This document shows, piece after piece, positions 1 to 64,000 of a stretch of 64,000 nucleotides of DNA. Both the position numbers and the translations under genes were made by a program. The DNA comes from an uncultured Gemmatimonadaceae bacterium (lineage in GTDB: Bacteria; Gemmatimonadota; Gemmatimonadetes; Gemmatimonadales; Gemmatimonadaceae). The notes under the pieces are model-generated. The model was given only the letters and a program-made list of their open reading frames with translations, was not told the origin of the DNA and searched no databases. How positions within the stretch are numbered: position 1 is the stretch's first letter; each line of letters opens with the position of its first letter. The stretch lies in contig CAWHHI010000016.1 in the NCBI GenBank assembly GCA_963829055.1, forward strand, positions 1,182,192-1,246,191. The letters are read 5' to 3'.

Positions 1-984
1 GCCGCCGGCGATCGACGCGCCTTCGAAGGGATCGTTCGCGAGCAGCGCCGCCCCGTCGAGGTCCGCGTAGTCGAGCAATGGTGCGAGGTGCGCGACCGCC
101 GTGATCCCAAGGCTCGTCTCGACCATGCAGCCGGCCATGACGGACATGTCGTGCGCCCGCGCGGCGGCAATGATTCGCATGGCTTCCCGAATCCCGCCGC
201 ATTTCGCGAGTTTGAGGTTGATGCCATCGACCGCGCCGGCGAGCTTCGGCACGTCCGTCGCGACGAGACACGACTCATCGGCGATGATCGGGAGCGGCGA
301 ACGGTCGCGCACGAAGCGAAGTCCCTCGATGTCGTGCGCAGCGACAGGTTGCTCGACGAACTCGACATCATAGTCCAACAGCAGGTCGATCATGCGCAAC
401 GCGCTCTTCGGCGTCCACGCCGCATTCGCGTCCACGCGAAGAATCTTGTCTGGCTCGGCCGCACGAACGGCGGCAATCGTGTGCGCATCACGGGTGCCAC
501 CGAGCTTCACCTTGAGCACCGGGTATGGGGCCGCATCCTCCAGCGCGCGATGCAGCCCCTCGTCATCGTTGGTGAGCGGGATGGTGAAGCTCGACTGCGG
601 CGCGCGCGCGGGATCGAGGCTCAGCATGCGATGCAGCGGCACGCCGAGCCGTTTGGCCGCGAGGTCATGCAGCGCCGCGCTCACGGCCGATTTCGCCGAG
701 CCGTTGAACCGGATCACGCGATGCATCTCGGCCTCGATGGCCTCGAGCGACCATGCATGCATGCCATGCAGCGCCGCGAAAAGCCGGTCGATCACCGCGA
801 TCACCGTCTCCGTCGTCTCTCCATAGAAGCGACTCGGCGCAGCTTCACCCCAGCCCTCGGCGCCGTCGTCATCGATGATGCGAACCCAGACGAGACGCCA
901 CTCGCTCGCGCCCCCACGCGCGATGACGAATGGCGTTCGCGTTCGCACCGTCATGATCTCATGCTCGAGCCTCAGTGTGCTCAT
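1..984 (-). CDS. Dipeptide epimerase (L-Ala-D/L-Glu epimerase, enolase superfamily), runs off the window edge
   Basis: Not in the ORF track. Manual translation gives MSTLRLEHEIMTVRTRTPFVIARGG...GWGEAAPSRFYGET...LDYADLDGAALLANDPFEG. Start overlaps the kinase stop (ATGA). Confidence 0.85.
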   Translation of the reverse strand, partial: MSTLRLEHEIMTVRTRTPFVIARGGASEWRLVWVRIIDDDGAEGWGEAAPSRFYGETTETVIAVIDRLFAALHGMHAWSLEAIEAEMHRVIRFNGSAKSAVSAALHDLAAKRLGVPLHRMLSLDPARAPQSSFTIPLTNDDEGLHRALEDAAPYPVLKVKLGGTRDAHTIAAVRAAEPDKILRVDANAAWTPKSALRMIDLLLDYDVEFVEQPVAAHDIEGLRFVRDRSPLPIIADESCLVATDVPKLAGAVDGINLKLAKCGGIREAMRIIAAARAHDMSVMAGCMVETSLGITAVAHLAPLLDYADLDGAALLANDPFEGASIAGG

Positions 985-1991
985 ATCGGCGTCGCCGGTG
1001 CTCCGCCGCCACGGCGAGCGAACCACGCCGCGCGCGTTTCGCCGGGAGAGCCAACCGTCATGAGGAAGTCGAGCAGCGCATCTGCGAGCTCGGCTCCGGT
1101 CTGGAAGCGCACATCAGCGGGCTTCGCGAGACAGCGCATCACGAGCGCCGACAGCTCGGGCGAAACGCGCGAGTCCACGACCTCGGGCGCAGCGGCCGTC
1201 TCGTGGACGTGCTTGTAGCCCACCGAATACGAATCCGCGCCATCGAATGGCGGGAAACCAAGCAGCATCTCGTACAGCATGACGCCGACGGCGTAGATGT
1301 CGCTGCGGCCGTCCACCATCTTGCCCATCGCCTGCTCCGGCGACATGTAGTGCGGCGTGCCCATCGCCCGGCCCGTTCCCGTTAGGCGCCCGTGAAAGCG
1401 AGCCGTCGCGATCCCGAAGTCCGTGATCAGTGCGTGGCCGTCCTCGTCGAACAGCACGTTGTCCGGCTTCACGTCGCGATGGACGACACCGCGGCGATGC
1501 GCGTAGTCGAGCGCCGTCGCGATCTGTGCGCAGACCGCCGCTGCCGAACCCGCGCCTACCGTCCGCTCCTTCACGAGCACGTCCGCCAGCGACCCGCCAG
1601 CGAGATACGGCATGACGATGAACACGGCTTCGGCCGCTTCGGCGTAGTCGATGATCGTGCAGATGTGCGGGTGCACGAGCTGACTCGCCGACTCCGCCTC
1701 TCGCCGGAAACGCTCGCGCATCTCTTCGTCACGCGCGAGGTGCGTGTGCAGCACCTTGATGACGAGCGGCCGCTCGAGCAATTGATGCTCGGCGTAGTAG
1801 ACGTTCGCCATGCCGCCGCTGCCGAGGCGGCGGATCACGCGGTAGCGGCTCCCCGTTAGGCGCCGGAGTGCGCTCAACTCCTCCTCGGGACGCTCGCGCG
1901 GAGCGTCCGCGATCTCGGGGAGCTCGGTGGTGCATCGCGTGCAGCGCACCGCGCGGGCGCGATTCCAGGTGCCGCAGTCGGGACAGAACAT
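981..1991 (-). CDS. Ser/Thr protein kinase (Hanks type) with N-terminal zinc ribbon, soluble
   Basis: CPDC..CTRC, LGSGGMA, VIKV, HRDVKPDN, DFG, GTPHYMSPEQ. Confidence 0.95.
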   Translation of the reverse strand: MFCPDCGTWNRARAVRCTRCTTELPEIADAPRERPEEELSALRRLTGSRYRVIRRLGSGGMANVYYAEHQLLERPLVIKVLHTHLARDEEMRERFRREAESASQLVHPHICTIIDYAEAAEAVFIVMPYLAGGSLADVLVKERTVGAGSAAAVCAQIATALDYAHRRGVVHRDVKPDNVLFDEDGHALITDFGIATARFHGRLTGTGRAMGTPHYMSPEQAMGKMVDGRSDIYAVGVMLYEMLLGFPPFDGADSYSVGYKHVHETAAAPEVVDSRVSPELSALVMRCLAKPADVRFQTGAELADALLDFLMTVGSPGETRAAWFARRGGGAPATPI

Positions 1992-1992
1992 G

Positions 1993-2637
1993 TCAGGCTC
2001 CGAACTGCATGCGGACGAAATCGTACGGCGGCCAGGGCCCCGTACACTCGAGCTGCATCTCGCGCAGTCGTTTCTGTTCCTCGCGAACGATGTCGTAGAA
2101 TGCGTCCCAGCGCTCGCGCTCGATCAGAAACGACGCGCGCGCGGCCGGCCCGGACTCGCCAGCGTGGTTGTTGATCACGAGCAATGTCACCGCGTGGCGG
2201 CGAAGAACGCGGAAGCTCTCGTTCGCCGCGTTCTCGACGAGATCCGCGTCGATGGCCATCGTCGTCGTGGTGTCCGGCTCGTCGCCGTATGACACGGTCA
2301 CGCGCGCCATGGCGCGATCGGCCACGAACGTGACCGCTTCGATGAGCGTGAAGTAGTGAAGCTCCAGCCAGCGCATCAGCGAGTCACGTCCACGAAACAC
2401 CGAACCGAATGGCGCCGGCACGATCGTCTGTCGCGCGAACGCGCCCTCGACGACGCTCCTGTATTCCGCAATGTGCTGCGGTGACGGCGTCGGAGCGGCG
2501 TAGGGCGACTCGGACACCAGGGCGCCGAGGTCGCGAAAGGCAATGACAGTCGCACCGCGCACCGGAGACGCAGAACCACCGACGTCGAGCGAGATGATCC
2601 CGTACAACTGCAGCGCGCGTTGCTGCGCCGAAGGCAC
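1993..2637 (-). CDS. GvpL/GvpF-family protein
   Basis: LYGII start, IVPAPFGSVF, C-terminal GPWPPYDFV signature. Confidence 0.8.
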   Translation of the reverse strand: MPSAQQRALQLYGIISLDVGGSASPVRGATVIAFRDLGALVSESPYAAPTPSPQHIAEYRSVVEGAFARQTIVPAPFGSVFRGRDSLMRWLELHYFTLIEAVTFVADRAMARVTVSYGDEPDTTTTMAIDADLVENAANESFRVLRRHAVTLLVINNHAGESGPAARASFLIERERWDAFYDIVREEQKRLREMQLECTGPWPPYDFVRMQFGA

Positions 2638-2638
2638 G

Positions 2639-3451
2639 TCAGCTCTCCTGTTTCGCGTAAGGCCACTTCACTCCCTTCAGCAGCTGAAATCCGAGCGCGC
2701 GCTCCCGTGTGAGCTCCTTGAGCAGCGCGCTCTCGCGCGCCACCGCGCCACGAGCACCCTTCCACCCGAGCTGACGCCACGCGCGGCCGGCAATCTGCAC
2801 CTTCTGCTGCCACGTCAGCACCGCCTCTTCGTCCGACTCGGCGGCAGCCTTGGCGCCGGCTTCCGTCCAGTCCTGCACCTGAATCTCGACGAGTCCCGCT
2901 TCACGCATCATCTGCTTCCACTCGATCAGCAGGTGTGGTCGTAATCCGAGACGCTCGACGAGCATCTCGCGCGCGGACTGGCTCATGTCCGAGCTCCAGG
3001 TCAACTGTAACAGGACGACGGGGCCCATCGGCTTGGTCACACGCGTCAGCTCCGCGACGGCGCGCTCGGGATCTGCGGCGGAGGACAGCAGCGGTTCGGC
3101 GAGGCCAGCGTCGAAGACGTTGCTCTCGTGGGGGAGGTCGTCGAGCGGTGCCTGCTGATACGAAAGCGGCAATGGCGTCTGGAGCGCGCGCAGACGTGCC
3201 TCGGCTCGTTCGATCCGATCCTCGTTGGGGTCGACGCCGGTAATGGACGCGCCGGTTTTCGCGGCAAGCCACTCGCTGGTCTCACCCTCGCCTGAGCCCG
3301 AAACGACGATCTCCTTGCCGGATCCCGCGTCGACGAGGTCGGCGACTTCGCGGTAGAGCTCTTCGCCTGTCGCTCGCCAGCGGCCGAGAACCATCATCTG
3401 GACGAGGCGCAGTACGGCGGGAACCGGCGGTACGCGCGGCGGGGCGGGCAT
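2639..3451 (-). CDS. Class I SAM-dependent methyltransferase-like protein
   Basis: SGSGEG glycine loop, ITGVD, LDDLPHESNVFD, ELTRVTKPMG. Confidence 0.75.
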   Translation of the reverse strand: MPAPPRVPPVPAVLRLVQMMVLGRWRATGEELYREVADLVDAGSGKEIVVSGSGEGETSEWLAAKTGASITGVDPNEDRIERAEARLRALQTPLPLSYQQAPLDDLPHESNVFDAGLAEPLLSSAADPERAVAELTRVTKPMGPVVLLQLTWSSDMSQSAREMLVERLGLRPHLLIEWKQMMREAGLVEIQVQDWTEAGAKAAAESDEEAVLTWQQKVQIAGRAWRQLGWKGARGAVARESALLKELTRERALGFQLLKGVKWPYAKQES

Positions 3452-3512
3452 GGAAGGGGAAAGTATACGGCAGTGAACCGGGTACTGGGAACCGGGAACG
3501 GAAACCGGACAG

Positions 3513-4440
3513 TCACGCCAGCGCTTTCAGGTGCGCCACCGCGGCCGCGGCCATCCGGTCGGGGGCATAGCCGCCTTCCAGGGCGCTCACAATTCTGCCG
3601 TCGCACCACGACTCGGCGCGGGCGACCAGGTCGCGCGTCATCGTCACGAAGTCGTCGATCTCCAGCGTGAACGCGCCGAGCGGGTCGCCGGCAAGCGAGT
3701 CGAAGCCCGCGGAGACGAGCACGAGGTCCGGCGTCCAGCCATCGGTCGCGGCATCGATCGCGCGCGTCCACGCCTCGACGTAACGCTCGCGCGGCTGCGA
3801 CGCGGGCATCGGCACGTTCCAGATCGAGCGGAGTGGGCCGCGGTCGTCCGCGGCTCCTGTACCCGGATACCACGGCCACTGATGCATCGAGACGAAGCGG
3901 ATATCGCGCTCGCGTTCGACCAGCGCCTGTGTGCCGTTCCCGTGGTGCACGTCCCAGTCGACGATCAACACGCGCTCGACACCGTGACGCTGTCGGGCGT
4001 AGTGCGCCGCGATCGCGACGTTTCCGAACAGACAGAATCCCATGCCGCGCGCCGCGAGCGCGTGGTGGCCCGGCGGACGAACAGCGCTGAAGCTGCGCAC
4101 CGCGCGACCGTCGAACGCCATGTCGACGCCGTCGAGCACACAGCCCGCGCCTGCGGTTGCGGCGTCCCAGCTTCCCTCGCTGATCACTGTGTCGGCGTCG
4201 AGGCGCCCACCGCCACCGGCGGCGATACGCGCGGACCTGATCAATGTAGGACGCTTCATGCGCGAGCGCCAACTCGTCAGGCGTCGCGTGACGGCCTTCG
4301 ACGTGTGCGAGCGCATGAAACAGATCTGCGTCCTCACGCAACGCACGTGGGATGGCGCGCAGCCGCCCGACGTGTTCCGGATGGCCCCACCCGGTGTCAT
4401 GGCGACCGCAGTCAGAATGCGAGATGTAGGCGACTGTCAT
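3513..4440 (-). CDS. Histone deacetylase family protein (one frameshift near 4225)
   Basis: GHPEHVGRL in one frame, then RPPGHH, GFCLFGN, DWDVHHGNGTQ, SAGFD, LEGGY. Confidence 0.92.
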
Positions 4441-5736
4441 CGTGCTCCACGAAGTCGTCGTGATGCCCACTCGAGCAGGAGCGCCCCGACCGCGAGCAGG
4501 AAAAGAAATCGGGTCGTCCGCGTGCCGTCGCTTGCCGGCGCGACCCGCGTGTCCATCGTCGCCGGCGGACCGAGTGCGTCGATGAGTGACGCGAGCGGCG
4601 TCTCATCGATCACCTCGTCCGCCGCTGGTACGCGCGCGACGAGCGGTGCATACGCGACCGCGGCGGCGAGCCGGGACCACCATTCGCGGTGAGCCGCAGC
4701 CGCCTCATCGCCGCCGGCCATTCTCCAGCGCCATGTCTCGTCGTAGCCGGTCTGCACCACGCGGCCCGCGGTCGACGCGTCGTGCCGCGACGGTCACGGC
4801 GCTCGCTCTCGACTCGAGCACCACGCCATCGCTCACGAGCGACGTCACAGGGAACACTCCAAGTCCCGTCCGCGGCGAGGCGCTCGTCACGCCGCCGGCG
4901 ACGCCCGCGATCCGCCGTCCGACGTCACCGGGAGCGATGGATGACAGGCCTCCAATGCGAGCAGAGGCGCCAGCGAGTATCACGCCGCCACCGTCGTGCG
5001 CGTACCGTGCGATCGCGGTCGCGGAGGACGCGGCAGTGCTGTCGAGCGCGATCACGGCCGAGTAGCGCGCTGTATCGATGGCGCCGAGCGGGCCCTGTGT
5101 GACTTCCACGTTAGGCGCGACTCGCACGCGCGACGCCACGCGCCACCCTCGCTCCTCGAGCGCCGCAATGGTGAACTTCGACTCCCAGCCAGCGGCGCCA
5201 AGCACGAGCAGGGGCTTGAGCGCGATCGAGTCCCGCGCCGCCGTGGCTGCGGTGAACGTCGCGCCCGACGCGCGCACGCTCCCGGCAACCGACGCGAGCT
5301 CCAGCTCCGCGGCGCCTCCGCGAGAGAGTGTGTCGATCGTGCCCGCGGCATCTCCGATCGATACAGGCTCTCCTCCGGCAGCGGCGAACCGCACCCGCGT
5401 CGCGCCGCTCGGTTCTGATGCTGGTTCCGCGATGACGGCCGATCCACGGATCGGTCGCGACGCGGCCCACTGCGCCCGCGAGCCCGAGTGCGCGAGCGCG
5501 CGAATCCAGTCGCGCGTGCGCGCGTCCGGCGCCTTGTCGAGCACCACCCGAAGCTCAGCCGGACCGGCCAGCGTCCAACGCTCGAGCGCACGCGTTAGGT
5601 CGCCCGCTGCAACGCTGACGCCAGCCGCCGTCGGCGGCCGCAGCGCACGCCACAGCAGCACCGCCAGCGCGGCCAGCGCCGTCGCTCGGAGCACCAATTC
5701 GGCGACTCGGCGGACGCGCTCAGCGGGTGAGGGCAT
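4437..5736 (-). CDS. Membrane-anchored hypothetical protein of the MoxR/vWA-type module (frameshift near 4760)
   Basis: N-terminal TM helix, glutamine-amidotransferase-like region (GWESKF, GGGVILAG), TWRWRM, C-terminal LLLEWASRRLRG. Confidence 0.6.
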
Positions 5737-6331
5737 ACACGATCACGTTGACGCCGAACTTCGTGTTGTCGATCGAGAGAAACCGCTTGTTGTCGGGATG
5801 GTAACCCCACTCCGAGCTGTAGTCCTTGTTGCTGTACAGCACCGCGATCCGGTCGCCACGCATGGCGGCGAGCAGGTGCGAGTGGACGAGATTGTCGCCC
5901 CAGCCGTTCAGCTCGTGCGACGTGTTAGGCGGCCCATCGGGGAACTTGAAGAAGGACGAGTACAGCGGGTGCGTATTCGCCAGTTGCGTCAACTTCCCCA
6001 CCGCGCGCCCGAGCTCCTCTACCGCCGTCTTGTGAAACGCGCCGTCGATGTCGTGGTTATGGTCGTCGACGAACAGCATACCCCCGCGGTCCGCGAAGCG
6101 GCGCACGTTCGCGCGCTCGGCTTCGGTGAACCGCACGGGGAGATGGCCGGTCAGATACACGAGCGGGAATCGGAACAGATCATCGCTGGCCAGCGCGACG
6201 ATCGCGCCCGTTGGTGCGACGGGAAGGCTCGTGTACTTCGCGAGCGAATCAATGAGATTGGCCGGCACCAGTGGCGCGCTGTCCCAGTCTCCTGATTCGT
6301 ACTGCCCGGTCGCGAACACGAATTCGCTCAC
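5720..6331 (-). CDS. DUF4159 domain protein
   Basis: FATGQYESGDWD, FPLVYLTGH, GGMLFVDDHNHD, YSNKDYSSEW, FGVNVIVYALT; GTG start overlaps upstream TGA. Confidence 0.8.
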   Translation of the reverse strand: MSEFVFATGQYESGDWDSAPLVPANLIDSLAKYTSLPVAPTGAIVALASDDLFRFPLVYLTGHLPVRFTEAERANVRRFADRGGMLFVDDHNHDIDGAFHKTAVEELGRAVGKLTQLANTHPLYSSFFKFPDGPPNTSHELNGWGDNLVHSHLLAAMRGDRIAVLYSNKDYSSEWGYHPDNKRFLSIDNTKFGVNVIVYALTR

Positions 6332-8487
6332 CACACGCCGCTCCACGCCCCGAGGCGTCCGGCGCCACGCACGGTACCGTCCGCGACGCGTCGCGCGCGC
6401 GCGAGCAGCGTGGTCGCGTCGCGGCCATTGCGCATCGCGTCCAGCGCGTCGGCAATGGCTGCAGCGAGACGCGGGGCTGCGTCCAGCGATTCTACTCGCA
6501 GCAACACCAGGGAGTCGATGGCTGCGGCAGGCGTTCGCGACGCCAGCTCTATCGCCGCGGCCAGTCGCTCGGCGCGTCGCGCAGCGCCGGGATCGACCGG
6601 TTGGCGTGGTACGCGCGTACTCGCGGCGCCTGTCTCCTTGCCCGTTAGGCGGACGCGCGCCAGATCCACCACGACCGTCGGCGCCTTGCCGCGAAGGTAG
6701 ATTCGCTCTGCCTGACGCGCGCGCTGAATGGCTGCCAGTGCGCGTCGCATCGGCGGGAGCGCGCGAGCGGTCTCGCCCTGATCCAGCTCGCGGCTGGCTT
6801 CCCACATCGCGTTGTACGCCTCGAGGAGCGGCCGGTTGATCGCAACGACGGGCGTCTCGTCGCCCTCGAAGTCGAGGATCTCGTCGCCCTTCCCCGTTGC
6901 CGCGCTCGCGGCTCTCAGCAACGCGGCGCGCGCGGAATCGGCCGAGTCCGCAGCCGCGATCTCGCGAGCGGGACGGCCAGCACGAGTCGCCGCACGCCGC
7001 GCAGCGTCGCGAGATGCCGAATCCGCGCGTACCGAGGTATCGGCCGAAGCGGGATCATCGTCCGGATCGCGCCCTTCCTCACCGCTCGGGTTGTTACCAA
7101 GCCGAGCGAAGATGATATCGCCGACACGCTTCCGGAGCCTCGTCTGATCGCGGCCGATGGCACGCGACTCCGACATGAGAGTCTCGCGCGCGAGTGTCGG
7201 GCGACGCCGATCGAGCGCTTCCGTCATCATGATCAGCATGCGCTCGCTGATCATCGACTTGTCGGCTTCCGGCGGAGGCGCGCCTTCCACAGCGATGGAG
7301 TCGTACTCGCCAGCGCGGGCGACCCGCAGCACACGTGTCTCTGACGCACCCACGCCCGGTCCGCTCACGGTGTTGCCGTCACGAGCGACGGCACGGAGGT
7401 GCACCATGTCGCCCGGCTTGAGATTCAGGGCGTCGAGCGCGAGCGAGGCGGCGAGCGTGCCGTTCGCCGCGCCACTGTACTGCCGGGCGCCTAACGTCCC
7501 GGACCGGAACTGAAAGCTCTCGCCCTCCCCAGAGCTCACGATGTACTCGAACGCGCCGCTGGCGAGCCCAATGTCGTCGTGCGTTTCCGCGGACAGCGAC
7601 AGCGCGCCCCTGGCGACACGCATGACCGTATCGCGCGACGGCGCCAGCAGTCGCACGGTCGGAACCGAATCCGCGCGCGGCTCGAGCGCCACGATCCGCT
7701 CGCCGGACGCATGGCGGAATCGTACGAGCGTCGGCCGATCGCCGACCGTGAGCGCGACGCGCCAGCCGGCGCTGGCCGGTTGCACGGCGAGCGTCTGGCC
7801 GCTGACGTCTGCGGTGACGCCGGCGCCCGCCCCGGGCGCATCGAACGTGACGCTGCTCCCGACGAGCGCCACAATGGACGCCGGCGACTCCACGCGCAAA
7901 ACGCGACCTCCCGCATACGCGGGCGCACGCACCGTCGCAGAGAGTCGCGCGAACGGCGACGCTACGTCTCGCGACGCTGTGGACGTGGCCGAGACAGTTC
8001 CGTCTGGTGCGGATGCCGACCGCGCAAAGGCGACACGCTGCGCGAGCAGCAGGGCGCCGAAGGCAGCGACGGTCGCCAACGCAGGCCAGGCAATCGCTCG
8101 GCTAACCGCACGTCGCGTCTCCGCGGTCCACGACACCTGAGCGATCTGTTGCTCGAGCAATGCAGTCGTCGGCGCGCGCTCCGCCGCCGGATCGACGGCC
8201 GTAACGAGCGCGTACTCCAGTCGCGGCACGCGCTCCTCGATCCAGAGCGCGACGCGAGGCACCGTTAGGCGACGCCATGGCATCAGCAACACGACGAGCA
8301 CGATGGCGCCGATCACGGCAGCTGCCAGCCACGGAGCGACCCCATCCACCCGACCAGTGCGCCTGCTGGCAATCGTGGCAAGGGCACCGACCGTCAGCGT
8401 CGTGGCGGTCGCCCACAGCGCAGCACGAGTGGCGATGGCGGTCGCGAGTGCGCGACGCGTTCGAAGCACGCGCTCAAGCGGTCGCAT
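6328..8487 (-). CDS. Large membrane protein, DUF4175-like (MoxR module)
   Basis: N-terminal TM helices, ALWIEERVPRLEYALVT, HDDIGL, LKPGDMVHLRAVARDGN, helical C-terminus. Confidence 0.6.
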   Translation of the reverse strand: MRPLERVLRTRRALATAIATRAALWATATTLTVGALATIASRRTGRVDGVAPWLAAAVIGAIVLVVLLMPWRRLTVPRVALWIEERVPRLEYALVTAVDPAAERAPTTALLEQQIAQVSWTAETRRAVSRAIAWPALATVAAFGALLLAQRVAFARSASAPDGTVSATSTASRDVASPFARLSATVRAPAYAGGRVLRVESPASIVALVGSSVTFDAPGAGAGVTADVSGQTLAVQPASAGWRVALTVGDRPTLVRFRHASGERIVALEPRADSVPTVRLLAPSRDTVMRVARGALSLSAETHDDIGLASGAFEYIVSSGEGESFQFRSGTLGARQYSGAANGTLAASLALDALNLKPGDMVHLRAVARDGNTVSGPGVGASETRVLRVARAGEYDSIAVEGAPPPEADKSMISERMLIMMTEALDRRRPTLARETLMSESRAIGRDQTRLRKRVGDIIFARLGNNPSGEEGRDPDDDPASADTSVRADSASRDAARRAATRAGRPAREIAAADSADSARAALLRAASAATGKGDEILDFEGDETPVVAINRPLLEAYNAMWEASRELDQGETARALPPMRRALAAIQRARQAERIYLRGKAPTVVVDLARVRLTGKETGAASTRVPRQPVDPGAARRAERLAAAIELASRTPAAAIDSLVLLRVESLDAAPRLAAAIADALDAMRNGRDATTLLARARRVADGTVRGAGRLGAWSGVW

Positions 8488-9799
8488 TGGCCTCGGATCC
8501 TCGACGTACGAGCATCTCGGCGACGGCCGCGGCCAGCGCGATCGCCAGCAGCCACGCCGCCAGCCTCGACGCCGGCGGCTCACCCATCACCGCGGCGGTC
8601 GCTTCGGTCGATGCCCGCGCGATCGTTGCGGGAAGCGCCTGCGCAAGCACGCTGTCGGAGGCCGCGACCCACGGCAACGCGCTCGCGCACGGCTCCAGCA
8701 GGCGCGCCGCGAACCGGCGGAATGCCGGTGTGAGCGGCAGATCGCCCGTTGATGACACGGGGACTGCGACGGACCGGATGCAGCCGGTGCCTAACGTGCT
8801 CTCGGTGACCGCCGGCTCGCCGTCACTCCACCGGGCGATGACGCGTCCCGCAGGTGGATTGGTAGCCCGCACCATGGGCGCGACGACCGTGGCGGCTCGA
8901 GCCGCGGCGCGCGACCCTCCGCCCGAGCCAGCGAGGGCAGTCACCGCGAACGCGGTGTCGGGCGGGGTTCGTTTCGCCCACGCGCTAGGCGCTATCGCAG
9001 CAGGCCACAGCACCGTCGCGCGGCCATCGCGCGCCCATGCGCTATCGGCCGCTGTCACCGAGTCGCGAACCACTCGCACGGCGGCACCTGCGCGAACGTC
9101 TCCGATGAGTGCCACGGACACGGCAACGGGGTCGCCGACCGTGGCGCGCACGACGGGGCGCCCGAGCGGGCCTGAGTCGTTAGGCGCCGTGCCGGCGCGC
9201 ACGAGCCGAACGGGCCCGGTCCATGTGCGTCTGATGGCGGCGGTCGCGTCATCGAGCTCGCCCGCCGCGAACGGCGAGACGATCACGATTTCTACCGAAT
9301 CCCGCTCGCGTTCGAGGCGCCGGCCGGAGCGGACTGCACCCACGAGCGCGGCCGATAGCGAGCCTGACGCAGTCGACGCCGCCGCGGCGATGGAGTCCGG
9401 AGTCGGGCCGATGACTTCCCGCGCAGTGGAGTCGAACAGGACCAACGCGTCGCCCGGCCGGAATACAGCGCGCGCGGCCGAAGGAACCTCCGGTCCCACG
9501 CCCGCGAAGCGGGATCGGTCAACGACGACAACTCGTGCGGTCCCACGTCGCTGCGGCACCAACTGCGGTCGAGCGAGCGCGAGACCAACGAGCAGGACGA
9601 TCGCGACGCGCAGCGCGAGCAGCGCAATGTCCGCGGGCCGCACCGCGCGGGACACCATGCGGACTGGCCGCTCCGGTGCGAACCGCGCCGTGGGCAGCGG
9701 GGACTCCGGCGGTCGCCGCCACGCCAACAGGTGCAGGGCGACCGTGCCAAGCGCGACGACGCCGGCGACCCACGCGAAGAACGGAGCGGCGAACGTCAT
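8474..9799 (-). CDS. BatA N-terminal domain protein
   Basis: MTFAAPFFAW...LHLLAWRRP...LLALR...LALARP, then VVVDRS; C-terminal TM. Confidence 0.75.
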   Translation of the reverse strand: MTFAAPFFAWVAGVVALGTVALHLLAWRRPPESPLPTARFAPERPVRMVSRAVRPADIALLALRVAIVLLVGLALARPQLVPQRRGTARVVVVDRSRFAGVGPEVPSAARAVFRPGDALVLFDSTAREVIGPTPDSIAAAASTASGSLSAALVGAVRSGRRLERERDSVEIVIVSPFAAGELDDATAAIRRTWTGPVRLVRAGTAPNDSGPLGRPVVRATVGDPVAVSVALIGDVRAGAAVRVVRDSVTAADSAWARDGRATVLWPAAIAPSAWAKRTPPDTAFAVTALAGSGGGSRAAARAATVVAPMVRATNPPAGRVIARWSDGEPAVTESTLGTGCIRSVAVPVSSTGDLPLTPAFRRFAARLLEPCASALPWVAASDSVLAQALPATIARASTEATAAVMGEPPASRLAAWLLAIALAAAVAEMLVRRGSEANATA

Positions 9800-10732
9800 C
9801 GCGCTTCGCTCCGCGCATTGAGGGCGGCGTCGCGGCCGGCGCCTAACGCCCCACCGGCTACACGCCGCACGACACGCGACGCCGGCTCCGACGTGGTCGC
9901 CATCGTGTACGTCAGTCCTTCCCCTCGCCACGCCGCCGCGAGCTGACTACGCCACTCGCCAAAACGCTCCACGTACGCTGCGCGCGCATCCGCGATGAAT
10001 GGCCGCGCGACCGTCGCGTCCTCCGGATCGATCACGAGCATCGACCGGGTGGGCGGGTTCAGCTCCTCCTCCGCGACGACGTGAATCGCATGCACTTCCC
10101 CGCCCGCGGCCGCGATTTCGCCGGCGCGTCGCCGTATGTCGTCCGCGTCGCCAAGAAAATCGCTGATGACGACGATCCGCATTCGTGCTCGAGTGCGCAC
10201 GACAGCCGAGGCGATCGCCGCGCTCCCTTCGGGAACGGCAGAGTCGAGCGCCCTCGCAATCTCACCGACGATCCCCCGTCGCGTGCGCGGCGGCAATTGC
10301 CGCAGTCCACCACCGCCGACGATCACGAGTCCAACAGGATCGCGACTCGCGTGCGCGACCGCCGCGAGACCGATGGCGATGTCGGACGCCGACTTTCCAC
10401 TTGCCGAGCGTGTCGACAGGGAATGCCATCGACGCCGTCGCATCGACGACGATCAACGTCGACACGATGGAGCGGTCTTCCGCGAGGCGGATGTACGCAC
10501 GATCGCTGCGCGCGAGCAGGCGCCAGTCTATGCGCTTGGGATCGTCACCCTGTCGGTAGACCCGGTACTCACTCAACTCCGGCGCCGACCCGCGAAGTCG
10601 GGAGTGGTGCGCACCTGGCAGCGCGCCGCCGATCGGGCGCAGCGCCGGCCACTTCACGCCGCGAATGGCGTCGAGGAGCGAGCCGCGGGTCTCGATACCC
10701 GGTTTCTCGGCTCCCACCCGTCGTTCGCGCAT
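9796..10732 (-). CDS. DUF58 (vWA-like) protein (frameshift near 10390)
   Basis: GAHHSRLRGSAPELSEYRVYRQGDDPKRIDWR, VDATASM, VVISDF. Confidence 0.85.
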
Positions 10733-10750
10733 TCAGGCCGCCTCGCTGGA

Positions 10751-11812
10751 TTAGACGCGGATTCCGCTCTCCGGAGCCGGCACGTGACGGATGACTGCCG
10801 CCACGATCTGCTCGGCGGTGACTGCGTCAGCGTCGGCAGCGAAGTTGGGCAGCACGCGGTGCCGCAGCACCGGCTGCGCGACCCGCCGTACGTCGTCGGG
10901 CGTGACCGCCGCGCGGCCGGACAGGAGCGCGTGGGCCTTGGCGCCTAACACGAGTGCCTGCCCCGCGCGCGGACCCGCGCCCCAGCGCACGTAGCGCTTC
11001 ACGAGATCGGGCGGTGGCGCGGACGCACCGTTGGTCGCGCCATCCTCGGTTGGCGGACGCGTCGCTCGCGCCAGCGCCGCCGCATATCGCAGGATCGGCT
11101 CGGCCGCCGGCAACTCTCGCGTCAGGCGCTGCAGCGCACTCGTCTGCGCCGCGTCCAGCATGGGCTCGAGCGCGACTTCACTGGCACCCGTGGTGGAGCG
11201 GAGAATGCCGACTTCCTCTTCTTCGTTCGGGTACCCGATGCGAATGTCGAAGAGAAAGCGGTCCAGCTGCGCTTCGGGCAGCGGATACGTTCCTTCCTGC
11301 TCGATCGGGTTCTGCGTCGCGAGCACGAAGAACGGCTCCGGTAGACGCATCGTCTCGCCCGCCGCCGTCACGCGATGCTCCTGCATCGCTTCGAGCAGCG
11401 CGGCCTGCGTGCGTGGTGGCGCGCGGTTGATCTCATCCGCCAACACGATGTTCGCGAACACCGGGCCGCGCACGAACCGGAAGCTGCGAGCGCCCGTGGC
11501 CGCATTCTCCTCGAGCAGCTCGGTGCCCGTGATGTCGCTCGGTACGAGGTCCGGCGTGAACTGAATCCGGCGGAAATCCAGCCGCATCGACTCGGCCACC
11601 GAGCGAACCATCAGCGTCTTGGCGAGACCGGGAACGCCGACGAGCAGCGCATGGCCACCCGCCAGTACCGCCATGAGGATCTCGTCCAGCACCGCGCGTT
11701 GCCCGACGATGCGTCTGCGAGACCTCATCACGCAGGCGGACAGCGGCGGCGAGGAGCGACTCGCGCTCCGCGGCGGATGCGGGCGCGTTAGGCGTGGGCA
11801 GCGTCGTGCTCA
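10751..11812 (-). CDS. moxR: MoxR-family AAA+ ATPase (5' end approximate, frameshift near 11715)
   Basis: GVPGLAKT, RIQFTPDLVPSDITG, LADEINRAPPRTQAALLEAMQE, ATQNPIEQEGTYPLPEAQLDRF. Confidence 0.95.
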
Positions 11813-12136
11813 GCGGACCGGACGGCGACGGCGATAGGTGACGAGAAACGTCGAGCCGTTCGTCGCGCCCGTGTCGGCAATCGACACGTTCTCATCGAGG
11901 ATCTCGAAGCCATTGAGCTTCAGAACGTACGCATCGGCCGGGCCACCGTCGGGCTGCAGCGCCGCAATCGCCTGCGCTTTGAGCGTGCCGACGCGCTCGC
12001 TCGCCGGCGTCTCGACGCGCACCACGTCCCAGGCTTCCAGCATCTGTACCCGAACCGTGATCCGCGGCTGACCATCGGCGCCAAGGCGGAGCACGCCAGG
12101 CCGCGAGCGGATCTGTGACACGAAGGGAGCGGTCAC
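11810..12136 (-). CDS. Ubiquitin-like (beta-grasp, YukD/EsaB-like) protein
   Basis: ITVRVQ...ERVGTLKAQAI...YVLKLNGFEILDENVSIADTGATNGSTFLV fits the ubiquitin fold pattern; no C-terminal GG. Confidence 0.6.
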   Translation of the reverse strand: MTAPFVSQIRSRPGVLRLGADGQPRITVRVQMLEAWDVVRVETPASERVGTLKAQAIAALQPDGGPADAYVLKLNGFEILDENVSIADTGATNGSTFLVTYRRRRPVR

Positions 12137-12432
12137 GACGCGGCCTGGGCAACGGGAGGCAGCGTCGCGAAGAACCGCGCGATCTGCTGGTCGAACAGGT
12201 AGCTCGATCCGGTCACGCGAGTGCCGGCGCCTTCCGAGGCCGGCACGGCGCCGATCAACACTTCCTCGCCGCCCTGCCCGCGAAGGCTCACGAACGACGG
12301 GCCTTCTCTCTCCACGAACGCGGCGTAGATGTTGTTGCGCCGAGCGAAGAACACCTTGGCTGCACTGATCACGTCTGGGACGCTGAGACTCGTAGCGGCT
12401 TCCTGTAGCGTGCGGTCTTGCTGAATGTTCAT
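12133..12432 (-). CDS. Hypothetical protein (99 aa)
   Basis: Protein-like ORF whose stop overlaps the start of the ubiquitin-like gene. Confidence 0.6.
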   Translation of the reverse strand: MNIQQDRTLQEAATSLSVPDVISAAKVFFARRNNIYAAFVEREGPSFVSLRGQGGEEVLIGAVPASEGAGTRVTGSSYLFDQQIARFFATLPPVAQAAS

Positions 12433-12453
12433 CCGTGAGGTGACTGGCTGTCG

Positions 12454-13851
12454 TCAGGCATCTCCCGCCAGCTCGACGGGAGACTCGTACTCGAGCGGCA
12501 GCGCGACGCTGAACGTCGAGCCCTCGCCGAGCGTCGATCGCAACTCGATGCTGCCACCGAGCAACTGCGCGAGACGCTGCGCAAGTGCCAGACCGAGACC
12601 CGAGCCGCCGTACCGACGCGTCGCCGACCCGTCGACCTGGCGGAACTCATCGAACACGTACTGCTGAGCGTCGACCGAGATCCCGATACCGGTGTCCTGT
12701 ACGCGGTACACGACCCGGTCGTTGGCCAGTGCAACACTCGCCACGATCTCGCCGCGCTCGGTGAACTTCACCGCGTTGCCGAGTAAGCTAACGAGGATGC
12801 GGAAGATTTTCTTCCGATCGCTGTGGATCTTCGGCAGGATCGTCGTCGGCTCTTCGAGTCGGATCTCGACGCGCACGCCAGGTGCGGCTACCGAGGCCAC
12901 CGCCTCGCGAAGCGGCGCACGTGGGTCGACGGCTTCGATGAACAAATCGAGCTCACCGCGCTTGAGCGTCGTGAGCTCGATGAGATTCTCGATCAGATCG
13001 AGCAGCCGCTCGCTCGCGCCCTTCACGTGCGTGAGGTCGTGGCGCTGGCCGTCGGTGAGTGGACCGGAGATCCCTTCCTGAAGGATCGAGATGTACCCGA
13101 GCACCGCCGTCAGCGGCGTGCGAAGCTCGTGCGAGATGTTGGCGAGGAACTCGTCCTTCAACCGGCGCGCCTGTAGCACGGCAGCGTATTGGCGCTCGAG
13201 CTCGGCGTTCGCTTCGACCAGCGCGCCATTCGACCGGCGCAGTTGGTCGATGAGCAGCGATTTCTCCGCCGTCGCGGCCATCTGGTCCGCGACAATGCGG
13301 AGCAGGCTTCGTTTCTCCGGCGAGAACGACTCCGCATCGGCGAAGTAGAACGTGACTGCACCGAGCACCCGAGACCCGGTCTGCAGCGGAAGCGCGATCA
13401 GCGCGCGGAAGCCGAGCTCCGCGGCGACTTCCTGCCAGTCCTCCAGCTCGTTGTCGGCGAATACGTCGGGGACTTCGATCGTCCGCCGCTCGCTCGCGGC
13501 CTCGCCACTGGGACCGAACCCGAGTCGCACGCGCGCTTCGCCAAGCCACGGTCGGAACCGCTGCGGCCAGTTGTGCGCGCCACCAAGCCGCATCAGCTCT
13601 GACGCGCCATCGACGAGGTACACCGATGCGAACGTCGCGCCGACCAGTGGACTCACTCGGTCAAGCGCGAATTGATAAACCTCTTCTGGGCGGTCGGCGG
13701 TCAGGAAGGCGTGTATGACCTCCCTGACCGCCAGCAGCTCCCGCATTGCCTGATCGGGAGCGCCAGCGGGCGGACGAAAGCGGTCCGTGCGTGAGACGGA
13801 TGACTTTGGCACAGGGTGCAATCTAAAGATGGAACGGCAGATGCGCGACAA
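12454..13851 (-). CDS. GAF-domain sensor histidine kinase (true start may be near 13746)
   Basis: GAF region, FLANISHELRTPL H-box, LLGNAVKFT, DTGIGI, GGSGLGL. Confidence 0.93.
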   Translation of the reverse strand: MSRICRSIFRLHPVPKSSVSRTDRFRPPAGAPDQAMRELLAVREVIHAFLTADRPEEVYQFALDRVSPLVGATFASVYLVDGASELMRLGGAHNWPQRFRPWLGEARVRLGFGPSGEAASERRTIEVPDVFADNELEDWQEVAAELGFRALIALPLQTGSRVLGAVTFYFADAESFSPEKRSLLRIVADQMAATAEKSLLIDQLRRSNGALVEANAELERQYAAVLQARRLKDEFLANISHELRTPLTAVLGYISILQEGISGPLTDGQRHDLTHVKGASERLLDLIENLIELTTLKRGELDLFIEAVDPRAPLREAVASVAAPGVRVEIRLEEPTTILPKIHSDRKKIFRILVSLLGNAVKFTERGEIVASVALANDRVVYRVQDTGIGISVDAQQYVFDEFRQVDGSATRRYGGSGLGLALAQRLAQLLGGSIELRSTLGEGSTFSVALPLEYESPVELAGDA

Positions 13852-13960
13852 CTGCCGAGGTTGTCGTCGCGACCGAGTGGGCGCAGCCGCATGTTTCGCG
13901 TTGCGCCCTCATCTGTTTCCATCAGACGACGCTGCCGTGAGGACGGCACCAAAGTCAACC

Positions 13961-16900
13961 CTACTGAACCGCTTTCGTCGCGCAGCTCAAGCCCGAGAAG
14001 AACGCCGGGTCGCCCAATCCAGCGGGGACGCTCATCTCCACCGGCACGCGCACCTGGCCGAATACCACCTCGTAAATCTTGGTCCCTGCCACCGGTCCGG
14101 GCTTGGCCTCGTTCCAGTACATCAGGAGCGGCGCCCATGTCCCGTTGTCGCGCGACGTCCCCGAACCGGAGCGAGAGAACTCGACGCCCGCCTCCTCCTT
14201 GAACCGCCACGTCGGCGTGACCGTGTGTTCTCCACCGCGCGCGAACTGAAACGTCTCGTCGCCGAACGTCATCGTCATGATCGGAACCGCCTCGGTCAGC
14301 TGCGGGCGCAGGCTGAACTGCAGGCGCGGCTCGGCGGCACCAGCCGGAAATAGTGCGTCCGTAATGCGACGCGAGTTGTTCATGAAGCGCAGCAGTTGAT
14401 CCGTGGGCACCGGCCCGCCCGGTATGGCGCGATAGTCGCTACCAGCGCGCGCGAGCACCTTGCCCTGCAGCGCCGCTTCGAAGAACTGGTTGATCTGTCC
14501 CGTCGGCTTGAACAGCTTCGTGAGCTCCGCGCCCGTGGCCCTCGCCTCGGCCTTCGCGAACGGAAATTTCTCGAGCACGTCGCGCGCTTCGGTGCAGAAC
14601 GCCGCGGCCGCGGCATTGATCGCGCTCACATCGCCTTCCTTTTTCTTCCCAACGATCTCGGTCGTGAGCAGCGACTGGATCAGCCGTTCGATGCGCTCGG
14701 CGGGCGTCAGAAAGAGCCGGCTCAGCGCGAGTTGGCGCTCGGGCTCTGTCGCGAACAGCCGCGACAATTTCCCGACCGAGCCTCGTACTGCGCCTGCCGC
14801 GGTGCTGGCGGCCTGCAGCGGACCCGAGGCGTCGGCTCCGGCTGGCACCGCGGCAACCTGGTGGAGGGCTGTCGCCAGGGCGCCGAGTTGGTCCATGTAG
14901 TCCTGGTTCGCGCCGCCGATGTAGGTGTCCTTGTTCTTGAGCGGCATCACGACGTCGACGGGCTGCAGCGGAACGCGGATGCCGACACTGTCAACGACCG
15001 CGTTCTCCGAAACCCTGAGGAGCATGCCGAGGAGTGGCGACGTCGGGCCGGCGAGCACGTCGAGCTTGCGGGCCGCATCATCCAGCGTGGCGAAGCCCAC
15101 GATGCTCGCCGAGCTCACGTAGCGTCGCCACGCGGCGACGTAGTCGTCCGTGTAGCGCTTCTTGAGATCGCGCGCGAGCTGATCTCGGTCGTTAGGCGGC
15201 TTCGCGACCCCGCCGGTCACCCAGGGCTCGCCCTGGAGGAACCGATCGAGGTCTTTCGTGAGCGCGGTATCGACGAGGTACGCCCAGGCTTCCTTCGTGA
15301 ACTGCGCGGGCACTTCCACGGGATTCACGACCACGCCGCCACCGGCGGAGCCGAGCCTCACGGGTTGACCGCGACGAGCGGCCTCGGTGACCATGGAGAT
15401 GTAGATCGGCGTGATGCCGACCGACTTCGCGAGCACGGCGCGCGCCGAGCCGATGAGCGAGGCGTCGCCCTTGTCCGTGTACGGATTGCCGTACGGCAGC
15501 TCGCTCCCGAAGAACTCGAACTGTCGGCGCGCGATCTCGCGAGCGGACGAGTCGACGCTGCTCGCCTGTGGCCACGCGCCGAGCAGTGCCGGCCCCACGA
15601 ACTCCGGCGTGCTGTGATCCGGTGCGTCGGTGGTGACGAGATAGGCGCGAAGCAGGCGATACGCGGAGTCGTACGGGACCGTCGCGTTAGGTGCGGACAA
15701 CGCCGTCGTGGCCCGTCGCAACCCGACCCGCGTCGAGTCGTACAGGAGCCGCGCGAAGCGATCGAAGTACAGCGCACGCGCGCGTGGATACATCCGATCG
15801 CCGGAGTACAGCCCCCACTGCAGCCAGAACGGCGGGCCATCGTGGACGTGACGACTCAGCACGTCGGCCTGCTCGCGAAGCGAATCGAGCCGCGCGAGCG
15901 CATCCGTCGGGGGAATCGCAATCGTCTCACGGGGGAGCGTCGAAGCGGATGCCGCCGCCGCACTGACGGCGCGTTGCAGCCGACGATTGCCGATGAACGA
16001 CGTCGTGAACGCGATCGCGAGCGCTGCCGCGAGTCCTACGCCCACGGCAGCAAGGGTTCGTCGTAACGCAGAAATGCGCGCGCCGCCGCGCGTCGCACCC
16101 ATCGCGAACGAGTCAGCGAGGACCACGTCCTGAATCAGCCCGGAGAGGAAAACCCATTCCGGCTTCTTGCGCCCACCACTGGCCGCGGGCTGCGGTGCCA
16201 TCGATGACGCGGCCGCGACCGGCCGAAAGACGCTCGTCGCGCCAGCCGGCTGCGCCTCACGCGCTGGCATGAGCGACGGAATCGCGGCTGCCCCATCAGC
16301 CGAGACAACGGCCCGTACGCCGGTGAGGTAGAACCCACGCAGCACCGGGCCGACACCCAGCTCCGTCGGGCGACAGAGCTCGACGAGGAACTGCACCGCG
16401 GCGGGGGCGAGCTTGCGCACCTCGCGCGGGAACTCGTACGCCGCGGGCTTCCGATCCCCAGCGCTCTCGCGCGCGAGCACCTCGATGCGCCGCGACGCCA
16501 TCCCGGAGAAGAGGCGCGACCACGCGTCCGTCAGGCGGCGACTCTCTCGCTCGGCGTAGCTCGCGCCGTCCGTTCGCGCCGAGAGCGGCAACGTCGCCCC
16601 CAGCACCACGCGTGTTTCATCGCGCGTGAAGTTCTGCACGTACTCGGCGAATCCGGGAACGCGATCGACCTTCGAGAACACCACGTACACCGGGAGGCGG
16701 ATCCCGAATTCCTGCGCGAGTTGCCCAAGCCGATCGCGAAGCGCGCGTGCGGCGGCGGCAGCCGCGTCGCCGGCGCCGCCGGCGGCAAGCCCTTCGCAGC
16801 TGTAGCACACGACCGCGACGCGCGGCGCCTGCTGTCCACTCGACAGCGCGCCCCGGACGCGCGCCGGACGCAGACGCCGCATGAACCAGCGCCACCGCGC

Positions 16901-17395
16901 CGGCTCGTCCGCGATGTCGCGGCCCGTCTCGACGAATAGGGTGCTGCGGCCGAACCAGAGGTTGACGCCGCGCGTCGCCAACACGGCATCGTCGCGGAAC
17001 ACATCGCCCGTGAGCAGCTCGACGTCCACGCCCGACCGCACGACCGATGACGTCTTCGTGCTGCCCGGTGGACCGAGCAGCAGCACGATCGGCAGCCTGC
17101 CTAACGCGCCAGACGGCGCGACCTTCGCCAGCGCGAGCTTCTTCTCCGCCGCGACGAGCGATTTCTGCACTTCGTCGACGACGCCGTCCTTGGGCTGCGG
17201 CGCCGGCGCCGGCTTGCGCAGCAGATAGATGAGCAGGACGGCGGCGACGAGCACGCCGAGCAGCGCCAGACCGCCTCGCAGAATCATCGCGTTGCGCCCT
17301 TGCAGCCCGAGTATGGTCGCCAGCCGCCACACGCCGAGGAGGTAGAGGGCGAGGCCGGCCACGACGATCGCCGACATTCCGAGCTTGCGCTTCAT
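13961..17395 (-). CDS. tssM: T6SS membrane complex subunit TssM (IcmF)
   Basis: Two N-terminal TMs, P-loop-like GPPGSTKT, LPVYVVFSKVD, LRGFYLTG, third TM, WGLYSG, FPF motif; adjacent to tssL. Confidence 0.9.
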   Translation of the reverse strand: MKRKLGMSAIVVAGLALYLLGVWRLATILGLQGRNAMILRGGLALLGVLVAAVLLIYLLRKPAPAPQPKDGVVDEVQKSLVAAEKKLALAKVAPSGALGRLPIVLLLGPPGSTKTSSVVRSGVDVELLTGDVFRDDAVLATRGVNLWFGRSTLFVETGRDIADEPARWRWFMRRLRPARVRGALSSGQQAPRVAVVCYSCEGLAAGGAGDAAAAAARALRDRLGQLAQEFGIRLPVYVVFSKVDRVPGFAEYVQNFTRDETRVVLGATLPLSARTDGASYAERESRRLTDAWSRLFSGMASRRIEVLARESAGDRKPAAYEFPREVRKLAPAAVQFLVELCRPTELGVGPVLRGFYLTGVRAVVSADGAAAIPSLMPAREAQPAGATSVFRPVAAASSMAPQPAASGGRKKPEWVFLSGLIQDVVLADSFAMGATRGGARISALRRTLAAVGVGLAAALAIAFTTSFIGNRRLQRAVSAAAASASTLPRETIAIPPTDALARLDSLREQADVLSRHVHDGPPFWLQWGLYSGDRMYPRARALYFDRFARLLYDSTRVGLRRATTALSAPNATVPYDSAYRLLRAYLVTTDAPDHSTPEFVGPALLGAWPQASSVDSSAREIARRQFEFFGSELPYGNPYTDKGDASLIGSARAVLAKSVGITPIYISMVTEAARRGQPVRLGSAGGGVVVNPVEVPAQFTKEAWAYLVDTALTKDLDRFLQGEPWVTGGVAKPPNDRDQLARDLKKRYTDDYVAAWRRYVSSASIVGFATLDDAARKLDVLAGPTSPLLGMLLRVSENAVVDSVGIRVPLQPVDVVMPLKNKDTYIGGANQDYMDQLGALATALHQVAAVPAGADASGPLQAASTAAGAVRGSVGKLSRLFATEPERQLALSRLFLTPAERIERLIQSLLTTEIVGKKKEGDVSAINAAAAAFCTEARDVLEKFPFAKAEARATGAELTKLFKPTGQINQFFEAALQGKVLARAGSDYRAIPGGPVPTDQLLRFMNNSRRITDALFPAGAAEPRLQFSLRPQLTEAVPIMTMTFGDETFQFARGGEHTVTPTWRFKEEAGVEFSRSGSGTSRDNGTWAPLLMYWNEAKPGPVAGTKIYEVVFGQVRVPVEMSVPAGLGDPAFFSGLSCATKAVQ

Positions 17396-17459
17396 GACAT
17401 CACCGGCCGTACCGATGGGTCGTTAGGCGCGACGCGCGCGCCCAGGCATGGGGTCTCGA

Positions 17460-18164
17460 TCACGCGATGGTTCCCCCGGAGCGCAACACGACGAAGTAGA
17501 TGATGTAGAGCGCGACAGCCACCGCGAGCGTTGCGGCACCGGCGAACACCAGACGCCGTAACCACGGGTCTCGCGTTCGCGGCAAGACTTCGCCAGTCGG
17601 GATCGCCCAATCGGGCGCGAGCGGCGGCGTACCACCGCGGATGCGGGTCACCTGTTCGCGAACACGCGACGTCCAGAGCCCGAGCTCATCGCGATTCGTC
17701 GCGCTATAGCGGCCCTGGAATCCGAGCAGGAGGCAGAGGAGATAGACCTCGAGCACATCCGCCAGATCCTGCGACGGGTCGCGTGTCATGAGTTGTTGCA
17801 GGTACTGAAAGAATGCTTCGCCACCGACGTGGCCACCGAACAGCTCATCCTGCAACGGCCGGCGAGGCCAGTCGCGGAACATCGGCTGCGCGGAATTCAG
17901 AATCGACTCGTCGATGAACGCGACGACGGCGTAGAGGACGTAGCGAACGTCGCCCTGCGCGTAGCCTGCCTGACGCGCGTCCTGATCGGCGGCGGCAATC
18001 AGCTGCTTGAGGTGCGTACGAAAGCTTTCGGCGTCGGTGGGTCCTTGCCGATTCGCGCGAAGACGAACGGTCGCCGTCAGCAACTCCTGCACGATCAGCG
18101 CGAGCTGCCCTGCTCGACTCGCCACAGGCGTCGGCACGGAATCGATCGCTGCGGGATGACTCAT
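17460..18164 (-). CDS. tssL: T6SS TssL (DotU family)
   Basis: YAVVAFIDESIL, W..RPLQDELFG..GGEAFF, EVYLLCLLLGFQGRY, C-terminal TM. Confidence 0.93.
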   Translation of the reverse strand: MSHPAAIDSVPTPVASRAGQLALIVQELLTATVRLRANRQGPTDAESFRTHLKQLIAAADQDARQAGYAQGDVRYVLYAVVAFIDESILNSAQPMFRDWPRRPLQDELFGGHVGGEAFFQYLQQLMTRDPSQDLADVLEVYLLCLLLGFQGRYSATNRDELGLWTSRVREQVTRIRGGTPPLAPDWAIPTGEVLPRTRDPWLRRLVFAGAATLAVAVALYIIYFVVLRSGGTIA

Positions 18165-18258
18165 GATTGGTCCGGGAAACGAAGCGGTAACTTGTCGCCG
18201 ACGGCAACGGGGCGCCATCCCTGGCGCGTGGCGATGGAGTGCACGACTGCGGCGTTCG

Positions 18259-19614
18259 TCAAGACTCCAGGACGATCAGCAGCTCGACCTCGGCGTCGGG
18301 GAACGAGTCGGGCACGTAGACGCCGATCTCGCCTGTGTCGGACAGATCGGTCCAGCACGGTCCGACTCGACCCAACGCGAAGTAGTGCGTGTCTGCGCGC
18401 GGAGAGATGGCGACAGGCGGAACAGCGACGTGCTCGACCGTCAGACCACTGCGCGCCCGACGCACCAACTCGACGGTGAAGCGCTTCGAGCAGACTTTCA
18501 CGAGTTGCGGTGCGCGACCGATGATCGTCGCGTCGGGCGCGCTCGAGCGAAGTGCGAGCAACCACCGCGCGCGCCCGAAGCATTGCCGGTCCGTGATGGT
18601 GCCGCTGAACAGGTAGTCGGCATCGCGTTTGAGCGGCACGCGCACACAGTTCGACGGAATGATGACGCCAAGGCTGCTGCGGATTCGCTGTTCCAGCACC
18701 GCGAAGCAGGTGCCGAGGTCGTCGTGATCGTATGACGGGAGATCGCGCGGGTGCGCGTCGAGTGCGAACGTGCAGAGCGATCCGGCGAGCCGAGAAAGAT
18801 CCGCGAACAGACGCTCGGGATGCGCATCGCGCGCGATCAGGTGATGTCGCAACGCGGCGACGTTCGCGTTCACCGTGTGCTGAATCCAGAACGTCGCCAC
18901 CTCGTGCGCGGCATACTCGGCGAACCCCTGGCCTGATGCTTGTCGCGCTCGGGACAGCTCGTCGCTCTTCGTATCGAGCATCTGCACGAGCCGAGCGAGC
19001 GTCGTCATCAGCGGTTCACTTGCCGCCAGATGCAGCGACGGTGGAATGAACGTCGGATCGTATGCGAACTTCCCGGCGCCATCGCGATGCACGCGCGCAA
19101 TTGGAAGCGCGATCTCATCCTCGCGGCGTTCGGAGTCGAGAATCAGACGAAAATTCTTGCGGCCCAGCTCGACGGCGTGATCGTCGCGTCCCGTGGTGTC
19201 ATCGCGCACCGATCGCGTCTCGAGCTGAAACCGCGGCCCGCCGCCATTGCCTGATCGCGGCTGATCGCAGTTCGCGCCATTCTGGACGAAGGGTGGAACC
19301 GCGAGCATCACGAGATGGCTGTCGTGCGTCGGCGAGAATACGTTTCGAATCTCGCGGGCGTCTGGAATCGGATCGGCATCGGGCATGTAGAACGCGAGGC
19401 CGTCGGGCATCACGCCCTGCGCGTGCACGAGCGAAACGACGCCATTCGCGATGGCGTGTGCGTCCAGCTCGAACGCCGTCACGCCGTAGGGCTTGTAGTA
19501 CAGCTGGCCGAGGGCGAAGCGAACGGAATCTTCGAAGTACCGACTCTGCGTCTGAAAATGGTGCTGCGCGAGGTGCATGCCCTCGTGCCATACTACCTTC
19601 GACAAAAGCGTCAT
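18259..19614 (-). CDS. tssK: T6SS baseplate TssK, paralog 2
   Basis: KVVWHEGMHLAQHHFQ, GVMPDG, FIPPSL, HPERLF, YDHDDL. Confidence 0.92.
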   Translation of the reverse strand: MTLLSKVVWHEGMHLAQHHFQTQSRYFEDSVRFALGQLYYKPYGVTAFELDAHAIANGVVSLVHAQGVMPDGLAFYMPDADPIPDAREIRNVFSPTHDSHLVMLAVPPFVQNGANCDQPRSGNGGGPRFQLETRSVRDDTTGRDDHAVELGRKNFRLILDSERREDEIALPIARVHRDGAGKFAYDPTFIPPSLHLAASEPLMTTLARLVQMLDTKSDELSRARQASGQGFAEYAAHEVATFWIQHTVNANVAALRHHLIARDAHPERLFADLSRLAGSLCTFALDAHPRDLPSYDHDDLGTCFAVLEQRIRSSLGVIIPSNCVRVPLKRDADYLFSGTITDRQCFGRARWLLALRSSAPDATIIGRAPQLVKVCSKRFTVELVRRARSGLTVEHVAVPPVAISPRADTHYFALGRVGPCWTDLSDTGEIGVYVPDSFPDAEVELLIVLES

Positions 19615-19774
19615 GTCGCCCCTTGGTGACGCGCCCCGCGAGCACGTTCGTCGCCGCACCCGTTTGCGCCGACTCGCGGTTTCAGCAACTATACAACCGA
19701 ATCTCCGTGGCGGCACGCAGCACGCGTGCGCGACTTGAAACATTGTCAAACACTTCCAACACCACGCGGCGCCG

Positions 19775-21553
19775 ATGACCGGCAACGAGTTCAACGCGGA
19801 ATACAAACTGGGACAGCGCATCGCGTCGAGTAGCGTCGAGAGTTATCTCGCGCACGTGACGGCCACGCGCCGACTCGTGATGGTGCACCGGATGGCCGGC
19901 GCGAACGATGGCGAGCGCCGACGCATCCGCGCGCTGCTCGATGCACTTCCGACGAGGAGCACGACCGTGCTCGCGCGGCTCGACGTCGATGGCGAGCCGG
20001 TAATCGTGACCGAGTTTCTCCCCGATTTCGTGAACCTGCGCGATTGGCTCGAGGCCGCGGTGGCGGTGCAGACGACGGTCGTCATCCGTACCGGACTGCC
20101 GACGCCTCCCCCGGCTGCGCCGCCTGCGGAGCCGGAGCCTCCGCAGGCGTCAGGTGGTAGTGATTTCACGCGGATCTTTGGCCAGCCTCTGTCTTCGGGT
20201 GCGCCCACTCCGCCAATCGCATCGCCCGCGTTCGTGGCGCGAGACGAGCCCGCCCCGCAGGGACCACCGGCAGCGCCGCCTGCACCTACCATCACGCCCG
20301 CCGCTCCTGCCGGCCCACGGAAACCGCCGCACCAGCGCCGGGGTCGGCGACCGAGAGCTTCACGGCGATCTTCGGTGCGGCTCCAGTACCGACGCCCCCG
20401 TCGGTCAGCGCCGCCCGCGCCGATTGTGCAGCCACCGGTTGTGCAGCCACCAGTTGCACAGCCACCGGTTCTACAACCGCAGGTTGCACAACCGCAGGCC
20501 GTCGCTCCAGAGCCAACGCCCGTAGCGCCACCTCAAGTACCAAAGCCGCCGGTGACAGCGCCGCCCGTGGCGGCGCAGCAGCCTGGGAACTTCACCGCGC
20601 TGTTCGGCGCGCCGGTCGCGCCTCCCGCGCCACCACTGGCGCCGCATGCATCCACGCCGACGCCCTCGGCGTCAACACCATCCGCGCCGCCACGGCCCGC
20701 GCCTGGCGGGGAGTTTACGCAGATGTTCGGAGCGGCGGCCGCATCATCGACCCCGCCGCCATCGTCGCAATCACCCGGTAGCGTCGCGCCACCCGGACCG
20801 CCGCTGGCTGCGTCGCCACCACCGTACGCACCGCCACCACAGGCGCATGCGCCGTCCCCGCCAGCTCCGCCGAGTCGCGCGCCCAACGCGAGCGACGCAA
20901 GCGTCCCCACGGATCCGGGAAAGATCCGGGTGATGTGGCGGCCGCGTGAAGGTGCCACCGGCCCGACCAGCGGTGAGGCTCCGCCTCCGAGCGCCACGAG
21001 CGCGTTGGCGCCGACACCGCCACGCGCGCCCGATCCCGGCCCCCCTCCGATGTTCGCGCCGCCTCCCGCACGCCCGACGACGCCGCCGTTCGCAGCACCG
21101 CAGGCGCCGGTCTATGGCGCGCCGCCACTCGCGCCGTCATCGGCATCGCCGGACTTTCCGACCGCACCACCATTCGCGGCGCCGCGTGGGGCGTCTCCAT
21201 TCGACGCACCGTCGATGTCTCCATCGCCGCGCGGCGACGCACAATCGCTCGGTCCTCCGGAGCTACGACTGTTCGCGAACGAGGCTGGAGAACGCGTCGA
21301 GCCTCACGCACCGCCGCCGGTGCCGTCGAGCGGACCGGCGCCACGCGCATCGGGGCCGAGTGACTTCACGCGAATGCTGACACCGGTCGAGGCGCTGCCG
21401 TCAGCCCCAGCGCCAGCGGCAGTGAAGCCAGCGCCGAAGGCAGAACCGGCCGCCGGCGGGCGACGACCGTCGATGCTGCCGCTCATCATCGTCATCATGT
21501 TCGCGTTCGTCTCGGCGGCCGCGCTGATCGTGTTCTTCGCGCTGCGAAAATAG
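19775..21553 (+). CDS. Pro-rich membrane-anchored protein with a kinase N-lobe-like head and FTxxFG repeats
   Basis: About 95-aa globular N-terminus, long Pro-rich region, C-terminal TM. A compensating frameshift pair near 20315-20415 hides ESFTAIFG. Confidence 0.75.
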   Translation: MTGNEFNAEYKLGQRIASSSVESYLAHVTATRRLVMVHRMAGANDGERRRIRALLDALPTRSTTVLARLDVDGEPVIVTEFLPDFVNLRDWLEAAVAVQTTVVIRTGLPTPPPAAPPAEPEPPQASGGSDFTRIFGQPLSSGAPTPPIASPAFVARDEPAPQGPPAAPPAPTITPAAPAGPRKPPHQRRGRRPRASRRSSVRLQYRRPRRSAPPAPIVQPPVVQPPVAQPPVLQPQVAQPQAVAPEPTPVAPPQVPKPPVTAPPVAAQQPGNFTALFGAPVAPPAPPLAPHASTPTPSASTPSAPPRPAPGGEFTQMFGAAAASSTPPPSSQSPGSVAPPGPPLAASPPPYAPPPQAHAPSPPAPPSRAPNASDASVPTDPGKIRVMWRPREGATGPTSGEAPPPSATSALAPTPPRAPDPGPPPMFAPPPARPTTPPFAAPQAPVYGAPPLAPSSASPDFPTAPPFAAPRGASPFDAPSMSPSPRGDAQSLGPPELRLFANEAGERVEPHAPPPVPSSGPAPRASGPSDFTRMLTPVEALPSAPAPAAVKPAPKAEPAAGGRRPSMLPLIIVIMFAFVSAAALIVFFALRK

Positions 21554-21568
21554 TCCGAGGCCAATCCG

Positions 21569-21584
21569 GCGTTAGGCCTAACGC
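21569..21584. repeat. Perfect 16-bp palindrome GCGTTAGGCCTAACGC between convergent genes
   Basis: Read directly; two overlapping inverted copies of the over-represented octamer. Confidence 0.9.
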
Positions 21585-21639
21585 GATGAGAGCTGCCTGA
21601 CGATCATCGACCCTCGTCAGGCCACAAGACGCTCACGGA

Positions 21640-21666
21640 AGATCCCTCGCTACCGCTCGGGATGAC
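21640..21666 (-). repeat. REP-like element GTCATCCCGAGCGGTAGCGAGGGATCT
   Basis: Imperfect hairpin next to the tssK stop; related half-copy GTCATTCCGAGCGGAGCG at 58919-58936. Confidence 0.5.
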
Positions 21667-21671
21667 GCGCA

Positions 21672-23027
21672 TTAGGCGCGCGCCGGGAGCAGGATCACCA
21701 GTTCCAGCTGCGCGTTCGTCAGCTCGGATGGGACGTACGCCGCGAGATTTCGCGCGCGCGTGATCGCATCCCATTCGGGGCCCATCTTCGCCAGCTGGAA
21801 GTACTGGTAGTTCAGCTTCACCGGAATCGCGCTCGGCGGCGACGGCGTGTGCGTGAGCTCCACGCCGGACATTGCGTGCCGAATGAGATGCGTGATCCGA
21901 TCGCCCGACGAGACCTTCACCAATTGCGGTACGGCGCGAATGAGGTCCGCCACTTTCACCGCGCTGCTGACGGCGAGATAGAGCTGTGGCGCGGTGAGAA
22001 AGCGATCCTCGTCGAGCGCGACCGCGTGCACCAGCGGCTGCTCGCTCCGCAGCGGCAGCGCTACGAAGTTCGACGGCACCACCGTGTCGAGAAGATCGCG
22101 GAGCATCGCGTCGAGACGCGTGAAGCAGTCCGACAGATTCGCGTGGTCGTACGACGGAATCGAGCGCGGGTGCACGACCGTCGAGAACGTCGTGAGCGCA
22201 CCGGCAAGTGCCGTCATCGCCGCGAACAGCTCGGCCGGATGTCCGCGGCGCGTCTCGTAGAGATGCCGCACCGCCGGGAGATGCGTGTTCACCGTGTACA
22301 GCAACCAGAAGTTCGCGACGTCGCTGATGCCGAAATCGGCGAGACTCTGGTTTCGCTGACGCCGCATGCCTGACAGCGTCGTGCTCTTCGCGGCGAGTAG
22401 CTCGACGAGCCGCCGGTTGATCGTCATCAAGTACTCGTTCGCGGCGATGTCGAGCAGCGGCGGAACGAATCGCGGGTCGAGCGTCGTTTCGCCGGTCGGT
22501 CCGCGGACGACTCGCGCGACGGGAAGCGCCGAGCTGCCGTCGAGCGACTCGCCTTCCACGAGAAAGCGCAGATTCTTTCTCGCCACCTGCACAGGCTTCT
22601 CGGCCAACCCGTTGTTCTCGTCGCGCCGCATGAGCAGCTCGGCACGATAGCGCGTGCTCTGATCGCGCTGCAGTGAGCCGACGTTGAACCCATCGGGGCG
22701 ATACTCCGGCACCGTGAGATACACGTCGAGCGTCGGACGATCGGGATCCCACGCCTCATCGAGCGGCTTGGGTGGCGGTACCGCGTCCGACATCGGCGCC
22801 TCGAACAGCAGGCCGTCCGGCATGATGCCGCTCGCCGACGTCACGGCGAACGCGCCGCCCGCCAATGCTTCGCGGTCGATCTCGAGCTGATGAAATCCCC
22901 AGGGCCGAAACGCCAGCGCGCCCAGCCGAAAGCTGAGCAGGTCCTCCAGATAACGATCCTGCATCTGGAGATGCTGCGGGCTGAGGAGAACGCCTTTTGT
23001 CCAGAGCACCGGTTGGAGTTGCCGCAT
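21672..23027 (-). CDS. tssK: T6SS baseplate TssK, paralog 1
   Basis: PVLWTKGVLLSPQHLQ, PWGF, GIMPDG, FVPPLL, FWLLYTVN, YDHANL. Confidence 0.93.
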   Translation of the reverse strand: MRQLQPVLWTKGVLLSPQHLQMQDRYLEDLLSFRLGALAFRPWGFHQLEIDREALAGGAFAVTSASGIMPDGLLFEAPMSDAVPPPKPLDEAWDPDRPTLDVYLTVPEYRPDGFNVGSLQRDQSTRYRAELLMRRDENNGLAEKPVQVARKNLRFLVEGESLDGSSALPVARVVRGPTGETTLDPRFVPPLLDIAANEYLMTINRRLVELLAAKSTTLSGMRRQRNQSLADFGISDVANFWLLYTVNTHLPAVRHLYETRRGHPAELFAAMTALAGALTTFSTVVHPRSIPSYDHANLSDCFTRLDAMLRDLLDTVVPSNFVALPLRSEQPLVHAVALDEDRFLTAPQLYLAVSSAVKVADLIRAVPQLVKVSSGDRITHLIRHAMSGVELTHTPSPPSAIPVKLNYQYFQLAKMGPEWDAITRARNLAAYVPSELTNAQLELVILLPARA

Positions 23028-23121
23028 GGCCGGTAACGTAGCACCTTCGCTCGACCATAGCGATCACTACGACGCGTGTTGCGTCGCGGGTCGCCATCAA
23101 CCACCGGCAAGGAACGAAGCG

Positions 23122-24540
23122 ATGCGTGACCAGCGCGCCGAAGTCTCGTTGAACATTGCACCCGATGAGCGCTACGAATCCGCGGAGCTCGAGCCGCGGG
23201 CGTTCCGCATTCTCATCGTCGGCGACTTCAGCGCCCGCGGCGACGACGCCGCGACGGCCAACGACACACCGCGCCGCGTGGACCGCGACGATCTCGACGC
23301 GCATCTCGCGCGCATTGCACCGCGACTTCGCGTGACGTGGACGGGCAGCCACTCGACCTCGCGTTCACGTCGATGGAGGATTTCCTCCCCGATCGACTCG
23401 TGCAGCGCGTGTCGATGCTCTCGCGCAATGCCGAGAGCGCGGACGTCGATGCTCCAGTCGTGCGGCGGGCGGCGGATGTCGCGCAACGGCCGGTCGACCT
23501 CGGCCGAGCCGTGTCGGGCGGATCGCTGCTCGACGACATGCTCGACGATGTCCCCGGAGCACCTCGGCGAGCCGATGAGCTGTCGGCGTTCGTGGAGCGC
23601 GCGGTTGCGCCACATCTCGTGCGGCCGCCTGATTCCGAGACGGCCGCTCGCGATGCCGCAAAAGACCAGGCGACGACGCGCCTGCTTCGCGCCGCGCTCC
23701 ATCACCCGCGCGTCCAGGCGCTCGAGGCCTCGTGGCAATCCCTCGACTTTCTCGTGAGACGCCTCGACACCGACGGCGACCTCGCGCTCTTTCTGCTCGA
23801 CGCGCCACGCGCCGGCGTCGCCGCGGCGCTCGAACGACTCGCGCAGCATCGCGACGTGGCAGGCGGTGAGGAGTGGGCGCTGGTGGTGTCGCTGCACAGC
23901 GTCGCCGATGGAGACGAAGGGGCCGAGTGGCTCGCGCGCGTCGCGATGGCGGCGCGCGCGCTCGAGGCGCCGATCATTGCCGGTGCGCCCGCGAGCTTCG
24001 CGGGGCGCACCTCGGCGACCGCGCTCGACGATGACAGCGCGCCGAGCGCGGAACCGGAAGTGTTCACACTCATCCGTCGTTCGCTCGAAGCACGGTTCCT
24101 CGGCCTAACGTTTCCGCGACGTGCTGCTGCGCGTGCCGTACGGCGGCGAGAATCCGTGCGAGACGATCGCGTTCGAGGAGATCGAGGATCCGGAGCGACA
24201 CGACGACTACCTGTGGGGGAGCGGCGCTGTTCTCGTCGCGCTGCTGGTCGGTGAGGCGTTCAACGCGCGCGGCTGGGCGATCGGCCCGCGGATGCCGCTC
24301 GACGTCGGGTCGCTCCCGCTGTTCACGTATCGCCGCGGACCCGAGACCGTGGCCACGCCGTGTGCGGAGACGCTCATGTCCGAGCGCGTCGCGCGGCATC
24401 TGTTGTCTCGCGGGCTCATGCCGCTCGCGTGGATCAAGAACACCGATCGGGTGCGGCTCGTCGAGCTGCGATCCGTCGCCGAGCCAACGGCGCCGCTCGC
24501 GGCCGCATGGGCGGGCACATCGTCGAGGAGCAACGCATGA
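23122..24540 (+). CDS. TssB-TssC fusion (sheath-like accessory protein), frameshifts near 23335 and 24120
   Basis: TssB-like ILIVGDFS..VDRDDLD..FTSMEDFLPD, followed by TssC-like HHPRVQALEASW, LLRVPYG, YLWGSGA, GLMPL. Confidence 0.8.
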
Positions 24541-26072
24541 GCGCAGGCGTGATCAAGCTCGCCTTCGTCCGAGGCGCCGGTGCCGACGCCGAGTCCGCTC
24601 CGCCTCGAGCCCGCGTCGGCGTTCGAGACCGATCCGTCGCTTCCTGCGTGACGCCGCGTTCGAGGAGCACGAGCTCTGTCGTCGACTGGAGGTCGAATCG
24701 CTGAACCGATTCCGCGCGCTCCGCCATGGCCGGCCGGCGACACCGCTCGGCGACGCGACTGACGCGCTCATCCGGCTTGTTCCTGGACAACGAGCCGATG
24801 TCATGGTCCGACGCGCGGCACATGGATTCCCGCGGCGCCGCTCGATGCCATGCACTCGTTAGGCCTGCTGCGTGACCATCGGTCCGATCCGAGCCAGCGT
24901 GGTCATCGAATGTCCTGCTCTACCCGACGGAGTCGCTGTTCATGGCGTCCGATGTCGCCGCGCTGCCCGAGGGTGGCGAGGCAGAGTGGTGGGATCTCGT
25001 CTACGCGGCGATCACGTCCAACACCCGAACGTTCATGTCGACGATCCCGCGGTCGCGCTGCGCGGCGTTTCTCGAGCTCTGCGCGGGGACAGGCGTGGCT
25101 GCGCTGGCGGCCGGCGCGACGTTCGCCGATCGGGCGTGGGCGATCGATGTCACCAGATCGGTCGACCGAGTTCGCGCGGTTCAACGCGCGGCTCAACGCG
25201 CTCGATACCGTGACCGCGATGTGCGGGGATCTGTATGCGCCGGTCGCCGGCATGACGTTCGACCGGATCGTCGCGCACCCACCGTACGTCCCGTCCCGCC
25301 AGACGACGCTCGTGTACCGGGATGGCGGCACGGATGGTGAGGACGTGACGCGCCGGATCATCGCCGGCTTGCCCGACCACCTCCGCCCGGGCGGCTCGTT
25401 CTACTGTACGTGCACGGCGACCGACCGCACCGACGCGCCGCTCGAACACCGGCTGCGCACGATGCTCGGGCGAGCGTGGCGACGAGTTCGACATCGCTGT
25501 GGTCGTCACCAACGACTTCAATCCGACGCAGTATTACGTCGGCCGGGCGGTCGCTGGTCGCGACACCTGGCAGGAAGCGGAAGCCTGGCACAAGCACTTC
25601 GCGGCGCTCGACGTGACGAAGATGGTGTACGCCACCGTCGCGATCGTGCGTCACGAGCACGCGCACGAGCCGTACACCGTGCGCCGGCGGGCGGGATCAC
25701 GGACGTGCGGGACGGAAGTCGCCGCTCTGCTCTCTGCCGCCGAGATCGTCCGCGACTGCCGGGCGCGCTCGAGCGGCTGCTCGACAGTCGGCCGGTGCTG
25801 CCGACGCACGTCGCCCTCGAGTCGACGCACGTCCGCGAGGGCAGCGGGTGGGCTGTGCGGACGGCCATGGTCTCGAGCACGGTACCGTTCGACGTTCGTC
25901 TTCCGTGTCCGCCGGAGATGATCACGTTCTCGCGCGGATGGACGGCACGCGAACGGTCCGCGAGCTGTATGCGGATCTCTCGGCCGCCGACTCGCTCGCC
26001 GAGGGTGCATCGATCGACCGACTCGCGTCGTACATCCACATGCTGGCGTCGCACGGTTTCGTGGAGTTGTAA
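24537..26072 (+). CDS. HemK/PrmC-like SAM-dependent methyltransferase with a C-terminal PqqD-like winged helix (several frameshifts)
   Basis: FLELCAGTGVAAL, FDRIVAHPPYVP, YRDGG.DGE, LRPGG; C-terminal LARMDGTRTVREL...LASHGFVE. Confidence 0.75.
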
Positions 26073-26106
26073 CGTCCGCCCGCACAAGCAAAGCGGGTTT
26101 CCTTTC

Positions 26107-26135
26107 TTGACACCGCGATCCGCCGCAGATACTCT
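26107..26135 (+). promoter_or_regulatory. Sigma70-type promoter upstream of tssB
   Basis: TTGACA-N17-TACTCT about 130 bp before the tssB ATG. Confidence 0.55.
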
Positions 26136-26267
26136 CGCACGCGTCGAATCGAACGCCCACGCCCGACCCCGTGCGCAGTCCCAGGCACCGGGCTTCCCAT
26201 CGCCATCCGCGCCGCAACGCGGTGGCCACGACAGCCCTCACGGCACTGCCGAGAGCGAGGAGCCAGC

Positions 26268-26786
26268 ATGGCACGAGAGAGTACACAGAAGAAACTGGAG
26301 CGTGTGCGTCCGCCACGCGTCCAGATCAGCTACGATGTCGAGACCGGCGGCGCGATCGAGATGAAGGAGCTCCCGTTCGTGATGGGTGTGCTCGGGGATT
26401 TCTCCGGTCAGCCAGTCGAGCCACTCGCCAAGCTGAAGGAGCGTCAATTCGTCGAGGTCACCCCCGACAACTTCGACGACGTGCTCGCGAGCATGAAGCC
26501 TCACCTGCAGTTCTCGGTGGAGAACAAGCTCAGCGAAGATGCGAATGCCGGAAAGCTCGGCGTCGATCTGAACTTCCGATCGCTGGACGATTTCTCGCCG
26601 GAAGCCGTCGCGCGTCAGGTGAAGCCGCTCAAGGAGCTGCTCGACCTGCGCACGAAGCTCGCCGATCTGCGCGGCACGCTGCAGGGCAACGACAAGCTCG
26701 AGGAGATCCTGCAGGCCACGTTAGGCGATGAGGCCAAGATGAAGCGCCTGAAGGACGAGATGGGCGGGCAAGGAGGCGCGTCATGA
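26268..26786 (+). CDS. tssB: T6SS sheath small subunit TssB
   Basis: RVRPPRVQISYDVE, ELPFVMGVLGDFSG, DNFDDVL, FRSLDDFSP. Confidence 0.97.
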   Translation: MARESTQKKLERVRPPRVQISYDVETGGAIEMKELPFVMGVLGDFSGQPVEPLAKLKERQFVEVTPDNFDDVLASMKPHLQFSVENKLSEDANAGKLGVDLNFRSLDDFSPEAVARQVKPLKELLDLRTKLADLRGTLQGNDKLEEILQATLGDEAKMKRLKDEMGGQGGAS

Positions 26787-28271
26787 CCAATCCGCAGACG
26801 TCCGCGGCGTCGACGCCGCTCGAGGCGACCACCGAAGTGTCGCTGCTCGACCAGATCATCGAAGACGGTCGCGTCGGTGGACGCGACGCCGCGGCGAAGG
26901 AACGCGGCAAGGACATGGTCAAGAACTTCGTGTCCGAGGTGCTGGCCGGTTCGATGACGATGTCGCGCGATACGGAAGCGATGATCAACGCGCGTATCGC
27001 ACAGATCGACCATCTGATCTCGCTGCAGTTGAACGAGGTGATGCACGCGCCCGAGTTCCAGAAGCTCGAGGCGTCGTGGCGCGGATTGCGCTATCTCCTC
27101 AACAACTCGGAGACGGGCACGACGCTCAAGATCAAGGTGCTCAACGTCTCGAAGAAGGATCTGCTGCGTGACCTGCAGCGCGCGCCCGAATTCGATCAGA
27201 GCGCGCTGTTCAAGAAGGTGTACGAGGAGGAGTACGGCGTCTTCGGCGGCGCTCCGTTCGGGGCGTTGCTCGGCGACTACGAGTTCGGCAAGTCCGGTCA
27301 GGACATCGAGCTGCTCGAGAAGATCTCGAACGTTGCCGCCGCCGCGCACGCGCCGTTTCTCACCGCGGCGTCGTCCGACATGCTCAACCTCGAGAGCTAC
27401 GCGCAGATCGACGCGCCGCGCGACATGGGCAAGGTGTTCGACACGACCGAGTACGCGAAGTGGAAGGCGTTCCGCGCGTCGGAGGATTCGCGCTACGTCG
27501 CGTTGACGCTGCCGCGCATCCTGATGCGCGAGCCGTACGGCAAGGACACCGTCCCCGTAGAGGCGTTCGACTACGAGGAGCACGTCGACGGTACGGACCA
27601 CAACAAGTACCTGTGGGGCAATGCCGCCTGGGCACTCGGCGCGCGCGTGACGAACGCGTTCGCGATCGTACGGCTGGTGCGCGACGATCCGCGGTGTGGA
27701 GTCCGGCGGACTGGTGGATGGACTGCCGGTCCACAACTTCCGCACGGAGTCGGGCGACATCGCCATGAAGTGCCCGACCGAGGCACCGATCACCGACCGT
27801 CGCGAGAAGGAGCTCGCGGATCTCGGCTTCGTACCGCTCGTGCACCAGAAGAACACGCCGAACGCGTGCTTCTTCAGCGTGCAGTCCGCGCAGAAGGCGA
27901 AGGTCTACAACACGGATGCGGCGACGGCCAACGCGAGGATTTCGGCTCAGCTTCCGTATATCTTCGCGACGTCGCGATTCGCGCATTATCTGAAGTCGAT
28001 CATGCGCGACAAGATCGGCGGGTACATGTCGCGTACCGAGGCGCAGTCGTTCCTGAACACGTGGATCTCCAAGTACGTGATCAGCAACGACGACGCGCCG
28101 TTCGCCATGAAGGCACAGCGTCCGCTCAAGGAAGCTCGCATCGACGTCATGGAGATCCCAGGCAAGCCGGGTGCGTATCGCGCCGTCGCCTTCATGCGTC
28201 CGCACTTCCAGCTCGACGAGTTGAGCATGTCCATGCGTCTCGTGGCGGAGCTGCCGCCCCCGGCGAAGTAA
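26783..28271 (+). CDS. tssC: T6SS sheath large subunit TssC (frameshift near 27665)
   Basis: FQKLEASWRGL, FKKVYEEEYG, YLWGNAA, KCPTE, LPYIFATSRFAHYLK, RPHFQLDEL. Confidence 0.96.
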
Positions 28272-28332
28272 GCTCGCACCGTAGTCTCGTTCCCGTCGGT
28301 CAACTGTTTGCCCTCACAACGGAGCACGTCCT

Positions 28333-28830
28333 ATGTCGTTGGAAGCTTTCCTCAAGATCGAAGGGATTCCCGGTGAGTCCCGTAAGGATGGACACGCAGA
28401 CGAGATCGACATTCTCAGCTTCAGCTTCGGTGCGTCGAACCCGACGACGGTTGCCAAGGGTACCGGCGCGGGCGCGAGCCAGGTGAACATCTCGTCGTTC
28501 AACATCATGAAGATGACGGACCTCTCGAGCACCGCGTTCTTCCTGCGCTGCGCGAAGGGCGAGCACATCCCGGAAGCGCTCGTCACGCTTCGGAAGTCGG
28601 GCGGCACGACCCCGCTCGAGTACCTCACGTACAAGTTCACGAAGGTGTACGTGGACAGCATTCAGTGGTCCGGCTCGGGCGGCGGCGATGACACGCCGAC
28701 GGAGTCGCTGTCGCTCGCCTTCGAGAAGGTCGAGATCGTGTACAGCTCGCAGAACGATGACGGCACCGCGAAGAAGACGGTCGGCTCGGGATGGGATATC
28801 CCGACGGGCACGCCGAGCGGTGTGAAGTAA
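28333..28830 (+). CDS. hcp: Hcp (TssD) tube protein
   Basis: FLKIEGIPGES..GHADEIDILSFSFG, CAKGEHI, PTESLSLAFEKV. Confidence 0.96.
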   Translation: MSLEAFLKIEGIPGESRKDGHADEIDILSFSFGASNPTTVAKGTGAGASQVNISSFNIMKMTDLSSTAFFLRCAKGEHIPEALVTLRKSGGTTPLEYLTYKFTKVYVDSIQWSGSGGGDDTPTESLSLAFEKVEIVYSSQNDDGTAKKTVGSGWDIPTGTPSGVK

Positions 28831-28862
28831 GTGCCGGTGAACGTGACACAACCGATGCGCCG

Positions 28863-29582
28863 ATGACCGCCCAGACGCTGTTCAAGGCTGGGCGGCTCGA
28901 CGACGCCATCGGGGCGCTGAGCACGGAGCTTCGGGACAACCCGACCGATGCTCAGCGCCGCACGTTCCTGTTCGAGCTCCTGTGCTTCGCGGGCAATTTC
29001 GATCGCGCCGCGAAGCAGCTGGATATTCTCGCGCAGGGCGGCAAGGAAGCGGCAATGGGCACGCTCCTCTACCAGAGCGCCCTGCACGCCGAGCGCACGC
29101 GTCAGTCGATGTTCGCTGAGGATCGTCTGCCGTTGTTCAGCGAGGCGCCGCAAGCGGTCAGCGGCACGCTGAACGGGAAGCCGTTCACGTCCATCGAGGA
29201 CGGCGATCCGCGCGTCGGGCCCCGCGTCGAGCTGTTCGCGGCGGGACAGTACACGCTGATTCCGTTCGCGCACATCGAGTCCATCCGGATGCAGCCGCCG
29301 AAGCGGCTTCGCGACCTGCTCTGGGCCCCTGTGATCGTCAGGACCGCACCTTCGTTCAAGGGTGTGGAGTTGGGAGAAGTGATGATGCCAGTCATGACGC
29401 CCGCCAGTTGGCAGGACGAGGACGACGCCATCCGCCTCGGCCGCTCGACGGCGTGGATTGCCCTCGAGGATGGGCGCGAGGCTCCCATCGGTCAGCGCGT
29501 GCTGCGTATCGACGACGAAGAAGTCCCGTTGCTCGAGCTGCGTGACCTCGTGATGACGTCGGCGACTGGTGGGACTTCGTGA
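28863..29582 (+). CDS. tagJ: TagJ/ImpE (SciE) accessory protein
   Basis: RTFLFELLCFAGNFDRAAKQL, DGDPRVGP..E, PKRLRDLLW, LGRSTAW. Confidence 0.9.
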   Translation: MTAQTLFKAGRLDDAIGALSTELRDNPTDAQRRTFLFELLCFAGNFDRAAKQLDILAQGGKEAAMGTLLYQSALHAERTRQSMFAEDRLPLFSEAPQAVSGTLNGKPFTSIEDGDPRVGPRVELFAAGQYTLIPFAHIESIRMQPPKRLRDLLWAPVIVRTAPSFKGVELGEVMMPVMTPASWQDEDDAIRLGRSTAWIALEDGREAPIGQRVLRIDDEEVPLLELRDLVMTSATGGTS

Positions 29583-29588
29583 GCCTGC

Positions 29589-31388
29589 ATGCCACTGCGC
29601 GATGACCTGCTGACGCCGATCCCGGGCGCGAACCCGGGCGGCACCGATCTGCGGTACGAGCTATACGACATCGTGAGGGAGGCGCGGCGCGAGGAGATCG
29701 ACGCGCCGACGGGCGGCTGGGATCGCCCGCGCAAGACGGCCGATTGGATGGTCGTCGCGAAGGAAACGAGCGCCGCCCTCGCCACGAAGTCGAAGGATCT
29801 GCAGCTCGCGGTGTGGCTCGCCGAGGCGAGCTACCATCGCGAATCCTTCGGCGGGTTCGCCGCGGCTGTGCGCTTCACCGCACAGATGCTCGAGCAGTTC
29901 TGGGATCATCTCTACCCGGAGCTCGAAGACGGCGACGTCGAGGCACGGGTTGCCCCACTGGCGTGGCTCGGGGGTGACAAGCAGCCGCTCGTGCAGGCGA
30001 TTCGGCTCGCGCCCATTACGCTGAGCGGCCTCACCATCTTCAAGTTTCGCGACTCGCAGGACGTCGGCTTCGAGTCGCCGTCGGACGACTACGACAAGAA
30101 GCAGGCGCGAAAGAAGAAGATGGACTCCGGCAAGATGTCCGGAGAGGAATTCGATCAGGCGTTCAGCGCGACGCCGAAGGCCTGGTACAAGCAGCTCGCC
30201 GCGGACCTCGCCGCCGTGCTCGACGCGATCAGCGTGCTCGATCGCGTCGGCAACGACAAGTTCGGGCGCGACGCACCCGGATACTCGCAGCTGCGGAAGC
30301 CGATCGAGGAAGTGCAAGGCATTGTCCGCGAGCTGCTGGCGAAGAAGCTGGAACTGGAGCCGGACCCGATCGAGGTCGCGCCCGTCGTCGAGGAGGCGCC
30401 GGAAGCGTTAGGCAGCGAGAGTGCCGCCGCGGCGGCATCCGGAACCGGCGTGCTGAGCGTCGAGCCGACCAGCCGCGATGATGCGAACCAGCGAGTGATC
30501 GTCGTGGCGCGTTGGCTTCGGCGCGCCGAGCCGACGGGCCCGACGTCGTACATGATGCTGCGCGCGCTCCGATGGGGAGAGCTGCGTGCGCAAGCGCCCG
30601 AGCCGGACCCACGTCTCCTGGCGGCGCCGCAGCCGGCGTCGCGCATGCAGCTGCGCACGCTCATGCTCGACGCGAAATGGGCTGATCTGCTCGAAGCAGC
30701 GGAAACGGTGATGGCGACGCCGGCCGGTCGCGGGTGGCTGGACCTGCAGCGCTACACCTTGCGCGCGACGGACGAGCTGGGCGCCTCATACGGGCAGGTC
30801 GGCTCGGCGATTCGGAGCGAGCTGCGGTCCCTGCTGCGCGAGATCCCGTCACTCGTCGACCAAACGCTGATGGACGGCCTCCCGACGGCCTCGCCCGAGA
30901 CTCGCAACTGGTTGCGCGCGGAGTTCGCGGGCGCCGACGCCGACGAGGTGTCGATCTCGGCAGAGGCCGAGGCCAGCAGCGGTCCGGTGGTCGCCGCCGG
31001 TGGCGACGCGCGCGATCGCAGCTACGAGCGCGCGTTAGGCGAGGTGCGCGCCGGCCGGCCGGAGAAAGCGATCGAGATGCTGCTCCGCGACCTCGATCGT
31101 GAGAAGAGCGCGCGCGGCCGGTTCCTTCGTCAGACCCAGCTCACGCGCATCATGGTCGAAGCGGGCTTCGACGCGATCGCCCGCCCGATCCTCGATGAGA
31201 TGTTGCAGCGTGTCGAGACGCATCGGCTCGAGGAGTGGGAAGCCGGAGCGCTCCTCGCGCAGCCGCTGGCAGCACTGTACCGATGTCTCGAGAAGAGCGG
31301 CGAGGACGCTGCTCGTCAGAAGCAGCTGTACCTCCGGATCTGCCGCCTCGACCCGGTGCAGGCAATGGGCTTCGGCCCGCGGAGCTGA
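29589..31388 (+). CDS. tssA: T6SS TssA (ImpA N-terminal domain)
   Basis: LLTPIPGANPGG, SKDLQLAVWLAEA, FWDHLYP, RALRWGELR, WLDLQRY. Confidence 0.92.
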   Translation: MPLRDDLLTPIPGANPGGTDLRYELYDIVREARREEIDAPTGGWDRPRKTADWMVVAKETSAALATKSKDLQLAVWLAEASYHRESFGGFAAAVRFTAQMLEQFWDHLYPELEDGDVEARVAPLAWLGGDKQPLVQAIRLAPITLSGLTIFKFRDSQDVGFESPSDDYDKKQARKKKMDSGKMSGEEFDQAFSATPKAWYKQLAADLAAVLDAISVLDRVGNDKFGRDAPGYSQLRKPIEEVQGIVRELLAKKLELEPDPIEVAPVVEEAPEALGSESAAAAASGTGVLSVEPTSRDDANQRVIVVARWLRRAEPTGPTSYMMLRALRWGELRAQAPEPDPRLLAAPQPASRMQLRTLMLDAKWADLLEAAETVMATPAGRGWLDLQRYTLRATDELGASYGQVGSAIRSELRSLLREIPSLVDQTLMDGLPTASPETRNWLRAEFAGADADEVSISAEAEASSGPVVAAGGDARDRSYERALGEVRAGRPEKAIEMLLRDLDREKSARGRFLRQTQLTRIMVEAGFDAIARPILDEMLQRVETHRLEEWEAGALLAQPLAALYRCLEKSGEDAARQKQLYLRICRLDPVQAMGFGPRS

Positions 31389-31391
31389 GTC

Positions 31392-31889
31392 ATGGCGAAC
31401 TCCGAGATCGAGCGCCCGGTCCGACCGTCGGTGCTCGATCGGCTCATCGACGATGATCACCGCAGCAATGTGGAGCCGGCGCTCACGCGATCGCAGTCGG
31501 TGCGCCAGTTCAAGACCGCGCTCCGACGTGATCTCGAGTGGCTGCTGAACGCGCGTCGCACGATTACCCCGGTGCCCGAGGATTCCGAGCAGCTCGCAAG
31601 ATCCGTGTTCACGTTCGGCCTGCCGGACATCACGTCCATGAGCAAGGACTCGCGCGAGTCGTTCGAGAAGCTGGCGCGGATGATCCAGTCGGCGATCGAC
31701 GTATTCGAGCCACGCCTCACGGACGTGACCGTGCAGCTCCGCGAGGGGAATTCGAAGCTGTTGCGCGACGTGCACTTCGTGATCGATGGCATCCTCAAGC
31801 TCGATCCCATGCCCGAACGCGTGATGTTCGACACGCGCCAGGACGAACGCGGCGCCATGAAGGTGCAGGAGGGTGCCGGTGGCGAATGA
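31392..31889 (+). CDS. tssE: T6SS baseplate TssE
   Basis: PSVLDRL, RDLEWLLNAR, FGLPD, FEPRL. Confidence 0.93.
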   Translation: MANSEIERPVRPSVLDRLIDDDHRSNVEPALTRSQSVRQFKTALRRDLEWLLNARRTITPVPEDSEQLARSVFTFGLPDITSMSKDSRESFEKLARMIQSAIDVFEPRLTDVTVQLREGNSKLLRDVHFVIDGILKLDPMPERVMFDTRQDERGAMKVQEGAGGE

Positions 31890-33718
31890 CCAGCTGCTCC
31901 AGTACTACGAGCGTGAGCTGACGTTCCTGCGCCGCATGGGCGCCCGCTTCGCGCAGGAATATCCGAAGATCGCGTCGCGCCTCGATCTCGAGCCGAGCAA
32001 GTGTGAGGATCCGCACGTCGAGCGGATGCTCGAGGCGTTCGCGTTTCTCGCCGCCCGCGTGCACAAGCGGATCGACGAGGATGTGCCCGAGGTCAGCGAG
32101 GCGCTGCTCGAGATCGTGTACCCGCACTACGTGCGGCCTATCCCGGCGATGTCGCTCGTCGAGTTCGAGCTGGATCGCGAGCAGGGCAAGCTCACGTCGG
32201 GGTTGCCCGTGCCTCGCAATTCGCTGCTCTACTCGCGACCCGTGGCCGGCGTGCCGTGCAAGTTCACCACGTGCTACGACACCACGCTCTGGCCCGTCCG
32301 CGTGGCGTCGCTCGAGTGGATGACACCCGATCGGCTCAAGCCGGCTGTGCGTGTCACCGATGCGGTGGCCGCGCTGCGGCTCGAGCTGCACTGCTTCGCC
32401 GATCTCGAGTTCAAGGCGCTCGACCTCTCCGCGCTCCGGCTGCACCTCGCGGGCGACAGCGGCGTGACGTTCGCGCTGTACGAGCTCCTGTGCAACAATT
32501 GCACGTCGATCATCGTGCGCGAGCCGGGAGGCAAGAAGAGCCTAACGCTGCCGGCGTCTTCGCTGCAGCCCGTCGGGTTTGCCGAGGGCGACGGCCTGCT
32601 GCCCTACCCGCGCCGCTCGTTTCTTGGCTACCGGTTGCTGCAGGAGTACTTCACGTTCCCGGAGAAGTTTCTCTTCTTCGATCTGGCGATCTTCGACGCG
32701 GTGCGGTCTGCCGGCTTCGGCGAGAAGGCGGAAATCATCTTTCTCATTCCGCCAGTTCGAGCGCGGCGAGCGACGTGCGCTGCTCGAGACCGGGCTGTCG
32801 CCGCGCTCCATGCGCGTCGGCTGCACGCCGGTGGTGAATCTGTTCCCGCAGGTCTCGGAACCGATTCTGTTGACGCAGCGGAAGACGGAATACGAGTGTC
32901 GTGCCCGATGCCAGGCGACGGCGCACCACACAGGTCTTCTCGGTCGACGAGGTCGTCGGCATCACGCCCGGATCGTCCGAGCCGCTGCGCATCGAGCCGC
33001 TGTACTCGTACCGCCACGCGCGGAACGGGCAAGGCGCCGAGCTGTTCTGGACGGCGCGACGCCGACCGGCCGAGTGGCGGCTGGACAGCGGAACGGACGT
33101 CCATCTCTCGTTCGTCGACCTGTCGGCTCGCACGGTGCATCCCGACCGCGACGCGATCACGGCACGCCTAACGTGTTTCAACGGCGACCTGCCGGGCCGG
33201 CTGCCGTTCGGCGATGAGACGGGCGACTTCGAGCTCGAGAACGGCGGGCCGGTACGACGGATCGTGGCGCTCAGCAAGCCGACCGATGTCGTGCATCCGC
33301 CACTCGGGCAGGCGCAGCTCTGGCGGCTCCTGTCGCAGCTGTCGCTCAACTATCTGCCGCTCGCCGACGGCGGTGCCGACGCGCTTCGCGAGATCCTCCG
33401 GTTACACAACTTCTCCGGCACGACGGCGGGTGAGCGTCACATTCGAAGGCATCGTGTCGGTGGCTGGCGAGCCGACCTACGCGCGCGTCGTGACGGAGCA
33501 CGGTGTCGCGTTCGCGCGCGGCCGCCGCGTGGACATGATGTTCGATGAGGAGCAGTACGCGGGCGGCGGGCGTGTATCTGTTTGCGAGCGTGCTGGAACG
33601 ATTCTTCGGCATGTACGCGTCCGTGAACAGCTTCACGACGCTCGTGGCGCGATCGAACAAACGGAAGGAGATGGTTCGCGCGTGGCCACCGAGAGCGGGA
33701 TGGAAGAGCCTCGTGTAA
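31879..33718 (+). CDS. tssF: T6SS baseplate TssF (several frameshifts)
   Basis: YYERELTFLR, DPHVERMLEAFAF, GYRLLQEYFTFPEKF, LWRLLSQLSLNYL, ends WPPRAGWKSLV. Confidence 0.93.
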
Positions 33719-34716
33719 GGCTCGGCGCCATCGAGGAAGCGCTCGAGCGAGAACCCTACTCGTTCGACTTCTTCCAGGCGGTGCAGCTGCTCCAGCAGCT
33801 GCACCCGGAGCGCGGGCGCGTGGGTCGGTACGGAAATCCCGACGACGAGGCCCTCCGCTTCGGCGCGACGCCCGCCACCGCATTTCCCGCCAGCGAGATC
33901 CAGGCACTCGAGATGGAGGAGGGCGCCCCTCCTCGCCTCGTCGTCAACTTCTTTGGCCTGACCGGGCCGCAGGGCGTGTTGCCGCTCGAGTACTCCGAGC
34001 TCGTCGCCGACCGCGTCCGCCAGCGCGACCACGCGCTACGCGACTTCCTCGATCTGTTCAACCATCGCATTATCAGTCTGTTTTTCCGGGCGTGGGAACG
34101 TACGCACGCGCACGGCGCCCCCGGCGCGAACGGCGCCGACGCGCTGCATGATCACCTGCTCGATCTGGCCGGACTGGGGACGCCCGGTCTCGCGGAGCGA
34201 CTCGGGTTGCCATCGGCAGCCCTTCCGTTCTACGTTGGTCTCCTCGGAATGCCAGCGCGACCGGCAGTGGCGCTCCAGCTGCTCCTCGAGGACTACTTCG
34301 GCGTTCCGGTAGACGTACAGCAGTTCGTAGGTGGATGGTACGCGATCGATGAAGCATCGCAGTGCGCCCTCGGCGATGAGTCATCGCCGTCGTCGCAACT
34401 CGGCTTCGGCGCCGTGGCCGGTGACGAGATCTGGGACGTGCAGGCCCGCGCGCGGCTTCGTATCGGGCCGCTCACTCGGGCGCAGTATGACACGTTCTTG
34501 CCGACAGGCAGCGCGTTCAAGGAGCTCCGCGCGCTGACGAAATTCTTCACCGGCGAGCAGGTCGACGTCGAGGTCCAGCTCATTCTGGCGCGCGACGAAG
34601 TACCGCCAGTGGCACTCGGTGGCGACACGCAGGCTGCGACACCGCTTGGATGGTCTACTTGGCTTCGTTCGCGCCCCTTCACGCGCGACGCGAGCGACAC
34701 GATTCTCACCCTGTAG
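33682..34716 (+). CDS. tssG: T6SS baseplate TssG
   Basis: FDFFQAV, AFPASEI, GLTGPQGVLP, FLDLFNHR, LGWSTWL. Confidence 0.94.
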   Translation: MATESGMEEPRVRLGAIEEALEREPYSFDFFQAVQLLQQLHPERGRVGRYGNPDDEALRFGATPATAFPASEIQALEMEEGAPPRLVVNFFGLTGPQGVLPLEYSELVADRVRQRDHALRDFLDLFNHRIISLFFRAWERTHAHGAPGANGADALHDHLLDLAGLGTPGLAERLGLPSAALPFYVGLLGMPARPAVALQLLLEDYFGVPVDVQQFVGGWYAIDEASQCALGDESSPSSQLGFGAVAGDEIWDVQARARLRIGPLTRAQYDTFLPTGSAFKELRALTKFFTGEQVDVEVQLILARDEVPPVALGGDTQAATPLGWSTWLRSRPFTRDASDTILTL

Positions 34717-34743
34717 CATTGCATCCACCGAGGCCCAACAGCC

Positions 34744-37455
34744 ATGAGCGTCAATCTTCGCGCGCTGATCGCCCGACTGAACGACGAGTCGCGCCGCGCG
34801 CTCGAGTCAGCAGCGGGGCTCTGCCTGTCCCGCACGCATTACGACGTCGAGATCGAGCACTACCTGATGAAGGCGCTCGATGACACCGACGGCGACATCG
34901 CGGCGATCCTCAAGCACTACGGGGTGGATCGGTCGCGACTCGCGTCCGAGCTGACGCGCAGCCTCGACAAGCTGAAGACGGGCAACGCACGCAACCCGTG
35001 CGTTCAGCCCGACGCTCGTGAAGGCGCTCACCGAGGCGTGGACGATCGGATCGCTCGAGCTTCGGGCGAATCACGTGCGCACCGGTCACGTGATGCTCGC
35101 GCTGCGTTCGGTCGACGAGCTCGCGCAACTGACGCGCGACGTCAGCAAGGAGCTCGAGAAGATCTCTCCCGAGGCGCTGCAAGAAGGACTTCGTCGGCGA
35201 TCGTAGCCGGCACGTCGGAGGACGCCGCTGCCGCTTCGGCGACCGGAGTCCGCGAGTGAACCGCGGAACGCCACGGGTCGGCGGCAAGACGCCGAATCTG
35301 GATCAGTTCACCGTCGATCTCACCGCGCGCGCGAAGTCTGGAAAGATCGATCCGGTGCTCGGACGCGATTTCGAGATGCGTCAGGTCGTCGACATCCTGA
35401 CGCGGCGCCGCCAGAACAATCCGATTCTCGTCGGCGAGGCCGGCGTCGGAAAGACGGCGGTCGTCGAGGGCTTCGCGCGGCGCATTGTCGAAGGGCGACG
35501 TCCCCACGCCGCTCAAGAACGTCACGCTGCGCACGCTCGATCTCGCGCTGCTGCAGGCAGGCGCGGGCGTGAAGGGCGAGTTCGAGAATCGCCTCAAGGG
35601 TCTGATCGAGGAGGTGAAGAACTCGCCGACGCCGATCATCCTGTTCATCGACGAAGCGCACACGATGATCGGCGCCGGCGGCACGGCCGGTCAGGGCGAC
35701 GCCGCGAATCTGCTCAAGCCGGCGCTCGCGCGCGGCGAGCTGCGCACGATCGCCGCGACGACGTGGGCGGAGTACAAGAAGTACTTCGAGAAGGATCCGG
35801 CGCTGTCGCGCCGCTTCCAGCTCGTGAAGGTCGAGGAGCCGACGCGAGGACGTGTGCCTGCGTCATGCTGCGCGGCGTGGTGCCGGCGCTCGAGAAGCAT
35901 CACAACGTGCGGATTCTCGACGACGGGTCTCGACGCGGCGGTTCGGCTGTCGCACCGCTATCTGCCCGATCGCCAGCTGCCGGACAAGGCGGTCAGCGTG
36001 CTGGACACGGCGTGCGCGCGCCTCGCGTTAGGCCAGACGGCCACGCCGGCGTCGGTCGAAGACGCGCAGCGCGACGCTCGACGATCTCGCCGTGCAGGAC
36101 GCGCGTGCTCGAGCGCGAGGAGTCGCGTCGGCGTCCGATCACGCCGAGCGCCTCGCGAACATCGCCGAGCAGCGCACGGAGACGGAAGCGCGAGCTGGCG
36201 CGCGCTGACAGACGCGCTGGGAGCAGGAGCGCGGTACTCGTGACGAAGATTCGCGAGATCCGACGGGCAGACGAGCTGCGCACGCAGCGCATGCCGCGAC
36301 AGCAAGCCGCGGCGACGCGGACGGTCTGCGCGCAGGAGCTCGACGCGCTCGAACACGGAGCTCGCGACGCTGCAGGGCGAGACGCCGCTCATGCGCGTCG
36401 CGTGTGGACGCGTCGATCGTCGGCGAGGTGATCTCCGGGCTGGACCGGCATTCCCGTCGGCAAGATGCTGCGCGACGAGCTCGGTGACGGTGCTCGAGCT
36501 CGAGAGCACGTTAGGCGCGCGCGTCATCGGCCAGGATCACGCGCTCGAAGTGATCAGCCGGCGCATCCGCACGTCGCGCGCCGGCATCGAGGATCCGAAC
36601 AAGCCGAAGGGCGTGTTCATGCTCGTGGGACCGAGCGGCGTCGGCAAGACGGAGACGGCGCTGGCGCTGTCCGATCTGCTGTACGGCGGCGAGCACAACA
36701 TGATCACCATCAACATGTCGCGAGTTCCAGGAGGCGCACACCGTCTCGCACGCTGAAGGGGTCGCCGCCGGGATACGTGGGCTACGGCGAAGGCGGCGTG
36801 CTCACGGAAGCCGTGCGGCGGCGTCCGTACTCGGTGGTGCTGCTCGACGAGGTGGAGAAGGCGCACCCCGACGTGCTGGAGCTGTTCTTCCAGGTGTTCG
36901 ACAAGGGCGTGATGGAAGACGGCGAGGGACGGCAGATCGACTTCAAGAACACGATCATCATTCTGACGACGAATGCCGGCACCGAGACGATCATGAAGCT
37001 CACGGCGGACCCCGAGACGACGCCCAGCGCACGAGGGACTGGTCAAGGCGCTCAAGCCGGAGCTCGACAAGATGTTCAAGCCGGCGTTCCTCGGCCGCAT
37101 GGTCGATCATTCCGTACTTCCCGGTGCGCGACGAGAACCTGAAGCAGATCATCAGGCTCAAGCTCGAGCAAGATCGAGCGGCGCATGCAGGAGACGCATC
37201 GCATCGCCTCGGATGGACTACGACGAGGCGGTCGTGGACAGCGTGGCCGCGCGATGCACGGAAGTCGAGAGCGGCGCGCGCAACGTCGACAACATTCTCA
37301 CGAACACGCTGCTGCCCGAGGTGTCGAAGTTGTTGCTCGAGCAGATGGTGGCGGGGCACAAGCCAACGCGACTCGATATTCGCATTGGCGATGATGGCCT
37401 GTTGACCTATCAGACGGATGCCGTCGGCGAGCCCGCCGCCGTCGTCACGGGCTGA
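34744..37455 (+). CDS. clpV: ClpV/TssH AAA+ ATPase (many frameshifts)
   Basis: [63 protein letters not shown]. Confidence 0.93.
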
Positions 37456-37513
37456 ATCGCGTCCGTCGTTCGGTCATAGTCGTTCGGCGATACCGGAACC
37501 TTCGAGGCCTCCG

Positions 37514-39618
37514 ATGGCGTACACGCAGGACAAGCGGCCGCTACGGGTCAAGACGCCGCTCGGCAAGGACGTCCTGTTGCTGGAACGCTTCAGCGGCGAG
37601 GAGGGCGTCTCCACGCCCTTCCATTTCGTGCTCGAGATGCTGTCGGAGAACGGCGCGATCGCACCGGATGACCTGCTGAGAAAGCCGCTCACCGTCGAGA
37701 TCGAGATTCCTGGCGGCGGGAAGCGCTTCGTACACGGGATCGCGAATCGCCTCTCGCAGCTCGGTCGTCGCGCGGGGCTGACCGCCTACCGCATCGAGGT
37801 GGTGCCGTGGCTGTGGTTCCTGTCGCTCACGAACGACTGCCGGATCTTTCAGAACCTGAGCGTCGAAGACATCGTCACGAAGGTCTTCAAGGACCTCGGC
37901 CACAGCGACTTCAAGTTCAAGCTCATGGGCGCGTCGCCCAAGCGCATCTATTGCGTGCAGTATCGCGAGAGCGCGCTCGCCTTCGTGTCGCGGTTGCTGG
38001 AGGAGGAAGGCATCTTCTACTTCTTCGAGCACACGGACTCGTCGCACATGCTCGTGCTCACGGATCATCCGAGCCAGGTGCCCGCGTGCCCTGACGCGAG
38101 CAAGATCCGGATGACGGCGACGCAGAGCTGGCAGATGGCGGAGGAGCCGCTCGTGACATCGCTCGAGGTCGATCACTCGGCGGTCACGGAAAAGATCGAG
38201 CTGACCGACTACGACTTCGAGAAGCCGACCGCATCATTGCGTGCGTCGGTGTCGGGAAAGCAGAAGGACGAGGTGTACGATTATCCCGGCGGCTACATCG
38301 TCAAGGCCGATGGCGATCGGTACGCGCGCGTGCGACTGGAGCAGAAGGAGGCCGAGCGCGAGCTGGCGCGCGGTGAGAGCAACGTGCCCGCGTTCACGTG
38401 CGGTCACAAGTTCGAGCTCACCGAGCACGCGATCCGCGGCCTGAACAAGAGCTATCACCTGTTGCGCGTGCGGCACTCGGCGGCGATCTCCAATTACACG
38501 ACGGACAGTGGGGAGTACGACTACGCGAACTCGTTCGAGGCCATCCCGAGCACGGTACCGTATCGTCCGCCGCTCGCTACGCCGCGAGCGGTGATATCAG
38601 GCACGCAGACGGCAGTCGTGGTGGGTCCGGGCGGCGAGGAGATCTACGTCGACAAGTTCGCCCGTGTGAAGGTGCAGTTTCACTGGGATCGCCAGGGGAA
38701 GAAGGACGAGAACAGCTCGTGCTGGGTGCGCGTGTCGAGCGCCTGGGCGGGAAAGAACTGGGGATTCATCCAGATCCCGCGCATCGGGCAGGAAGTGATC
38801 GTCGACTTCCTCGAGGGAGATCCGGACCAGCCGATCATCACCGGCCGCGTCTACAACGCGGATCAGATGCCGCCGTATGCGCTGCCGGCGAACATGACGC
38901 AGAGCGGGACCCTAACGCGGTCGACGAAGGGCGGGTCGCCGGCGAACGCGAATCGAGATCCGCTTCGAGGACAAGAAGGGCAGCGAGCAGCTGTTCATCC
39001 ATGCGGAGAAGAACCAGGACATCGAGGTCGAGAACGACGAGACGCACTGGGTGGGGCACGATCGGACGAAGACGGTCGATCACGACGAGACGACGCACAT
39101 CAAGCACGACCGCACTGAGACCGTCGACAACGACGAGACGATCACCATCGGCGGCAACCGCATCGGAGACGCGTCGCGAAGGACGAAACGATCACGATCA
39201 GCGGGAATCGCACCGAGAGCGTCGGCGAAGAACGAATCGATTTCGATCAGCGGTAGTCGCACGAGAGCGTCGCGGAGACGAGTCGATTACGATCAGCGAA
39301 CGAAGCGAGTCGGTTTCGAGATGAGATCGCGTCACGGAAAGCGCGAGGTGTCGGTCAGCAAGGACGAGGCTCTCGCCGTCGAGGGCGCGCGCAAGGTCCA
39401 GATCGGGAAGGACGACTCGCTTGCAAGTCGGAAAAAAGCTCATCATCAACGTCGCGGATGAAATCTCGATCAAGACCGGTGACGCCGTGATCGTGATGAA
39501 GAAGAACGGCGACATCACGATCAAGGGGAAGAACATCACGCTCCAGGGCTCCGGGAAAATCACCGGCAAGGCCGACGGTGACGTCGTGCTGAAGGGCAGC
39601 AAGGTCACGGCAAACTAG
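37514..39618 (+). CDS. vgrG: VgrG spike protein, no effector extension (frameshifts after about 38950)
   Basis: RIFQN, YCVQYRES..FVSRLLEEEGIFYFF, SCWVRV, IPRIGQEVIVDFLEGDPD, gp5-type C-terminal repeats. Confidence 0.95.
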
Positions 39619-39623
39619 GAATC

Positions 39624-40208
39624 ATGACGTCGTCGGGAGCGCTCTGGCCGGACTTCTGTTACGCTACGTATACTCCTCGCGGAGCAACTGCTGTGGTCGT
39701 ATCACCAAGTGGAGCGAGGAATCGAGATCGGGCAGTCAAGCAGCCCCATCGCATTCGTCGCACCGATTCCTCTAACCCGGGACGACAACATGATCGACCC
39801 GGCGTGCTCGCCGCCGAAGTCATTGGCGTCGACGCGATGGCCGACCCCTCGTCCGCTGGAACGGCGTCGGACCAGTCGCCGCCCACGCCGTCTGGACGCC
39901 GGGCGCGCCGCGTGGCGCGATTGCATCGGCGCGCGCGTGCTCGTCGCTTTCTCGGCGGTGACGAAACGCAACCGATCGTGCTCGGCCTCGTTGGAGCCAC
40001 CGCCGGCGCTCGGCGATCTAGATGCGCAGCAGCCGGGAAGGCGCCCGATACCCTTCGCGTCGAGGCAGGACGGGAGCTCGTGATCGAATGCGGAGAGGCG
40101 AAGATCTCGCTGCGGAAGGATGGTCGCGTCGAGATTCGCGGCACCCACCTGATTTCGCGCTCCAGCGGACCTAACAAGATCAAGGGCGGGTCCGTCTTCA
40201 TCAATTGA
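39624..40208 (+). CDS. DUF6484-like protein (VgrG-associated; 5' end uncertain)
   Basis: PIVLGL..ELVIECGEAKISLRKDGRVEIRG..SRSSGPNKIKGGSVFIN. Confidence 0.6.
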   Translation: MTSSGALWPDFCYATYTPRGATAVVVSPSGARNRDRAVKQPHRIRRTDSSNPGRQHDRPGVLAAEVIGVDAMADPSSAGTASDQSPPTPSGRRARRVARLHRRARARRFLGGDETQPIVLGLVGATAGARRSRCAAAGKAPDTLRVEAGRELVIECGEAKISLRKDGRVEIRGTHLISRSSGPNKIKGGSVFIN

Positions 40209-41435
40209 TCGACTCGCCGGAGTCGAGCTCTGGCCGTGTCACCGCTCGGACACCCGCCGGTGTACCAGACATTGTCGAAGAGCACTTCGACGAGCTCGAC
40301 GCGCTGTGGGAGCATCGCGAGGCGAACGTCTTCACGCCCGATTGGACGCTTCGGCACCTCGCGTTTCACGAGGACCGCGCCGAGGCGCATCTCGATGGCA
40401 CTCAGGCTGTCGGAGCTGCACGGCGTGGACCTCTCGCGCGAGAAGCTCACGAGCGGGCCCGTCGGCGGCGACTGCGGCGGCGCTTCGTGCTCTGGGAGAG
40501 TGGCGACGTCGACGCACGCGAATCTCTGTGCTCGAGCAATTTCGAAGCGGGCGAGCCACCAGTTCGCGAGGGAATTCGTACTCGCGTTTCGACATCTGCC
40601 CGCGACCGAGCTGCGGTCCCGGTTGCTCGATGCTATGGCTGGCGACGCACGACCGTCGCGGCGCCGCGGCAGACGTGCTGACGTTCCATCGGTCAGCACT
40701 TCCGCCGTTCGATCACCTCATCGGCGAGTCCGATCCTATCGTTGTCCAGCACGCGCTTCGTGCCGCGGGAGAGCAAGCGACTACACGCACAGGATTTCGC
40801 ACGGGCGTGCACGACGCGGATGCGTCCGTGCGCTAGCGCCGCGTTGCAAGCGCCGCGGCACGCGCCGGGCTCCGCAGCTCGGCGACGCGTGTCGCGCCGC
40901 GGCGACACGGGGTGACATCGTCGGTCTCGCGTTCCTCGGCACACTCGGCGATCCTCGCCGACATGCGTCTTATCGAGCGAGCGGTTCGGCAACCCACGCT
41001 CGCTCCGGTTGCGGTGTTGACGCATCGGCGCCATGGGCCGCGTGCAGTCGGTTCCGCTGCTGCTCGAGCTCATGGCGGACAAGCAGCTTGGAGTTTCGGC
41101 GACCGCAGCCTACAAGCGTATCACGGGCGCCAACGGCGTCGAGGGAGAGAAGCCGTTTCCGCCGCCACCAGTCGCGGAGGGCGAGGATGAGGAGGAGGCG
41201 TTGCCGCCCGATCCGGCGAAAGCCAAGGCAGACTGGGAGCAGCGTCAGTCCGGGATGCCGTCCGATCGAGCCTGGCAGGCAGGCGTCGGCATTGCCGACG
41301 GCATGTTGCCGATCGGGTTCGACGACGCTTCCCCTCGCGACGCGGCGCGACGTCTATCTACGGCTGCGGGCGCGGCGCGCCGTGATGCCCGGACATTGAG
41401 CTCGAGGCGCTGGCAATTCGCCAGCGGCAGCCTAA
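40205..41435 (+). CDS. TIGR02270-like HEAT-repeat protein (frameshifted)
   Basis: DIVEEHFDELDALWEHR, RAEAHLDG, LPPDPAK; typical position between vgrG and DUF2169. Confidence 0.6.
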
Positions 41436-41437
41436 CG

Positions 41438-42517
41438 ATGGCACATCCCGAGATCGACAACCGCACGCCGTTCGCGTTCGCACCACTGTTCATCGCCGAT
41501 GAGGATGGACGGCCGATCGTCGCCACGATCGTCAAGGCGACGTTCGACGTGTCGCTCCGCGGCGAGTGTGACGTTAGGGCCAGGAGCAGGCGCCGGTCGA
41601 CTTCAAAGGCAAACCGCACGGTGAGCCGGGAAGAGCAGCCCGCGCCTCGAGCCGGAGACGGCGTTCATCAAGGCGGCCACTGATTGCGTGCTGCTCGGCC
41701 ACGCCGTATCGGTGCGTCCGACGACGCAGATGGATGTCGGCGTTCGGATCGGTCCGGTGGCCAAGGCAGCGCGCGTCACCGGCAATCGCTGGTGGGTCGA
41801 GGGGGCGGTTGGCCTAACAATGTCGTCGCCGGAGCCATTCCAGCTCATGCCGCTCGTGTACGAGCGCGCGTTCGGTGGCTGGGATCGAACGCCTGAGAAG
41901 GAAGACGATCACGATTCGAGCCGCGCAATCCGGTCGGGGTCGGTTTTGTCGGCAGAGCGTGGCGTACCGCTTGCCGGCTCCCGCTCCCGAACATTGAGGA
42001 TCCGCGCAGATGCTGACGTCGCCTAACGGCGGAAGTCGACGCCCGTGGGCTTCGGGTTCGTCGGCCGTCGAGTGGCAGCCGCGGGCGAAGTTCGCCGGTA
42101 CGTACGATGAGGCGTGGACGAAGACCCGTGCGCCGCTCCTGCCGAAGGATTTCGATCGCCGTTTTTTCAACGCGGCGAGCCACGGACTCGTGACGCCCGG
42201 GTATCTTCGCGGCGACGAGTGGGTTCAGGCGTTCGGCGTCACGCCCGAGGGAACGTGGGAGTTTCGGTTGCCTGGCATCGAGGCGCCGCAGTGTCACGGT
42301 CGCGGTGCGCTTGCGCGGCGACGTGCTGCTGCAGACGAACCTCGATACCGTGATCGTCGATGCGGATGCGCGGCAGTTGACGTTGATCTGGCGCGCCTTC
42401 ACATCGCTTCGGTCGGGACCGCACGATGTGAGCGCCATTCAGCATTGCGAGCACCACCGCCGTCCGCCCGGCGTTGCTGGAGACGCATGCACCGGCGGCT
42501 GCGTTCGCAGTACCTGA
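41438..42517 (+). CDS. DUF2169 T6SS adaptor (frameshifted)
   Basis: IDNRTPFAF, IVKATFD, MPLVYERAFGG, FAGTYDEAW..RAPLLPKDFD, LDTVIVD. Confidence 0.85.
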
Positions 42518-42527
42518 CGAGTCGATC

Positions 42528-42989
42528 ATGCCTGTAACCGTCGGAGTCAATTTTCTGAGCGTCGTGCATGCGAGCAGCAACGGCGTCACGATCGCGTTTC
42601 CCGATGTGTGCAAGACGCCATCGCCGGCGGGGCCGATTCCGATCCCGTATCCGAACATCGCGCAGTCGTCGGACACGGCGTCGGGGACGACGAAGGTGAA
42701 GTGCGACGGGGAGTCGACGTGCGTCAAGGACTCGAACTTCAAGATGAGCACCGGCGACGAAGCCGGGCAGCGCGGCGGCGGCGTGGCGTCGAACAAGATC
42801 AAGGGAAAGGCGGAGTTCGTGAACTTCTCGTTCGACGTGCAGTTCGAGGGAAAGAACGTGCCGCGGGCGTTCGACCTGATGCTGCATAACGACAAGAACA
42901 CGCCGCCGTTTCCGGTGCTGCAGGGGCCGGTGATCGTCGTGCCGTCGGATCAGCCGCCGAAATGCGCCATCTGTGACAAGACGCTCTGA
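42528..42989 (+). CDS. DUF4150 PAAR-like spike tip protein
   Basis: FPDVCKTPSPAGPIPIPYPNIA, STGDEAG..GGVAS, SFDVQFEGKNV. Confidence 0.9.
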   Translation: MPVTVGVNFLSVVHASSNGVTIAFPDVCKTPSPAGPIPIPYPNIAQSSDTASGTTKVKCDGESTCVKDSNFKMSTGDEAGQRGGGVASNKIKGKAEFVNFSFDVQFEGKNVPRAFDLMLHNDKNTPPFPVLQGPVIVVPSDQPPKCAICDKTL

Positions 42990-43029
42990 CGCATCCACGT
43001 GTCAGGGCCAACCGCATGGGTTATCGACC

Positions 43030-43826
43030 ATGGCAGAAGAAAAGACGCGGGCTGACGAGCACGCTGAGGACAAGGTTGCGTTCGAGAACATGCACAAAGC
43101 TCCCAAAAGTACGGAGGGAGGTGCGTGTCTAACCGGCCACAACGCGCGTCGGAACCGAAGAACAGGCCGACTGTCCCCGGTCAGCTGCAATTACCGCTGG
43201 CAGGCATACAAGTGGGCGGCTGATGATGACAGTGCCGCGTATGACTATCCCAAGTACAAGGAGCTTTGCGGAATGCCATCAGCGTTTCCGATGCGGATGT
43301 ACGGTGACGACAACGGCGACGTGACGAACCTCAAGCCGCACGCGTGGGACGTGACCGGGAGCTCCAAGAACTTTCAGACCAGCTGCAACACGCCGTACTG
43401 GCACGAGGCCCACCACATTGTGCCACACGGCGAGCTACGGGACTCTATCGCCGGGGTCGGCCCTGGGCCGCTTGGGGCGGTGTACACGAACCGATTCGCG
43501 GCGGTCTTCTCAAGGAGGAATACAACCTGAATCACAAGGGAAACATGATAATCTTGCCGCTCGACGACACTGTGGCGAAAGCTCTGGGGCTTCCGCGTCA
43601 TTGTCAAGCGCCTGGGCATCGTTCACACAAGGCGTATAGTGCCCACGTGAGAGGACGGCTCGACGAGGTATTCGGCGCTATTCGCGAGCAGGAAGATGAG
43701 CACGCCAAGTCGCCCGCCTACAAGGCGTGCAGGCAACAAATTGAAAATATTTCGCGAACAATGCGGAGCGACATCGAGAAGGCGGGCGGCGAAAAGTCCC
43801 TGGACGAGGCATTTGCGAACAAATGA
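43030..43826 (+). CDS. AHH-family (HNH-type) nuclease effector (frameshift near 43490)
   Basis: WHEAHHIVP, YNLNHKGNMIILP, LPRH...H..YSAHV; directly follows the PAAR-like gene. Confidence 0.8.
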
Positions 43827-44405
43827 GCGCGTTCTATCGTCTCAATACGGAGGGCGACCTGAACGACGACAAGCTCGCCCTGATCGAAGACTACGTGTCC
43901 GGCCTCGAGATGAAGGACTGGAAGACGAAATTTGGAAAGTCCGCCGCCAAAGACTGGCCGAACGACGCGACCATTAAACTGCGCAAGACGAGTGGTCGCA
44001 AGCTGACCGATCTGTTCAGCAACATCGAACAACCTCATCGTATCGAAACGGCTTCATGACCTGCTCGCCGACCAGTGCAAGAGCGCCGAGGTCGAATACT
44101 TGCCGGTGCGTATCCACGATCATCGCGAGCGTCTGCTGAGCGACGAGTATGTGATCGTCAATCCGATCGGGACGTTCGACTGCCTGGATCTCGAGGCGAG
44201 CGACGTACTGCGGGACAAGGACGACGCAGCGAAGATCCTCGCCGTCAACGAGATCGTACTGTCCGCGAAGAAAGTGCAGCACGCTCCGCCAATCTTTCGA
44301 ATTAGGGAGAAACCAGCCTCGTATATTGTCTCGCGTATCGTGGCGACGGCGATCTCCGACGGCGGTTTCTCCAACGTCCGGTGGCAGGCCCTCGAGCCCA
44401 AGTGA
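43823..44405 (+). CDS. Putative immunity protein, Imm11/DUF1629-like (frameshifted)
   Basis: ATGA overlap with the toxin gene; EYLPVRIHDH..YVIVNPIGTFDCLDLEAS..PPIFRI. Confidence 0.7.
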
Positions 44406-45490
44406 GCCCGCTCGGCGCTCTCGCCGTCACCGCGTTAGGCGCTGCCACCGCTGTTGGCCGCGGCGCCGTCGCCTCCGCGGCCGCGATCCGCGCCGGTATC
44501 GTCCGGCCACGCGGGCTCATCGAGCCCGAGGTCCTCGACGAAGAGACGCACGAACCTGTCGCCGTGATTGGACATCCGGTTCGCGGCGTAACCGATGGTT
44601 TCGCCATGCTTGGCCGGTGGTTGCGACTGGCGAACGCCGCCGTCGGCGATCTGCTCCGGTCCACGCCGGGCGCAAGTCTAACGCGGGATGCATGGCGGCG
44701 AACGGCACGCATCCTCGCCACACCAGTCGCGAACCCCGACGTCTTCCTCGCCGAACCCGAGCAAGTCTTTGCCGCTATCCACAGCGAGGTTGGACTGGCA
44801 CTGCTCGAGGAGTTGGAGCTGGCAATCCCCGCAGCGAAGACCGAGATCGCACCGTACGGCCACGTGGCGTTCGCGGCCGCTGTAGAGCGAGCCAAGCTCA
44901 GGATAGGCGTGGATTGCGATCGCGTGCTCCTAGTTGCCGTCGACTCGCTCATCGACCCGCTGGTGCTCGAGTGCCTCATCAATGAGGACCGACTCAAGCA
45001 CGGGGGTAACCCGGTGGGTCTTGCGCCGGGTGAGGCGGCAGTCGCTGTCCTCCTCGAGCCCGCACTGTCCACCTCAAGCCGCGCTCCGCTCGCCCTCGTC
45101 CTTGGCTCGGCGATCGATCGATCCGAGCGCAACGTTCACGCGGAGGTCGATCGGGCGGTAGCCAACGTGTGCGACGCCGCGCTCGCGGACGCGGGGATGC
45201 AGGCAATCGTTGGCGAGATTTACCTTGATCTTACGGGCGAGGTCTGGCGCGCCCGTCAGTGGGGTAACGCCCTTCCGACGCTGCAGGGGAGACTCGAAGG
45301 CGAGTTCGTGTTCCCGGCCGCGTGCGTTGGTGACGTGGGAGCGGCAAGTGGCGCACTCGCCGCGTGCCTCGCAACGCGCGCATTCGAACGCGGGTACGGG
45401 ACGAGTGGGCGAGCCGTGGTCGTGTCGATGGCGGACAACGGGAGTTTATCATGCGTCGTCCTCGCCCGACCCGGCATGGTCGGATCATGA
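44402..45490 (+). CDS. Ketoacyl-synthase/thiolase-like T6SS adaptor-associated protein
   Basis: AAIRAGI, VAVDSL, PGEAAVAVLL, DLTGE, PAACVGDVGAASG; family usually linked to DUF2169/DUF4150. Confidence 0.7.
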   Translation: MSPLGALAVTALGAATAVGRGAVASAAAIRAGIVRPRGLIEPEVLDEETHEPVAVIGHPVRGVTDGFAMLGRWLRLANAAVGDLLRSTPGASLTRDAWRRTARILATPVANPDVFLAEPEQVFAAIHSEVGLALLEELELAIPAAKTEIAPYGHVAFAAAVERAKLRIGVDCDRVLLVAVDSLIDPLVLECLINEDRLKHGGNPVGLAPGEAAVAVLLEPALSTSSRAPLALVLGSAIDRSERNVHAEVDRAVANVCDAALADAGMQAIVGEIYLDLTGEVWRARQWGNALPTLQGRLEGEFVFPAACVGDVGAASGALAACLATRAFERGYGTSGRAVVVSMADNGSLSCVVLARPGMVGS

Positions 45491-46036
45491 AGGGCGCGCT
45501 CTTTCTCCCAGTGTACGAGAAGGGCTTCCTAAACGACAACCAGGAGCTCCTCCCTGCCCTGCTGGAACGCCGCCACGGCGCACGACTGGCGCTCGCCGTG
45601 TGCACGAACTGGCGGCGAGCGGCAATCGCGGTACTCCTACAGAGTGGCCGAGCGGATCAGTTCCACCGTCGTCTGCAACGAAGCGGCAGCGCGTTCCTCC
45701 ACTTCATTCGCGGCACGCCACCAAGCTCGACGCGGCTCACCGACTCGGCACCATTCCTGGATGCCATCGCCGCGGGTGATTTCGCGACCGCCGACGATAT
45801 CGCGCGGCATTCCAATCACCGATGGATCGAGGACGAGGAATATGAGGAGGATTTCCTCTTCTACGAATTCTTGATGACCCACGCTCTCCCGGGCGCGCCC
45901 GCGGATCCGGCGAACGCGATCCTCGATCGGTGGGACGCATGCCTAGCCGGCACGGACGATCAGCGGCTTCCGGTTTGCCACGCGATGGTGGGCAAGGACG
46001 CTGCCGCGTTCGACGCGGCGTTGATCGACTACCCCT
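45487..46036 (+). CDS. Imm49-like immunity protein, apparently 3'-truncated
   Basis: PFLDAIAAGD..IARHS..W..DEEYEEDFLFYEFLM..DAAAFDAAL, then protein-like sequence is lost. Confidence 0.55.
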
Positions 46037-46241
46037 ATGACTCGCGTGGCGCATGGGCGCGACGTCACGTCGGCCATCGCTCCAGACGCCTTCGGCTGGC
46101 TCGACATGCAGGCGCGCTACGAATGGTGGATGCGCGCCCGCTTCCGTGGCACGTGGGCCGGGTCGCCCATGCAGCTCGAGGTGTTTCCGCAGCGCTGACG
46201 AGCGATGGCGCTCGGTCGCTCGCACGACGTTAGGCGGCGCG

Positions 46242-47018
46242 CTACCGGAGCCGCAGCAGGAACAGGATCAGCGCCACGGCGACCGCAACCGCTGCCGCGA
46301 TCTCGGCCGGCCGTATGGGCCGCCTTGGGGCCCGCCTCGCCGCGGGTGTGTCGTTAGGCGCCGCCGGCCCTGACCGGCGCGTCGGAGTCGGCGCGGTCGC
46401 ACCACCGACCGCTCGCTGGATGATCGTGACCGCCGGGCGCGCCGCCCCGGCTCCGCGCGCGGGCGTGGCGCCCTCCAGCTCGACCGCCTTCAACGTCCGC
46501 GTGACGCCAACCTCGAACTTCTTGTTCAGGTCCTTCTGCAGCCGGAGCGCCACGATCTTGCCGTCCGCGAGATCGCGCGCGAAGTAGACGAGTCCACCGC
46601 CCTCCGACCGCGGGAATGTCGCCGAGAAACTCGTACTGGCCCTCTGTCGCGGCGCGCACCTTATCCCGCAGCGCCGCGCGCGACGCGTGTTCGCCGGATG
46701 ACGGCGCCTCGCCCGACACATCGAGCCCGCATTGCGTGCAGAAGCGCGCCCACTGGCGGAGCTTACCGCGACAGCGCGGGCACCTGAGCTCTATGTCCGG
46801 CACAGAGGCATCGAGCTCGCGGCCGACGTCGAGGAAATACTGCGATCCGCCGGCGCCGTCATCGCCCGGCTCGAGCTTGAGCACCACGAGCGCCTGCCCC
46901 GCAATCTCACGGGCGAGATAGACCACCCCCCGTTCGGACTGGCCCCAATCTCCCCGAGCACGTCGAACGTGCCCGCGGCAGCTTCGCGAACAGCGACGTA
47001 GAGGCCTGGGTTCGACAT
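46242..47018 (-). CDS. Membrane protein with two kinase N-lobe-like units around a zinc ribbon (two frameshifts)
   Basis: Reconstructed across three frames: TFDVLGEIG..VVYLAREI..VVLKL, CPRC..CTQC, QYEFLGDI..GGGLVYFARDLADGKIVALRL, C-terminal TM. Confidence 0.65.
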
Positions 47019-47233
47019 GACTAGAGGTTGAGGGGGCGGCGCAACTGCCGTCGTCGGCTCGACATGGCGGGCGACCGTGATCGAGACCAAGCTGGAGCGT
47101 CCTTCTGTTGCGACTCTGACGCGGATCAACAATAAATGTGACTGCGGGCCGGGTCGAGCTGTAACGGAGAATCGAGGACGAGGCCCCGACTTGCTTCGAC
47201 GTCGCGCGGGTCGCACTTTGCCGCACCCCCAGG

Positions 47234-50200
47234 ATGACGCCAACCTCCACTTCCACGTGTCCGACCTGCGGCGGGGCCGTACTTCCAGGCGACCGGTTCT
47301 GCGGTAGCTGCGGTAGTCCCGTCGCGGTTAGCGCGTCCGCGCCAGCTTCGTCCAACCAGGTCCCGCCAGCACTCGACACGGTCGACCTGCCCGTCGGGGA
47401 CACGTCGCCTGGGGCGCCGTGGCAGCTCGGCTCCAGTCGGCAACGCTCGGGGAATTCGAGATCCTGACGGAGCTCGGCCGCGGAGGGATGGCTGCGGTCT
47501 ACCTCGCACGCGACCTGGCGCTCAATCGGCGCGTCGCGATCAAGGTCATGGCACCCGGTCTGATGCTCGGCCAAGGTATGGTCGAGCGGTTCCGGCAGGA
47601 AGCAATCACCGTCGCGAACCTGCAGCACGCGCACATCGTCTCGATTTACGCGGTTCGCGCGCTCGACGATCTGCACTTCTTCGTCATGCAGTTCGTCCCC
47701 GGCCGCACGCTCGAAGGCGTGCTTCGGGAAGGCAGCCCGCTGCCGATCCCCGTCATCCGCGCCTGGCTCTATCAGATCGGCGCCGCCCTTGGGTACGCAC
47801 ATCGCCGCGGCGTGATCCATCGAGACGTCAAGCCGGGCAACATCCTGCTCAACGCCGACGGCGAGGCGATCGTCACCGACTTCGGCATCGCGAAGGTGGC
47901 CGAGACACCCAGTCACACGCAGACGGGTACGGTCGTCGGCACTCCGGTGTACATGAGTCCCGAGCAGTGCTTCGCCAAGGAGCTCACCGGCGCGAGCGAC
48001 CAGTATTCGCTCGGGATCGTGGCGTACGAGATGCTCGCTGGACGCCCGCCGTTCTCCGGATCGAGCTTCGCCCTCATGCGCGCGCATACGGATGACCCCC
48101 CGCCGTCCCTGCGCGCCGTACGCCCAGACGTCCCGCCGTCGATGGAGGCGGCCGTCGAACGCATGCTGGCGAAGAAGCCGCAGGATCGGTTCGCGACACT
48201 CGCCGAAGCGCTCGTCTCGTTAGGCGCCGGTCCGGTCTCACCGGATGACCCGTTGCACCTGACGCTGCAGCAGCTCGCCGCAGCGAGTGAGCGGCTCGAA
48301 CAGCTCGGCGGGCTGATTCGAACGCCAGCCAGCCCAATCCCGAAGACGCGCGAGCGTCCGAAGCCCCCGGCCCCGATTACGCCGCAGACCCCGGTCCCGT
48401 CGACGCCGTCGCTCGTCGTCGCGATGGAACCGCCGCCGTCGGACCTCGAGCCGGGCGCCACGACAACCCTGCGCGCCGCGGTGAAGGACGCCACCAGCGG
48501 GGAGCCGGTCCCCAGCGCCGAAGTCCACTGGACGAGCAGCGCCGTTTCCGTTGTCGAGGTCGATGCCGGAACCGGACTCCTCCGAGCAGTCGCGCCAGGG
48601 AGCGCCGTCATCACCGCGACAAGCGGCGTTGCGCGAGACGCCGTAGACGTTGTCGTCGCGGAGCCGAAGCCGGCACACATCGAAATCTCGATCCCGCCGG
48701 GTGCGTGGCACGTCGGCGATGACGTTGTCGTAACGGCGGTCGTGACGAGCCGCTTCGGTATTCGTGTCGCCCGTCCGATCGAATGGTCCGTCGAAGACGC
48801 GTCCGTTGTCGTCATCGGGGGGAGCGCTTCGAGCGCGGTGGGTGCATCCGTGACTCTTCACGGGCGAGCGGGTGGGACAACGGGCATCGTCGCAACGTGT
48901 GGTGGTGCTGTTGCCCGCGTGAACGTGCGCGTCGTTCCAGCAATCGTCACGGAGACGCCGATCGCCCCGACCGCAGGTGAAGACCAGGCGCGATCGAGGC
49001 CGCCCGCTCCGAGCGCCACTGTCGTACTGCCGCCGATGCCCGTAGCGATTCCGGCGTCGACGCCGATCGCACCCGAACCGCCGTCACGGCTGTCATTGCC
49101 ACCCGAGGCGCGCCGTGAGAAGCTGGTACACACGCCGGTGGACACGCGGGCAAATAAGGCGGCGGTATCAGCGGGCGACGTCGCAGGCAACGCGGAGCCA
49201 TCCCGCGCGGGAACATGGCGCTGGGTCGCGGCGGCAGTCGCGGTCGTTGGAGCGATCGGCTACCTCGCGTCGCGGCCGTCCACATCCACGCCGTTGAAGG
49301 CCGATTCGGCGGTGGCGCAAGCACCCGATTCGCTGACGGCTCCATCCATCGACACGACAGCGCGCGTCGCGACCAGCCCACCCGCGTCGGGGGCGAGCAC
49401 TTCGGCCACGAGCCCCGAGTCCACAACTACGCCCGCAGCGACGGAATCGTCGTCAGTCCGCACACCGGTGGCGCCCACGCCGCGTCGCATCGACGTTCGA
49501 CCGTCGATCCCCAAGCCCATCACGCCTGGGCAAACACTGACGCTGGCGGCGAGCGTTCGCGACTCGGCAGGTGAGCCAATGTCGCGCGCGCGCGTTACGT
49601 GGTCCAGCAGCGATTCACGCATGGCGGTCGTCGATCCCACGCGCGGGATCGTACGAGGGGTGAGCGCCGGGACAGCGCGCATTACGGCGCACGTCGGCGA
49701 CGTCGTGTCGACAATCACCGTCGCAGTCAGTGCTCCCGCAGTGGACGCCACGGCCGTTGCTGGCGTCGATGTCTCCGATGTGCGCCCGATGACGGTCGGC
49801 GAAACGACGCGATTGACGGCCATCGTACGCAACGCGCTGGGCGCCACGGTGAGCGGTACCGACATCCAGTGGAGCTCGTCGAATGCCGATATCGCGGCCG
49901 TTGCGCCTAACGGCTTGGTGACGGCGCGCGCACCGGGCGTCGCGACAATCCGTGCGTCCGCCGGAGGTCGCACTGGCGATCGTGCTGTGACCGTCCGTGC
50001 AAAAGAGGTGGTGGTCCGTCCAGACACGCCATCAACGCCTCCACCAAACGCGGGTGCGCCCGCCCCCGCGAAGAGCGAGGCGGAGCTGCGCGCCGAGGTC
50101 CAGACCGTACTCATGACGTTCGTGCGAGCGATCGAAGCGAAGGATACGACACTCATCCGTCGTGTATTCCCGACGGCCAGCAGCGTGGTGATGACGCGAT

Positions 50201-50427
50201 GGCAAACCACGTTCAACGACGCTCGTGGTCCTATCCGCCTCGCCGGCGACGCGGCGCAGATCACCGACACCCCGCGCGACGCGGCTGGCGCGCAGGTGCA
50301 CGCGCGCGCGAACTACTCAGCCCGTTTTTCTTCGCGATCGGGACGTGCAGACGTGACCTTTCCCGTTCCCATCATCGCGGTCCTCCAGCGTGACGGCGGG
50401 ACGTGGCGCATCGTGAGCATGCAGTAG
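47234..50427 (+). CDS. Membrane Ser/Thr kinase: Zn ribbon, kinase, Ig-like (Big_2) x2, TM, Big_2 x2, NTF2-like C-terminus (frameshift near 47425)
   Basis: CPTC..CGSC, LGRGGMA, HRDVKPGN, DFG, WTSS/WSSS Big_2 motifs, WVAAAVAVVGAIGYL TM, LQRDGGTWRIVS. Confidence 0.9.
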
Positions 50428-50547
50428 CGAGGCTGTTGCGGTAGCGCGCGCCGCCTGTAGATTCGCCTGCTCCCGGGTACGTGGCACCATGGCGCCGGGA
50501 CCATCCCGCTTACCGAGGTGGCGGCGAATCATGCCGCCTGACGATTC

Positions 50548-52416
50548 ATGCGCCTAACGACCAGCACGATCGGCCTCGCCCTGCTCGCGACCGTGGTGGC
50601 GTCGTGCGGCGGAGACGGCGGAAGCGGGCCCGTTGCCACAACGATTCGTGTGTTGCCGGACGCGCCGTCGGTCCAGGTTGGCGAAGCCGTGACTCTCACG
50701 GCAACGCCTGTGGACGCCAAGGGCAATGTCGTTGGCGTGGACGGGACACTCGCGTGGACGACGAGTGCCGCCGCAGTCGCGACCGTCGACAACAACGGCG
50801 TTGTCACGGGCGTCGGCGCCGGATCAGCAAACATCACCGCCACGATCGGGCGGGTGACGGGCAGCACGACCGTCACGGTCCTTCGCGTCCCGGTTGCACG
50901 CGTCGAGGTCTCTCCCACCCCCGTGTCGTTCAATCGGTCCCAAACGCGTCAACTCACGGCCAGCGTGTTCGCGGCCGACAACTCCGCATTGGGAGGTCGA
51001 ACGATCAGCTGGACCACCAGCGACGCCGCGGTCGTCACGCTCACGGGTACGACTGGCGCCACCACCACGCTAACCGCTGTCGCTCCCGGAACAGCGACCG
51101 TGACCGCCACGAGTGAAGGGATCAAGCGCGACGTGCCAGTGACCGTGCAGCCCGATCCCGTCATCGCGTTCACGCCCACCGCGGCCTCGTTCGGCTCGAC
51201 GGCTGGTGGTCCAAACCCGGCAGTGCAAACGATCACGGTGTCCAACGCTGGTGCCGGCACGTTGAACGGCCTCACCGCCGGGACAATAACGTATGGAGCC
51301 GGTCAACCTGCCGGCTGGCTCACGGCCGCCTTCAGCGGGAGCACGGCGGATCCGGCTCCGCTCACGCTTCGCGCAACCACCGGGTCGCTCACGGTCGGTG
51401 CGTACACCGCGTCAGTCCCAGTGGCATCCAGCGTCCCCGGAGTCGCCGCGAAGAATCTCGCGGTGACGTTCAACATCGGTTCAGCGATCATGCTGGGCGC
51501 GACACCTGTCAGCGTGTCCTTCAACGCACCTGCAGTAACGGGCAATCCCGCAGCTCAGACGGTGAACATATTCAGCGTGAACGGTAGCCCGATCACCGGC
51601 CTTGCTGTGTCCGCCATTGAGTATGGCGCTAGCCAGCCTACCGGTTGGTTGGCGGCCTCACTGTCCGGCACTGGGACGGCGGCCACGCTGACACTGCAGG
51701 CGACCGTAGGATCGTTGCCGAGCGGGACCTACACCGCGAACGTACCTGTCACGGCGGCCGCGGCCACGAACAGCCCGCTCAAGGTGCCCGTGACGTTCGT
51801 CGTTCCGGCACCACTCATTGCGCTGTCGGCAACGTCCGGCAGCTTCGTCGCGCCGCAGGGCGTTGGCACGGCACCGTCTCAGGCGATCACGGTTTCCAAC
51901 GGTGGTCGCGGTTCTCTGAGTGGGCTGCAGGTTAGCGTCACGTACGGCGCCGGCGCGACAAACTGGCTCAGCGCATCGCTCAGTACGGGGACGGCACCCG
52001 CCACCCTCACGTTGACACCGACGGCCAACACGATTGCCCGCGGCACGTACTCCGCGAGCGTGCAGGTGTCCGCGGCAGGTGTCGGGAACAGCCCGCAGAA
52101 CGTCACGGTGTCGTACGCGCTGGTCTTCACCTTCGACCAGCACATTGCCGGCACGCTCGCGAGTACCACGGCGGGCACCGGGTGCTCGAACAGCTCGTGT
52201 CATTGTATCGGCGGCCAGACGCCGGTGCTCGCCGCGGGGTCCGGCGACGTGTATGCGCGCTTGTTAGGCGGCTACGTCACGCCGGGAAATCTCGCGGCGA
52301 GCTTGCTGTATCAACGCGTCAACGGCTCACCGAGCGCGATGCCGCCCTCCGGTGTAATCCCGACCGTTCGCGACGCGATCGCCGCGTGGATACTCGACGG
52401 CGCGAGGCGGAACTGA
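50548..52416 (+). CDS. Lipoprotein with Big_2 and BACON-like Ig repeats and a C-terminal cytochrome c-like domain
   Basis: Lipobox VVASC, WTTS Big_2 motifs, repeated GWL..S/G.YTA units, CSNSSCH, PGNLAASLLYQRV..MPP..IAAWILDGA. Confidence 0.75.
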   Translation: MRLTTSTIGLALLATVVASCGGDGGSGPVATTIRVLPDAPSVQVGEAVTLTATPVDAKGNVVGVDGTLAWTTSAAAVATVDNNGVVTGVGAGSANITATIGRVTGSTTVTVLRVPVARVEVSPTPVSFNRSQTRQLTASVFAADNSALGGRTISWTTSDAAVVTLTGTTGATTTLTAVAPGTATVTATSEGIKRDVPVTVQPDPVIAFTPTAASFGSTAGGPNPAVQTITVSNAGAGTLNGLTAGTITYGAGQPAGWLTAAFSGSTADPAPLTLRATTGSLTVGAYTASVPVASSVPGVAAKNLAVTFNIGSAIMLGATPVSVSFNAPAVTGNPAAQTVNIFSVNGSPITGLAVSAIEYGASQPTGWLAASLSGTGTAATLTLQATVGSLPSGTYTANVPVTAAAATNSPLKVPVTFVVPAPLIALSATSGSFVAPQGVGTAPSQAITVSNGGRGSLSGLQVSVTYGAGATNWLSASLSTGTAPATLTLTPTANTIARGTYSASVQVSAAGVGNSPQNVTVSYALVFTFDQHIAGTLASTTAGTGCSNSSCHCIGGQTPVLAAGSGDVYARLLGGYVTPGNLAASLLYQRVNGSPSAMPPSGVIPTVRDAIAAWILDGARRN

Positions 52417-52510
52417 TTTCCCCCAAGCAGCCGACGCCGGGTTCGCGCCTCACTCCGTCGCAATGGCCTAACGTTCGACCGCGCTTGGGGGATTGCTCAG
52501 GGCGATCCCA

Positions 52511-53806
52511 TTAGAACCCGTACTCCAGCCCTCCCGTCCAGAGCGTGCTCGTTCGGAGGCCGCCGCGGTTGAGCGGAAGGAGCGCGTTCACGATGAACGT
52601 GAGCCCGCCCTTCGTTGCGAACTTGCCTCCAAGCGACACATTGAACAGATCGTCGCGCCGATCCGGAATGTTGCTGGGGACGATGGTACGCTGGAACGGA
52701 ATCTCGATTGTGACCGGCTCCGGAAGGGCGAGCTTCGTGTCGCCCATCTGCCATTCCGAGATGACATCCAGCGCGAACGTGGCCCAGGGTGCCAGCAAGC
52801 GATCGAACCCCGCCGTCGCCAGAAGCGCGTTCATCTGATCGTCGCCGCCGCGAATCGCCACACCGGCGTTCGCGTGCGGCGTGAATTCGCCGTAATGACC
52901 CGACACGATGGCGAGCAATCGCGTGGACGTGCCGCCCGATCCCAGGAAATTGTCCTCGTCACCCGTGGGCAGACGAACGTCGCCGAGAATCGCGAATCCC
53001 GTTCGCGCGTTCGCATTGCTCGGCGACAGGTTGATCTTCGCTCGCAGCGCGACGTCGCCGATGCCTGACGCGGACCCACTGACGCCAGCCACCGCCGACA
53101 GGATGGGACTCGCGGCAGTTCCACCGAAGTAATGCGACGGGTTCGGACCGAAAGGAACGATCTGACCATTACTGGTGCCATCGATGGACGTCGACACGTA
53201 CGGCACCGCAACGCTGACGTCGAACCGGTTGGTAACGCCGTACGTCGCAAACGCGACGGTCGCCAGCACGTCGACGTTGAGCGAGGTGCGCACGGTGATG
53301 AACTCGTTCTCGAACGCCGGGTTGCCTTCGCCCGGTGGATCGGTGTCCTGGTGCGTGAAGTTGAAGTTCAGCGCGCTCAGCGGAATCCCGCGGAGTGAGT
53401 TGAACCGGATCGAGCTCACATTCGCACCGACGAGCATTCGTCGTCGACCCAGCGTCTGCGCCCGCTCAGCGAAGATCGGACCACCCGAAAGATTCGTTCG
53501 GACCGGCGCACCGCCCTCGAACGTGTAGGTCACCCCGCTCGTGGTAGCGCTGATCGGGATGTTGCTGACGTTCGATCCCACCGCGCCACCGAGAAACGCG
53601 ATGATCGCCGCGTTGCCTGACTCGGCGGATGGAATGAAATGCTGCCCATGCGCATTGCCGGCGAGAACGAGCGCCGGCAGGCACAGCGGTTCGCCGCAAT
53701 TGCCGAAGGAGAACAAACCCTCCTCGAACTGCTGCCTCAGCCCCTGCGCCGGTGCGGTTTGCGACAGCATAACGAGCAATCCGAGCCCGATCGTGATTCG
53801 GCGCAT
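52511..53806 (-). CDS. Putative outer-membrane beta-barrel (transporter-like)
   Basis: Signal peptide, GIGDVALRAK, LPTGDEDNFLGSG, alternating strands, C-terminal GGLEYGF. Confidence 0.7.
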   Translation of the reverse strand: MRRITIGLGLLVMLSQTAPAQGLRQQFEEGLFSFGNCGEPLCLPALVLAGNAHGQHFIPSAESGNAAIIAFLGGAVGSNVSNIPISATTSGVTYTFEGGAPVRTNLSGGPIFAERAQTLGRRRMLVGANVSSIRFNSLRGIPLSALNFNFTHQDTDPPGEGNPAFENEFITVRTSLNVDVLATVAFATYGVTNRFDVSVAVPYVSTSIDGTSNGQIVPFGPNPSHYFGGTAASPILSAVAGVSGSASGIGDVALRAKINLSPSNANARTGFAILGDVRLPTGDEDNFLGSGGTSTRLLAIVSGHYGEFTPHANAGVAIRGGDDQMNALLATAGFDRLLAPWATFALDVISEWQMGDTKLALPEPVTIEIPFQRTIVPSNIPDRRDDLFNVSLGGKFATKGGLTFIVNALLPLNRGGLRTSTLWTGGLEYGF

Positions 53807-54060
53807 AGACCTTCCCTGGGTGAACGGAGTTCATCGTGCTCACCGCACATTTTCGATGCGCGGTTGGCGGCACACGACGACGTCGGCAGCTAACGGACTG
53901 AGGCGCCCGCAATTGTACGGGCCCAGCGAGCACGCCGCCAGCGTTGCGGCCTTGACTGGCGCTTGCGGGCGGACGCTCCGTCGACGCACCTTGCCAGCGA
54001 GAGCATGTCCGACGCGCTCTCGCCTGTTGACCTCCACTCGCCGACGAGCCTCACGGCGCC

Positions 54061-56440
54061 GTGACTTTGCCGCCTCTCGAATCCCCCACCGTTCCCGCTG
54101 CGCATTGCACGAGATGCGGGGCACCAGTCTTTTCGGGCGATCGATTCTGCGGTGGCTGCGGCTACAGTCTTACGGTGTGCGCGACCTGCGGCCGCACCGT
54201 GATGCCAGGCGCCGACTCCTGTACGGCGTGCGGCGCTTCCCTCGCGCCGGCGCCGCCGGCTGGTGATCCTGCCGCGCCATCAGCGGGCCCGGCGAGCGAA
54301 GGCGACCCGACCTGGGGGCCCGTCGTCGAGCGGCTTCGCGCTGCGTTCGCGAACGAATTCGAATTCGACGGCGAGCTCGGACGCGGCGGCATGGCTGCCG
54401 TCTTCCGCGCACGCGAGCTCGCGCTGAATCGACGCGTCGCGATCAAGGTCATGGCGCCCGGCCTCCTGCTCGGTGAAGGCATGGTCGATCGATTCCGGCA
54501 GGAAGCAATCACCGTCGCGAACCTCCAGCACTCGAACATCGTCGCCATTCATGGCGTGCGCACGCTCGGCGACCTGCACTTGTTCATCATGCAGTACATC
54601 CCCGGTCGCTCGCTCGATCGGGTGCTGCGCGATCGAGGCACGGTCTCCCTGGAAGCCGCGCGCGTGATCATGTATCACGTCGGGTCCGCGCTCGACTACG
54701 CGCATCGTCGCGGCGTCATCCACCGCGACATCAAGCCTGGCAACATCCTGCTCGACGGCGACGGCGATCCCGTCGTAACGGACTTCGGTATCGCGAAGGT
54801 GGCGGAGACGCCGGGCTACACGCGCGTGGGAACCGTCGTTGGAACGCCGACGTACATGAGCCCCGAGCAGTGCATGGGCTACGACGTCGGCCCCGCCAGC
54901 GATCAGTATGCGCTCGGCATCGTCGCGTTCGAGATGCTGACTGGCAGTCCACCGTTCGGCGGAACCGGCATGGCGATCATGCGCGCGCATACGGACCAGG
55001 CGCCGCCCTCGCTACGAGCAGCGCGCCCGGACATTCCGGAGTCCGTCGACGCCGCGATCGCACGCATGCTCGCGAAGAAGGCGGAAGATCGCTTCCCCGA
55101 TCTGGCGGCCGCGATTCTCGCGCTCGACGCGCACCCACTCAGTGCGCTCGGACCCGTGCGCGCCGAGATGTCGGCGCTGGCCGGCGCCGCGAGCGCCGAG
55201 ACGAACCTCGCTGAAATCGTTAGGGCGCCGCGCAGTCCCGCGCCGCAGAGCCAGACGCCGTTGCCGCCGCCGTCAGGCGACCGCGCAAAGACGATGCGCC
55301 CGGGCGTGGCCGCCATCCGCGTGGACCAGCCGCCTGACGCCGTCGAAGTCGGAGACTGCATCGTGCTGTCCGCGGTGCCGCGCTCGGACACTGGCGGTCG
55401 CGTCGATGGCGCGCGTCTCGTGTGGCGATCGTCGAACGACCTCGTTGCTACCGTCGACTCCGCGGGCGTGCTGACGGCGAATGCACCAGGTTCCGCGACC
55501 GTGACGGTTTCCGCTGGCGACGCTCGCGCTAGCGTCGACGTCGTCGTCGTGGCGCCGAGCGTCGCGACGATCGAGGTCGAGGTACCGACCGAGGTCCGAT
55601 CCGGGACGCGCGCGACGCTCGCCGCCCGCGCGCTCGATCGCCATGGCAAGCCGGTCGACGTTCCCGTGACGTGGAAGTCGCGCAATCCCGCCGTGGCTGC
55701 GGTAACCGATACGGGTGCGTTGTCGGCGCGGCGCCGCGGTACCGCCGTCGTCGTGGCTGAGGTCGCGGGTCTCGCGCGCGCGGTGACGATCACGATCACG
55801 TCCCCCCCGGTGGTCGACGTCGTCGTCGATGGCGTACCGCCGGCACTCGTCGTCGGAGCCACAGCGACGCTGCGCGGCATCGTGCGTACGGCGCGCGCGG
55901 CGGATGACGATCAGGTCCGCGCCGTCGAGTGGAAGTCGAGCGATCCCGCGGTCGCGACCGTATCGAGTGACGGCGTGCTGACCGCGCGCGCGAGCGGCCA
56001 GGCAACCATCACCGCGACTGTGCGAAGGCATTCGCGGGGCCGCTACGGTCACGGTGGTGAGTGTTCGCGCCGCAACGGTGGTCATCGCCGCTCCGCCCTC
56101 ACCACTTCGCCTCGGCGATCGCGTCATGCTCAAGGCGACGGTCTATGACGCGAGCGGGAATGTCGTGTCACGCCCGATAACGTGGCGCTCCACCGATCCG
56201 CGGGTCGCACCGATCGATCAGTCCGGCCAGCTCGTGGCGCAGAACGAAGGCTGGGCGATCGTCACGGCGCAGTCCGACGGCGTCGACGCGCACACCGAAG
56301 TGCTCGTTAGGCAGCAGGTCATCCCGATCTCCGCGAGTGGGCGGCGGGAGTCGCGACGTCTCGCGCTCCACTGGTGGGTGCTGCTCGCGGTCATCGCCGG
56401 CGCGATCGCCCTCGGCTGGAAGCTGCTGCTGCGCCGCTGA
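54061..56440 (+). CDS. Ser/Thr kinase paralog: double Zn ribbon, kinase, Big_2 x4, C-terminal TM (frameshift near 56020)
   Basis: CTRC..CGGC..CATC..CTAC, HRDIKPGN, DFG, WRSS/WKS Big_2 motifs, WWVLLAVIAGAIALGW. Confidence 0.9.
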
Positions 56441-57133
56441 TCAGCCCTTTTTCGGGGCGGCCGCGCGCACCTCGATGCGATGCACGAGGACTCGCGGCGG
56501 CGTGTCGATGGCATGGTGCACGGCTTCGGCAACGTCGTCCGCGGTGAGCATCCAGCTCGTGTCCCGTTCGCCGCGGAAGAAGTCCGTGGCGACTGAACCG
56601 GGGTTCACCACACTCACCTTCACGCCCTTGTCGCGGACCTCGAGCATCAGCGATTCGCTGAAGCCCATCACCGCGTGCTTGGTGCCGCCGTAGCACGTGC
56701 CGCCAACGAACGCGCTGCGGCCGGCAATCGATCCGACGATCACAATGTGACCGCGCCCGCGCTCGATCATCCCGGGCAGCACGGCGCGCGTGACATGAAA
56801 GAGCGCGTTGAAGTTCACGTCGACCATCGTGTTCCACTCCTCGACCGTGAGGTCGAGAAATGGTTTGAGAAATCCGACACCGGCGTTGTTCACGAGGACG
56901 TCGGCGCGGACACCCGTCAACGCGGTCGCGACGTGATCCGGCTTCGTGACATCGAGCTCGATCGCATCACAGGTCCCGCCGCGAGCCTGGATCTCGCTGC
57001 CCAGGGAATCGAGCTCGGGGCGCGACCGCGCGGCGGCCACGATGTGGTGCGTTGCGGCCAGCCGCAGCGCGATGGCGCGCCCGATGCCTCGGGACGCGCC
57101 AGTGATCACCGCAGTGCTTCGATTGTCTGCCAT
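56441..57133 (-). CDS. SDR family oxidoreductase
   Basis: TGASRGIG, LVNNAG, YGGTK. Confidence 0.93.
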   Translation of the reverse strand: MADNRSTAVITGASRGIGRAIALRLAATHHIVAAARSRPELDSLGSEIQARGGTCDAIELDVTKPDHVATALTGVRADVLVNNAGVGFLKPFLDLTVEEWNTMVDVNFNALFHVTRAVLPGMIERGRGHIVIVGSIAGRSAFVGGTCYGGTKHAVMGFSESLMLEVRDKGVKVSVVNPGSVATDFFRGERDTSWMLTADDVAEAVHHAIDTPPRVLVHRIEVRAAAPKKG

Positions 57134-57482
57134 TGCTGCAGCGTCTCGGGTCAGGGATTGCTCACGACGATGAGCGGCAGTGTCGTCACGCCGTCGGTCG
57201 TCGGCCACGAACATTCCACCGGCGCGCGATAGACCGCGATGACCACGAAACGGCGGAGAACCTGCCAATGCGAGTTCCGTTCGCATCGCTCGCGTGCACG
57301 TATATCGTAACCGACTGACCGACGGCGAGCGAAGCCGACGTGCTCGTGGTCAGCGCGAGCGACTCGGCAGTGATTGGTCCGTCTCCGCCGCCAGATTTGC
57401 GGCAGGGGCGGCTAGCCGTTGCCCCGCCTTGCACTCAGATTTTCAACCGCGCGCACTTCGAGCCACGACCAACACGCCTCCC

Positions 57483-58976
57483 ATGCGTCCATTCACAGCC
57501 ATCGCATCGACCGCCATTCTACCGGCCTTCCTGGCCGCCGGCGCCTCGGCACAGACCCCACGTGGGATCCCCAGTCGAGCCGCGGTCACGCACGTCGCGG
57601 ATTCGATCGCCGAGTCCGTAACACGAAACGGAGGGGTCGCTGGGCTGGCTATCGCGGTGCTTCGCGGCAACGACACGCTGGTAATGAAGGGATACGGCTC
57701 GGCCGATCTCGAGAACGATCTGCCTGCGACCGCGCAGACCGTCTACCGCATTGGCTCGGTGACGAAGCAGTTCACGTCCGTCGCCATCATGCAGCTCGTT
57801 CAGCAGGGCAAGCTGTCGCTCGACGACGACGTCACGAAGTACGTGCCGAACGCGCCGACGCACGGGCGACGCATCCTCGTCAGGCATCTGTTGAATCACA
57901 CGTCCGGCATCCCCAGCTACACGGACGTCGGGCCGGAATTCGGCCGGGTCGCTCGGCTCGATCTCTCGCACGATTCGCTGCTCGCGGTTGTCCGTGACGA
58001 CTCGCTGCAGTTCGAGCCAGGATCGCACTTCTACTACAACAACACCGGCTATTACCTGCTCGGCATGGTCATCGAGAAGGTGACGGGCAAGCCGTATGGG
58101 GACTATGTCCGCGACGCGCTGTTCGTGCCAAACGGTCTGACGTCCACGGTGTACTGCTCCGTTGGACCGACTCATCAAGCGGCGAGCACGCGGCTACGAT
58201 CGCGGACGCAATGGACTCGTCAACGCGGACTATATCGGCATGGACCTGCCGTTCGCGGCAGGTTCGCTCTGCTCGACCGTCGGCGACCTCGCGGCGTGGA
58301 CGCGTCTCCTCCACAGCGGGAAGCTCGTGAACGCGTCCTCGTTCGCGACCATGACCACACCCGTCAAGCTGACGAGCGGACGACCCATGTCCTACGGCTT
58401 CGGACTCTCGGTCGACACGCTGGGCACGCACCGCCGAATCCATCACGGCGGCGGCATCAACGGCTTCATCTCGGAGCTGGCGTACTACCCTAACGATTCG
58501 CTCACGGTCGTCGTGCTCGCGAACACGTCGCCGGCGCCGTCGGACCAGATCGCCGAAAACATCGCGCGCGTTCGCGTTCGGCATGCCGTTCCGCGACGGC
58601 GCCGCCGCGCCCGGCCGATCTCCCGATCGCCGCCGACGAGGCGAAGCGGCTCGCCGGGAACTATCGAGATCACGTTGCCCGATGGCTCGAGGCGAGCCGG
58701 CGACCGTCACCGCCAACGGCGAGCAGCTCATGCTGCAGATCGAAGGCCAGCCGGCAGTGCGCCTGATGAAGCAGTCCGCGCCTAACACGTTCGCGCGCGA
58801 TGGGCCAGCCGGGCCGTATCATGTTCGACGTCGCGAACGGAAGCGTGGTCGGCTTCGTGATCGACCGCGGCGCGCGACCGCTCGAGGCGGTGCGCGTACC
58901 GTACGCATCCGAGCGGTCGTCATTCCGAGCGGAGCGCTGCGGCGCGCGGGTGCCTCGGACGCACGACGAATCGTGA
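57483..58976 (+). CDS. Serine hydrolase, beta-lactamase class C/PBP family (frameshifts; end approximate)
   Basis: Signal peptide, IGSVTKQF, LLNHTSG, YNN, HGGGING. Confidence 0.88.
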
Positions 58977-58999
58977 TGCCCTGGGACTCGACGGGTGCG

Positions 59000-60527
59000 T
59001 TAGGCCGACAGCCCGGCCTCGATCGCCTTGATGACCGGATCGAACGACAAGCGGCGGCGCACCGACCCGCGCCGCCAACTCCGACGCGAGCTCGCGCTGC
59101 CCTTCGCCGAACAGCTCGCGCACCATCCACGGCCCGGCGCTCGGGTTCCGGTACCAGTCCTCATCGAACTGCGCGACGAGCACCTCGCGGAGTGCCGCCT
59201 GCAGCTGCCACGCGCGGAGATAGCGGGCCGAGTAGAACCGCGGGTCGACGTCCACGAACGCATCGGCCGTCCGGTACCGGAACGTTCGTCGCCGAGCTCA
59301 GGACTGTCGACGTACGCGTCGGGCAGCGACGACCACGAGTCGCCGCCGCCGTACAGCCGCAGCTCGTACAGCAGCTTCGCCGAGTAGCGCCGCAGGAACT
59401 GCAGCTCCTCGAACGCGGCCGCTCGCCGATACTCCGCCACCCGCGGCCTGCCTAACGCGGAGTACCGGAGCAGCCACCCGCTGTCGTGCAGCAGGTGGTC
59501 GAACAGCATCGCGTACCCTTCGGTGATCGAGTTGTCGCCGAGCCAGCGGAACTCGAACGGCAGGTCGTCACGCATGTACCCGAAGTGCAGCGCATGCCCC
59601 AGCTCGTGCAGCAGCGTGCGATAGTCCGTCGCGCCGCCGTGCGGCAGCAGCACGAGGTACACCTCGCGCGGGATGCGCACGGGCGCGCAGAACGCGCGCG
59701 ATCGCTTCCCGGGACGCGGCGCGAGATCGTAGATGATGCGCCCGTTCGCGTCACGGCTCGATGCCCATCGCCGTCACCTGCCGCCGCACCGCTGGCTCCA
59801 TGTCGCGCTGCCGGGAAAGTACGGATCGAACCGCGGCGCACGCATGAGCGCGAGTGCGTCGGCACGCGTCGCCTCGCCGGGCTTGATACCGAGTTGACGC
59901 CGAACGGCGTCGCCATGCACGTCCGCCCACATCGACTCCGTCTCGCGCAGAAACCGCTCGCATTCGCGCCGCCAGCGCGCGTAGGTCGATCCCGGACAGC
60001 GCCTCGAAGCTCGCGATGTAGTCGGGCGCGATCTCCAGCGATTCGATCAGGTCGCGCTCGCGCTGCAGCCGCTCGGCGCGCATGCGGCGCGAGCTCGCGT
60101 TCCACGAGCGCCGCACGCGCCTCGTCGAGCGCGAGACGTTCGTCGCGGTCCGTCTCAGTCGCCATGTCGACGGCCGCGCGCTGATACGGCACCTCGCGCC
60201 CGTCGGCCAGTCGGATCACGGCGGTCGCCTCCCACGCGATCAGCCGCTCGTCGAGCTCGACCAGCTGCGCGAGGCGTAGGATTCGACCTCCCAGTCGAGC
60301 AGCGCGCGCGCGGACCGCCAGTCTTCGCTGTCCGGCGCCGTCGTGCGAAACGCGTCGCGCGTGAGCTCGAGCGCGCCCGGCCCGAGCACGTGCGCGAACC
60401 GATCGTAGATCGGCCGCAGATCGGCGTTAGGCTTGTGTCCCGCCAGCGCGAGGTGCTGCTCGCGCGACAGGGCTTCCATGAACGCCTCGCCGTCTCGGCG
60501 AAGCGCGGCGAGCGTGAGGTCGGCCAT
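59000..60527 (-). CDS. M3-like oligoendopeptidase (frameshifted)
   Basis: LLHELGHALH zinc motif, ITEGYAMLF. Confidence 0.75.
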
Positions 60528-60546
60528 GCGTATTGCCCGATCGAGG

Positions 60547-61913
60547 CTACACGGTCGGGCCGATTCGTTCGCTGATGTAGCCGCGAAGCTGGTCGGCGGC
60601 GACGCGCACCTGCTGGAGCGTGTCGCGGTCGCGAACCGTGACCGTGCCGTCCTGCGTGGACTGGCCGTCGATCGTGATGCCGAACGGCGTGCCGACCTCG
60701 TCCTGACGGCGGTACCGGCGGCCGATCGCGCCGCCGTCGTCGTAGAAGACGGCGAACGACTTGCCGCAGATCATCCGCGACGCGACGTCGCCATCTCCGG
60801 CATGCCGTCCTTCTTCACGAGCGGGAAGACGCCGGCCTTGATCGGCGCGAGCGCGGGCGCGAGGCCGAGCACCGTCCGGCCCTCGCTCTCGCCCGGCACT
60901 TCCTCCTCGCGGTACGCGTTCACGAGCACCGCCAGCGTCGTGCGATCGGCGCCGACCGACGTCTCGATCACGAACGGAACGAAGCGCCGGTTGTTCGGCT
61001 GGTCGAAGTACTCGAGCTTCTTGCCCGAGTACTCCTGATGCGCGTCCGAGGTCGAAGTCGCGCGCGGTTGTGAACGCCTTCGATCTCCTGGAAGCCTAAC
61101 GAGCCGCCGAAGTCGAACTGGATGTCGAAGGCCGCGCGCGCGTAGTGCGCGAGCTTGCTTCGTGCTGCTTGTAGCGCAGCCGCTCCGGCGCGAGGCCGAG
61201 CGCGCGATGCCACTCCATGCGCTGCGCCTTCCAGTACTCGAAGTACTCCTCGTCCGTGCCCGGCTCGACGAAGAACTGCATCTCCATCTGCTCGAACTCG
61301 CGCGTGCGGAAGATGAAGTTCCCGGGCGTGATCTCGTTGCGGAACGCCTTGCCGATCTGCGCGATGCCGAACGGGATCTTCTGCCGCGTCGACTGCTGGA
61401 CGTTCAGGAAGTTCACGTAGATGCCCTGCGCCGTTTCCGGACGCAGGTACACGATGGACGCGCTCTCCTCCACCGGCCCCATGAACGTCTTGAACATGAG
61501 GTTGAACATGCCGCGGCTCGCTCAGCGTGCCCTTCGCATCCGCACACGGGACACTGCGCGTCGGGCGCGCCGGGCGTGCCCTTGATGGCCGGATCGTCCG
61601 CGCGAAAGCGGCGCTTGCAGTTCCGGCAGTCGACGAGCGGATCGGTGAACCCGGCGACGTGGCCGCTCGCCTCCCACACGCGCGGATGCATGAGGATCGC
61701 CGCGTCGAGCCCCTCGATGTCGTCGCGCGCGCGCACCATCGCGTGCCACCAGCGGTCCTTGACGTTCTTCTTCAGCTCGACGCCGAGCGGACCGTAGTCC
61801 CACACGGACCCGGTGCCTCCGTAGATCTCGGAGGACTGGAAGATGAATCCGCGTCGCTTCGCGAGCGACACGAGCTTCTCCATGACATCGGGATGTGCAG
61901 ACACGCTAGCCAT
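60547..61913 (-). CDS. glyQS: Glycyl-tRNA synthetase, homodimeric type (frameshifted)
   Basis: [66 protein letters not shown]. Confidence 0.96.
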
Positions 61914-61985
61914 GACCGGGCCGAAGGGCGCGAGGTTGGTTGGGCGGAGCGGGCGAACCCGAAATGTAACCGTCCCATTCCGCGC

Positions 61986-63008
61986 TCACGAATCCAGATC
62001 CCGGCTGATCTTCGCCGGCGGCGGCGCCGGCTCGACCCAGCACGCGCGCCACGATCTGATCGCCGTGAAAGCGGCCGTTCTCGATGAACACCTTGTTCGC
62101 GTCGTAGCCCGCGCACGACCACGCCGGCGATGAACACGCCCGGGCACGTTCGTCTCGAGCGTCTGCGGGATCGTGCGACGGAATGCCCGTCGTCGGGTCG
62201 ATCGTCACGCCCATGCCTGCCGCAGCAGATCCACGCTCGGCGCGAAGCCCGTCATCAGGAACACGTGGTCCGCCGGAATCGTCGAGACGGCAGCCGTCCG
62301 TCGACGCGAAGCGTGACGTTCTCCGCCCCGATCTCCGTCACCCGACTGTTCCACACGCGCCGCGATGCTCCCCTCGGCCACGCGATTCGTGAAGTCCGGC
62401 AAGCACCCACGGCTTGATCTTCTTGTCGAACGTCGGGCCGAAATGCACGAGCGTCACGCGCGCGCCTGCGCGCCACAGATCGAGCGCCGCTTCGGCCGCG
62501 GAGTTGCCGCCGCCCACGACCACCGCGTTCTGCTGGAACGCGTAGTGCCCTTCGCGATAGGCGTGCGTGACGTGCGGGAGATCCTCGCCGGGAACGCCGA
62601 GTCGGTTCGGCGATCCCCAGTAGCCCGGTCGCGATGACGACCGCGCGCGCGTCGGTCTCGCGCTCGACTCCGCGACGCGTCGTGCGCACGACGAACGCGC
62701 CGTCGCGCCCGTCGATGCGCGACACGCGCTCGTACTGCCGCACCGGAATCTCGAAGTACCGGACGACCGCGCGGTAGTACGCGAGCGCGTCACGCCGCGA
62801 TGGCTTCTCGCCCGGCGTGACGAACGGCAGCCCGCCTAACGACAGCTTCTCCGCCGTCGAAAAGAACGTCGCGTACGTCGGGATACTGCGTGATGGAGCT
62901 GACGACGCACTCGGCGTCGAACACGAGCGCGTCGAGCCCGGCGCGCCGCGCCGAGATCGCCGCCGCGAGCCCGCACGGCCCGGCGCCGACGATCGCGACG
63001 TCGATCAC
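61986..63008 (-). CDS. ypdA: YpdA-family FAD/NADPH disulfide reductase (frameshifted)
   Basis: [51 protein letters not shown]. Confidence 0.8.
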
Positions 63009-64000
63009 GCGATTCTGACTCGTCCCTGATTCCCGAGTCGTCCCGAGTCCCGATTCCCGACTATTCGCAGCCCAATGATCTGATCGCGCCGCGTTCCGAC
63101 GCTCACGTACACGATCGGCGCGTCCGACGAGCTCGCGAATGCGGTCGAGATACTCGACGCGCGTTCGCCGGCAGCGCGTCGAGCGTGCGCGCCTCGCTCG
63201 TCGATTGCTTCCACCCGTCGAACCACTCGTAGATCGGCTCGATGCGGTCGAGCGCCGTGACGTCGCCGGGAAACTCCGATACACGTCGTCGCCGACCCGG
63301 TAGCCGGTGCATATGCGCGATCGCGATCGAGCGTGTCGAGCACGTCGAGCTTCGTGACCGCGAGGCCGCTCAGGCCGTTCACGCGCGCCGCATAACGAAC
63401 GACCACGGCATCGAACCAGCCGCAGCGCCGAGGCCGCCCGGTCACGGCGCCGAACTCGTTGCCGAGCTGCCGAACGTGCTCACCGAGCGCGCCTTCGATT
63501 TCGGTCGGCAGCGGGCCGTGGCCCGACGCGCGTCGTGTACGCCTTCACGACGCCGAGCACGGCGTCGATCGCGGTAGGCGCGATGCCGACGCCGATCGCC
63601 GCGCCGCCTGACGTCGTGTTGCTCGACGTCACGAACGGATACGTGCCGTGATCGATGTCGAGCAGCGAGCCCTGCGCACCCTCGAGCAGCACGGCCGCGC
63701 CCGACTCGATCGCCTGGTGCACGCACAGCCCGACGTCCTCCGACAACGACAGCAGCCGAGGCGTGAGGCGCTCGAGCAGCTGCAACGGTCGCGTCCGCAT
63801 CGGCGCGCTTCGATCGGTGAAGCGCGCGAGCTGACCGTTGGCGTGCTCGACGCCGCGCTCCACGAGCTGACGCACGCGCTCCGGATGGCGAAGATCGAGC
63901 ACGCGAACGCCACGGCGCGCGATCTTGTCCTCGTACGCCGGCCCGATGCCGCGACCCGTCGTGCCGATCTCCTTGCTCGCCGAGCTCTCGCCGTCGAGCA
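63005..64000 (-). CDS. purA: Adenylosuccinate synthase, 5' end outside the window (frameshifted)
   Basis: [49 protein letters not shown]. Confidence 0.96.

Follow-up and report, generated by a model that had tools for sequence, protein, structure and literature searches.

The octamer CGTTAGGC, together with its opposite-strand form GCCTAACG, is a genome-wide DNA signal that is maintained at the DNA level in the genome studied here, that of a soil bacterium of the Gemmatimonadales (G000; G001, G027, G304 and similar labels denote the genomes of relatives). In the window, the whole stretch of 64,000 nucleotides that was analysed, an exact-word scan of both strands found exactly 23 copies of CGTTAGGC and 16 of GCCTAACG, reproducing the 39 octamers of the initial annotation with every coordinate it quoted. 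The roughly 12 more GTTAGG-core sites that it mentioned number 12 (GTTAGG/CCTAAC), giving 51 sites in total, and its GC content of about 69% is corrected to 67.2%. Markov models of order 2 and order 3 predict 0.62 and 2.09 octamers in the window, respectively, against the 39 observed. Genome-wide, 2,547 + 2,457 = 5,004 copies were counted in 7.78 Mb, or about one per 1.5 kb, an excess of 49-fold over the order-2 model and 19-fold over the order-3 model. The octamer is the top-ranked word of the genome at lengths 6–10 and is present on 20 of 20 contigs at 4.8–8.0 per 10 kb. Its consensus is YGTTA(G>T)GY, mostly CGTTAGGC, and the information content around the sites is confined to these eight bases. 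A literature search found no paper on the octamer. The sites in the window, with positions from the exact-word scan and frames from predicted genes, are as follows.

1380..1387, +, octamer, Ser/Thr kinase gene 981-1991 (-), CTA-Leu frame R-L-T
1854..1861, +, octamer, Ser/Thr kinase gene 981-1991 (-), R-L-T frame
5109..5116, +, octamer, predicted gene 4705-5694 (-), P-N frame
5593..5600, +, variant CGTTAGGT
5923..5930, +, variant TGTTAGGC
6643..6650, +, octamer, predicted gene 6328-8316 (-), R-L-T frame
7489..7496, -, octamer, predicted gene 6328-8316 (-), TTA-Leu-Gly frame
8263..8270, +, octamer, predicted gene 6328-8316 (-), R-L-T frame
8789..8796, -, octamer, predicted gene 8474-9799 (-), T-L-G frame
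9178..9185, +, octamer, predicted gene 8474-9799 (-), P-N frame
9841..9848, -, octamer, predicted gene 9796-10182 (-), A-L-G frame
10943..10950, -, variant TGTTAGGC
11786..11793, +, octamer, intergenic or frame ambiguous
15190..15197, +, octamer, tssM (13961-17395, -), P-N frame
15685..15692, +, variant CGTTAGGT, tssM
17099..17106, -, octamer, tssM (13961-17395, -), A-L-G frame
17421..17428, +, octamer, tssM/tssL gap
21570..21577, +, octamer, left half of a 14-bp palindrome, converging ORFs either side
21576..21583, -, octamer, right half of the same palindrome
24103..24110, -, octamer, frameshifted region, frame ambiguous
24857..24864, +, octamer, gene junction or frame ambiguous
26719..26726, +, octamer, tssB (26268-26786, +), T-L-G frame
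30406..30413, +, octamer, tssA (29589-31388, +), A-L-G frame
31033..31040, +, octamer, tssA (29589-31388, +), A-L-G frame
32540..32547, -, octamer, tssF region with indels, S-L-T frame in the gene model used
33166..33173, -, octamer, TAA stop (GCC TAA CG) of ORF ending 33171
36026..36033, +, octamer, tssH/clpV piece, A-L-G frame
36509..36516, +, octamer, predicted gene 36484-36756 (+), T-L-G frame
38910..38917, -, variant CGTTAGGG, vgrG
40169..40176, -, variant TGTTAGGT
41430..41437, -, octamer, weakly predicted gene 41033-41683 (+), S-L-T frame
41572..41579, +, variant CGTTAGGG
41812..41819, -, variant TGTTAGGC
42021..42028, -, octamer, intergenic or frame ambiguous
44433..44440, +, octamer, 3-oxoacyl-ACP synthase-like gene (+), A-L-G frame
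46228..46235, +, octamer, intergenic or frame ambiguous
46352..46359, +, octamer, weakly predicted gene 46242-46553 (-), P-N frame
48218..48225, +, octamer, Ser/Thr kinase gene 47419-50427 (+), S-L-G frame
49905..49912, -, octamer, Ser/Thr kinase gene 47419-50427 (+), P-N frame
50552..50559, -, octamer, start of predicted gene 50548-52416 (+), R-L-T frame
52262..52269, +, variant TGTTAGGC
52466..52473, -, octamer, gap of converging ORFs
55218..55225, +, variant CGTTAGGG, kinase gene 54061-56148
56305..56312, +, octamer, predicted gene 56126-56440 (+), V-R (AGG) frame
58488..58495, -, variant CGTTAGGG
58780..58787, -, variant TGTTAGGC
58998..59005, +, octamer, TAA stop of ORF 59000-59680 (-)
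59450..59457, -, octamer, ORF 59000-59680 (-), A-L-G frame
60425..60432, +, octamer, predicted gene 60240-60527 (-), P-N frame
61094..61101, -, octamer, TAG stop of glycine-tRNA ligase piece (61096-61509, -)
62834..62841, -, octamer, weakly predicted gene 62790-63008 (-), V-R frame

Palindromic pairs like that at 21570..21583 are rare, with 2 at that distance genome-wide.

The 4,891 confidently predicted genes contain 2,889 octamers, whereas synonymous resampling expects 83–93 and a context-aware null, with the word's own codons excluded from the codon table, expects 29. The excess over amino-acid-preserving nulls is thus 30–100-fold, so a codon-preserving shuffle does not remove it. The octamer is read in all four stop-free frames and within stop codons, and is written with rare codons against the genome's own codon habits, 1,726 of 2,425 TTA codons lying within GTTAGG. 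Retention was examined in 288 gene pairs between G000 and G001/2/4/5, in which four-fold sites are about 50% identical. The octamer is retained at 110 of 220 sites; TTA is retained in 90 of 130 cases (69%) inside the word versus 4 of 59 (7%) elsewhere, CTA in 40 of 75 versus 2 of 143, and CCT in 36 of 63 versus 54 of 453. The codon-null excess and this conservation at synonymous sites support the proposal of the initial annotation that selection, or drive, acts on the DNA word itself. An alignment gap lies near only 1 of the 220 sites, indicating an origin without indels, and octamer sites pair gap-free with homologous codons of word-poor relatives. With GC3 as a proxy for recent gene acquisition, genes of low GC3 (up to ~0.72) have a density of 2.4 per 10 kb and typical genes one of 6.5–7.7. 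YGTTAGGY also becomes sparser with conservation, from 8.6 per 10 kb among the genes conserved least to 4.2–5.3 among those conserved most, albeit on small counts. In two accurate assemblies the octamer is about twice as dense outside genes as inside.

Neighbouring octamers avoid each other. Relative to expectation, pair density is 0.17–0.25 below 100 bp, 0.5 at 150–200 bp, 0.75 at 200–300 bp and 1.0 beyond 500–700 bp, a depletion over ~300–500 bp that is equal for same- and opposite-facing copies, while CGCTCGGC, CGTTCGGC and CGTCAGGC, taken as controls, lack this hole. Among relatives, a high octamer density is found in scattered genera of Gemmatimonadales. Rich and poor genomes can share a genus, and most relatives, one of them a congener of two rich genomes, do without the word. 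The cultured species Gemmatirosa kalamazoonensis is also rich in it, with 137 copies counted in 200 kb of its plasmids, and megaplasmids and prophages carry it too. Four tailed phages carry 26–43 octamers each (7.7–10.5 per 10 kb); three are visibly temperate from integrase/repressor or Mu-type transposition genes, and the fourth is incomplete. An integrated 15-kb integrase/primase element in G304 has 17 octamers in 20 kb, its host 242 in 400 kb. Second variants differ between lineages: CGTTATGC occurs 583 times in G000, 708 in G014, 315 in G036 and 13 in G240, and CGTTAGAC 164 times in G240, 213 in G297 and 24 in G000.

The reading we favour, at about even odds, is that the word serves, like DUS and USS, as an uptake tag that accumulated through sequence-biased transformation. 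In this model the competence machinery includes a putative DNA receptor with a sequence preference, which would bias uptake toward word-bearing fragments. Over many rounds of transformation with DNA from kin, point mutations that create the word would then spread at positions where the encoded protein can accommodate them. On a short fragment that already has one copy, another would add little, which could leave the 300–500 bp hole, and the receptor preference may have begun as, or converged on, the integron cassette-end core. The comparison was made with Pasteurellaceae USS and Neisseriaceae DUS as presented in the available parts of PMC2817400, PMC2397512, PMC7811141 and PMC6776037. Like these, the octamer belongs to the non-palindromic words of 8–10 bp that occur on both strands about once per 1–1.5 kb in strong genome-wide excess, coding DNA included, and that arise in coding frames by point mutation and are conserved beyond protein constraint. 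Further likenesses are its thinning in conserved genes (small counts) and in atypical genes (by the GC3 proxy), its presence in temperate phages, its lineage variants, and host genes, as genes alone, for ComEC, ComEA-type proteins, DprA and type IV pilins. In the accessible text of the respective sources, thinning of the same sort by gene class is published for USS/DUS (PMC2817400), USS accumulate in temperate phages and not in likely-lytic ones (PMC6776037), and uptake by H. influenzae is not raised by two close USS (PMC7811141). The system differs in its phylum, its unrelated sequence, its strong short-range avoidance, its spelling as an integron core and its patchy occurrence among members of one family or even of a single genus; biased uptake is here presumed.

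Profile matches, which attest gene presence only, placed ComEC and a ComEA-type HhH protein in 5 of 5 genomes each and DprA in 60 of 63, with type IV pilins also present; the family of ComP, the sequence-specific pilin receptor of DUS/USS systems (with ComN as a predicted counterpart), was above cut-off in 0 of 5. A FimT-like pilin with a GRxR end is found in 25 of 28 word-rich genomes, but 29 of 30 word-poor relatives also have a FimT-like pilin, and DprA likewise occurs in them, and these shared competence genes count against the uptake tag. No column of the FimT alignment splits rich from poor genomes (the best is R in 13/21 vs 2/26), and no reader protein was found among the FimT-like, ComP and integrase-like candidates compared. 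A literature search found no report of natural competence in the phylum Gemmatimonadota. Four more points weigh against this reading: uptake alone is insufficient to explain the identity with the attC core; inverted terminator pairs, common for DUS/USS, are nearly absent (3 convergent pairs <30 bp apart among 5,004 sites); the G304 element is as word-dense as its host, whereas genomic islands are frequently DUS-poor in the part of PMC7371117 available; and the hole of 300–500 bp contrasts with Neisseria conversion tracts of 0.6–1.7 kb (PMC2397512, available text). All distribution features equally fit any site with a locally saturating benefit.

The main alternative, itself tentative, places the reader inside the cell: IntI, or another protein of integron-integrase-type specificity binding the double-stranded R-box, would make bound sites locally advantageous, by protecting resident or incoming DNA or by favouring recombination of incoming strands, so that any resident replicon gains the word. 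The initial annotation had equated the octamer with the attC core consensus GTTRRRY; at this core, integron gene cassettes are cut. Real attC sites of Gemmatimonadales, an order in which integrons are common, match it letter for letter: the R' end reads as the octamer both in word-rich G304 and, at most of ~24 sites, in word-poor G027. The enriched variants GTTAGGT, GTTATGC and GTTAGAC also recur in attC-like sites here, yet GTTAGAC, common in G304 attC sites, is unenriched across the G304 and G000 genomes. IntI is present in word-rich genomes, and the tyrosine recombinases of G240 and G297 are XerC, XerD and IntI only; phages and the integrated element match or exceed host density. However, 24 of 41 relatives, including many word-poor ones, have an IntI above cut-off, G293 has an intact IntI and only 66 octamers, and no extra integrase-like paralogue specific to word-rich genomes was found. 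The best IntI of G000 also lacks the usual Lys and His that we take to be catalytic. An attC site has paired R''/R' boxes 55–140 bp apart, a hairpin and a position downstream of a cassette gene; true attC pairs were seen at the C20 integron, whereas the octamers are single boxes inside genes, lacking L box, partner or hairpin; GCCTAACG..CGTTAGGC pairs within 200 bp number only 46 genome-wide, and there are no insertion scars. According to the available parts of the sources, Vibrio IntI acts on single strands arriving by transformation (PMC12614218), but the genomic targets of IntI (attG) need only GWT (bioRxiv 2022.09.11.507474). A combined scenario, which we regard as unlikely, is that several Gemmatimonadales lineages fish cassette DNA from soil with a receptor tuned to the cassette-end core, or with an integrase as reader, and that biased recombination stamped the core into chromosomes, megaplasmids and temperate phages as a by-product.

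It is improbable that the octamer is bound by a nucleoid protein that organises the chromosome and needs evenly spread sites on each replicon, a role proposed for HIP1 in the accessible part of PMC5861425. Even coverage of all contigs, orientation-blind avoidance and occurrence on megaplasmids and prophages fit such a protein; against it stand the lack of long-range periodicity on three contigs (5-kb bins, by eye), of 10–11 bp phasing and of any clear origin/terminus restriction in 20 samples from a closed chromosome, the majority of relatives living without the word, and the attC match, which it leaves unexplained.

We assign still less probability to a HIP1-like process in which the word is marked by a methyltransferase or some other modifier, and repair directed by that mark makes and preserves copies. 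Cyanobacterial HIP1 (GCGATCGC) is likewise a hyper-abundant octamer conserved beyond codon constraint (PMC5861425, PMC4390886, PMC13756078), with similar silent-site conservation (PMC5861425) and a published repair model (PMC4390886), as far as the available text of these papers goes. Such repair could also yield local avoidance. HIP1 is palindromic, however, whereas CGTTAGGC differs from its own reverse complement, and the long-range periodicity of HIP1 was not seen on the three contigs binned. In the single published methylome, that of G. kalamazoonensis, the SMRT motifs are only RGATCY, ATGCAC and CCAGN7TCA (PMC3974934), without the word. C5 methyltransferase is absent from 5 of 5 word-rich genomes, and G000 (86% complete) gave no PF01555 or PF02384 match in a search that left out the D12 class. 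Although m5C is poorly detected by SMRT, methylation is unlikely as the basis of the word. Among the functions first suggested, the likeness to uptake sequences and HIP1 stands, methylation-linked HIP1 is disfavoured and the Chi/KOPS-like option fails.

Chi and KOPS are over-represented non-palindromic octamers of coding DNA with strong replication orientation. The word shares all but the last, and a polar replication or repair signal of this type is largely refuted and very improbable: on contig C16 a slight leading-strand excess (368 vs 297, 55%, p = 0.007) falls between the values for control words (53% and 65%), against 85–90% for KOPS-type words and 78% leading for coding, and opposite-facing copies shun each other as strongly as same-facing ones. 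Equally improbable are cassette insertion/excision scars, dispersed repeats, codon or peptide bias, or sequencing artefact, suggested by the attC identity, the ability of cassettes to insert across genomes (available part of bioRxiv 2022.09.11.507474) and indel errors in the assembly; they are refuted by the gap-free orthologous alignments, and information ending at eight bases and the use of four peptide frames plus stop codons also speak against them. The basecalling artefact feared at first is opposed by six congeneric assemblies with 2,501–5,112 octamers each, many at orthologous positions, and by a finished named genome of equal density; contigs from four public runs (four studies, library types unrecorded) spanning the T6SS region of the window offer a partial test, in which 0 of 40 listed differences, with 572 more outside the list, hit a copy.

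To our knowledge, HIP1 is unexplained after three decades. Here, the word occurs in an abundant soil phylum, in some members of a genus and not in others, varies by lineage and is found in a cultured type strain, so that the origin of tags of this sort becomes directly testable, in terms of drive versus selection and gain versus loss. The available text of PMC7811141 describes sequence-specific DNA uptake in only two bacterial families; if true, the reading by an integron-core receptor or integrase would mean a third uptake-tag system of independent evolutionary origin, and the first one connected with integrons. The word can serve as a marker for binning, chimeric-contig detection and phage-to-host assignment, and may aid transformation of a genetically intractable group. 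That the word is identical to the integron core suggests a previously unrecognised link of cassette capture to genome-wide sequence evolution.

The octamer CGTTAGGC and its other strand, GCCTAACG, occur 23 and 16 times in the window, with 12 further sites sharing the GTTAGG core, exactly as tallied in the initial annotation. Its claim of an excess over chance was upheld, as Markov models predict 0.6–2.1 copies there. The source genome (G000; 7.78 Mb, 20 contigs, 86% complete) contains 5,004 octamers, 2,547 forward and 2,457 reverse, with some on every contig, which is 49 times the order-2 and 19 times the order-3 Markov expectation. Its RecA is 84–90% identical to Gemmatimonadaceae and Gemmatimonadales records, placing the organism in Gemmatimonadales. 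Reading frames were assigned with our own hexamer model, and because the assembly has indel errors, part of the coding DNA is tallied as non-coding. The proposed selection on the DNA word survived a codon-preserving shuffle: 2,889 coding copies were observed versus 83–93 after synonymous resampling, and 29 are expected once the codon table omits the word's own codons. All four stop-free frames are used.

Octamer copies by frame in the 4,891 confident genes of G000
x-Leu(TTA)-Gly: 1,188 copies
Pro-Asn: 793 copies
x-Leu(CTA)-Thr: 530 copies
Val-Arg(AGG): 378 copies

In the same genes, 1,726 of the 2,425 TTA codons lie inside GTTAGG, and the octamer makes 294 of 5,036 stop codons in G000. The information in the site is confined to its 8 bases, the flanking positions showing codon periodicity. 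Scoring 24 one-base variants for enrichment in G000 gave the consensus YGTTA(G>T)GY.

Enrichment of one-base variants in G000
CGTTAGGT: 112-fold
TGTTAGGC: 54-fold
CGTTATGC: 13-fold
CGTTAGGG: 13-fold
CGTTAGGA: 11-fold
AGTTAGGC: 9-fold
GGTTAGGC: 5-fold
CGTCAGGC: 2.7-fold, slight

The remaining variants were not enriched in G000, CGTTAGAC standing at 0.4-fold. Second variants are lineage-specific: CGTTATGC is raised in genus g1 and in the compared genomes G014, G193/G292, G036, G040 and G324 and not in G240, G297 or G304, while G240 and G297 are enriched in CGTTAGAC. Position 146418 of contig C11 carries a compact inverted pair, GCATAAC-N4-GTTAGGC, whose pattern matches nowhere else in the genome. 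A REP-like intergenic repeat family distinct from the octamer (core GTCATTCCGAGCG, 686 copies genome-wide) is present in the window at 58919 and about 21620–21670.

To measure conservation, G000 was aligned with four congeners over 288 non-independent gene pairs totalling 86,337 codons, with 81–85% amino acid identity and ~50% identity at four-fold sites. The octamer was retained at 110 of 220 sites, and synonymous control words at 18/104, 4/28, 0/10, 6/42 and 16/52. Where the amino acid was conserved, TTA was retained at 90/130 positions within the word versus 4/59 elsewhere, CTA at 40/75 versus 2/143, and AGG at 32/52 versus 54/273. Only 1 of the 220 octamer sites is close to an alignment gap. 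This retention, with gaps so rare, indicates that substitution creates the copies and that they are maintained at the level of DNA; the word spreads by point mutation wherever proteins permit. In the alignments listed, the same columns hold ordinary codons in word-poor relatives, and a site is sometimes common to G000 and distant word-rich genomes. Recent decay in the word-poor G293 was rejected, as just 1 of 14 orthologous sites is one mismatch away (20 gene pairs, 68% identity).

Octamers avoid one another at short range. Gaps below 200 bp number 215 in G000 versus 611 expected, and pair density relative to expectation is 0.17–0.25 below 100 bp, 0.50 at 150–200 bp, 0.75 at 200–300 bp, 0.87 at 300–500 bp and 1.0 thereafter. 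The depletion is absent for three abundant control words and identical for direct, convergent and divergent pairs. The octamer also repels TGTTAGGC, CGTTAGGT, CGTTAGGG and CGTTATGC, which therefore behave as the same site. The word is a cis-acting, orientation-blind DNA site whose benefit levels off within a few hundred bases. Inverted pairs are rare in G000, and neither helical phasing nor a long-range period was found. Rare-codon pairing was rejected as an explanation: depletion extends to Pro-Asn/Pro-Asn pairs (4/13 below 100 bp) and to pairs whose members lie in separate genes (6/13, 17/27 and 81/101 for 100–500 bp), although both sets of counts are small and TTA-TTA pairs are back to normal by 100–200 bp. 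This comparison leaves aside the non-coding pair classes, which are confounded by frameshifted genes.

A dif-like site at position 560791 of contig C16 lies at the maximum of cumulative GC skew and likely marks the replication terminus. When C16 is split there, the leading-strand share of the octamer is 55%, whereas control words gave 53% and 65% and KOPS-type words 85–90%; these shares and the orientation-blind depletion contradict the Chi/KOPS-like signal suggested at first. Twenty samples of the closed G304 chromosome gave 113 forward and 129 reverse copies. A reading as a XerC/D half-site was dropped because the dif-like site does not contain the word.

The octamer occurs 2.4 times per 10 kb in low-GC3 genes versus 6.5–7.7 times in typical genes; its density drops as protein conservation rises, and is about twice as high outside genes in two accurate assemblies. 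Both 16S genes of G000 lack the octamer, which is weak evidence. Long word-free stretches at contig ends (C6:5440–55037, C6:591808–623330 and C11:1–46789) carry housekeeping genes (chorismate and DAHP synthase, phosphoglucomutase, isocitrate lyase, GreA) and are probably chimeric joins with DNA of another organism. Within the window, positions 13961–39118 hold a type VI secretion cluster (tssM, tssL, two tssK, tssB, tssC, tssA, tssE, tssF, tssG, tssH and vgrG). Several of its genes look split; the breaks are probably assembly errors, because, judged against public contigs, one base is missing at each of 25157, 32747 and 32897.

At least 400 copies are found in 12 of 41 relatives, including all seven members of the genus, and in 13 of 301 genomes of a phylum sample (family 10/71; one sister family 3/125, a single genus; outside the order 0/102). 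G013 and G390 enter the tallies as word-poor rows only. G240 and G297 hold ~4,000 copies each, and their congener G293 only 66. A tree of the FimT-like pilin, one short gene with 47 rows from which the frameshifted G000 copy was omitted, requires 9 changes of the rich/poor label, at least 4 of them forced by strong branches. No other dialect word comparable to the positive control was found in 15–111 kb samples of 11 word-poor genomes. Among 46 named genomes, one, a Gemmatimonadaceae MAG, is word-rich, and 137 copies were counted in 200 kb sampled from the two large plasmids of the type strain Gemmatirosa kalamazoonensis KBS708. None of 301 genomes in a Verrucomicrobiota-phylum sample is dense in the word; only G422 shows a moderate, strand-balanced excess (148/151; 9 versus 0.7 expected in 71 kb). 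Strongly one-sided counts (e.g. 168/6) in G531, G430, G659, G402 and G635 may reflect large integron arrays built on this core.

The match to the integron attC core noted initially holds: from the attC sequences in G027 and G304, the genome-wide word is spelled exactly like the attC end seen most often in this order. Word-poor relatives have few copies, many of which share a strand and are spaced ~550 bp apart; in G027 these are attC sites of the form GCCTAAC...CGTTAGGC, 90–136 bp long. G304 holds an attC array whose ends are both GTTAGGC and GTTAGAC. The G000 integron is located on contig C20, where attC-bearing cassettes follow an IntI-like gene on the same strand, and contig C4 has only a truncated IntI piece. 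IntI-like proteins without the usual catalytic Lys and His are encoded at L012:9509–10486 (C20) and at locus L190 of G293. In 24 of 41 relatives the integrase IntI exceeds its family threshold, irrespective of word count, and it is intact in word-rich and word-poor genomes alike; no rich-specific paralogue was found. Genomic IntI targets are reported to require only GWT (bioRxiv 2022.09.11.507474), and no partner box was found at genomic octamers in G000.

Among the candidates examined for a protein recognising the word, no gene separates word-rich from word-poor genomes. IntI occurs in both, and stand-alone IntI N-terminal domains, other tyrosine recombinases, pilin sets, DprA, and FimT-like pilin sequences with their neighbours (21–22 rich, 26 poor genomes) do not discriminate. 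Methyltransferases were rejected as well (PF01555 in 2/5 genomes, PF02384 in 4/5 with none in G000, PF00145 in 0/5); none of five word-rich genomes yielded a C5 methyltransferase, and two adenine/N4 families had no match in G000. The SMRT methylome of KBS708 contains RGATCY, ATGCAC and CCAGN7TCA only (PMC3974934). Competence genes are encoded (ComEC 5/5, ComEA-type HhH 5/5, DprA 60/63, type IV pilins), and the GspH/FimT-like pilin ends in GRxR, described as the DNA-binding motif of Legionella FimT (PMC8897410).

Three IMG/VR scans, each seeking two copies at defined spacings, returned 37, at least 122, and 37 stretches, most of them chance pairs or one-strand arrays; flanks were retrieved for 80 loci from the second scan. 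In four tailed phages the word is spread along the full length, in either orientation and inside structural genes too, with similar variant spectra; their density is biased upward because they were chosen by the same search. Host searches yielded no assignment for these phages.

Word-dense tailed phages
G668: 26 copies in 25.5 kb; Mu-type transposition genes
G669: 35 copies in 45.6 kb; 100% complete; integrase and repressor
G670: 43 copies in 41 kb; integrase and repressor
G671: 26 copies in 28.6 kb; incomplete

An integrase/primase element integrated in G304 carries the word 17 times in 20 kb. In G670 (locus L271), many copies fall at gene junctions in a stop-then-start arrangement (GCC TAA CG ATG, coding strand). 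One-strand runs of 9–12 copies over 4–8 kb in phage contigs (L303, L315, L316, L337, L339, L433 and others) look like phage-borne integron-type cassette arrays. Phage G672 (L258, 46% GC; near-copies L265, L270, L279) has eight copies in 32 kb versus fewer than one expected, two of the eight having been selected by the search, and encodes a DNA methyltransferase.

The word behaves like the uptake tags of Neisseriaceae (DUS) and Pasteurellaceae (USS), but we do not assign it to them, as their defining function, biased uptake, is a proposal here and their typical terminator pairs are missing in G000. On the overall pattern, we give an uptake tag an even chance of explaining the word. Against it, the competence genes examined do not separate rich from poor genomes, ComP has no match above the cut-off, the short-range depletion does not reach as far as known conversion tracts, and identity with attC requires an extra step. 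An intracellular protein with integrase-type specificity would account for that identity and for the dense mobile elements, yet it leaves the absence of the word from most IntI-bearing relatives unexplained, and we consider it a tentative second choice. In Pasteurellaceae, USS are reported to accumulate in temperate phages and not in likely-lytic ones (PMC6776037); the word-dense phages therefore fit an uptake tag, but they fit an intracellular reader too. A nucleoid site is unlikely, and modification-directed repair more doubtful still. Identity with HIP1, attC, Chi or KOPS failed in the tests run here. A Chi/KOPS role is barely credible, and so is a scar or artefact.

No description of the word was found in the literature searched, which covers few subscription journals. 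Returning to the uptake tag, uptake would be biased in favour of word-bearing DNA and would be followed by homologous recombination, which together are presented as the one established process yielding the whole pattern (PMC2817400, PMC2397512, PMC7811141).

Follow-up and report, generated by a model that had tools for sequence, protein, structure and literature searches.

Motif-array proteins with a predicted kinase N-lobe, encoded between two tssK genes in a type VI secretion locus of Gemmatimonadota

What can half of a kinase contribute to a type VI secretion system (T6SS)? That question is raised by a gene on the forward strand (19775..21553) of the window, the whole 64,000-nucleotide stretch of an uncultured Gemmatimonadaceae genome analyzed here (contig CAWHHI010000016.1). 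With a tssK gene on either side, it belongs to a full T6SS locus and encodes a protein of 592 amino acids as assembled (about 589 in truth) that combines a putative half-kinase head, an array of short motifs, and a tail anchor; we call it the motif-array protein. Head-to-head with it is tssK1 (18259..19614), which encodes a divergent TssK paralog and is the first of the reverse-strand genes tssK1-tssL-tssM (tssL, or DotU, at 17460..18218; the IcmF-related tssM at 13961..17395); tail-to-tail with it is tssK2 (21672..23027, reverse strand), encoding the canonical TssK paralog. A short intergenic repeat at approximately 21615-21670 is REP-like and has 159 blastn matches in the genome.

The predicted head (19775..20068, forward strand) is followed by motifs SDFTRIFG (20159..20182), ESFTAIFG (20353..20376), GNFTALFG (20585..20608), and GEFTQMFG (20708..20731), the last of these being nearest to the family consensus, and by a terminal motif, SDFTRML (21359..21379), all on the forward strand. 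Four of the five are in the frame of the ORF; ESFTAIFG is in another frame. A six-frame scan for [DESN]FTxx[FLM] gave seven matches in the window, five of them inside this gene, which is also the sole Pro-rich ORF with several copies genome-wide. Hydropathy identifies a single C-terminal hydrophobic helix (residues 570-588, 21482..21538, forward strand; KD 3.04, with the runner-up segment at 0.95), followed by LRK and the stop. The preliminary description of this DNA had reported the ORF, the five motifs, a His at the catalytic Lys position, and a C-terminal transmembrane (TM) helix, and each of these is found where it placed them. The disordered tail also contains a strand-like stretch, KIRVMWRP (20921-20944). 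Similar (V/I)(R/H)W stretches recur in some orthologs and a DY(L/R)xxL stretch in 20 of 102; a (V/I)xWR strand motif noticed by eye was set aside, as the pattern matched only three of 102 proteins. A few 151-base contigs cover the gene in four RNA runs, where DNA carry-over is possible.

The second motif had been described as hidden between two compensating frameshifts. Protein P0001 (ENA, 589 amino acids), which is 99% identical to the motif-array protein over the first 115 residues and 93% overall, has an uninterrupted frame with ESFTAIFG in it. At the first indel (20305..20312), the contigs listed for three of four short-read assemblies (X1-X3) carry a net +1 change (one additional base or the loss of eight), and the fourth has no cover there; at the second, compensating indel (20404..20407), a single base is missing at 20407 in one X2 contig, and an X6 contig of low depth has two 2-base gaps there. 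The tssC, tssF, clpV, and methyltransferase genes of the window are likewise frameshifted relative to intact orthologs, which marks this assembly as indel-noisy. The frameshifts in the motif-array gene are assembly errors and not biology, and the second motif is genuine, out of frame in the window assembly only.

An AlphaFold2 model of residues 1-98, built from a 44-sequence alignment, has the form of a kinase N-lobe with hinge and helix D (pLDDT 90.5); its elements run helix, three strands, helix, two strands, helix (αA, β1-β3, αC, β4-β5, αD). All 48 Foldseek matches listed are kinase entries, with E values of 1.1e-3 to 3.8e-3, and none of the matches listed reaches E≤0.001. Wherever the title identifies the chain, the 50 VIA-align matches listed (Z 9.8-7.8; rmsd 2.4-3.9, with 78-94 residues aligned) have a kinase fold, PknB (Z 8.8) and PpkA (Z 8.0) among them; 6qx9_K and 8iyj_X6 are large complexes in which the title does not name the chain. 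ESM Atlas kinase clusters match the head at 0.89, which we treat as a lead. The assignment to the kinase fold comes from the predicted model, and sequence-only searches gave no kinase signal: Pfam and NCBIfam have no match for the motif-array protein, PDB sequence searches with the head returned only chance or repeat matches, and hhalign of the head against four local kinase N-lobes gave a probability of 15% (E 0.0017). The N-lobe fold proposed at first reading is thus present in the model, with kinases as its top fold matches.

Of the Hanks-type kinase hallmarks, the head appears to have the N-lobe fold (five strands plus helix C) but lacks the Gly loop, the β3 Lys, and the C-lobe. None of 201 aligned heads has a GxGxxG loop or the β3 catalytic Lys, and the head cannot be a kinase. 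His stands at the β3 Lys position in 100% of 154 and 88% of 42 heads, and His38 (the residue at that position), Thr79, and Trp91 are 88-100% conserved in both groups. Helix D is followed by a Pro-rich linker, no C-lobe with HRD and DFG being present; four of the 154 homologs have an isolated DFG or HxD word, all within the linker. The substitution of His for Lys and the missing C-lobe agree with what had been noticed before. Split-kinase organization was considered and rejected, as the flanks of the 51 motif-scan loci listed contain no kinase match. Judging from its conserved positions, the head is under selection, and the family is evidence that a kinase N-lobe can survive on its own as a conserved domain. 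The literature searched, in which subscription sources are thinly covered, yielded no bacterial precedent for such a domain or for the motif-array family; the available part of PMC12599244 mentions an N-lobe once and Gemmatimonad not at all.

The family is real and conserved and, as far as the literature was searched, undescribed. A profile of the head finds one copy each in 41 of 401 genomes of the phylum, with no internal stop in any of the 41 N-domain matches; in a wider search it matches 1037 clusters at 50% identity, 481 of them at E≤1e-10, the best 150 of the 1037 having been inspected. Three false matches (G047, L008, and L009) were dropped, and two unpublished genomes (G216 and G013) count only in the denominators of 401 and in the figure of 173 given below. 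Members include one labeled Gemmatimonas sp. and one on plasmid NZ_CP007129.1 of Gemmatirosa kalamazoonensis, which identify the phylum as Gemmatimonadota. Among the 154 homologs, 102 are complete to the anchor, and these contain 416 matches to [FY]Txx[FLMIV], where shuffling gives a mean of 10 (maximum 22 in 200 shuffles); the repeated motifs of the preliminary description are thus conserved in orthologs. Each protein has a median of four copies (range 0-7, with none in two proteins), and one metagenome locus, L188, has up to 15. The internal consensus is PGEFT(R/Q)(L/M)F, with the Phe positions conserved at 98% and 95%; when the Thr position was left free in the search, it was filled by Thr 251 times, Ser six times, and Gly twice. 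Spacing and linker vary freely, the disordered linker being 200-700 residues long in the homologs and the tail after the anchor a median of six residues. The last motif forms a separate class, GPS(E/D)(F/Y)TR(I/V)(I/L), a median of 40 residues before the anchor.

A motif-only scan of metagenome DNA, which makes no use of the head, recovered at least 123 loci. Among the matches listed, 49 of 57 ORFs closed at the 5′ end have the N-lobe and eight do not (two of the eight are the same protein and one is a short fragment). In one N-lobe-less ORF (L066:39-1679, reverse strand), on a 4.7-kb contig with no T6SS gene, a TIR_2 domain (E 2.6e-21) replaces the N-lobe. Granulicella tundricola (Acidobacteriota) has an ortholog at the same position, in the company of two tssK genes (WP_013572716.1, ACIX9_RS27465, annotated as a hypothetical protein), in which repeated PGSFTQ(M/L)F, the terminal motif, and the anchor are present and the N-lobe is missing. 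Since the N-lobe is absent from Granulicella and from the eight motif-scan ORFs, the motif array and anchor are the core of the protein and the N-lobe is optional. We infer that the lower-GC metagenome group belongs to Acidobacteriota.

The tie to tssK extends beyond the window. Among the matches listed, 51 motif-scan loci have flanks of at least 2 kb: tssK is found in 38 of them, a T6SS gene in 40, and none in 11, so the motif also recurs near tssK elsewhere. Within the phylum, 50 of 401 genomes have a TssK match, 40 with two or more and 10 with one (five of these 10 being weak partial matches); the motif-array gene is present in all 40 of the former and none of the latter. This co-occurrence is a pattern and not a test, and it is overstated, because the genomes are related and clustered genes are inherited together. 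The gene adjoins tssK in 39 of the 40 genomes and lies between two tssK genes in 32; of the other eight, six lie at the end of a contig, one has tssK2 at a distance of 30 kb, and one (G030) has the gene away from its own T6SS, beside a kinase/CsgG cluster. A further genome (G156) has the motif-array gene and no TssK match, and at two metagenome loci (L116 and L128) the gene is beside tssL with no tssK within 12 kb.

TssK1 and TssK2 are stable paralogs, approximately 37% identical. TssK2 shares the RRQxNxxLADF neck motif with solved TssK, whereas in TssK1 it is lost and the head shows invariant residues of its own (D342, W351, and C375); the two might each serve a different foot of TssG or combine into mixed trimers. 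No TssJ was detected in any of six genomes (the window genome, 86% complete, and five near-complete ones), nor is one annotated in the 37-kb Granulicella stretch, and no Fha/TagH match exceeded the cut-off in five of five genomes. The absence of Fha is not special, because subtype i4b systems are generally without it, according to the available part of 10.1101/2023.12.21.572528; PMC9113992, likewise available in part, places plasmid systems of Acidobacteria and Gemmatimonadetes in one i4b clade. Two further features of this region are an additional, strongly diverged tssB/tssC-like pair located between tssK2 and the main tssBC (23026-24444, forward strand), seen also at L013 and in G055, and a class I SAM methyltransferase gene (approximately 24825-26069, forward strand) with an HPPY motif and HemK/PrmC-like matches below cut-off. 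The methyltransferase recurs near tssK2 or tssB at L010, L061, L067, L092, and L128, in both groups, and is not in the Granulicella stretch.

Kinases and phosphatases are found near some family members. A membrane kinase gene follows tssM in four genomes (G018, G112, G201, and G282) and is found next to the displaced copies in G030 and G156, and a PP2C gene follows tssM in Granulicella and at L128; at L049 (G156), the family member has as neighbors genes for a membrane kinase, for a PP2C, and for an FHA-GAF-cyclase protein. A dedicated partner kinase was considered and is not supported: 173 of the 401 genomes encode the neighboring kinase family, whose representative in the window genome is encoded far from the T6SS, and none of the 51 motif-scan loci listed with at least 2 kb of flank has a kinase match. 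Apart from an FHA-trypsin gene in G282, the mapped loci contain no FHA reader gene. The window itself encodes, after its VgrG/PAAR region, two Hanks kinases with Ig-like (Big_2) repeats (47419-50427 and 54061-56148), neither of them orthologous to the kinase that is linked to tssM elsewhere. A Thr with a hydrophobic +3 residue fits the preferences of mycobacterial Hanks kinases and FHA domains, in the portion of PMC3138270 available. Further literature, also available in part, is PMC13389060, PMC12607579, PMC8339232, PMC6333020, and PMC6888350.

Our analysis demonstrates the architecture and its conservation, the loss of catalysis, and a genomic tie both to tssK1-tssL-tssM and to tssK2. We favor, by somewhat better than an even chance, a multivalent, tail-anchored scaffold that brings subunits of the baseplate and the membrane complex together in the manner of Fha and is probably toggled by phosphorylation of Thr. 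The C-terminal helix would anchor the protein, with all else predicted to be cytoplasmic. Each PGEFT(R/Q)(L/M)F copy may fold into a short helix whose Phe-x-x-hydrophobic-Phe face would bind a repeated site; TssK (with the divergent TssK1 as first choice) or TssL/TssM would be the most plausible carrier of that site, and the distinct last motif, some 40 residues from the membrane, may bind a membrane-proximal partner. Avidity, possibly with condensate formation, would then concentrate the baseplate at the membrane complex, which is Fha's job elsewhere. A Hanks kinase and a PP2C phosphatase might toggle the motif Thr, although this invariant residue could instead be a binding or helix-capping residue. 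The N-lobe would be what remains of a receptor kinase after loss of its C-lobe and sensor, retained as an optional interaction module that perhaps recruits a kinase back-to-back. The preliminary description had already proposed a membrane-tethered scaffold in the T6SS, which the motifs, anchor, and T6SS tie support; it had missed the dispensability of the N-lobe and the separate class of the last motif. A bolder and distinctly speculative version is that Gemmatimonadota and Acidobacteriota assemble a T6SS by a pathway of their own, without TssJ or Fha: a receptor kinase would have been reduced to a lone N-lobe, the mirror of KIND, on a membrane-anchored, phospho-switchable FTxxF string that docks on a neo-functionalized second TssK and nucleates the machine from inside, the N-lobe both recruiting and allosterically controlling the switching kinase.

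The protein might instead be a signaling part and not a tether, its N-lobe turning an active Hanks kinase on or off by back-to-back pairing and its motifs serving as a multisite substrate or decoy that sets a firing threshold. The available part of PMC13434768 describes activation of bacterial kinases through such N-lobe dimers, which the L33D/D76A changes break, and the head fold matches PknB and PpkA, as noted above. In the column aligned to the acidic D76 position, E or D is found in approximately 77% and 88% of the two groups of heads; acidic column 67 is paired with R or K at column 9 in 148 of 201 heads, and the charges are swapped in five of the 10 heads with an acid at column 9. This charge pair may, however, be intramolecular; the displaced copies adjoin kinases, but no kinase is tightly linked, and pairing cannot explain the members (Granulicella and the eight of 57 motif-scan ORFs listed, one with TIR) that keep motifs and anchor without an N-lobe. 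A model of the head with the first motif, which is unstructured there (pLDDT 57-59), neither supports self-docking nor counts against it. We regard the signaling role as unlikely, if worth keeping in mind. Rather less probable is that the motifs are self-stickers or lipid-dipping micro-helices, such that a membrane patch or condensate would mark the assembly site without a folded receptor. The sticker-and-spacer layout and free copy number fit this, and condensates of the Fha disordered region are insensitive to point changes in the part of 10.1101/2023.12.21.572528 available, but the seven-residue pattern is near-invariant in two phyla, with Thr not swapped for Ser, which is tighter than generic stickers need. 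Moreover, the protein already has a TM anchor, and its motif is neutral and shorter than membrane-targeting helices typically are.

The remaining readings concern the partner and the gene itself. The motifs might bring in a different multimeric component of the T6SS (such as the ClpV hexamer, TssA, or effector chaperones) in place of TssK, TssL, or TssM: their hydrophobic-x-x-hydrophobic-hydrophobic spacing resembles the N-terminal helix of TssC (LLDQII in the window), which binds ClpV. YukC recruits substrates in type VIIb secretion (10.1101/2020.05.09.085852, available in part), which also speaks for such a role; the gene is linked, however, to tssK, tssL, and tssM and not to clpV or tssA, nothing points to TssA in particular, and we consider this improbable. 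That the gene is a decaying kinase pseudogene carried in the cluster is scarcely credible: the missing catalytic residues and the frameshifts would fit, but the latter are assembly errors, all 41 N-domain matches are free of internal stops, and 481 clusters keep the His, Thr, and Trp invariant. The scaffold reading thus stands as our preferred one. The gene marks an uncharacterized T6SS architecture (two TssK paralogs, no TssJ or Fha detected) in two phyla that are abundant in soil, and its short, mutable motif offers a handle on how the baseplate joins the membrane complex there; with family members in two named isolates, Granulicella tundricola and Gemmatirosa kalamazoonensis, this is directly testable.

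The motif-array protein belongs to none of the kinase, EssB/YukC, and Fha families, though it resembles each. With Hanks-type receptor kinases (PknB and PpkA), its likely ancestors, it shares the predicted N-lobe fold and the order of kinase, Pro-rich linker, and TM helix, but not their Gly loop, β3 Lys, C-lobe, or sensor domain. KIND domains (Spire and very-KIND; PMC3415841, available in part) likewise use one kinase lobe alone as an interaction module; theirs is a eukaryotic C-lobe, of which the bacterial N-lobe here is the mirror case. EssB/YukC (10.1101/2020.05.09.085852, in the same part) has a dead kinase fold, a single TM helix, a place in a secretion locus, and the role of a non-catalytic hub. 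By hydropathy a single TM helix would also follow a cytoplasmic dead-kinase head in our protein; EssB/YukC, however, is a full pseudokinase with an extracellular domain in type VIIb secretion, whereas the motif-array protein has only the N-lobe and belongs to a T6SS. The closest parallel is Fha/TagH with PpkA-PppA (Acidovorax citrulli, Vibrio cholerae, and Pseudomonas aeruginosa). In the available part of 10.1101/2023.12.21.572528, Fha has a folded head, a long disordered region, and a C-terminal membrane attachment, is encoded with the T6SS, recruits TssL, TssM, and TssK, and is linked to Thr phosphoregulation, a link that our protein would share. Fha attaches by an amphipathic helix and the motif-array protein by a TM helix; the latter has no FHA domain or TIGR03354 match, has discrete repeated FTxxF motifs, and occurs where Fha and TssJ were not found. 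The likeness proposed here is in how the two would work.

Follow-up and report, generated by a model that had tools for sequence, protein, structure and literature searches.

Non-catalytic relatives of protein kinases are major regulators in eukaryotes. To our knowledge they have barely been explored in bacteria, and all of the bacterial pseudokinases that we know to have been described retain the whole kinase fold. These include Hanks-type pseudokinases such as the MviN-linked ActPs3 and YukC/EssB of type VIIb secretion, which the passages used here portray as non-catalytic descendants of Ser/Thr kinases, often anchored in the membrane and acting via protein contacts, much like the protein described below. 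In those passages, the MviN pseudokinase forms back-to-back dimers through its N-lobe (PMC12599244), and YukC is a pseudokinase that sits in the membrane as part of a secretion apparatus (PMC9600267). A bacterial kinase atlas (bioRxiv preprint) recognises seven pseudokinase families, all of them PF00069 homologues, and the passages on the N-lobe in the atlas and in PMC12599244 concern full-length kinases only. We found no description of a kinase-derived domain made of the N-lobe only in the literature searched, although the supplements of the atlas could list such fragments.

Kinase-derived non-catalytic regulators are thus already known, both as pseudokinases and as the KIND domain, a catalysis-free fragment of the kinase fold that serves as a protein-interaction module and sometimes occurs in two copies (passages of PMC2064798 and PMC5338823). 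A second relevant system is the threonine phosphorylation pathway of type VI secretion systems (T6SS), comprising PpkA, PppA, Fha, TagR/TagQ and TagF, in which, according to the sections cited, a receptor-type Hanks kinase is encoded with a T6SS and is kept under the control of small accessory proteins in the membrane (PMC13713981, PMC3953482, PMC5995506). Here we describe a family of N-lobe fragments that appears not to have been described before.

The gene under study lies in a stretch of 64,000 nucleotides, hereafter the window, from an uncultured Gemmatimonadaceae bacterium (GCA_963829055.1). The initial annotation had described it as encoding two copies of a kinase head without a catalytic domain, and the coordinates and motifs that it gave are correct (Table 1). 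In gene order, the product consists of head 1, a CxxC...CxxC zinc ribbon, head 2, a linker and a C-terminal transmembrane (TM) helix, bearing out the proposed anatomy of tandem heads, zinc ribbon and TM anchor. Its minus-strand reading falls into three frame pieces, and the GC content by codon position changes phase where they meet. The opening frame from the ATG reads MSNPGLYVAVREAAAGTFDVLGEIGASPNGG, the second frame reads VVYLARE...VVLKL...CPRC...CTQC...KVRAATEGQYEFLGDIP, and the resumed first frame continues with RSEGGGLVYFARD...IVALRL and, after a stretch rich in Thr, Pro and Ala, closes with a hydrophobic helix and TAG. The motif strings of both heads are present, namely AVREAAAGTFDVLGEIG..VYLARE..VVLKL in head 1 and KVRAATEGQYEFLGDI..VYFARD..IVALRL in head 2. 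As in a tail anchor, the window protein ends in a 16-aa hydrophobic stretch followed by LRLR and the stop, with none beyond. A crude scan found a hydrophobic stretch in the last 35 aa of at least 25 of 70 short family members, a lower bound since the scan misses the window's own helix.

The claim that a real kinase is transcribed divergently from this gene also holds. In the window, a 1-base gap at 47410 splits the partner kinase, which is intact as a 1064-aa open reading frame (ORF) in a near-identical metagenome contig (L037:1591-4785). In the intergenic region common to both genes, scans for promoters, terminators and palindromes found no sigma-70-like site, no terminator-like site and no notable palindrome.

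Table 1 Features of the module gene and its surroundings, in window coordinates (P0156, intact 258-aa counterpart; P0020, intact 277-aa orthologue).
Feature	Coordinates	Strand	Remark
Whole gene	46242..47018	-	~258 aa if two single-base indels are allowed for
Start and stop	ATG 47018; TAG 46244-46242	-	
Frame piece 1	47018 to G-run 46926-46931	-	frame 0
Frame piece 2	~46925 to ~46612	-	second frame
Frame piece 3	~46610 to stop	-	frame 0 again
Frame break 1	46926..46931	-	coding-strand run of 6 G; L037 and L043 have 7
Frame break 2	46611..46615	-	one extra base and two substitutions relative to L037 and L043
Head 1 (P0156 residues 1-66)	46822..47018	-	predicted helix and four antiparallel strands, kinase beta1-beta3-like
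Zinc ribbon CPRC...CTQC	46729..46782	-	four Cys invariant in 77/77 aligned members
Head 2 (P0156 residues 113-175)	46494..46683	-	predicted helix and four strands; EGGGxVYFAR and VALRL motifs
Low-complexity Thr/Pro/Ala/Arg-rich linker	46308..46493	-	low AlphaFold2 pLDDT and high dN/dS
C-terminal hydrophobic helix (tail anchor)	46254..46301	-	from sequence; helix 256-276 in the P0020 model
Divergent intergenic region, 215 bp	47019..47233	.	common to module gene and kinase gene
Divergent partner kinase	47234..50427	+	zinc ribbon, Hanks kinase, TM, Big_2 (Pfam, alignment)

To judge the two frame breaks, we compared the window with near-identical metagenome contigs from two different records, L037 and L043. 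The window matches L037 at 98.4% over 5986 columns and 99.6% over 2819 columns (~8.8 kb in two aligned blocks), and L043 at 98.4%, plus 99.8% over 495 columns. In both contigs the module gene is a single 258-aa ORF (in L037 at 5001-5774, the protein P0156) and the kinase is intact. Six small indel events separate the window from L037 (at 46926-46931, 46611-46615, 47410, 50431, 44027 and 43493), and at the four of these that both contigs cover, the contigs agree with each other and the window differs. The density of indels in the window, measured against these contigs, is ~0.7 per kb. Frameshifts elsewhere were surveyed through split Pfam domains, GC3 being too noisy by eye in 44-51 kb, and Pfam domains of unrelated window genes are likewise cut between adjacent frames. 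The split genes are DUF58 (9799-10452 and 10265-10732), both TssC copies, TssF, VgrG, ClpV (in at least three pieces), a beta-lactamase-fold gene and a fragment of a class II aminoacyl-tRNA synthetase. The genome assembly consists of 20 contigs, with a marker completeness of 85.9%. Because the near-identical contigs are intact and many unrelated window genes are split, both frame breaks most probably arose during assembly; that this strain carries a genuine double frameshift is very unlikely. The initial annotation had placed the indels near 46930 and 46610, right to within a few bases, and had treated them as errors to polish rather than decay, in agreement with the intact copies. With ~0.7 indels per kb, apparent pseudogenes in the GCA_963829055.1 assembly are therefore not to be trusted at face value.

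Beyond these near-identical copies, the orthologue P0020 is collinear with the three window pieces at 77%, 89% and 82% identity. Ten metagenome loci hold orthologues with 76-83% identity to P0020, each open in a single frame as far as its contig reaches. We compared L037 with six orthologues by the Nei-Gojobori method. Over residues 1-180, five close pairs (dS 0.8-1.1) give a dN/dS of 0.08-0.14 and the most distant one (L044) gives 0.36; the linker gives 0.38-0.94. The module core is under strong purifying selection, with a dN/dS of ~0.1. The question of whether orthologues are intact, raised with the original proposal, is thereby answered, and the module gene is confirmed as real, conserved and under selection.

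Several comparisons connect the heads with the N-terminus of Hanks kinases. When the halves of the module were searched by BLASTP against the local kinases, head 1 matched at E 4e-6 and the half comprising zinc ribbon and head 2 at E 5e-4; against the N-terminus of the module's own divergent kinase, zinc ribbon plus head 2 gave E 1e-5 and head 1 gave E 1e-3. Head 1 alone aligns to the kinase helix and beta1-beta3 at 39-40% identity, and the part of the module that runs from the zinc ribbon through linker and helix to beta1-beta3 is collinear with the N-termini of the local receptor kinases. A family profile aligned by hhalign with the window kinase at 54061 gave a probability of 95.7% and E 1.1e-8. 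In the window's own genome, the profile also matches true kinases at their N-lobes. In the reverse direction, a tblastn search with kinase residues 5-43 matched heads in other loci at 42-55% identity. We conclude from these alignments that both heads share common descent with the kinase head, consistent with the origin first proposed for them. The protein encoded near 19775, which had been put forward as a companion N-lobe-only protein, bears a weak likeness to the N-lobe (hhalign probability 4.5%) and has no match to the family profile.

The homology does not extend to a kinase domain. Pkinase (PF00069) had no match on the window pieces at E up to 0.01, nor, with the limit relaxed to E 1, on the module portion of intact homologues, and neither HRD nor DFG occurs in P0156 or P0020, as had been claimed. 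Among the 150 family members listed, a crude scan found both strings in 29, the same number as carry a Pfam kinase domain. Structure-based searches gave weaker, mixed signals. Foldseek against the PDB returned nothing at E up to 1e-3, only 45-column local matches to the CDK12 N-lobe with probabilities of 0.87-0.93, and a profile search of the PDB gave weak matches to kinase N-termini (E 0.08-1.6) and one to a zinc ribbon (E 0.023). In VIA-align, 31 of 50 rows are kinase N-lobes placed on residues ~4-67, that is on head 1, with middling Z scores of 4.4-6.1; a TraM/VirB8-like fragment ranks first, and cystatin-like folds appear in between the kinases. With respect to PF00069, the heads thus have homology to N-lobe beta1-beta3 and lack the bilobal domain, HRD/DFG and, in most members, the VAIK lysine, and the module also lacks the bilobal fold with degraded catalytic residues that marks a full-length bacterial pseudokinase. 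The module protein is not a kinase, nor is it a pseudokinase as the term is usually applied, to proteins with the full fold.

An AlphaFold2 model of P0020, computed with 76 aligned relatives, has a mean pLDDT of 81.5 and a pTM of 0.69, and most of its first 170 residues exceed a pLDDT of 90. Head 1 is modelled as a helix (3-14) and strands 18-26, 32-38, 44-52 and 59-66, and head 2 as a helix (114-124) and strands 129-137, 143-149, 155-162 and 168-175. From these elements, each head of ~65 aa is predicted to be a helix plus a four-stranded antiparallel sheet. In the model, the fourth strand stands where a kinase has alphaC, so that the surface used in back-to-back kinase dimers would be only partly retained; neither alphaC nor a C-lobe is present, and beta3 is not followed by a helical domain. 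The linker is modelled at a pLDDT of ~49-64 over most of its length, with a short, more confident strand at 195-199, and a terminal helix spans residues 256-276 of 277 at a pLDDT of ~90.

The two heads resemble each other (40% identity over 50 aa, E 9e-11). Across the 77 aligned members, the invariant cysteines form the two CxxC knuckles of a zinc ribbon, and the YLAR and EGGGxVYFAR motifs are nearly invariant. In head 2, G140 is kept in 72 of 75 members, F146 in 73 of 75 and R159 in 65 of 75. At the position of the VAIK lysine, head 1 has R in 39, K in 18 and Q in 6 of 77 members, with K in the window copy, and head 2 has R in 65 and K in 2 of 75. The window zinc ribbon matches Pfam DZR (PF12773) at E 3.5e-4 and 21.1 bits, below the gathering score of 27.3. 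In each batch of 75 members, the zinc-ribbon models (PF12773, PF13240 and PF13248) find 10 to 14 at E up to 1e-4.

Among the nearest known relatives of the module are kinase heads of the same genome (window 47234, 54061 and 984-2123), which share its collinear zinc ribbon, linker, helix and beta1-beta3 at 29-40% identity. Compared with them, head 2 of the module has EGGG in place of the Gly-rich loop, the VAIK lysine is replaced by Arg in about half of the family in head 1 and in most of it in head 2, and a single strand stands for everything after beta3. Whereas bacterial pseudokinases keep the whole bilobal fold, the module keeps only the helix and beta1-beta3 (~65 aa), and unlike them it has a fourth strand closing the head, a tandem duplication and a zinc-ribbon joint. 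The module and KIND, as far as the passages on the latter go, are alike in being kinase-fold fragments without catalysis; KIND, however, derives from the C-lobe and is eukaryotic, whereas the module derives from the N-terminal sheet of the N-lobe and is bacterial, with a zinc ribbon and a membrane anchor. The locus also resembles that of the T6SS threonine phosphorylation pathway in that a receptor Hanks kinase is encoded with a T6SS. The kinase of that pathway has a vWA ectodomain, whereas the window kinase has Big_2 ectodomains, and the pathway has an FHA partner, whereas the window encodes no FHA protein. We know of no accessory protein of the pathway that is kinase-derived.

A profile built from four intact modules matched 671, 287 and 132 cluster representatives at E up to 1e-3, 1e-10 and 1e-30, respectively. 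Neither Pfam (searched with window pieces and homologues) nor NCBIfam (searched with P0156) has a model for the heads, and the sources of the members name them 'hypothetical', 'TPR/Sel1 repeat' or 'Ser/Thr kinase'. By these profile matches, the module constitutes an unannotated family of at least 132 clusters. A search of the ESM Atlas, in which all scores were below 0.9, gave leads only, namely clusters without a name and others made up of kinase fragments with zinc ribbons. In all 150 members listed the module is N-terminal, beginning within the first ~70 residues. It occurs in three settings: alone with a TM anchor, before TM-PEGA-Sel1 and fused in cis to a complete kinase (for example in L006 and L007). 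Among the 150, 70 are at most 340 aa long and 50 are of 341-720 aa without HRD/DFG; a Pfam kinase domain follows the module in 29, Sel1 repeats occur in 30 and PEGA in 21. The only taxon named among members is Gemmatimonadaceae, and all five genome contigs that bear a name come from metagenome-assembled genomes of Gemmatimonadaceae or Gemmatimonadales. In a sample of the phylum, 20 of 151 genomes match at E up to 1e-12, only ~11 of them over both heads, and the window's own genome has a single strong module locus in the family profile search.

To see which genes accompany the module, we collected 36 loci with flanks of up to 5 kb, and tallied kinases at the 23 short-form loci whose upstream flank reaches 500 bp or more. 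A Hanks kinase is divergently adjacent, directly upstream on the opposite strand, in 16 of these 23. Of the remainder, L051 has a kinase 2.2 kb away and L061 has a same-strand upstream kinase, and five (L054, L056 with 533 bp only, L057, L058 and L062) have no kinase in the available flank. As several loci are near-duplicates (L037/L043, L040/L041, L045/L046, L047/L048 and L057/L058), the number of independent cases is lower than 16 of 23. Every partner kinase examined has the architecture zinc ribbon-kinase-TM-Big_2. L035-L037 and L043 carry the 47234 orthologue as partner; L034, L038, L040 and L041 carry the 54061 orthologue. Long forms lie immediately downstream of a Pkinase-Big_2 gene in G001, G004 and L029, and have a TPR_12 protein upstream and no kinase in L027, L028, L030 and L031. 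Together with the in-cis fusions, this conserved synteny supports a functional link of the module to Hanks kinases, which the initial annotation had drawn from the single locus. A complex prediction for the window kinase domain (without zinc ribbon and linker) and module residues 1-205 gave 0.00 and 0.00 (mark 0.32), scores that speak neither for nor against binding.

Contractile injection systems recur near the module as well, in keeping with the link first drawn in the window, where a T6SS cluster (~13964-43000) lies ~3-30 kb from the module gene and is co-encoded with the Hanks kinases at 47234 and 54061. TssM-DotU-TssK directly follow the module gene in L045-L048 and L054; in L045-L048 it is the kinase-module pair that abuts them, and in L054 histidine kinases stand in place of the Hanks kinase. 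T6SS genes are found in only 5 of 36 loci, representing ~3 distinct arrangements. In G001, G004 and L029 the kinase-Big_2 gene follows FHA-Tail_P2_I, with Baseplate_J beside the module in G001 and G004 and an eCIS_core gene in L029, and in L057 an FHA-SLT protein is divergent from the module gene. No FHA domain was found in the window, the five FHA matches of the genome all lying on its contig C12. From gene neighbourhood, and from that only, we infer a role of the module protein in T6SS control.

Activation of bacterial Hanks kinases depends on N-lobe dimerisation, as in PknB. The reading that we favour, at roughly an even chance, is that the gene encodes a tail-anchored, non-catalytic protein predicted to dock on the cytoplasmic head of the divergently encoded receptor kinase and to modulate its dimerisation-dependent activation. 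Two degenerate copies of the zinc-ribbon/helix/beta1-beta3 head are tethered to the membrane on its cytoplasmic side, and their docking would tune kinase activation through N-lobe dimerisation, as a putative activator or inhibitor. Long forms would add a periplasmic sensor to kinase docking, fused forms would exert the same modulation in cis, and the output may bear on nearby contractile injection systems. We also put forward, more tentatively, that the tandem N-lobe fragment with its zinc ribbon is a new domain class, which might form the kinase-binding output of a split receptor system coupling receptor Ser/Thr kinases to T6SS/eCIS assembly in Gemmatimonadota, with the short tail-anchored form as a dedicated allosteric partner of the divergent kinase.

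Other readings of the same data have to be weighed against allosteric docking. The protein could instead be a membrane-anchored phospho-acceptor of the neighbouring kinase, a substrate or docking platform whose phosphothreonines recruit FHA proteins or parts of the injection system. Candidate sites would be the Thr/Pro-rich linker, which is predicted to be disordered, or Thr173, conserved in 66 of 70 members; FHA genes recur near members (G001, G004, L029 and L057), and a precedent exists in phospho-TssL, which recruits Fha in Agrobacterium according to the passages cited (PMC3953482). We nevertheless consider this platform unlikely: the linker evolves fast and the constraint sits in the heads, the window has no FHA domain, and neither the kinase-head likeness of the constrained part nor the in-cis kinase fusions would be explained. 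Alternatively, the heads may be a new small alpha+beta domain, a descendant of a kinase head that now acts independently of kinases and binds another partner or ligand, for example the TssM/TssL membrane complex of the T6SS. In that case they would serve single-pass membrane proteins for output or oligomerisation in the cytoplasm. The L054 module, beside TssM-DotU-TssK and histidine kinases and with no Hanks kinase nearby, fits such a descendant, as do the periplasmic PEGA/Sel1 sensor domains of the long forms and the resemblance of the fold to cystatin-like and VirB8/TraM-like domains; the conservation of EGGGxVYFAR also exceeds what a purely structural loop would need. Against kinase independence stand the pairing with kinases at most short-form loci, the kinase fusions among the listed members and the rarity of T6SS adjacency, and we hold it to be decidedly improbable.

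The remaining possibility is that the frameshifts are genuine and that the locus is a pseudogene, the remnant of a duplicated kinase 5' end. Such a decayed duplicate would account for the two frame breaks in the window copy and for its position next to a kinase that resembles it. We reject it, and regard it as extremely unlikely, because L037, L043, P0020 and eight more close orthologues all have the gene intact and its core evolves under purifying selection; the breaks moreover lie in a sequence in which housekeeping genes are split too, and the architecture is conserved across the clusters of the family.

The family thus consists of well-conserved, strongly selected proteins in which only the first ~50 residues of the kinase domain survive, as two copies flanking a zinc ribbon. 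The free, sensor-attached and kinase-fused forms, a 'Rosetta stone' arrangement, point to a direct kinase-regulatory role of the module. As such, the module provides a testable handle on the switching of receptor Hanks kinases, and it may bear on the control of T6SS and eCIS in an abundant, little-studied soil phylum.

The apparent pseudogenes of the assembly to which the window belongs are for the most part artefacts. Genes for DUF58, TssF, ClpV, VgrG, a beta-lactamase-fold protein and a class II aaRS, together with two TssC copies, are broken across frames, and comparison with the near-identical metagenome contig L037 showed small indels at ~0.7 per kb. A larger difference falls at window 46033/46034, where ~796 bp present in L037 (L037:5986-6781) are absent. 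This junction lies within an ORF (window 45364-46233, +) with a weak Imm49-like match. Either L037 has gained an insertion here, or the window has been mis-assembled or has suffered a deletion.

Coordinates of frame-split genes, P0155 and selected proteins on related contigs (L0xx).
Feature	Location	Strand	Remark
Frame-split genes	window 9799-10732, 24109-28268, 31861-34713, 35401-37452, 37406-39458, 58141-58782, 61099-61985
P0155, 592 aa	window 19775-21553	+	adjoins TssK
Kinase-Big_2 proteins with conserved C-terminal domain	L029:1903-4932, L032:3956-7078, L033:76-3315
FHA domain fused to phage Tail_P2_I baseplate protein	L032:2874-3953, L033:2997-4079, L029:670-1875

TssK (VasE) is encoded by two full-length paralogous genes at a distance of 2 kb from each other (window 18262-19842 and 21675-23063). 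Together with the presence of two sheath gene sets, this suggests that the window holds two T6SS units, or one that is partly duplicated. The N-terminal ~95 residues of P0155 align weakly but collinearly with the N-lobe of a kinase (E 0.009 in hhalign, at a probability of 4.5%). Beyond them comes a long Pro-rich region in which F-T-x-x-F-G-like motifs recur, and the protein has a TM helix at its C-terminus. P0155 was not matched by the tandem-head profile, and no family was found for it in Pfam or NCBIfam.

On several contigs (L040, L041, L036 and L029), the kinase-module pair is accompanied by a Big_2 protein (window 50548-52416) and a 431-aa protein (window 52511-53806); the latter has no Pfam family, its L029 homologue matching Phenol_MetA_deg weakly. 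Since the module partner in L040 and L041 is the orthologue of the window's 54061 kinase, the window's two kinases (47234 and 54061) look like products of local duplication or rearrangement.

In L029, L032 and L033, the last ~170 aa of the kinase-Big_2 proteins form a conserved domain that contains Cys and bears CYLGR...YW motifs, and for which Pfam returned no match. Elsewhere, at L057:3001-4728, a lytic transglycosylase (SLT) with a fused FHA domain is encoded divergently to a short tandem-head gene. The genes for the FHA-Tail_P2_I fusions adjoin those for the kinase-Big_2 proteins, with Baseplate_J also adjacent in L032 and L033, and this arrangement of genes suggests that an eCIS-like baseplate is under phosphothreonine-dependent control.
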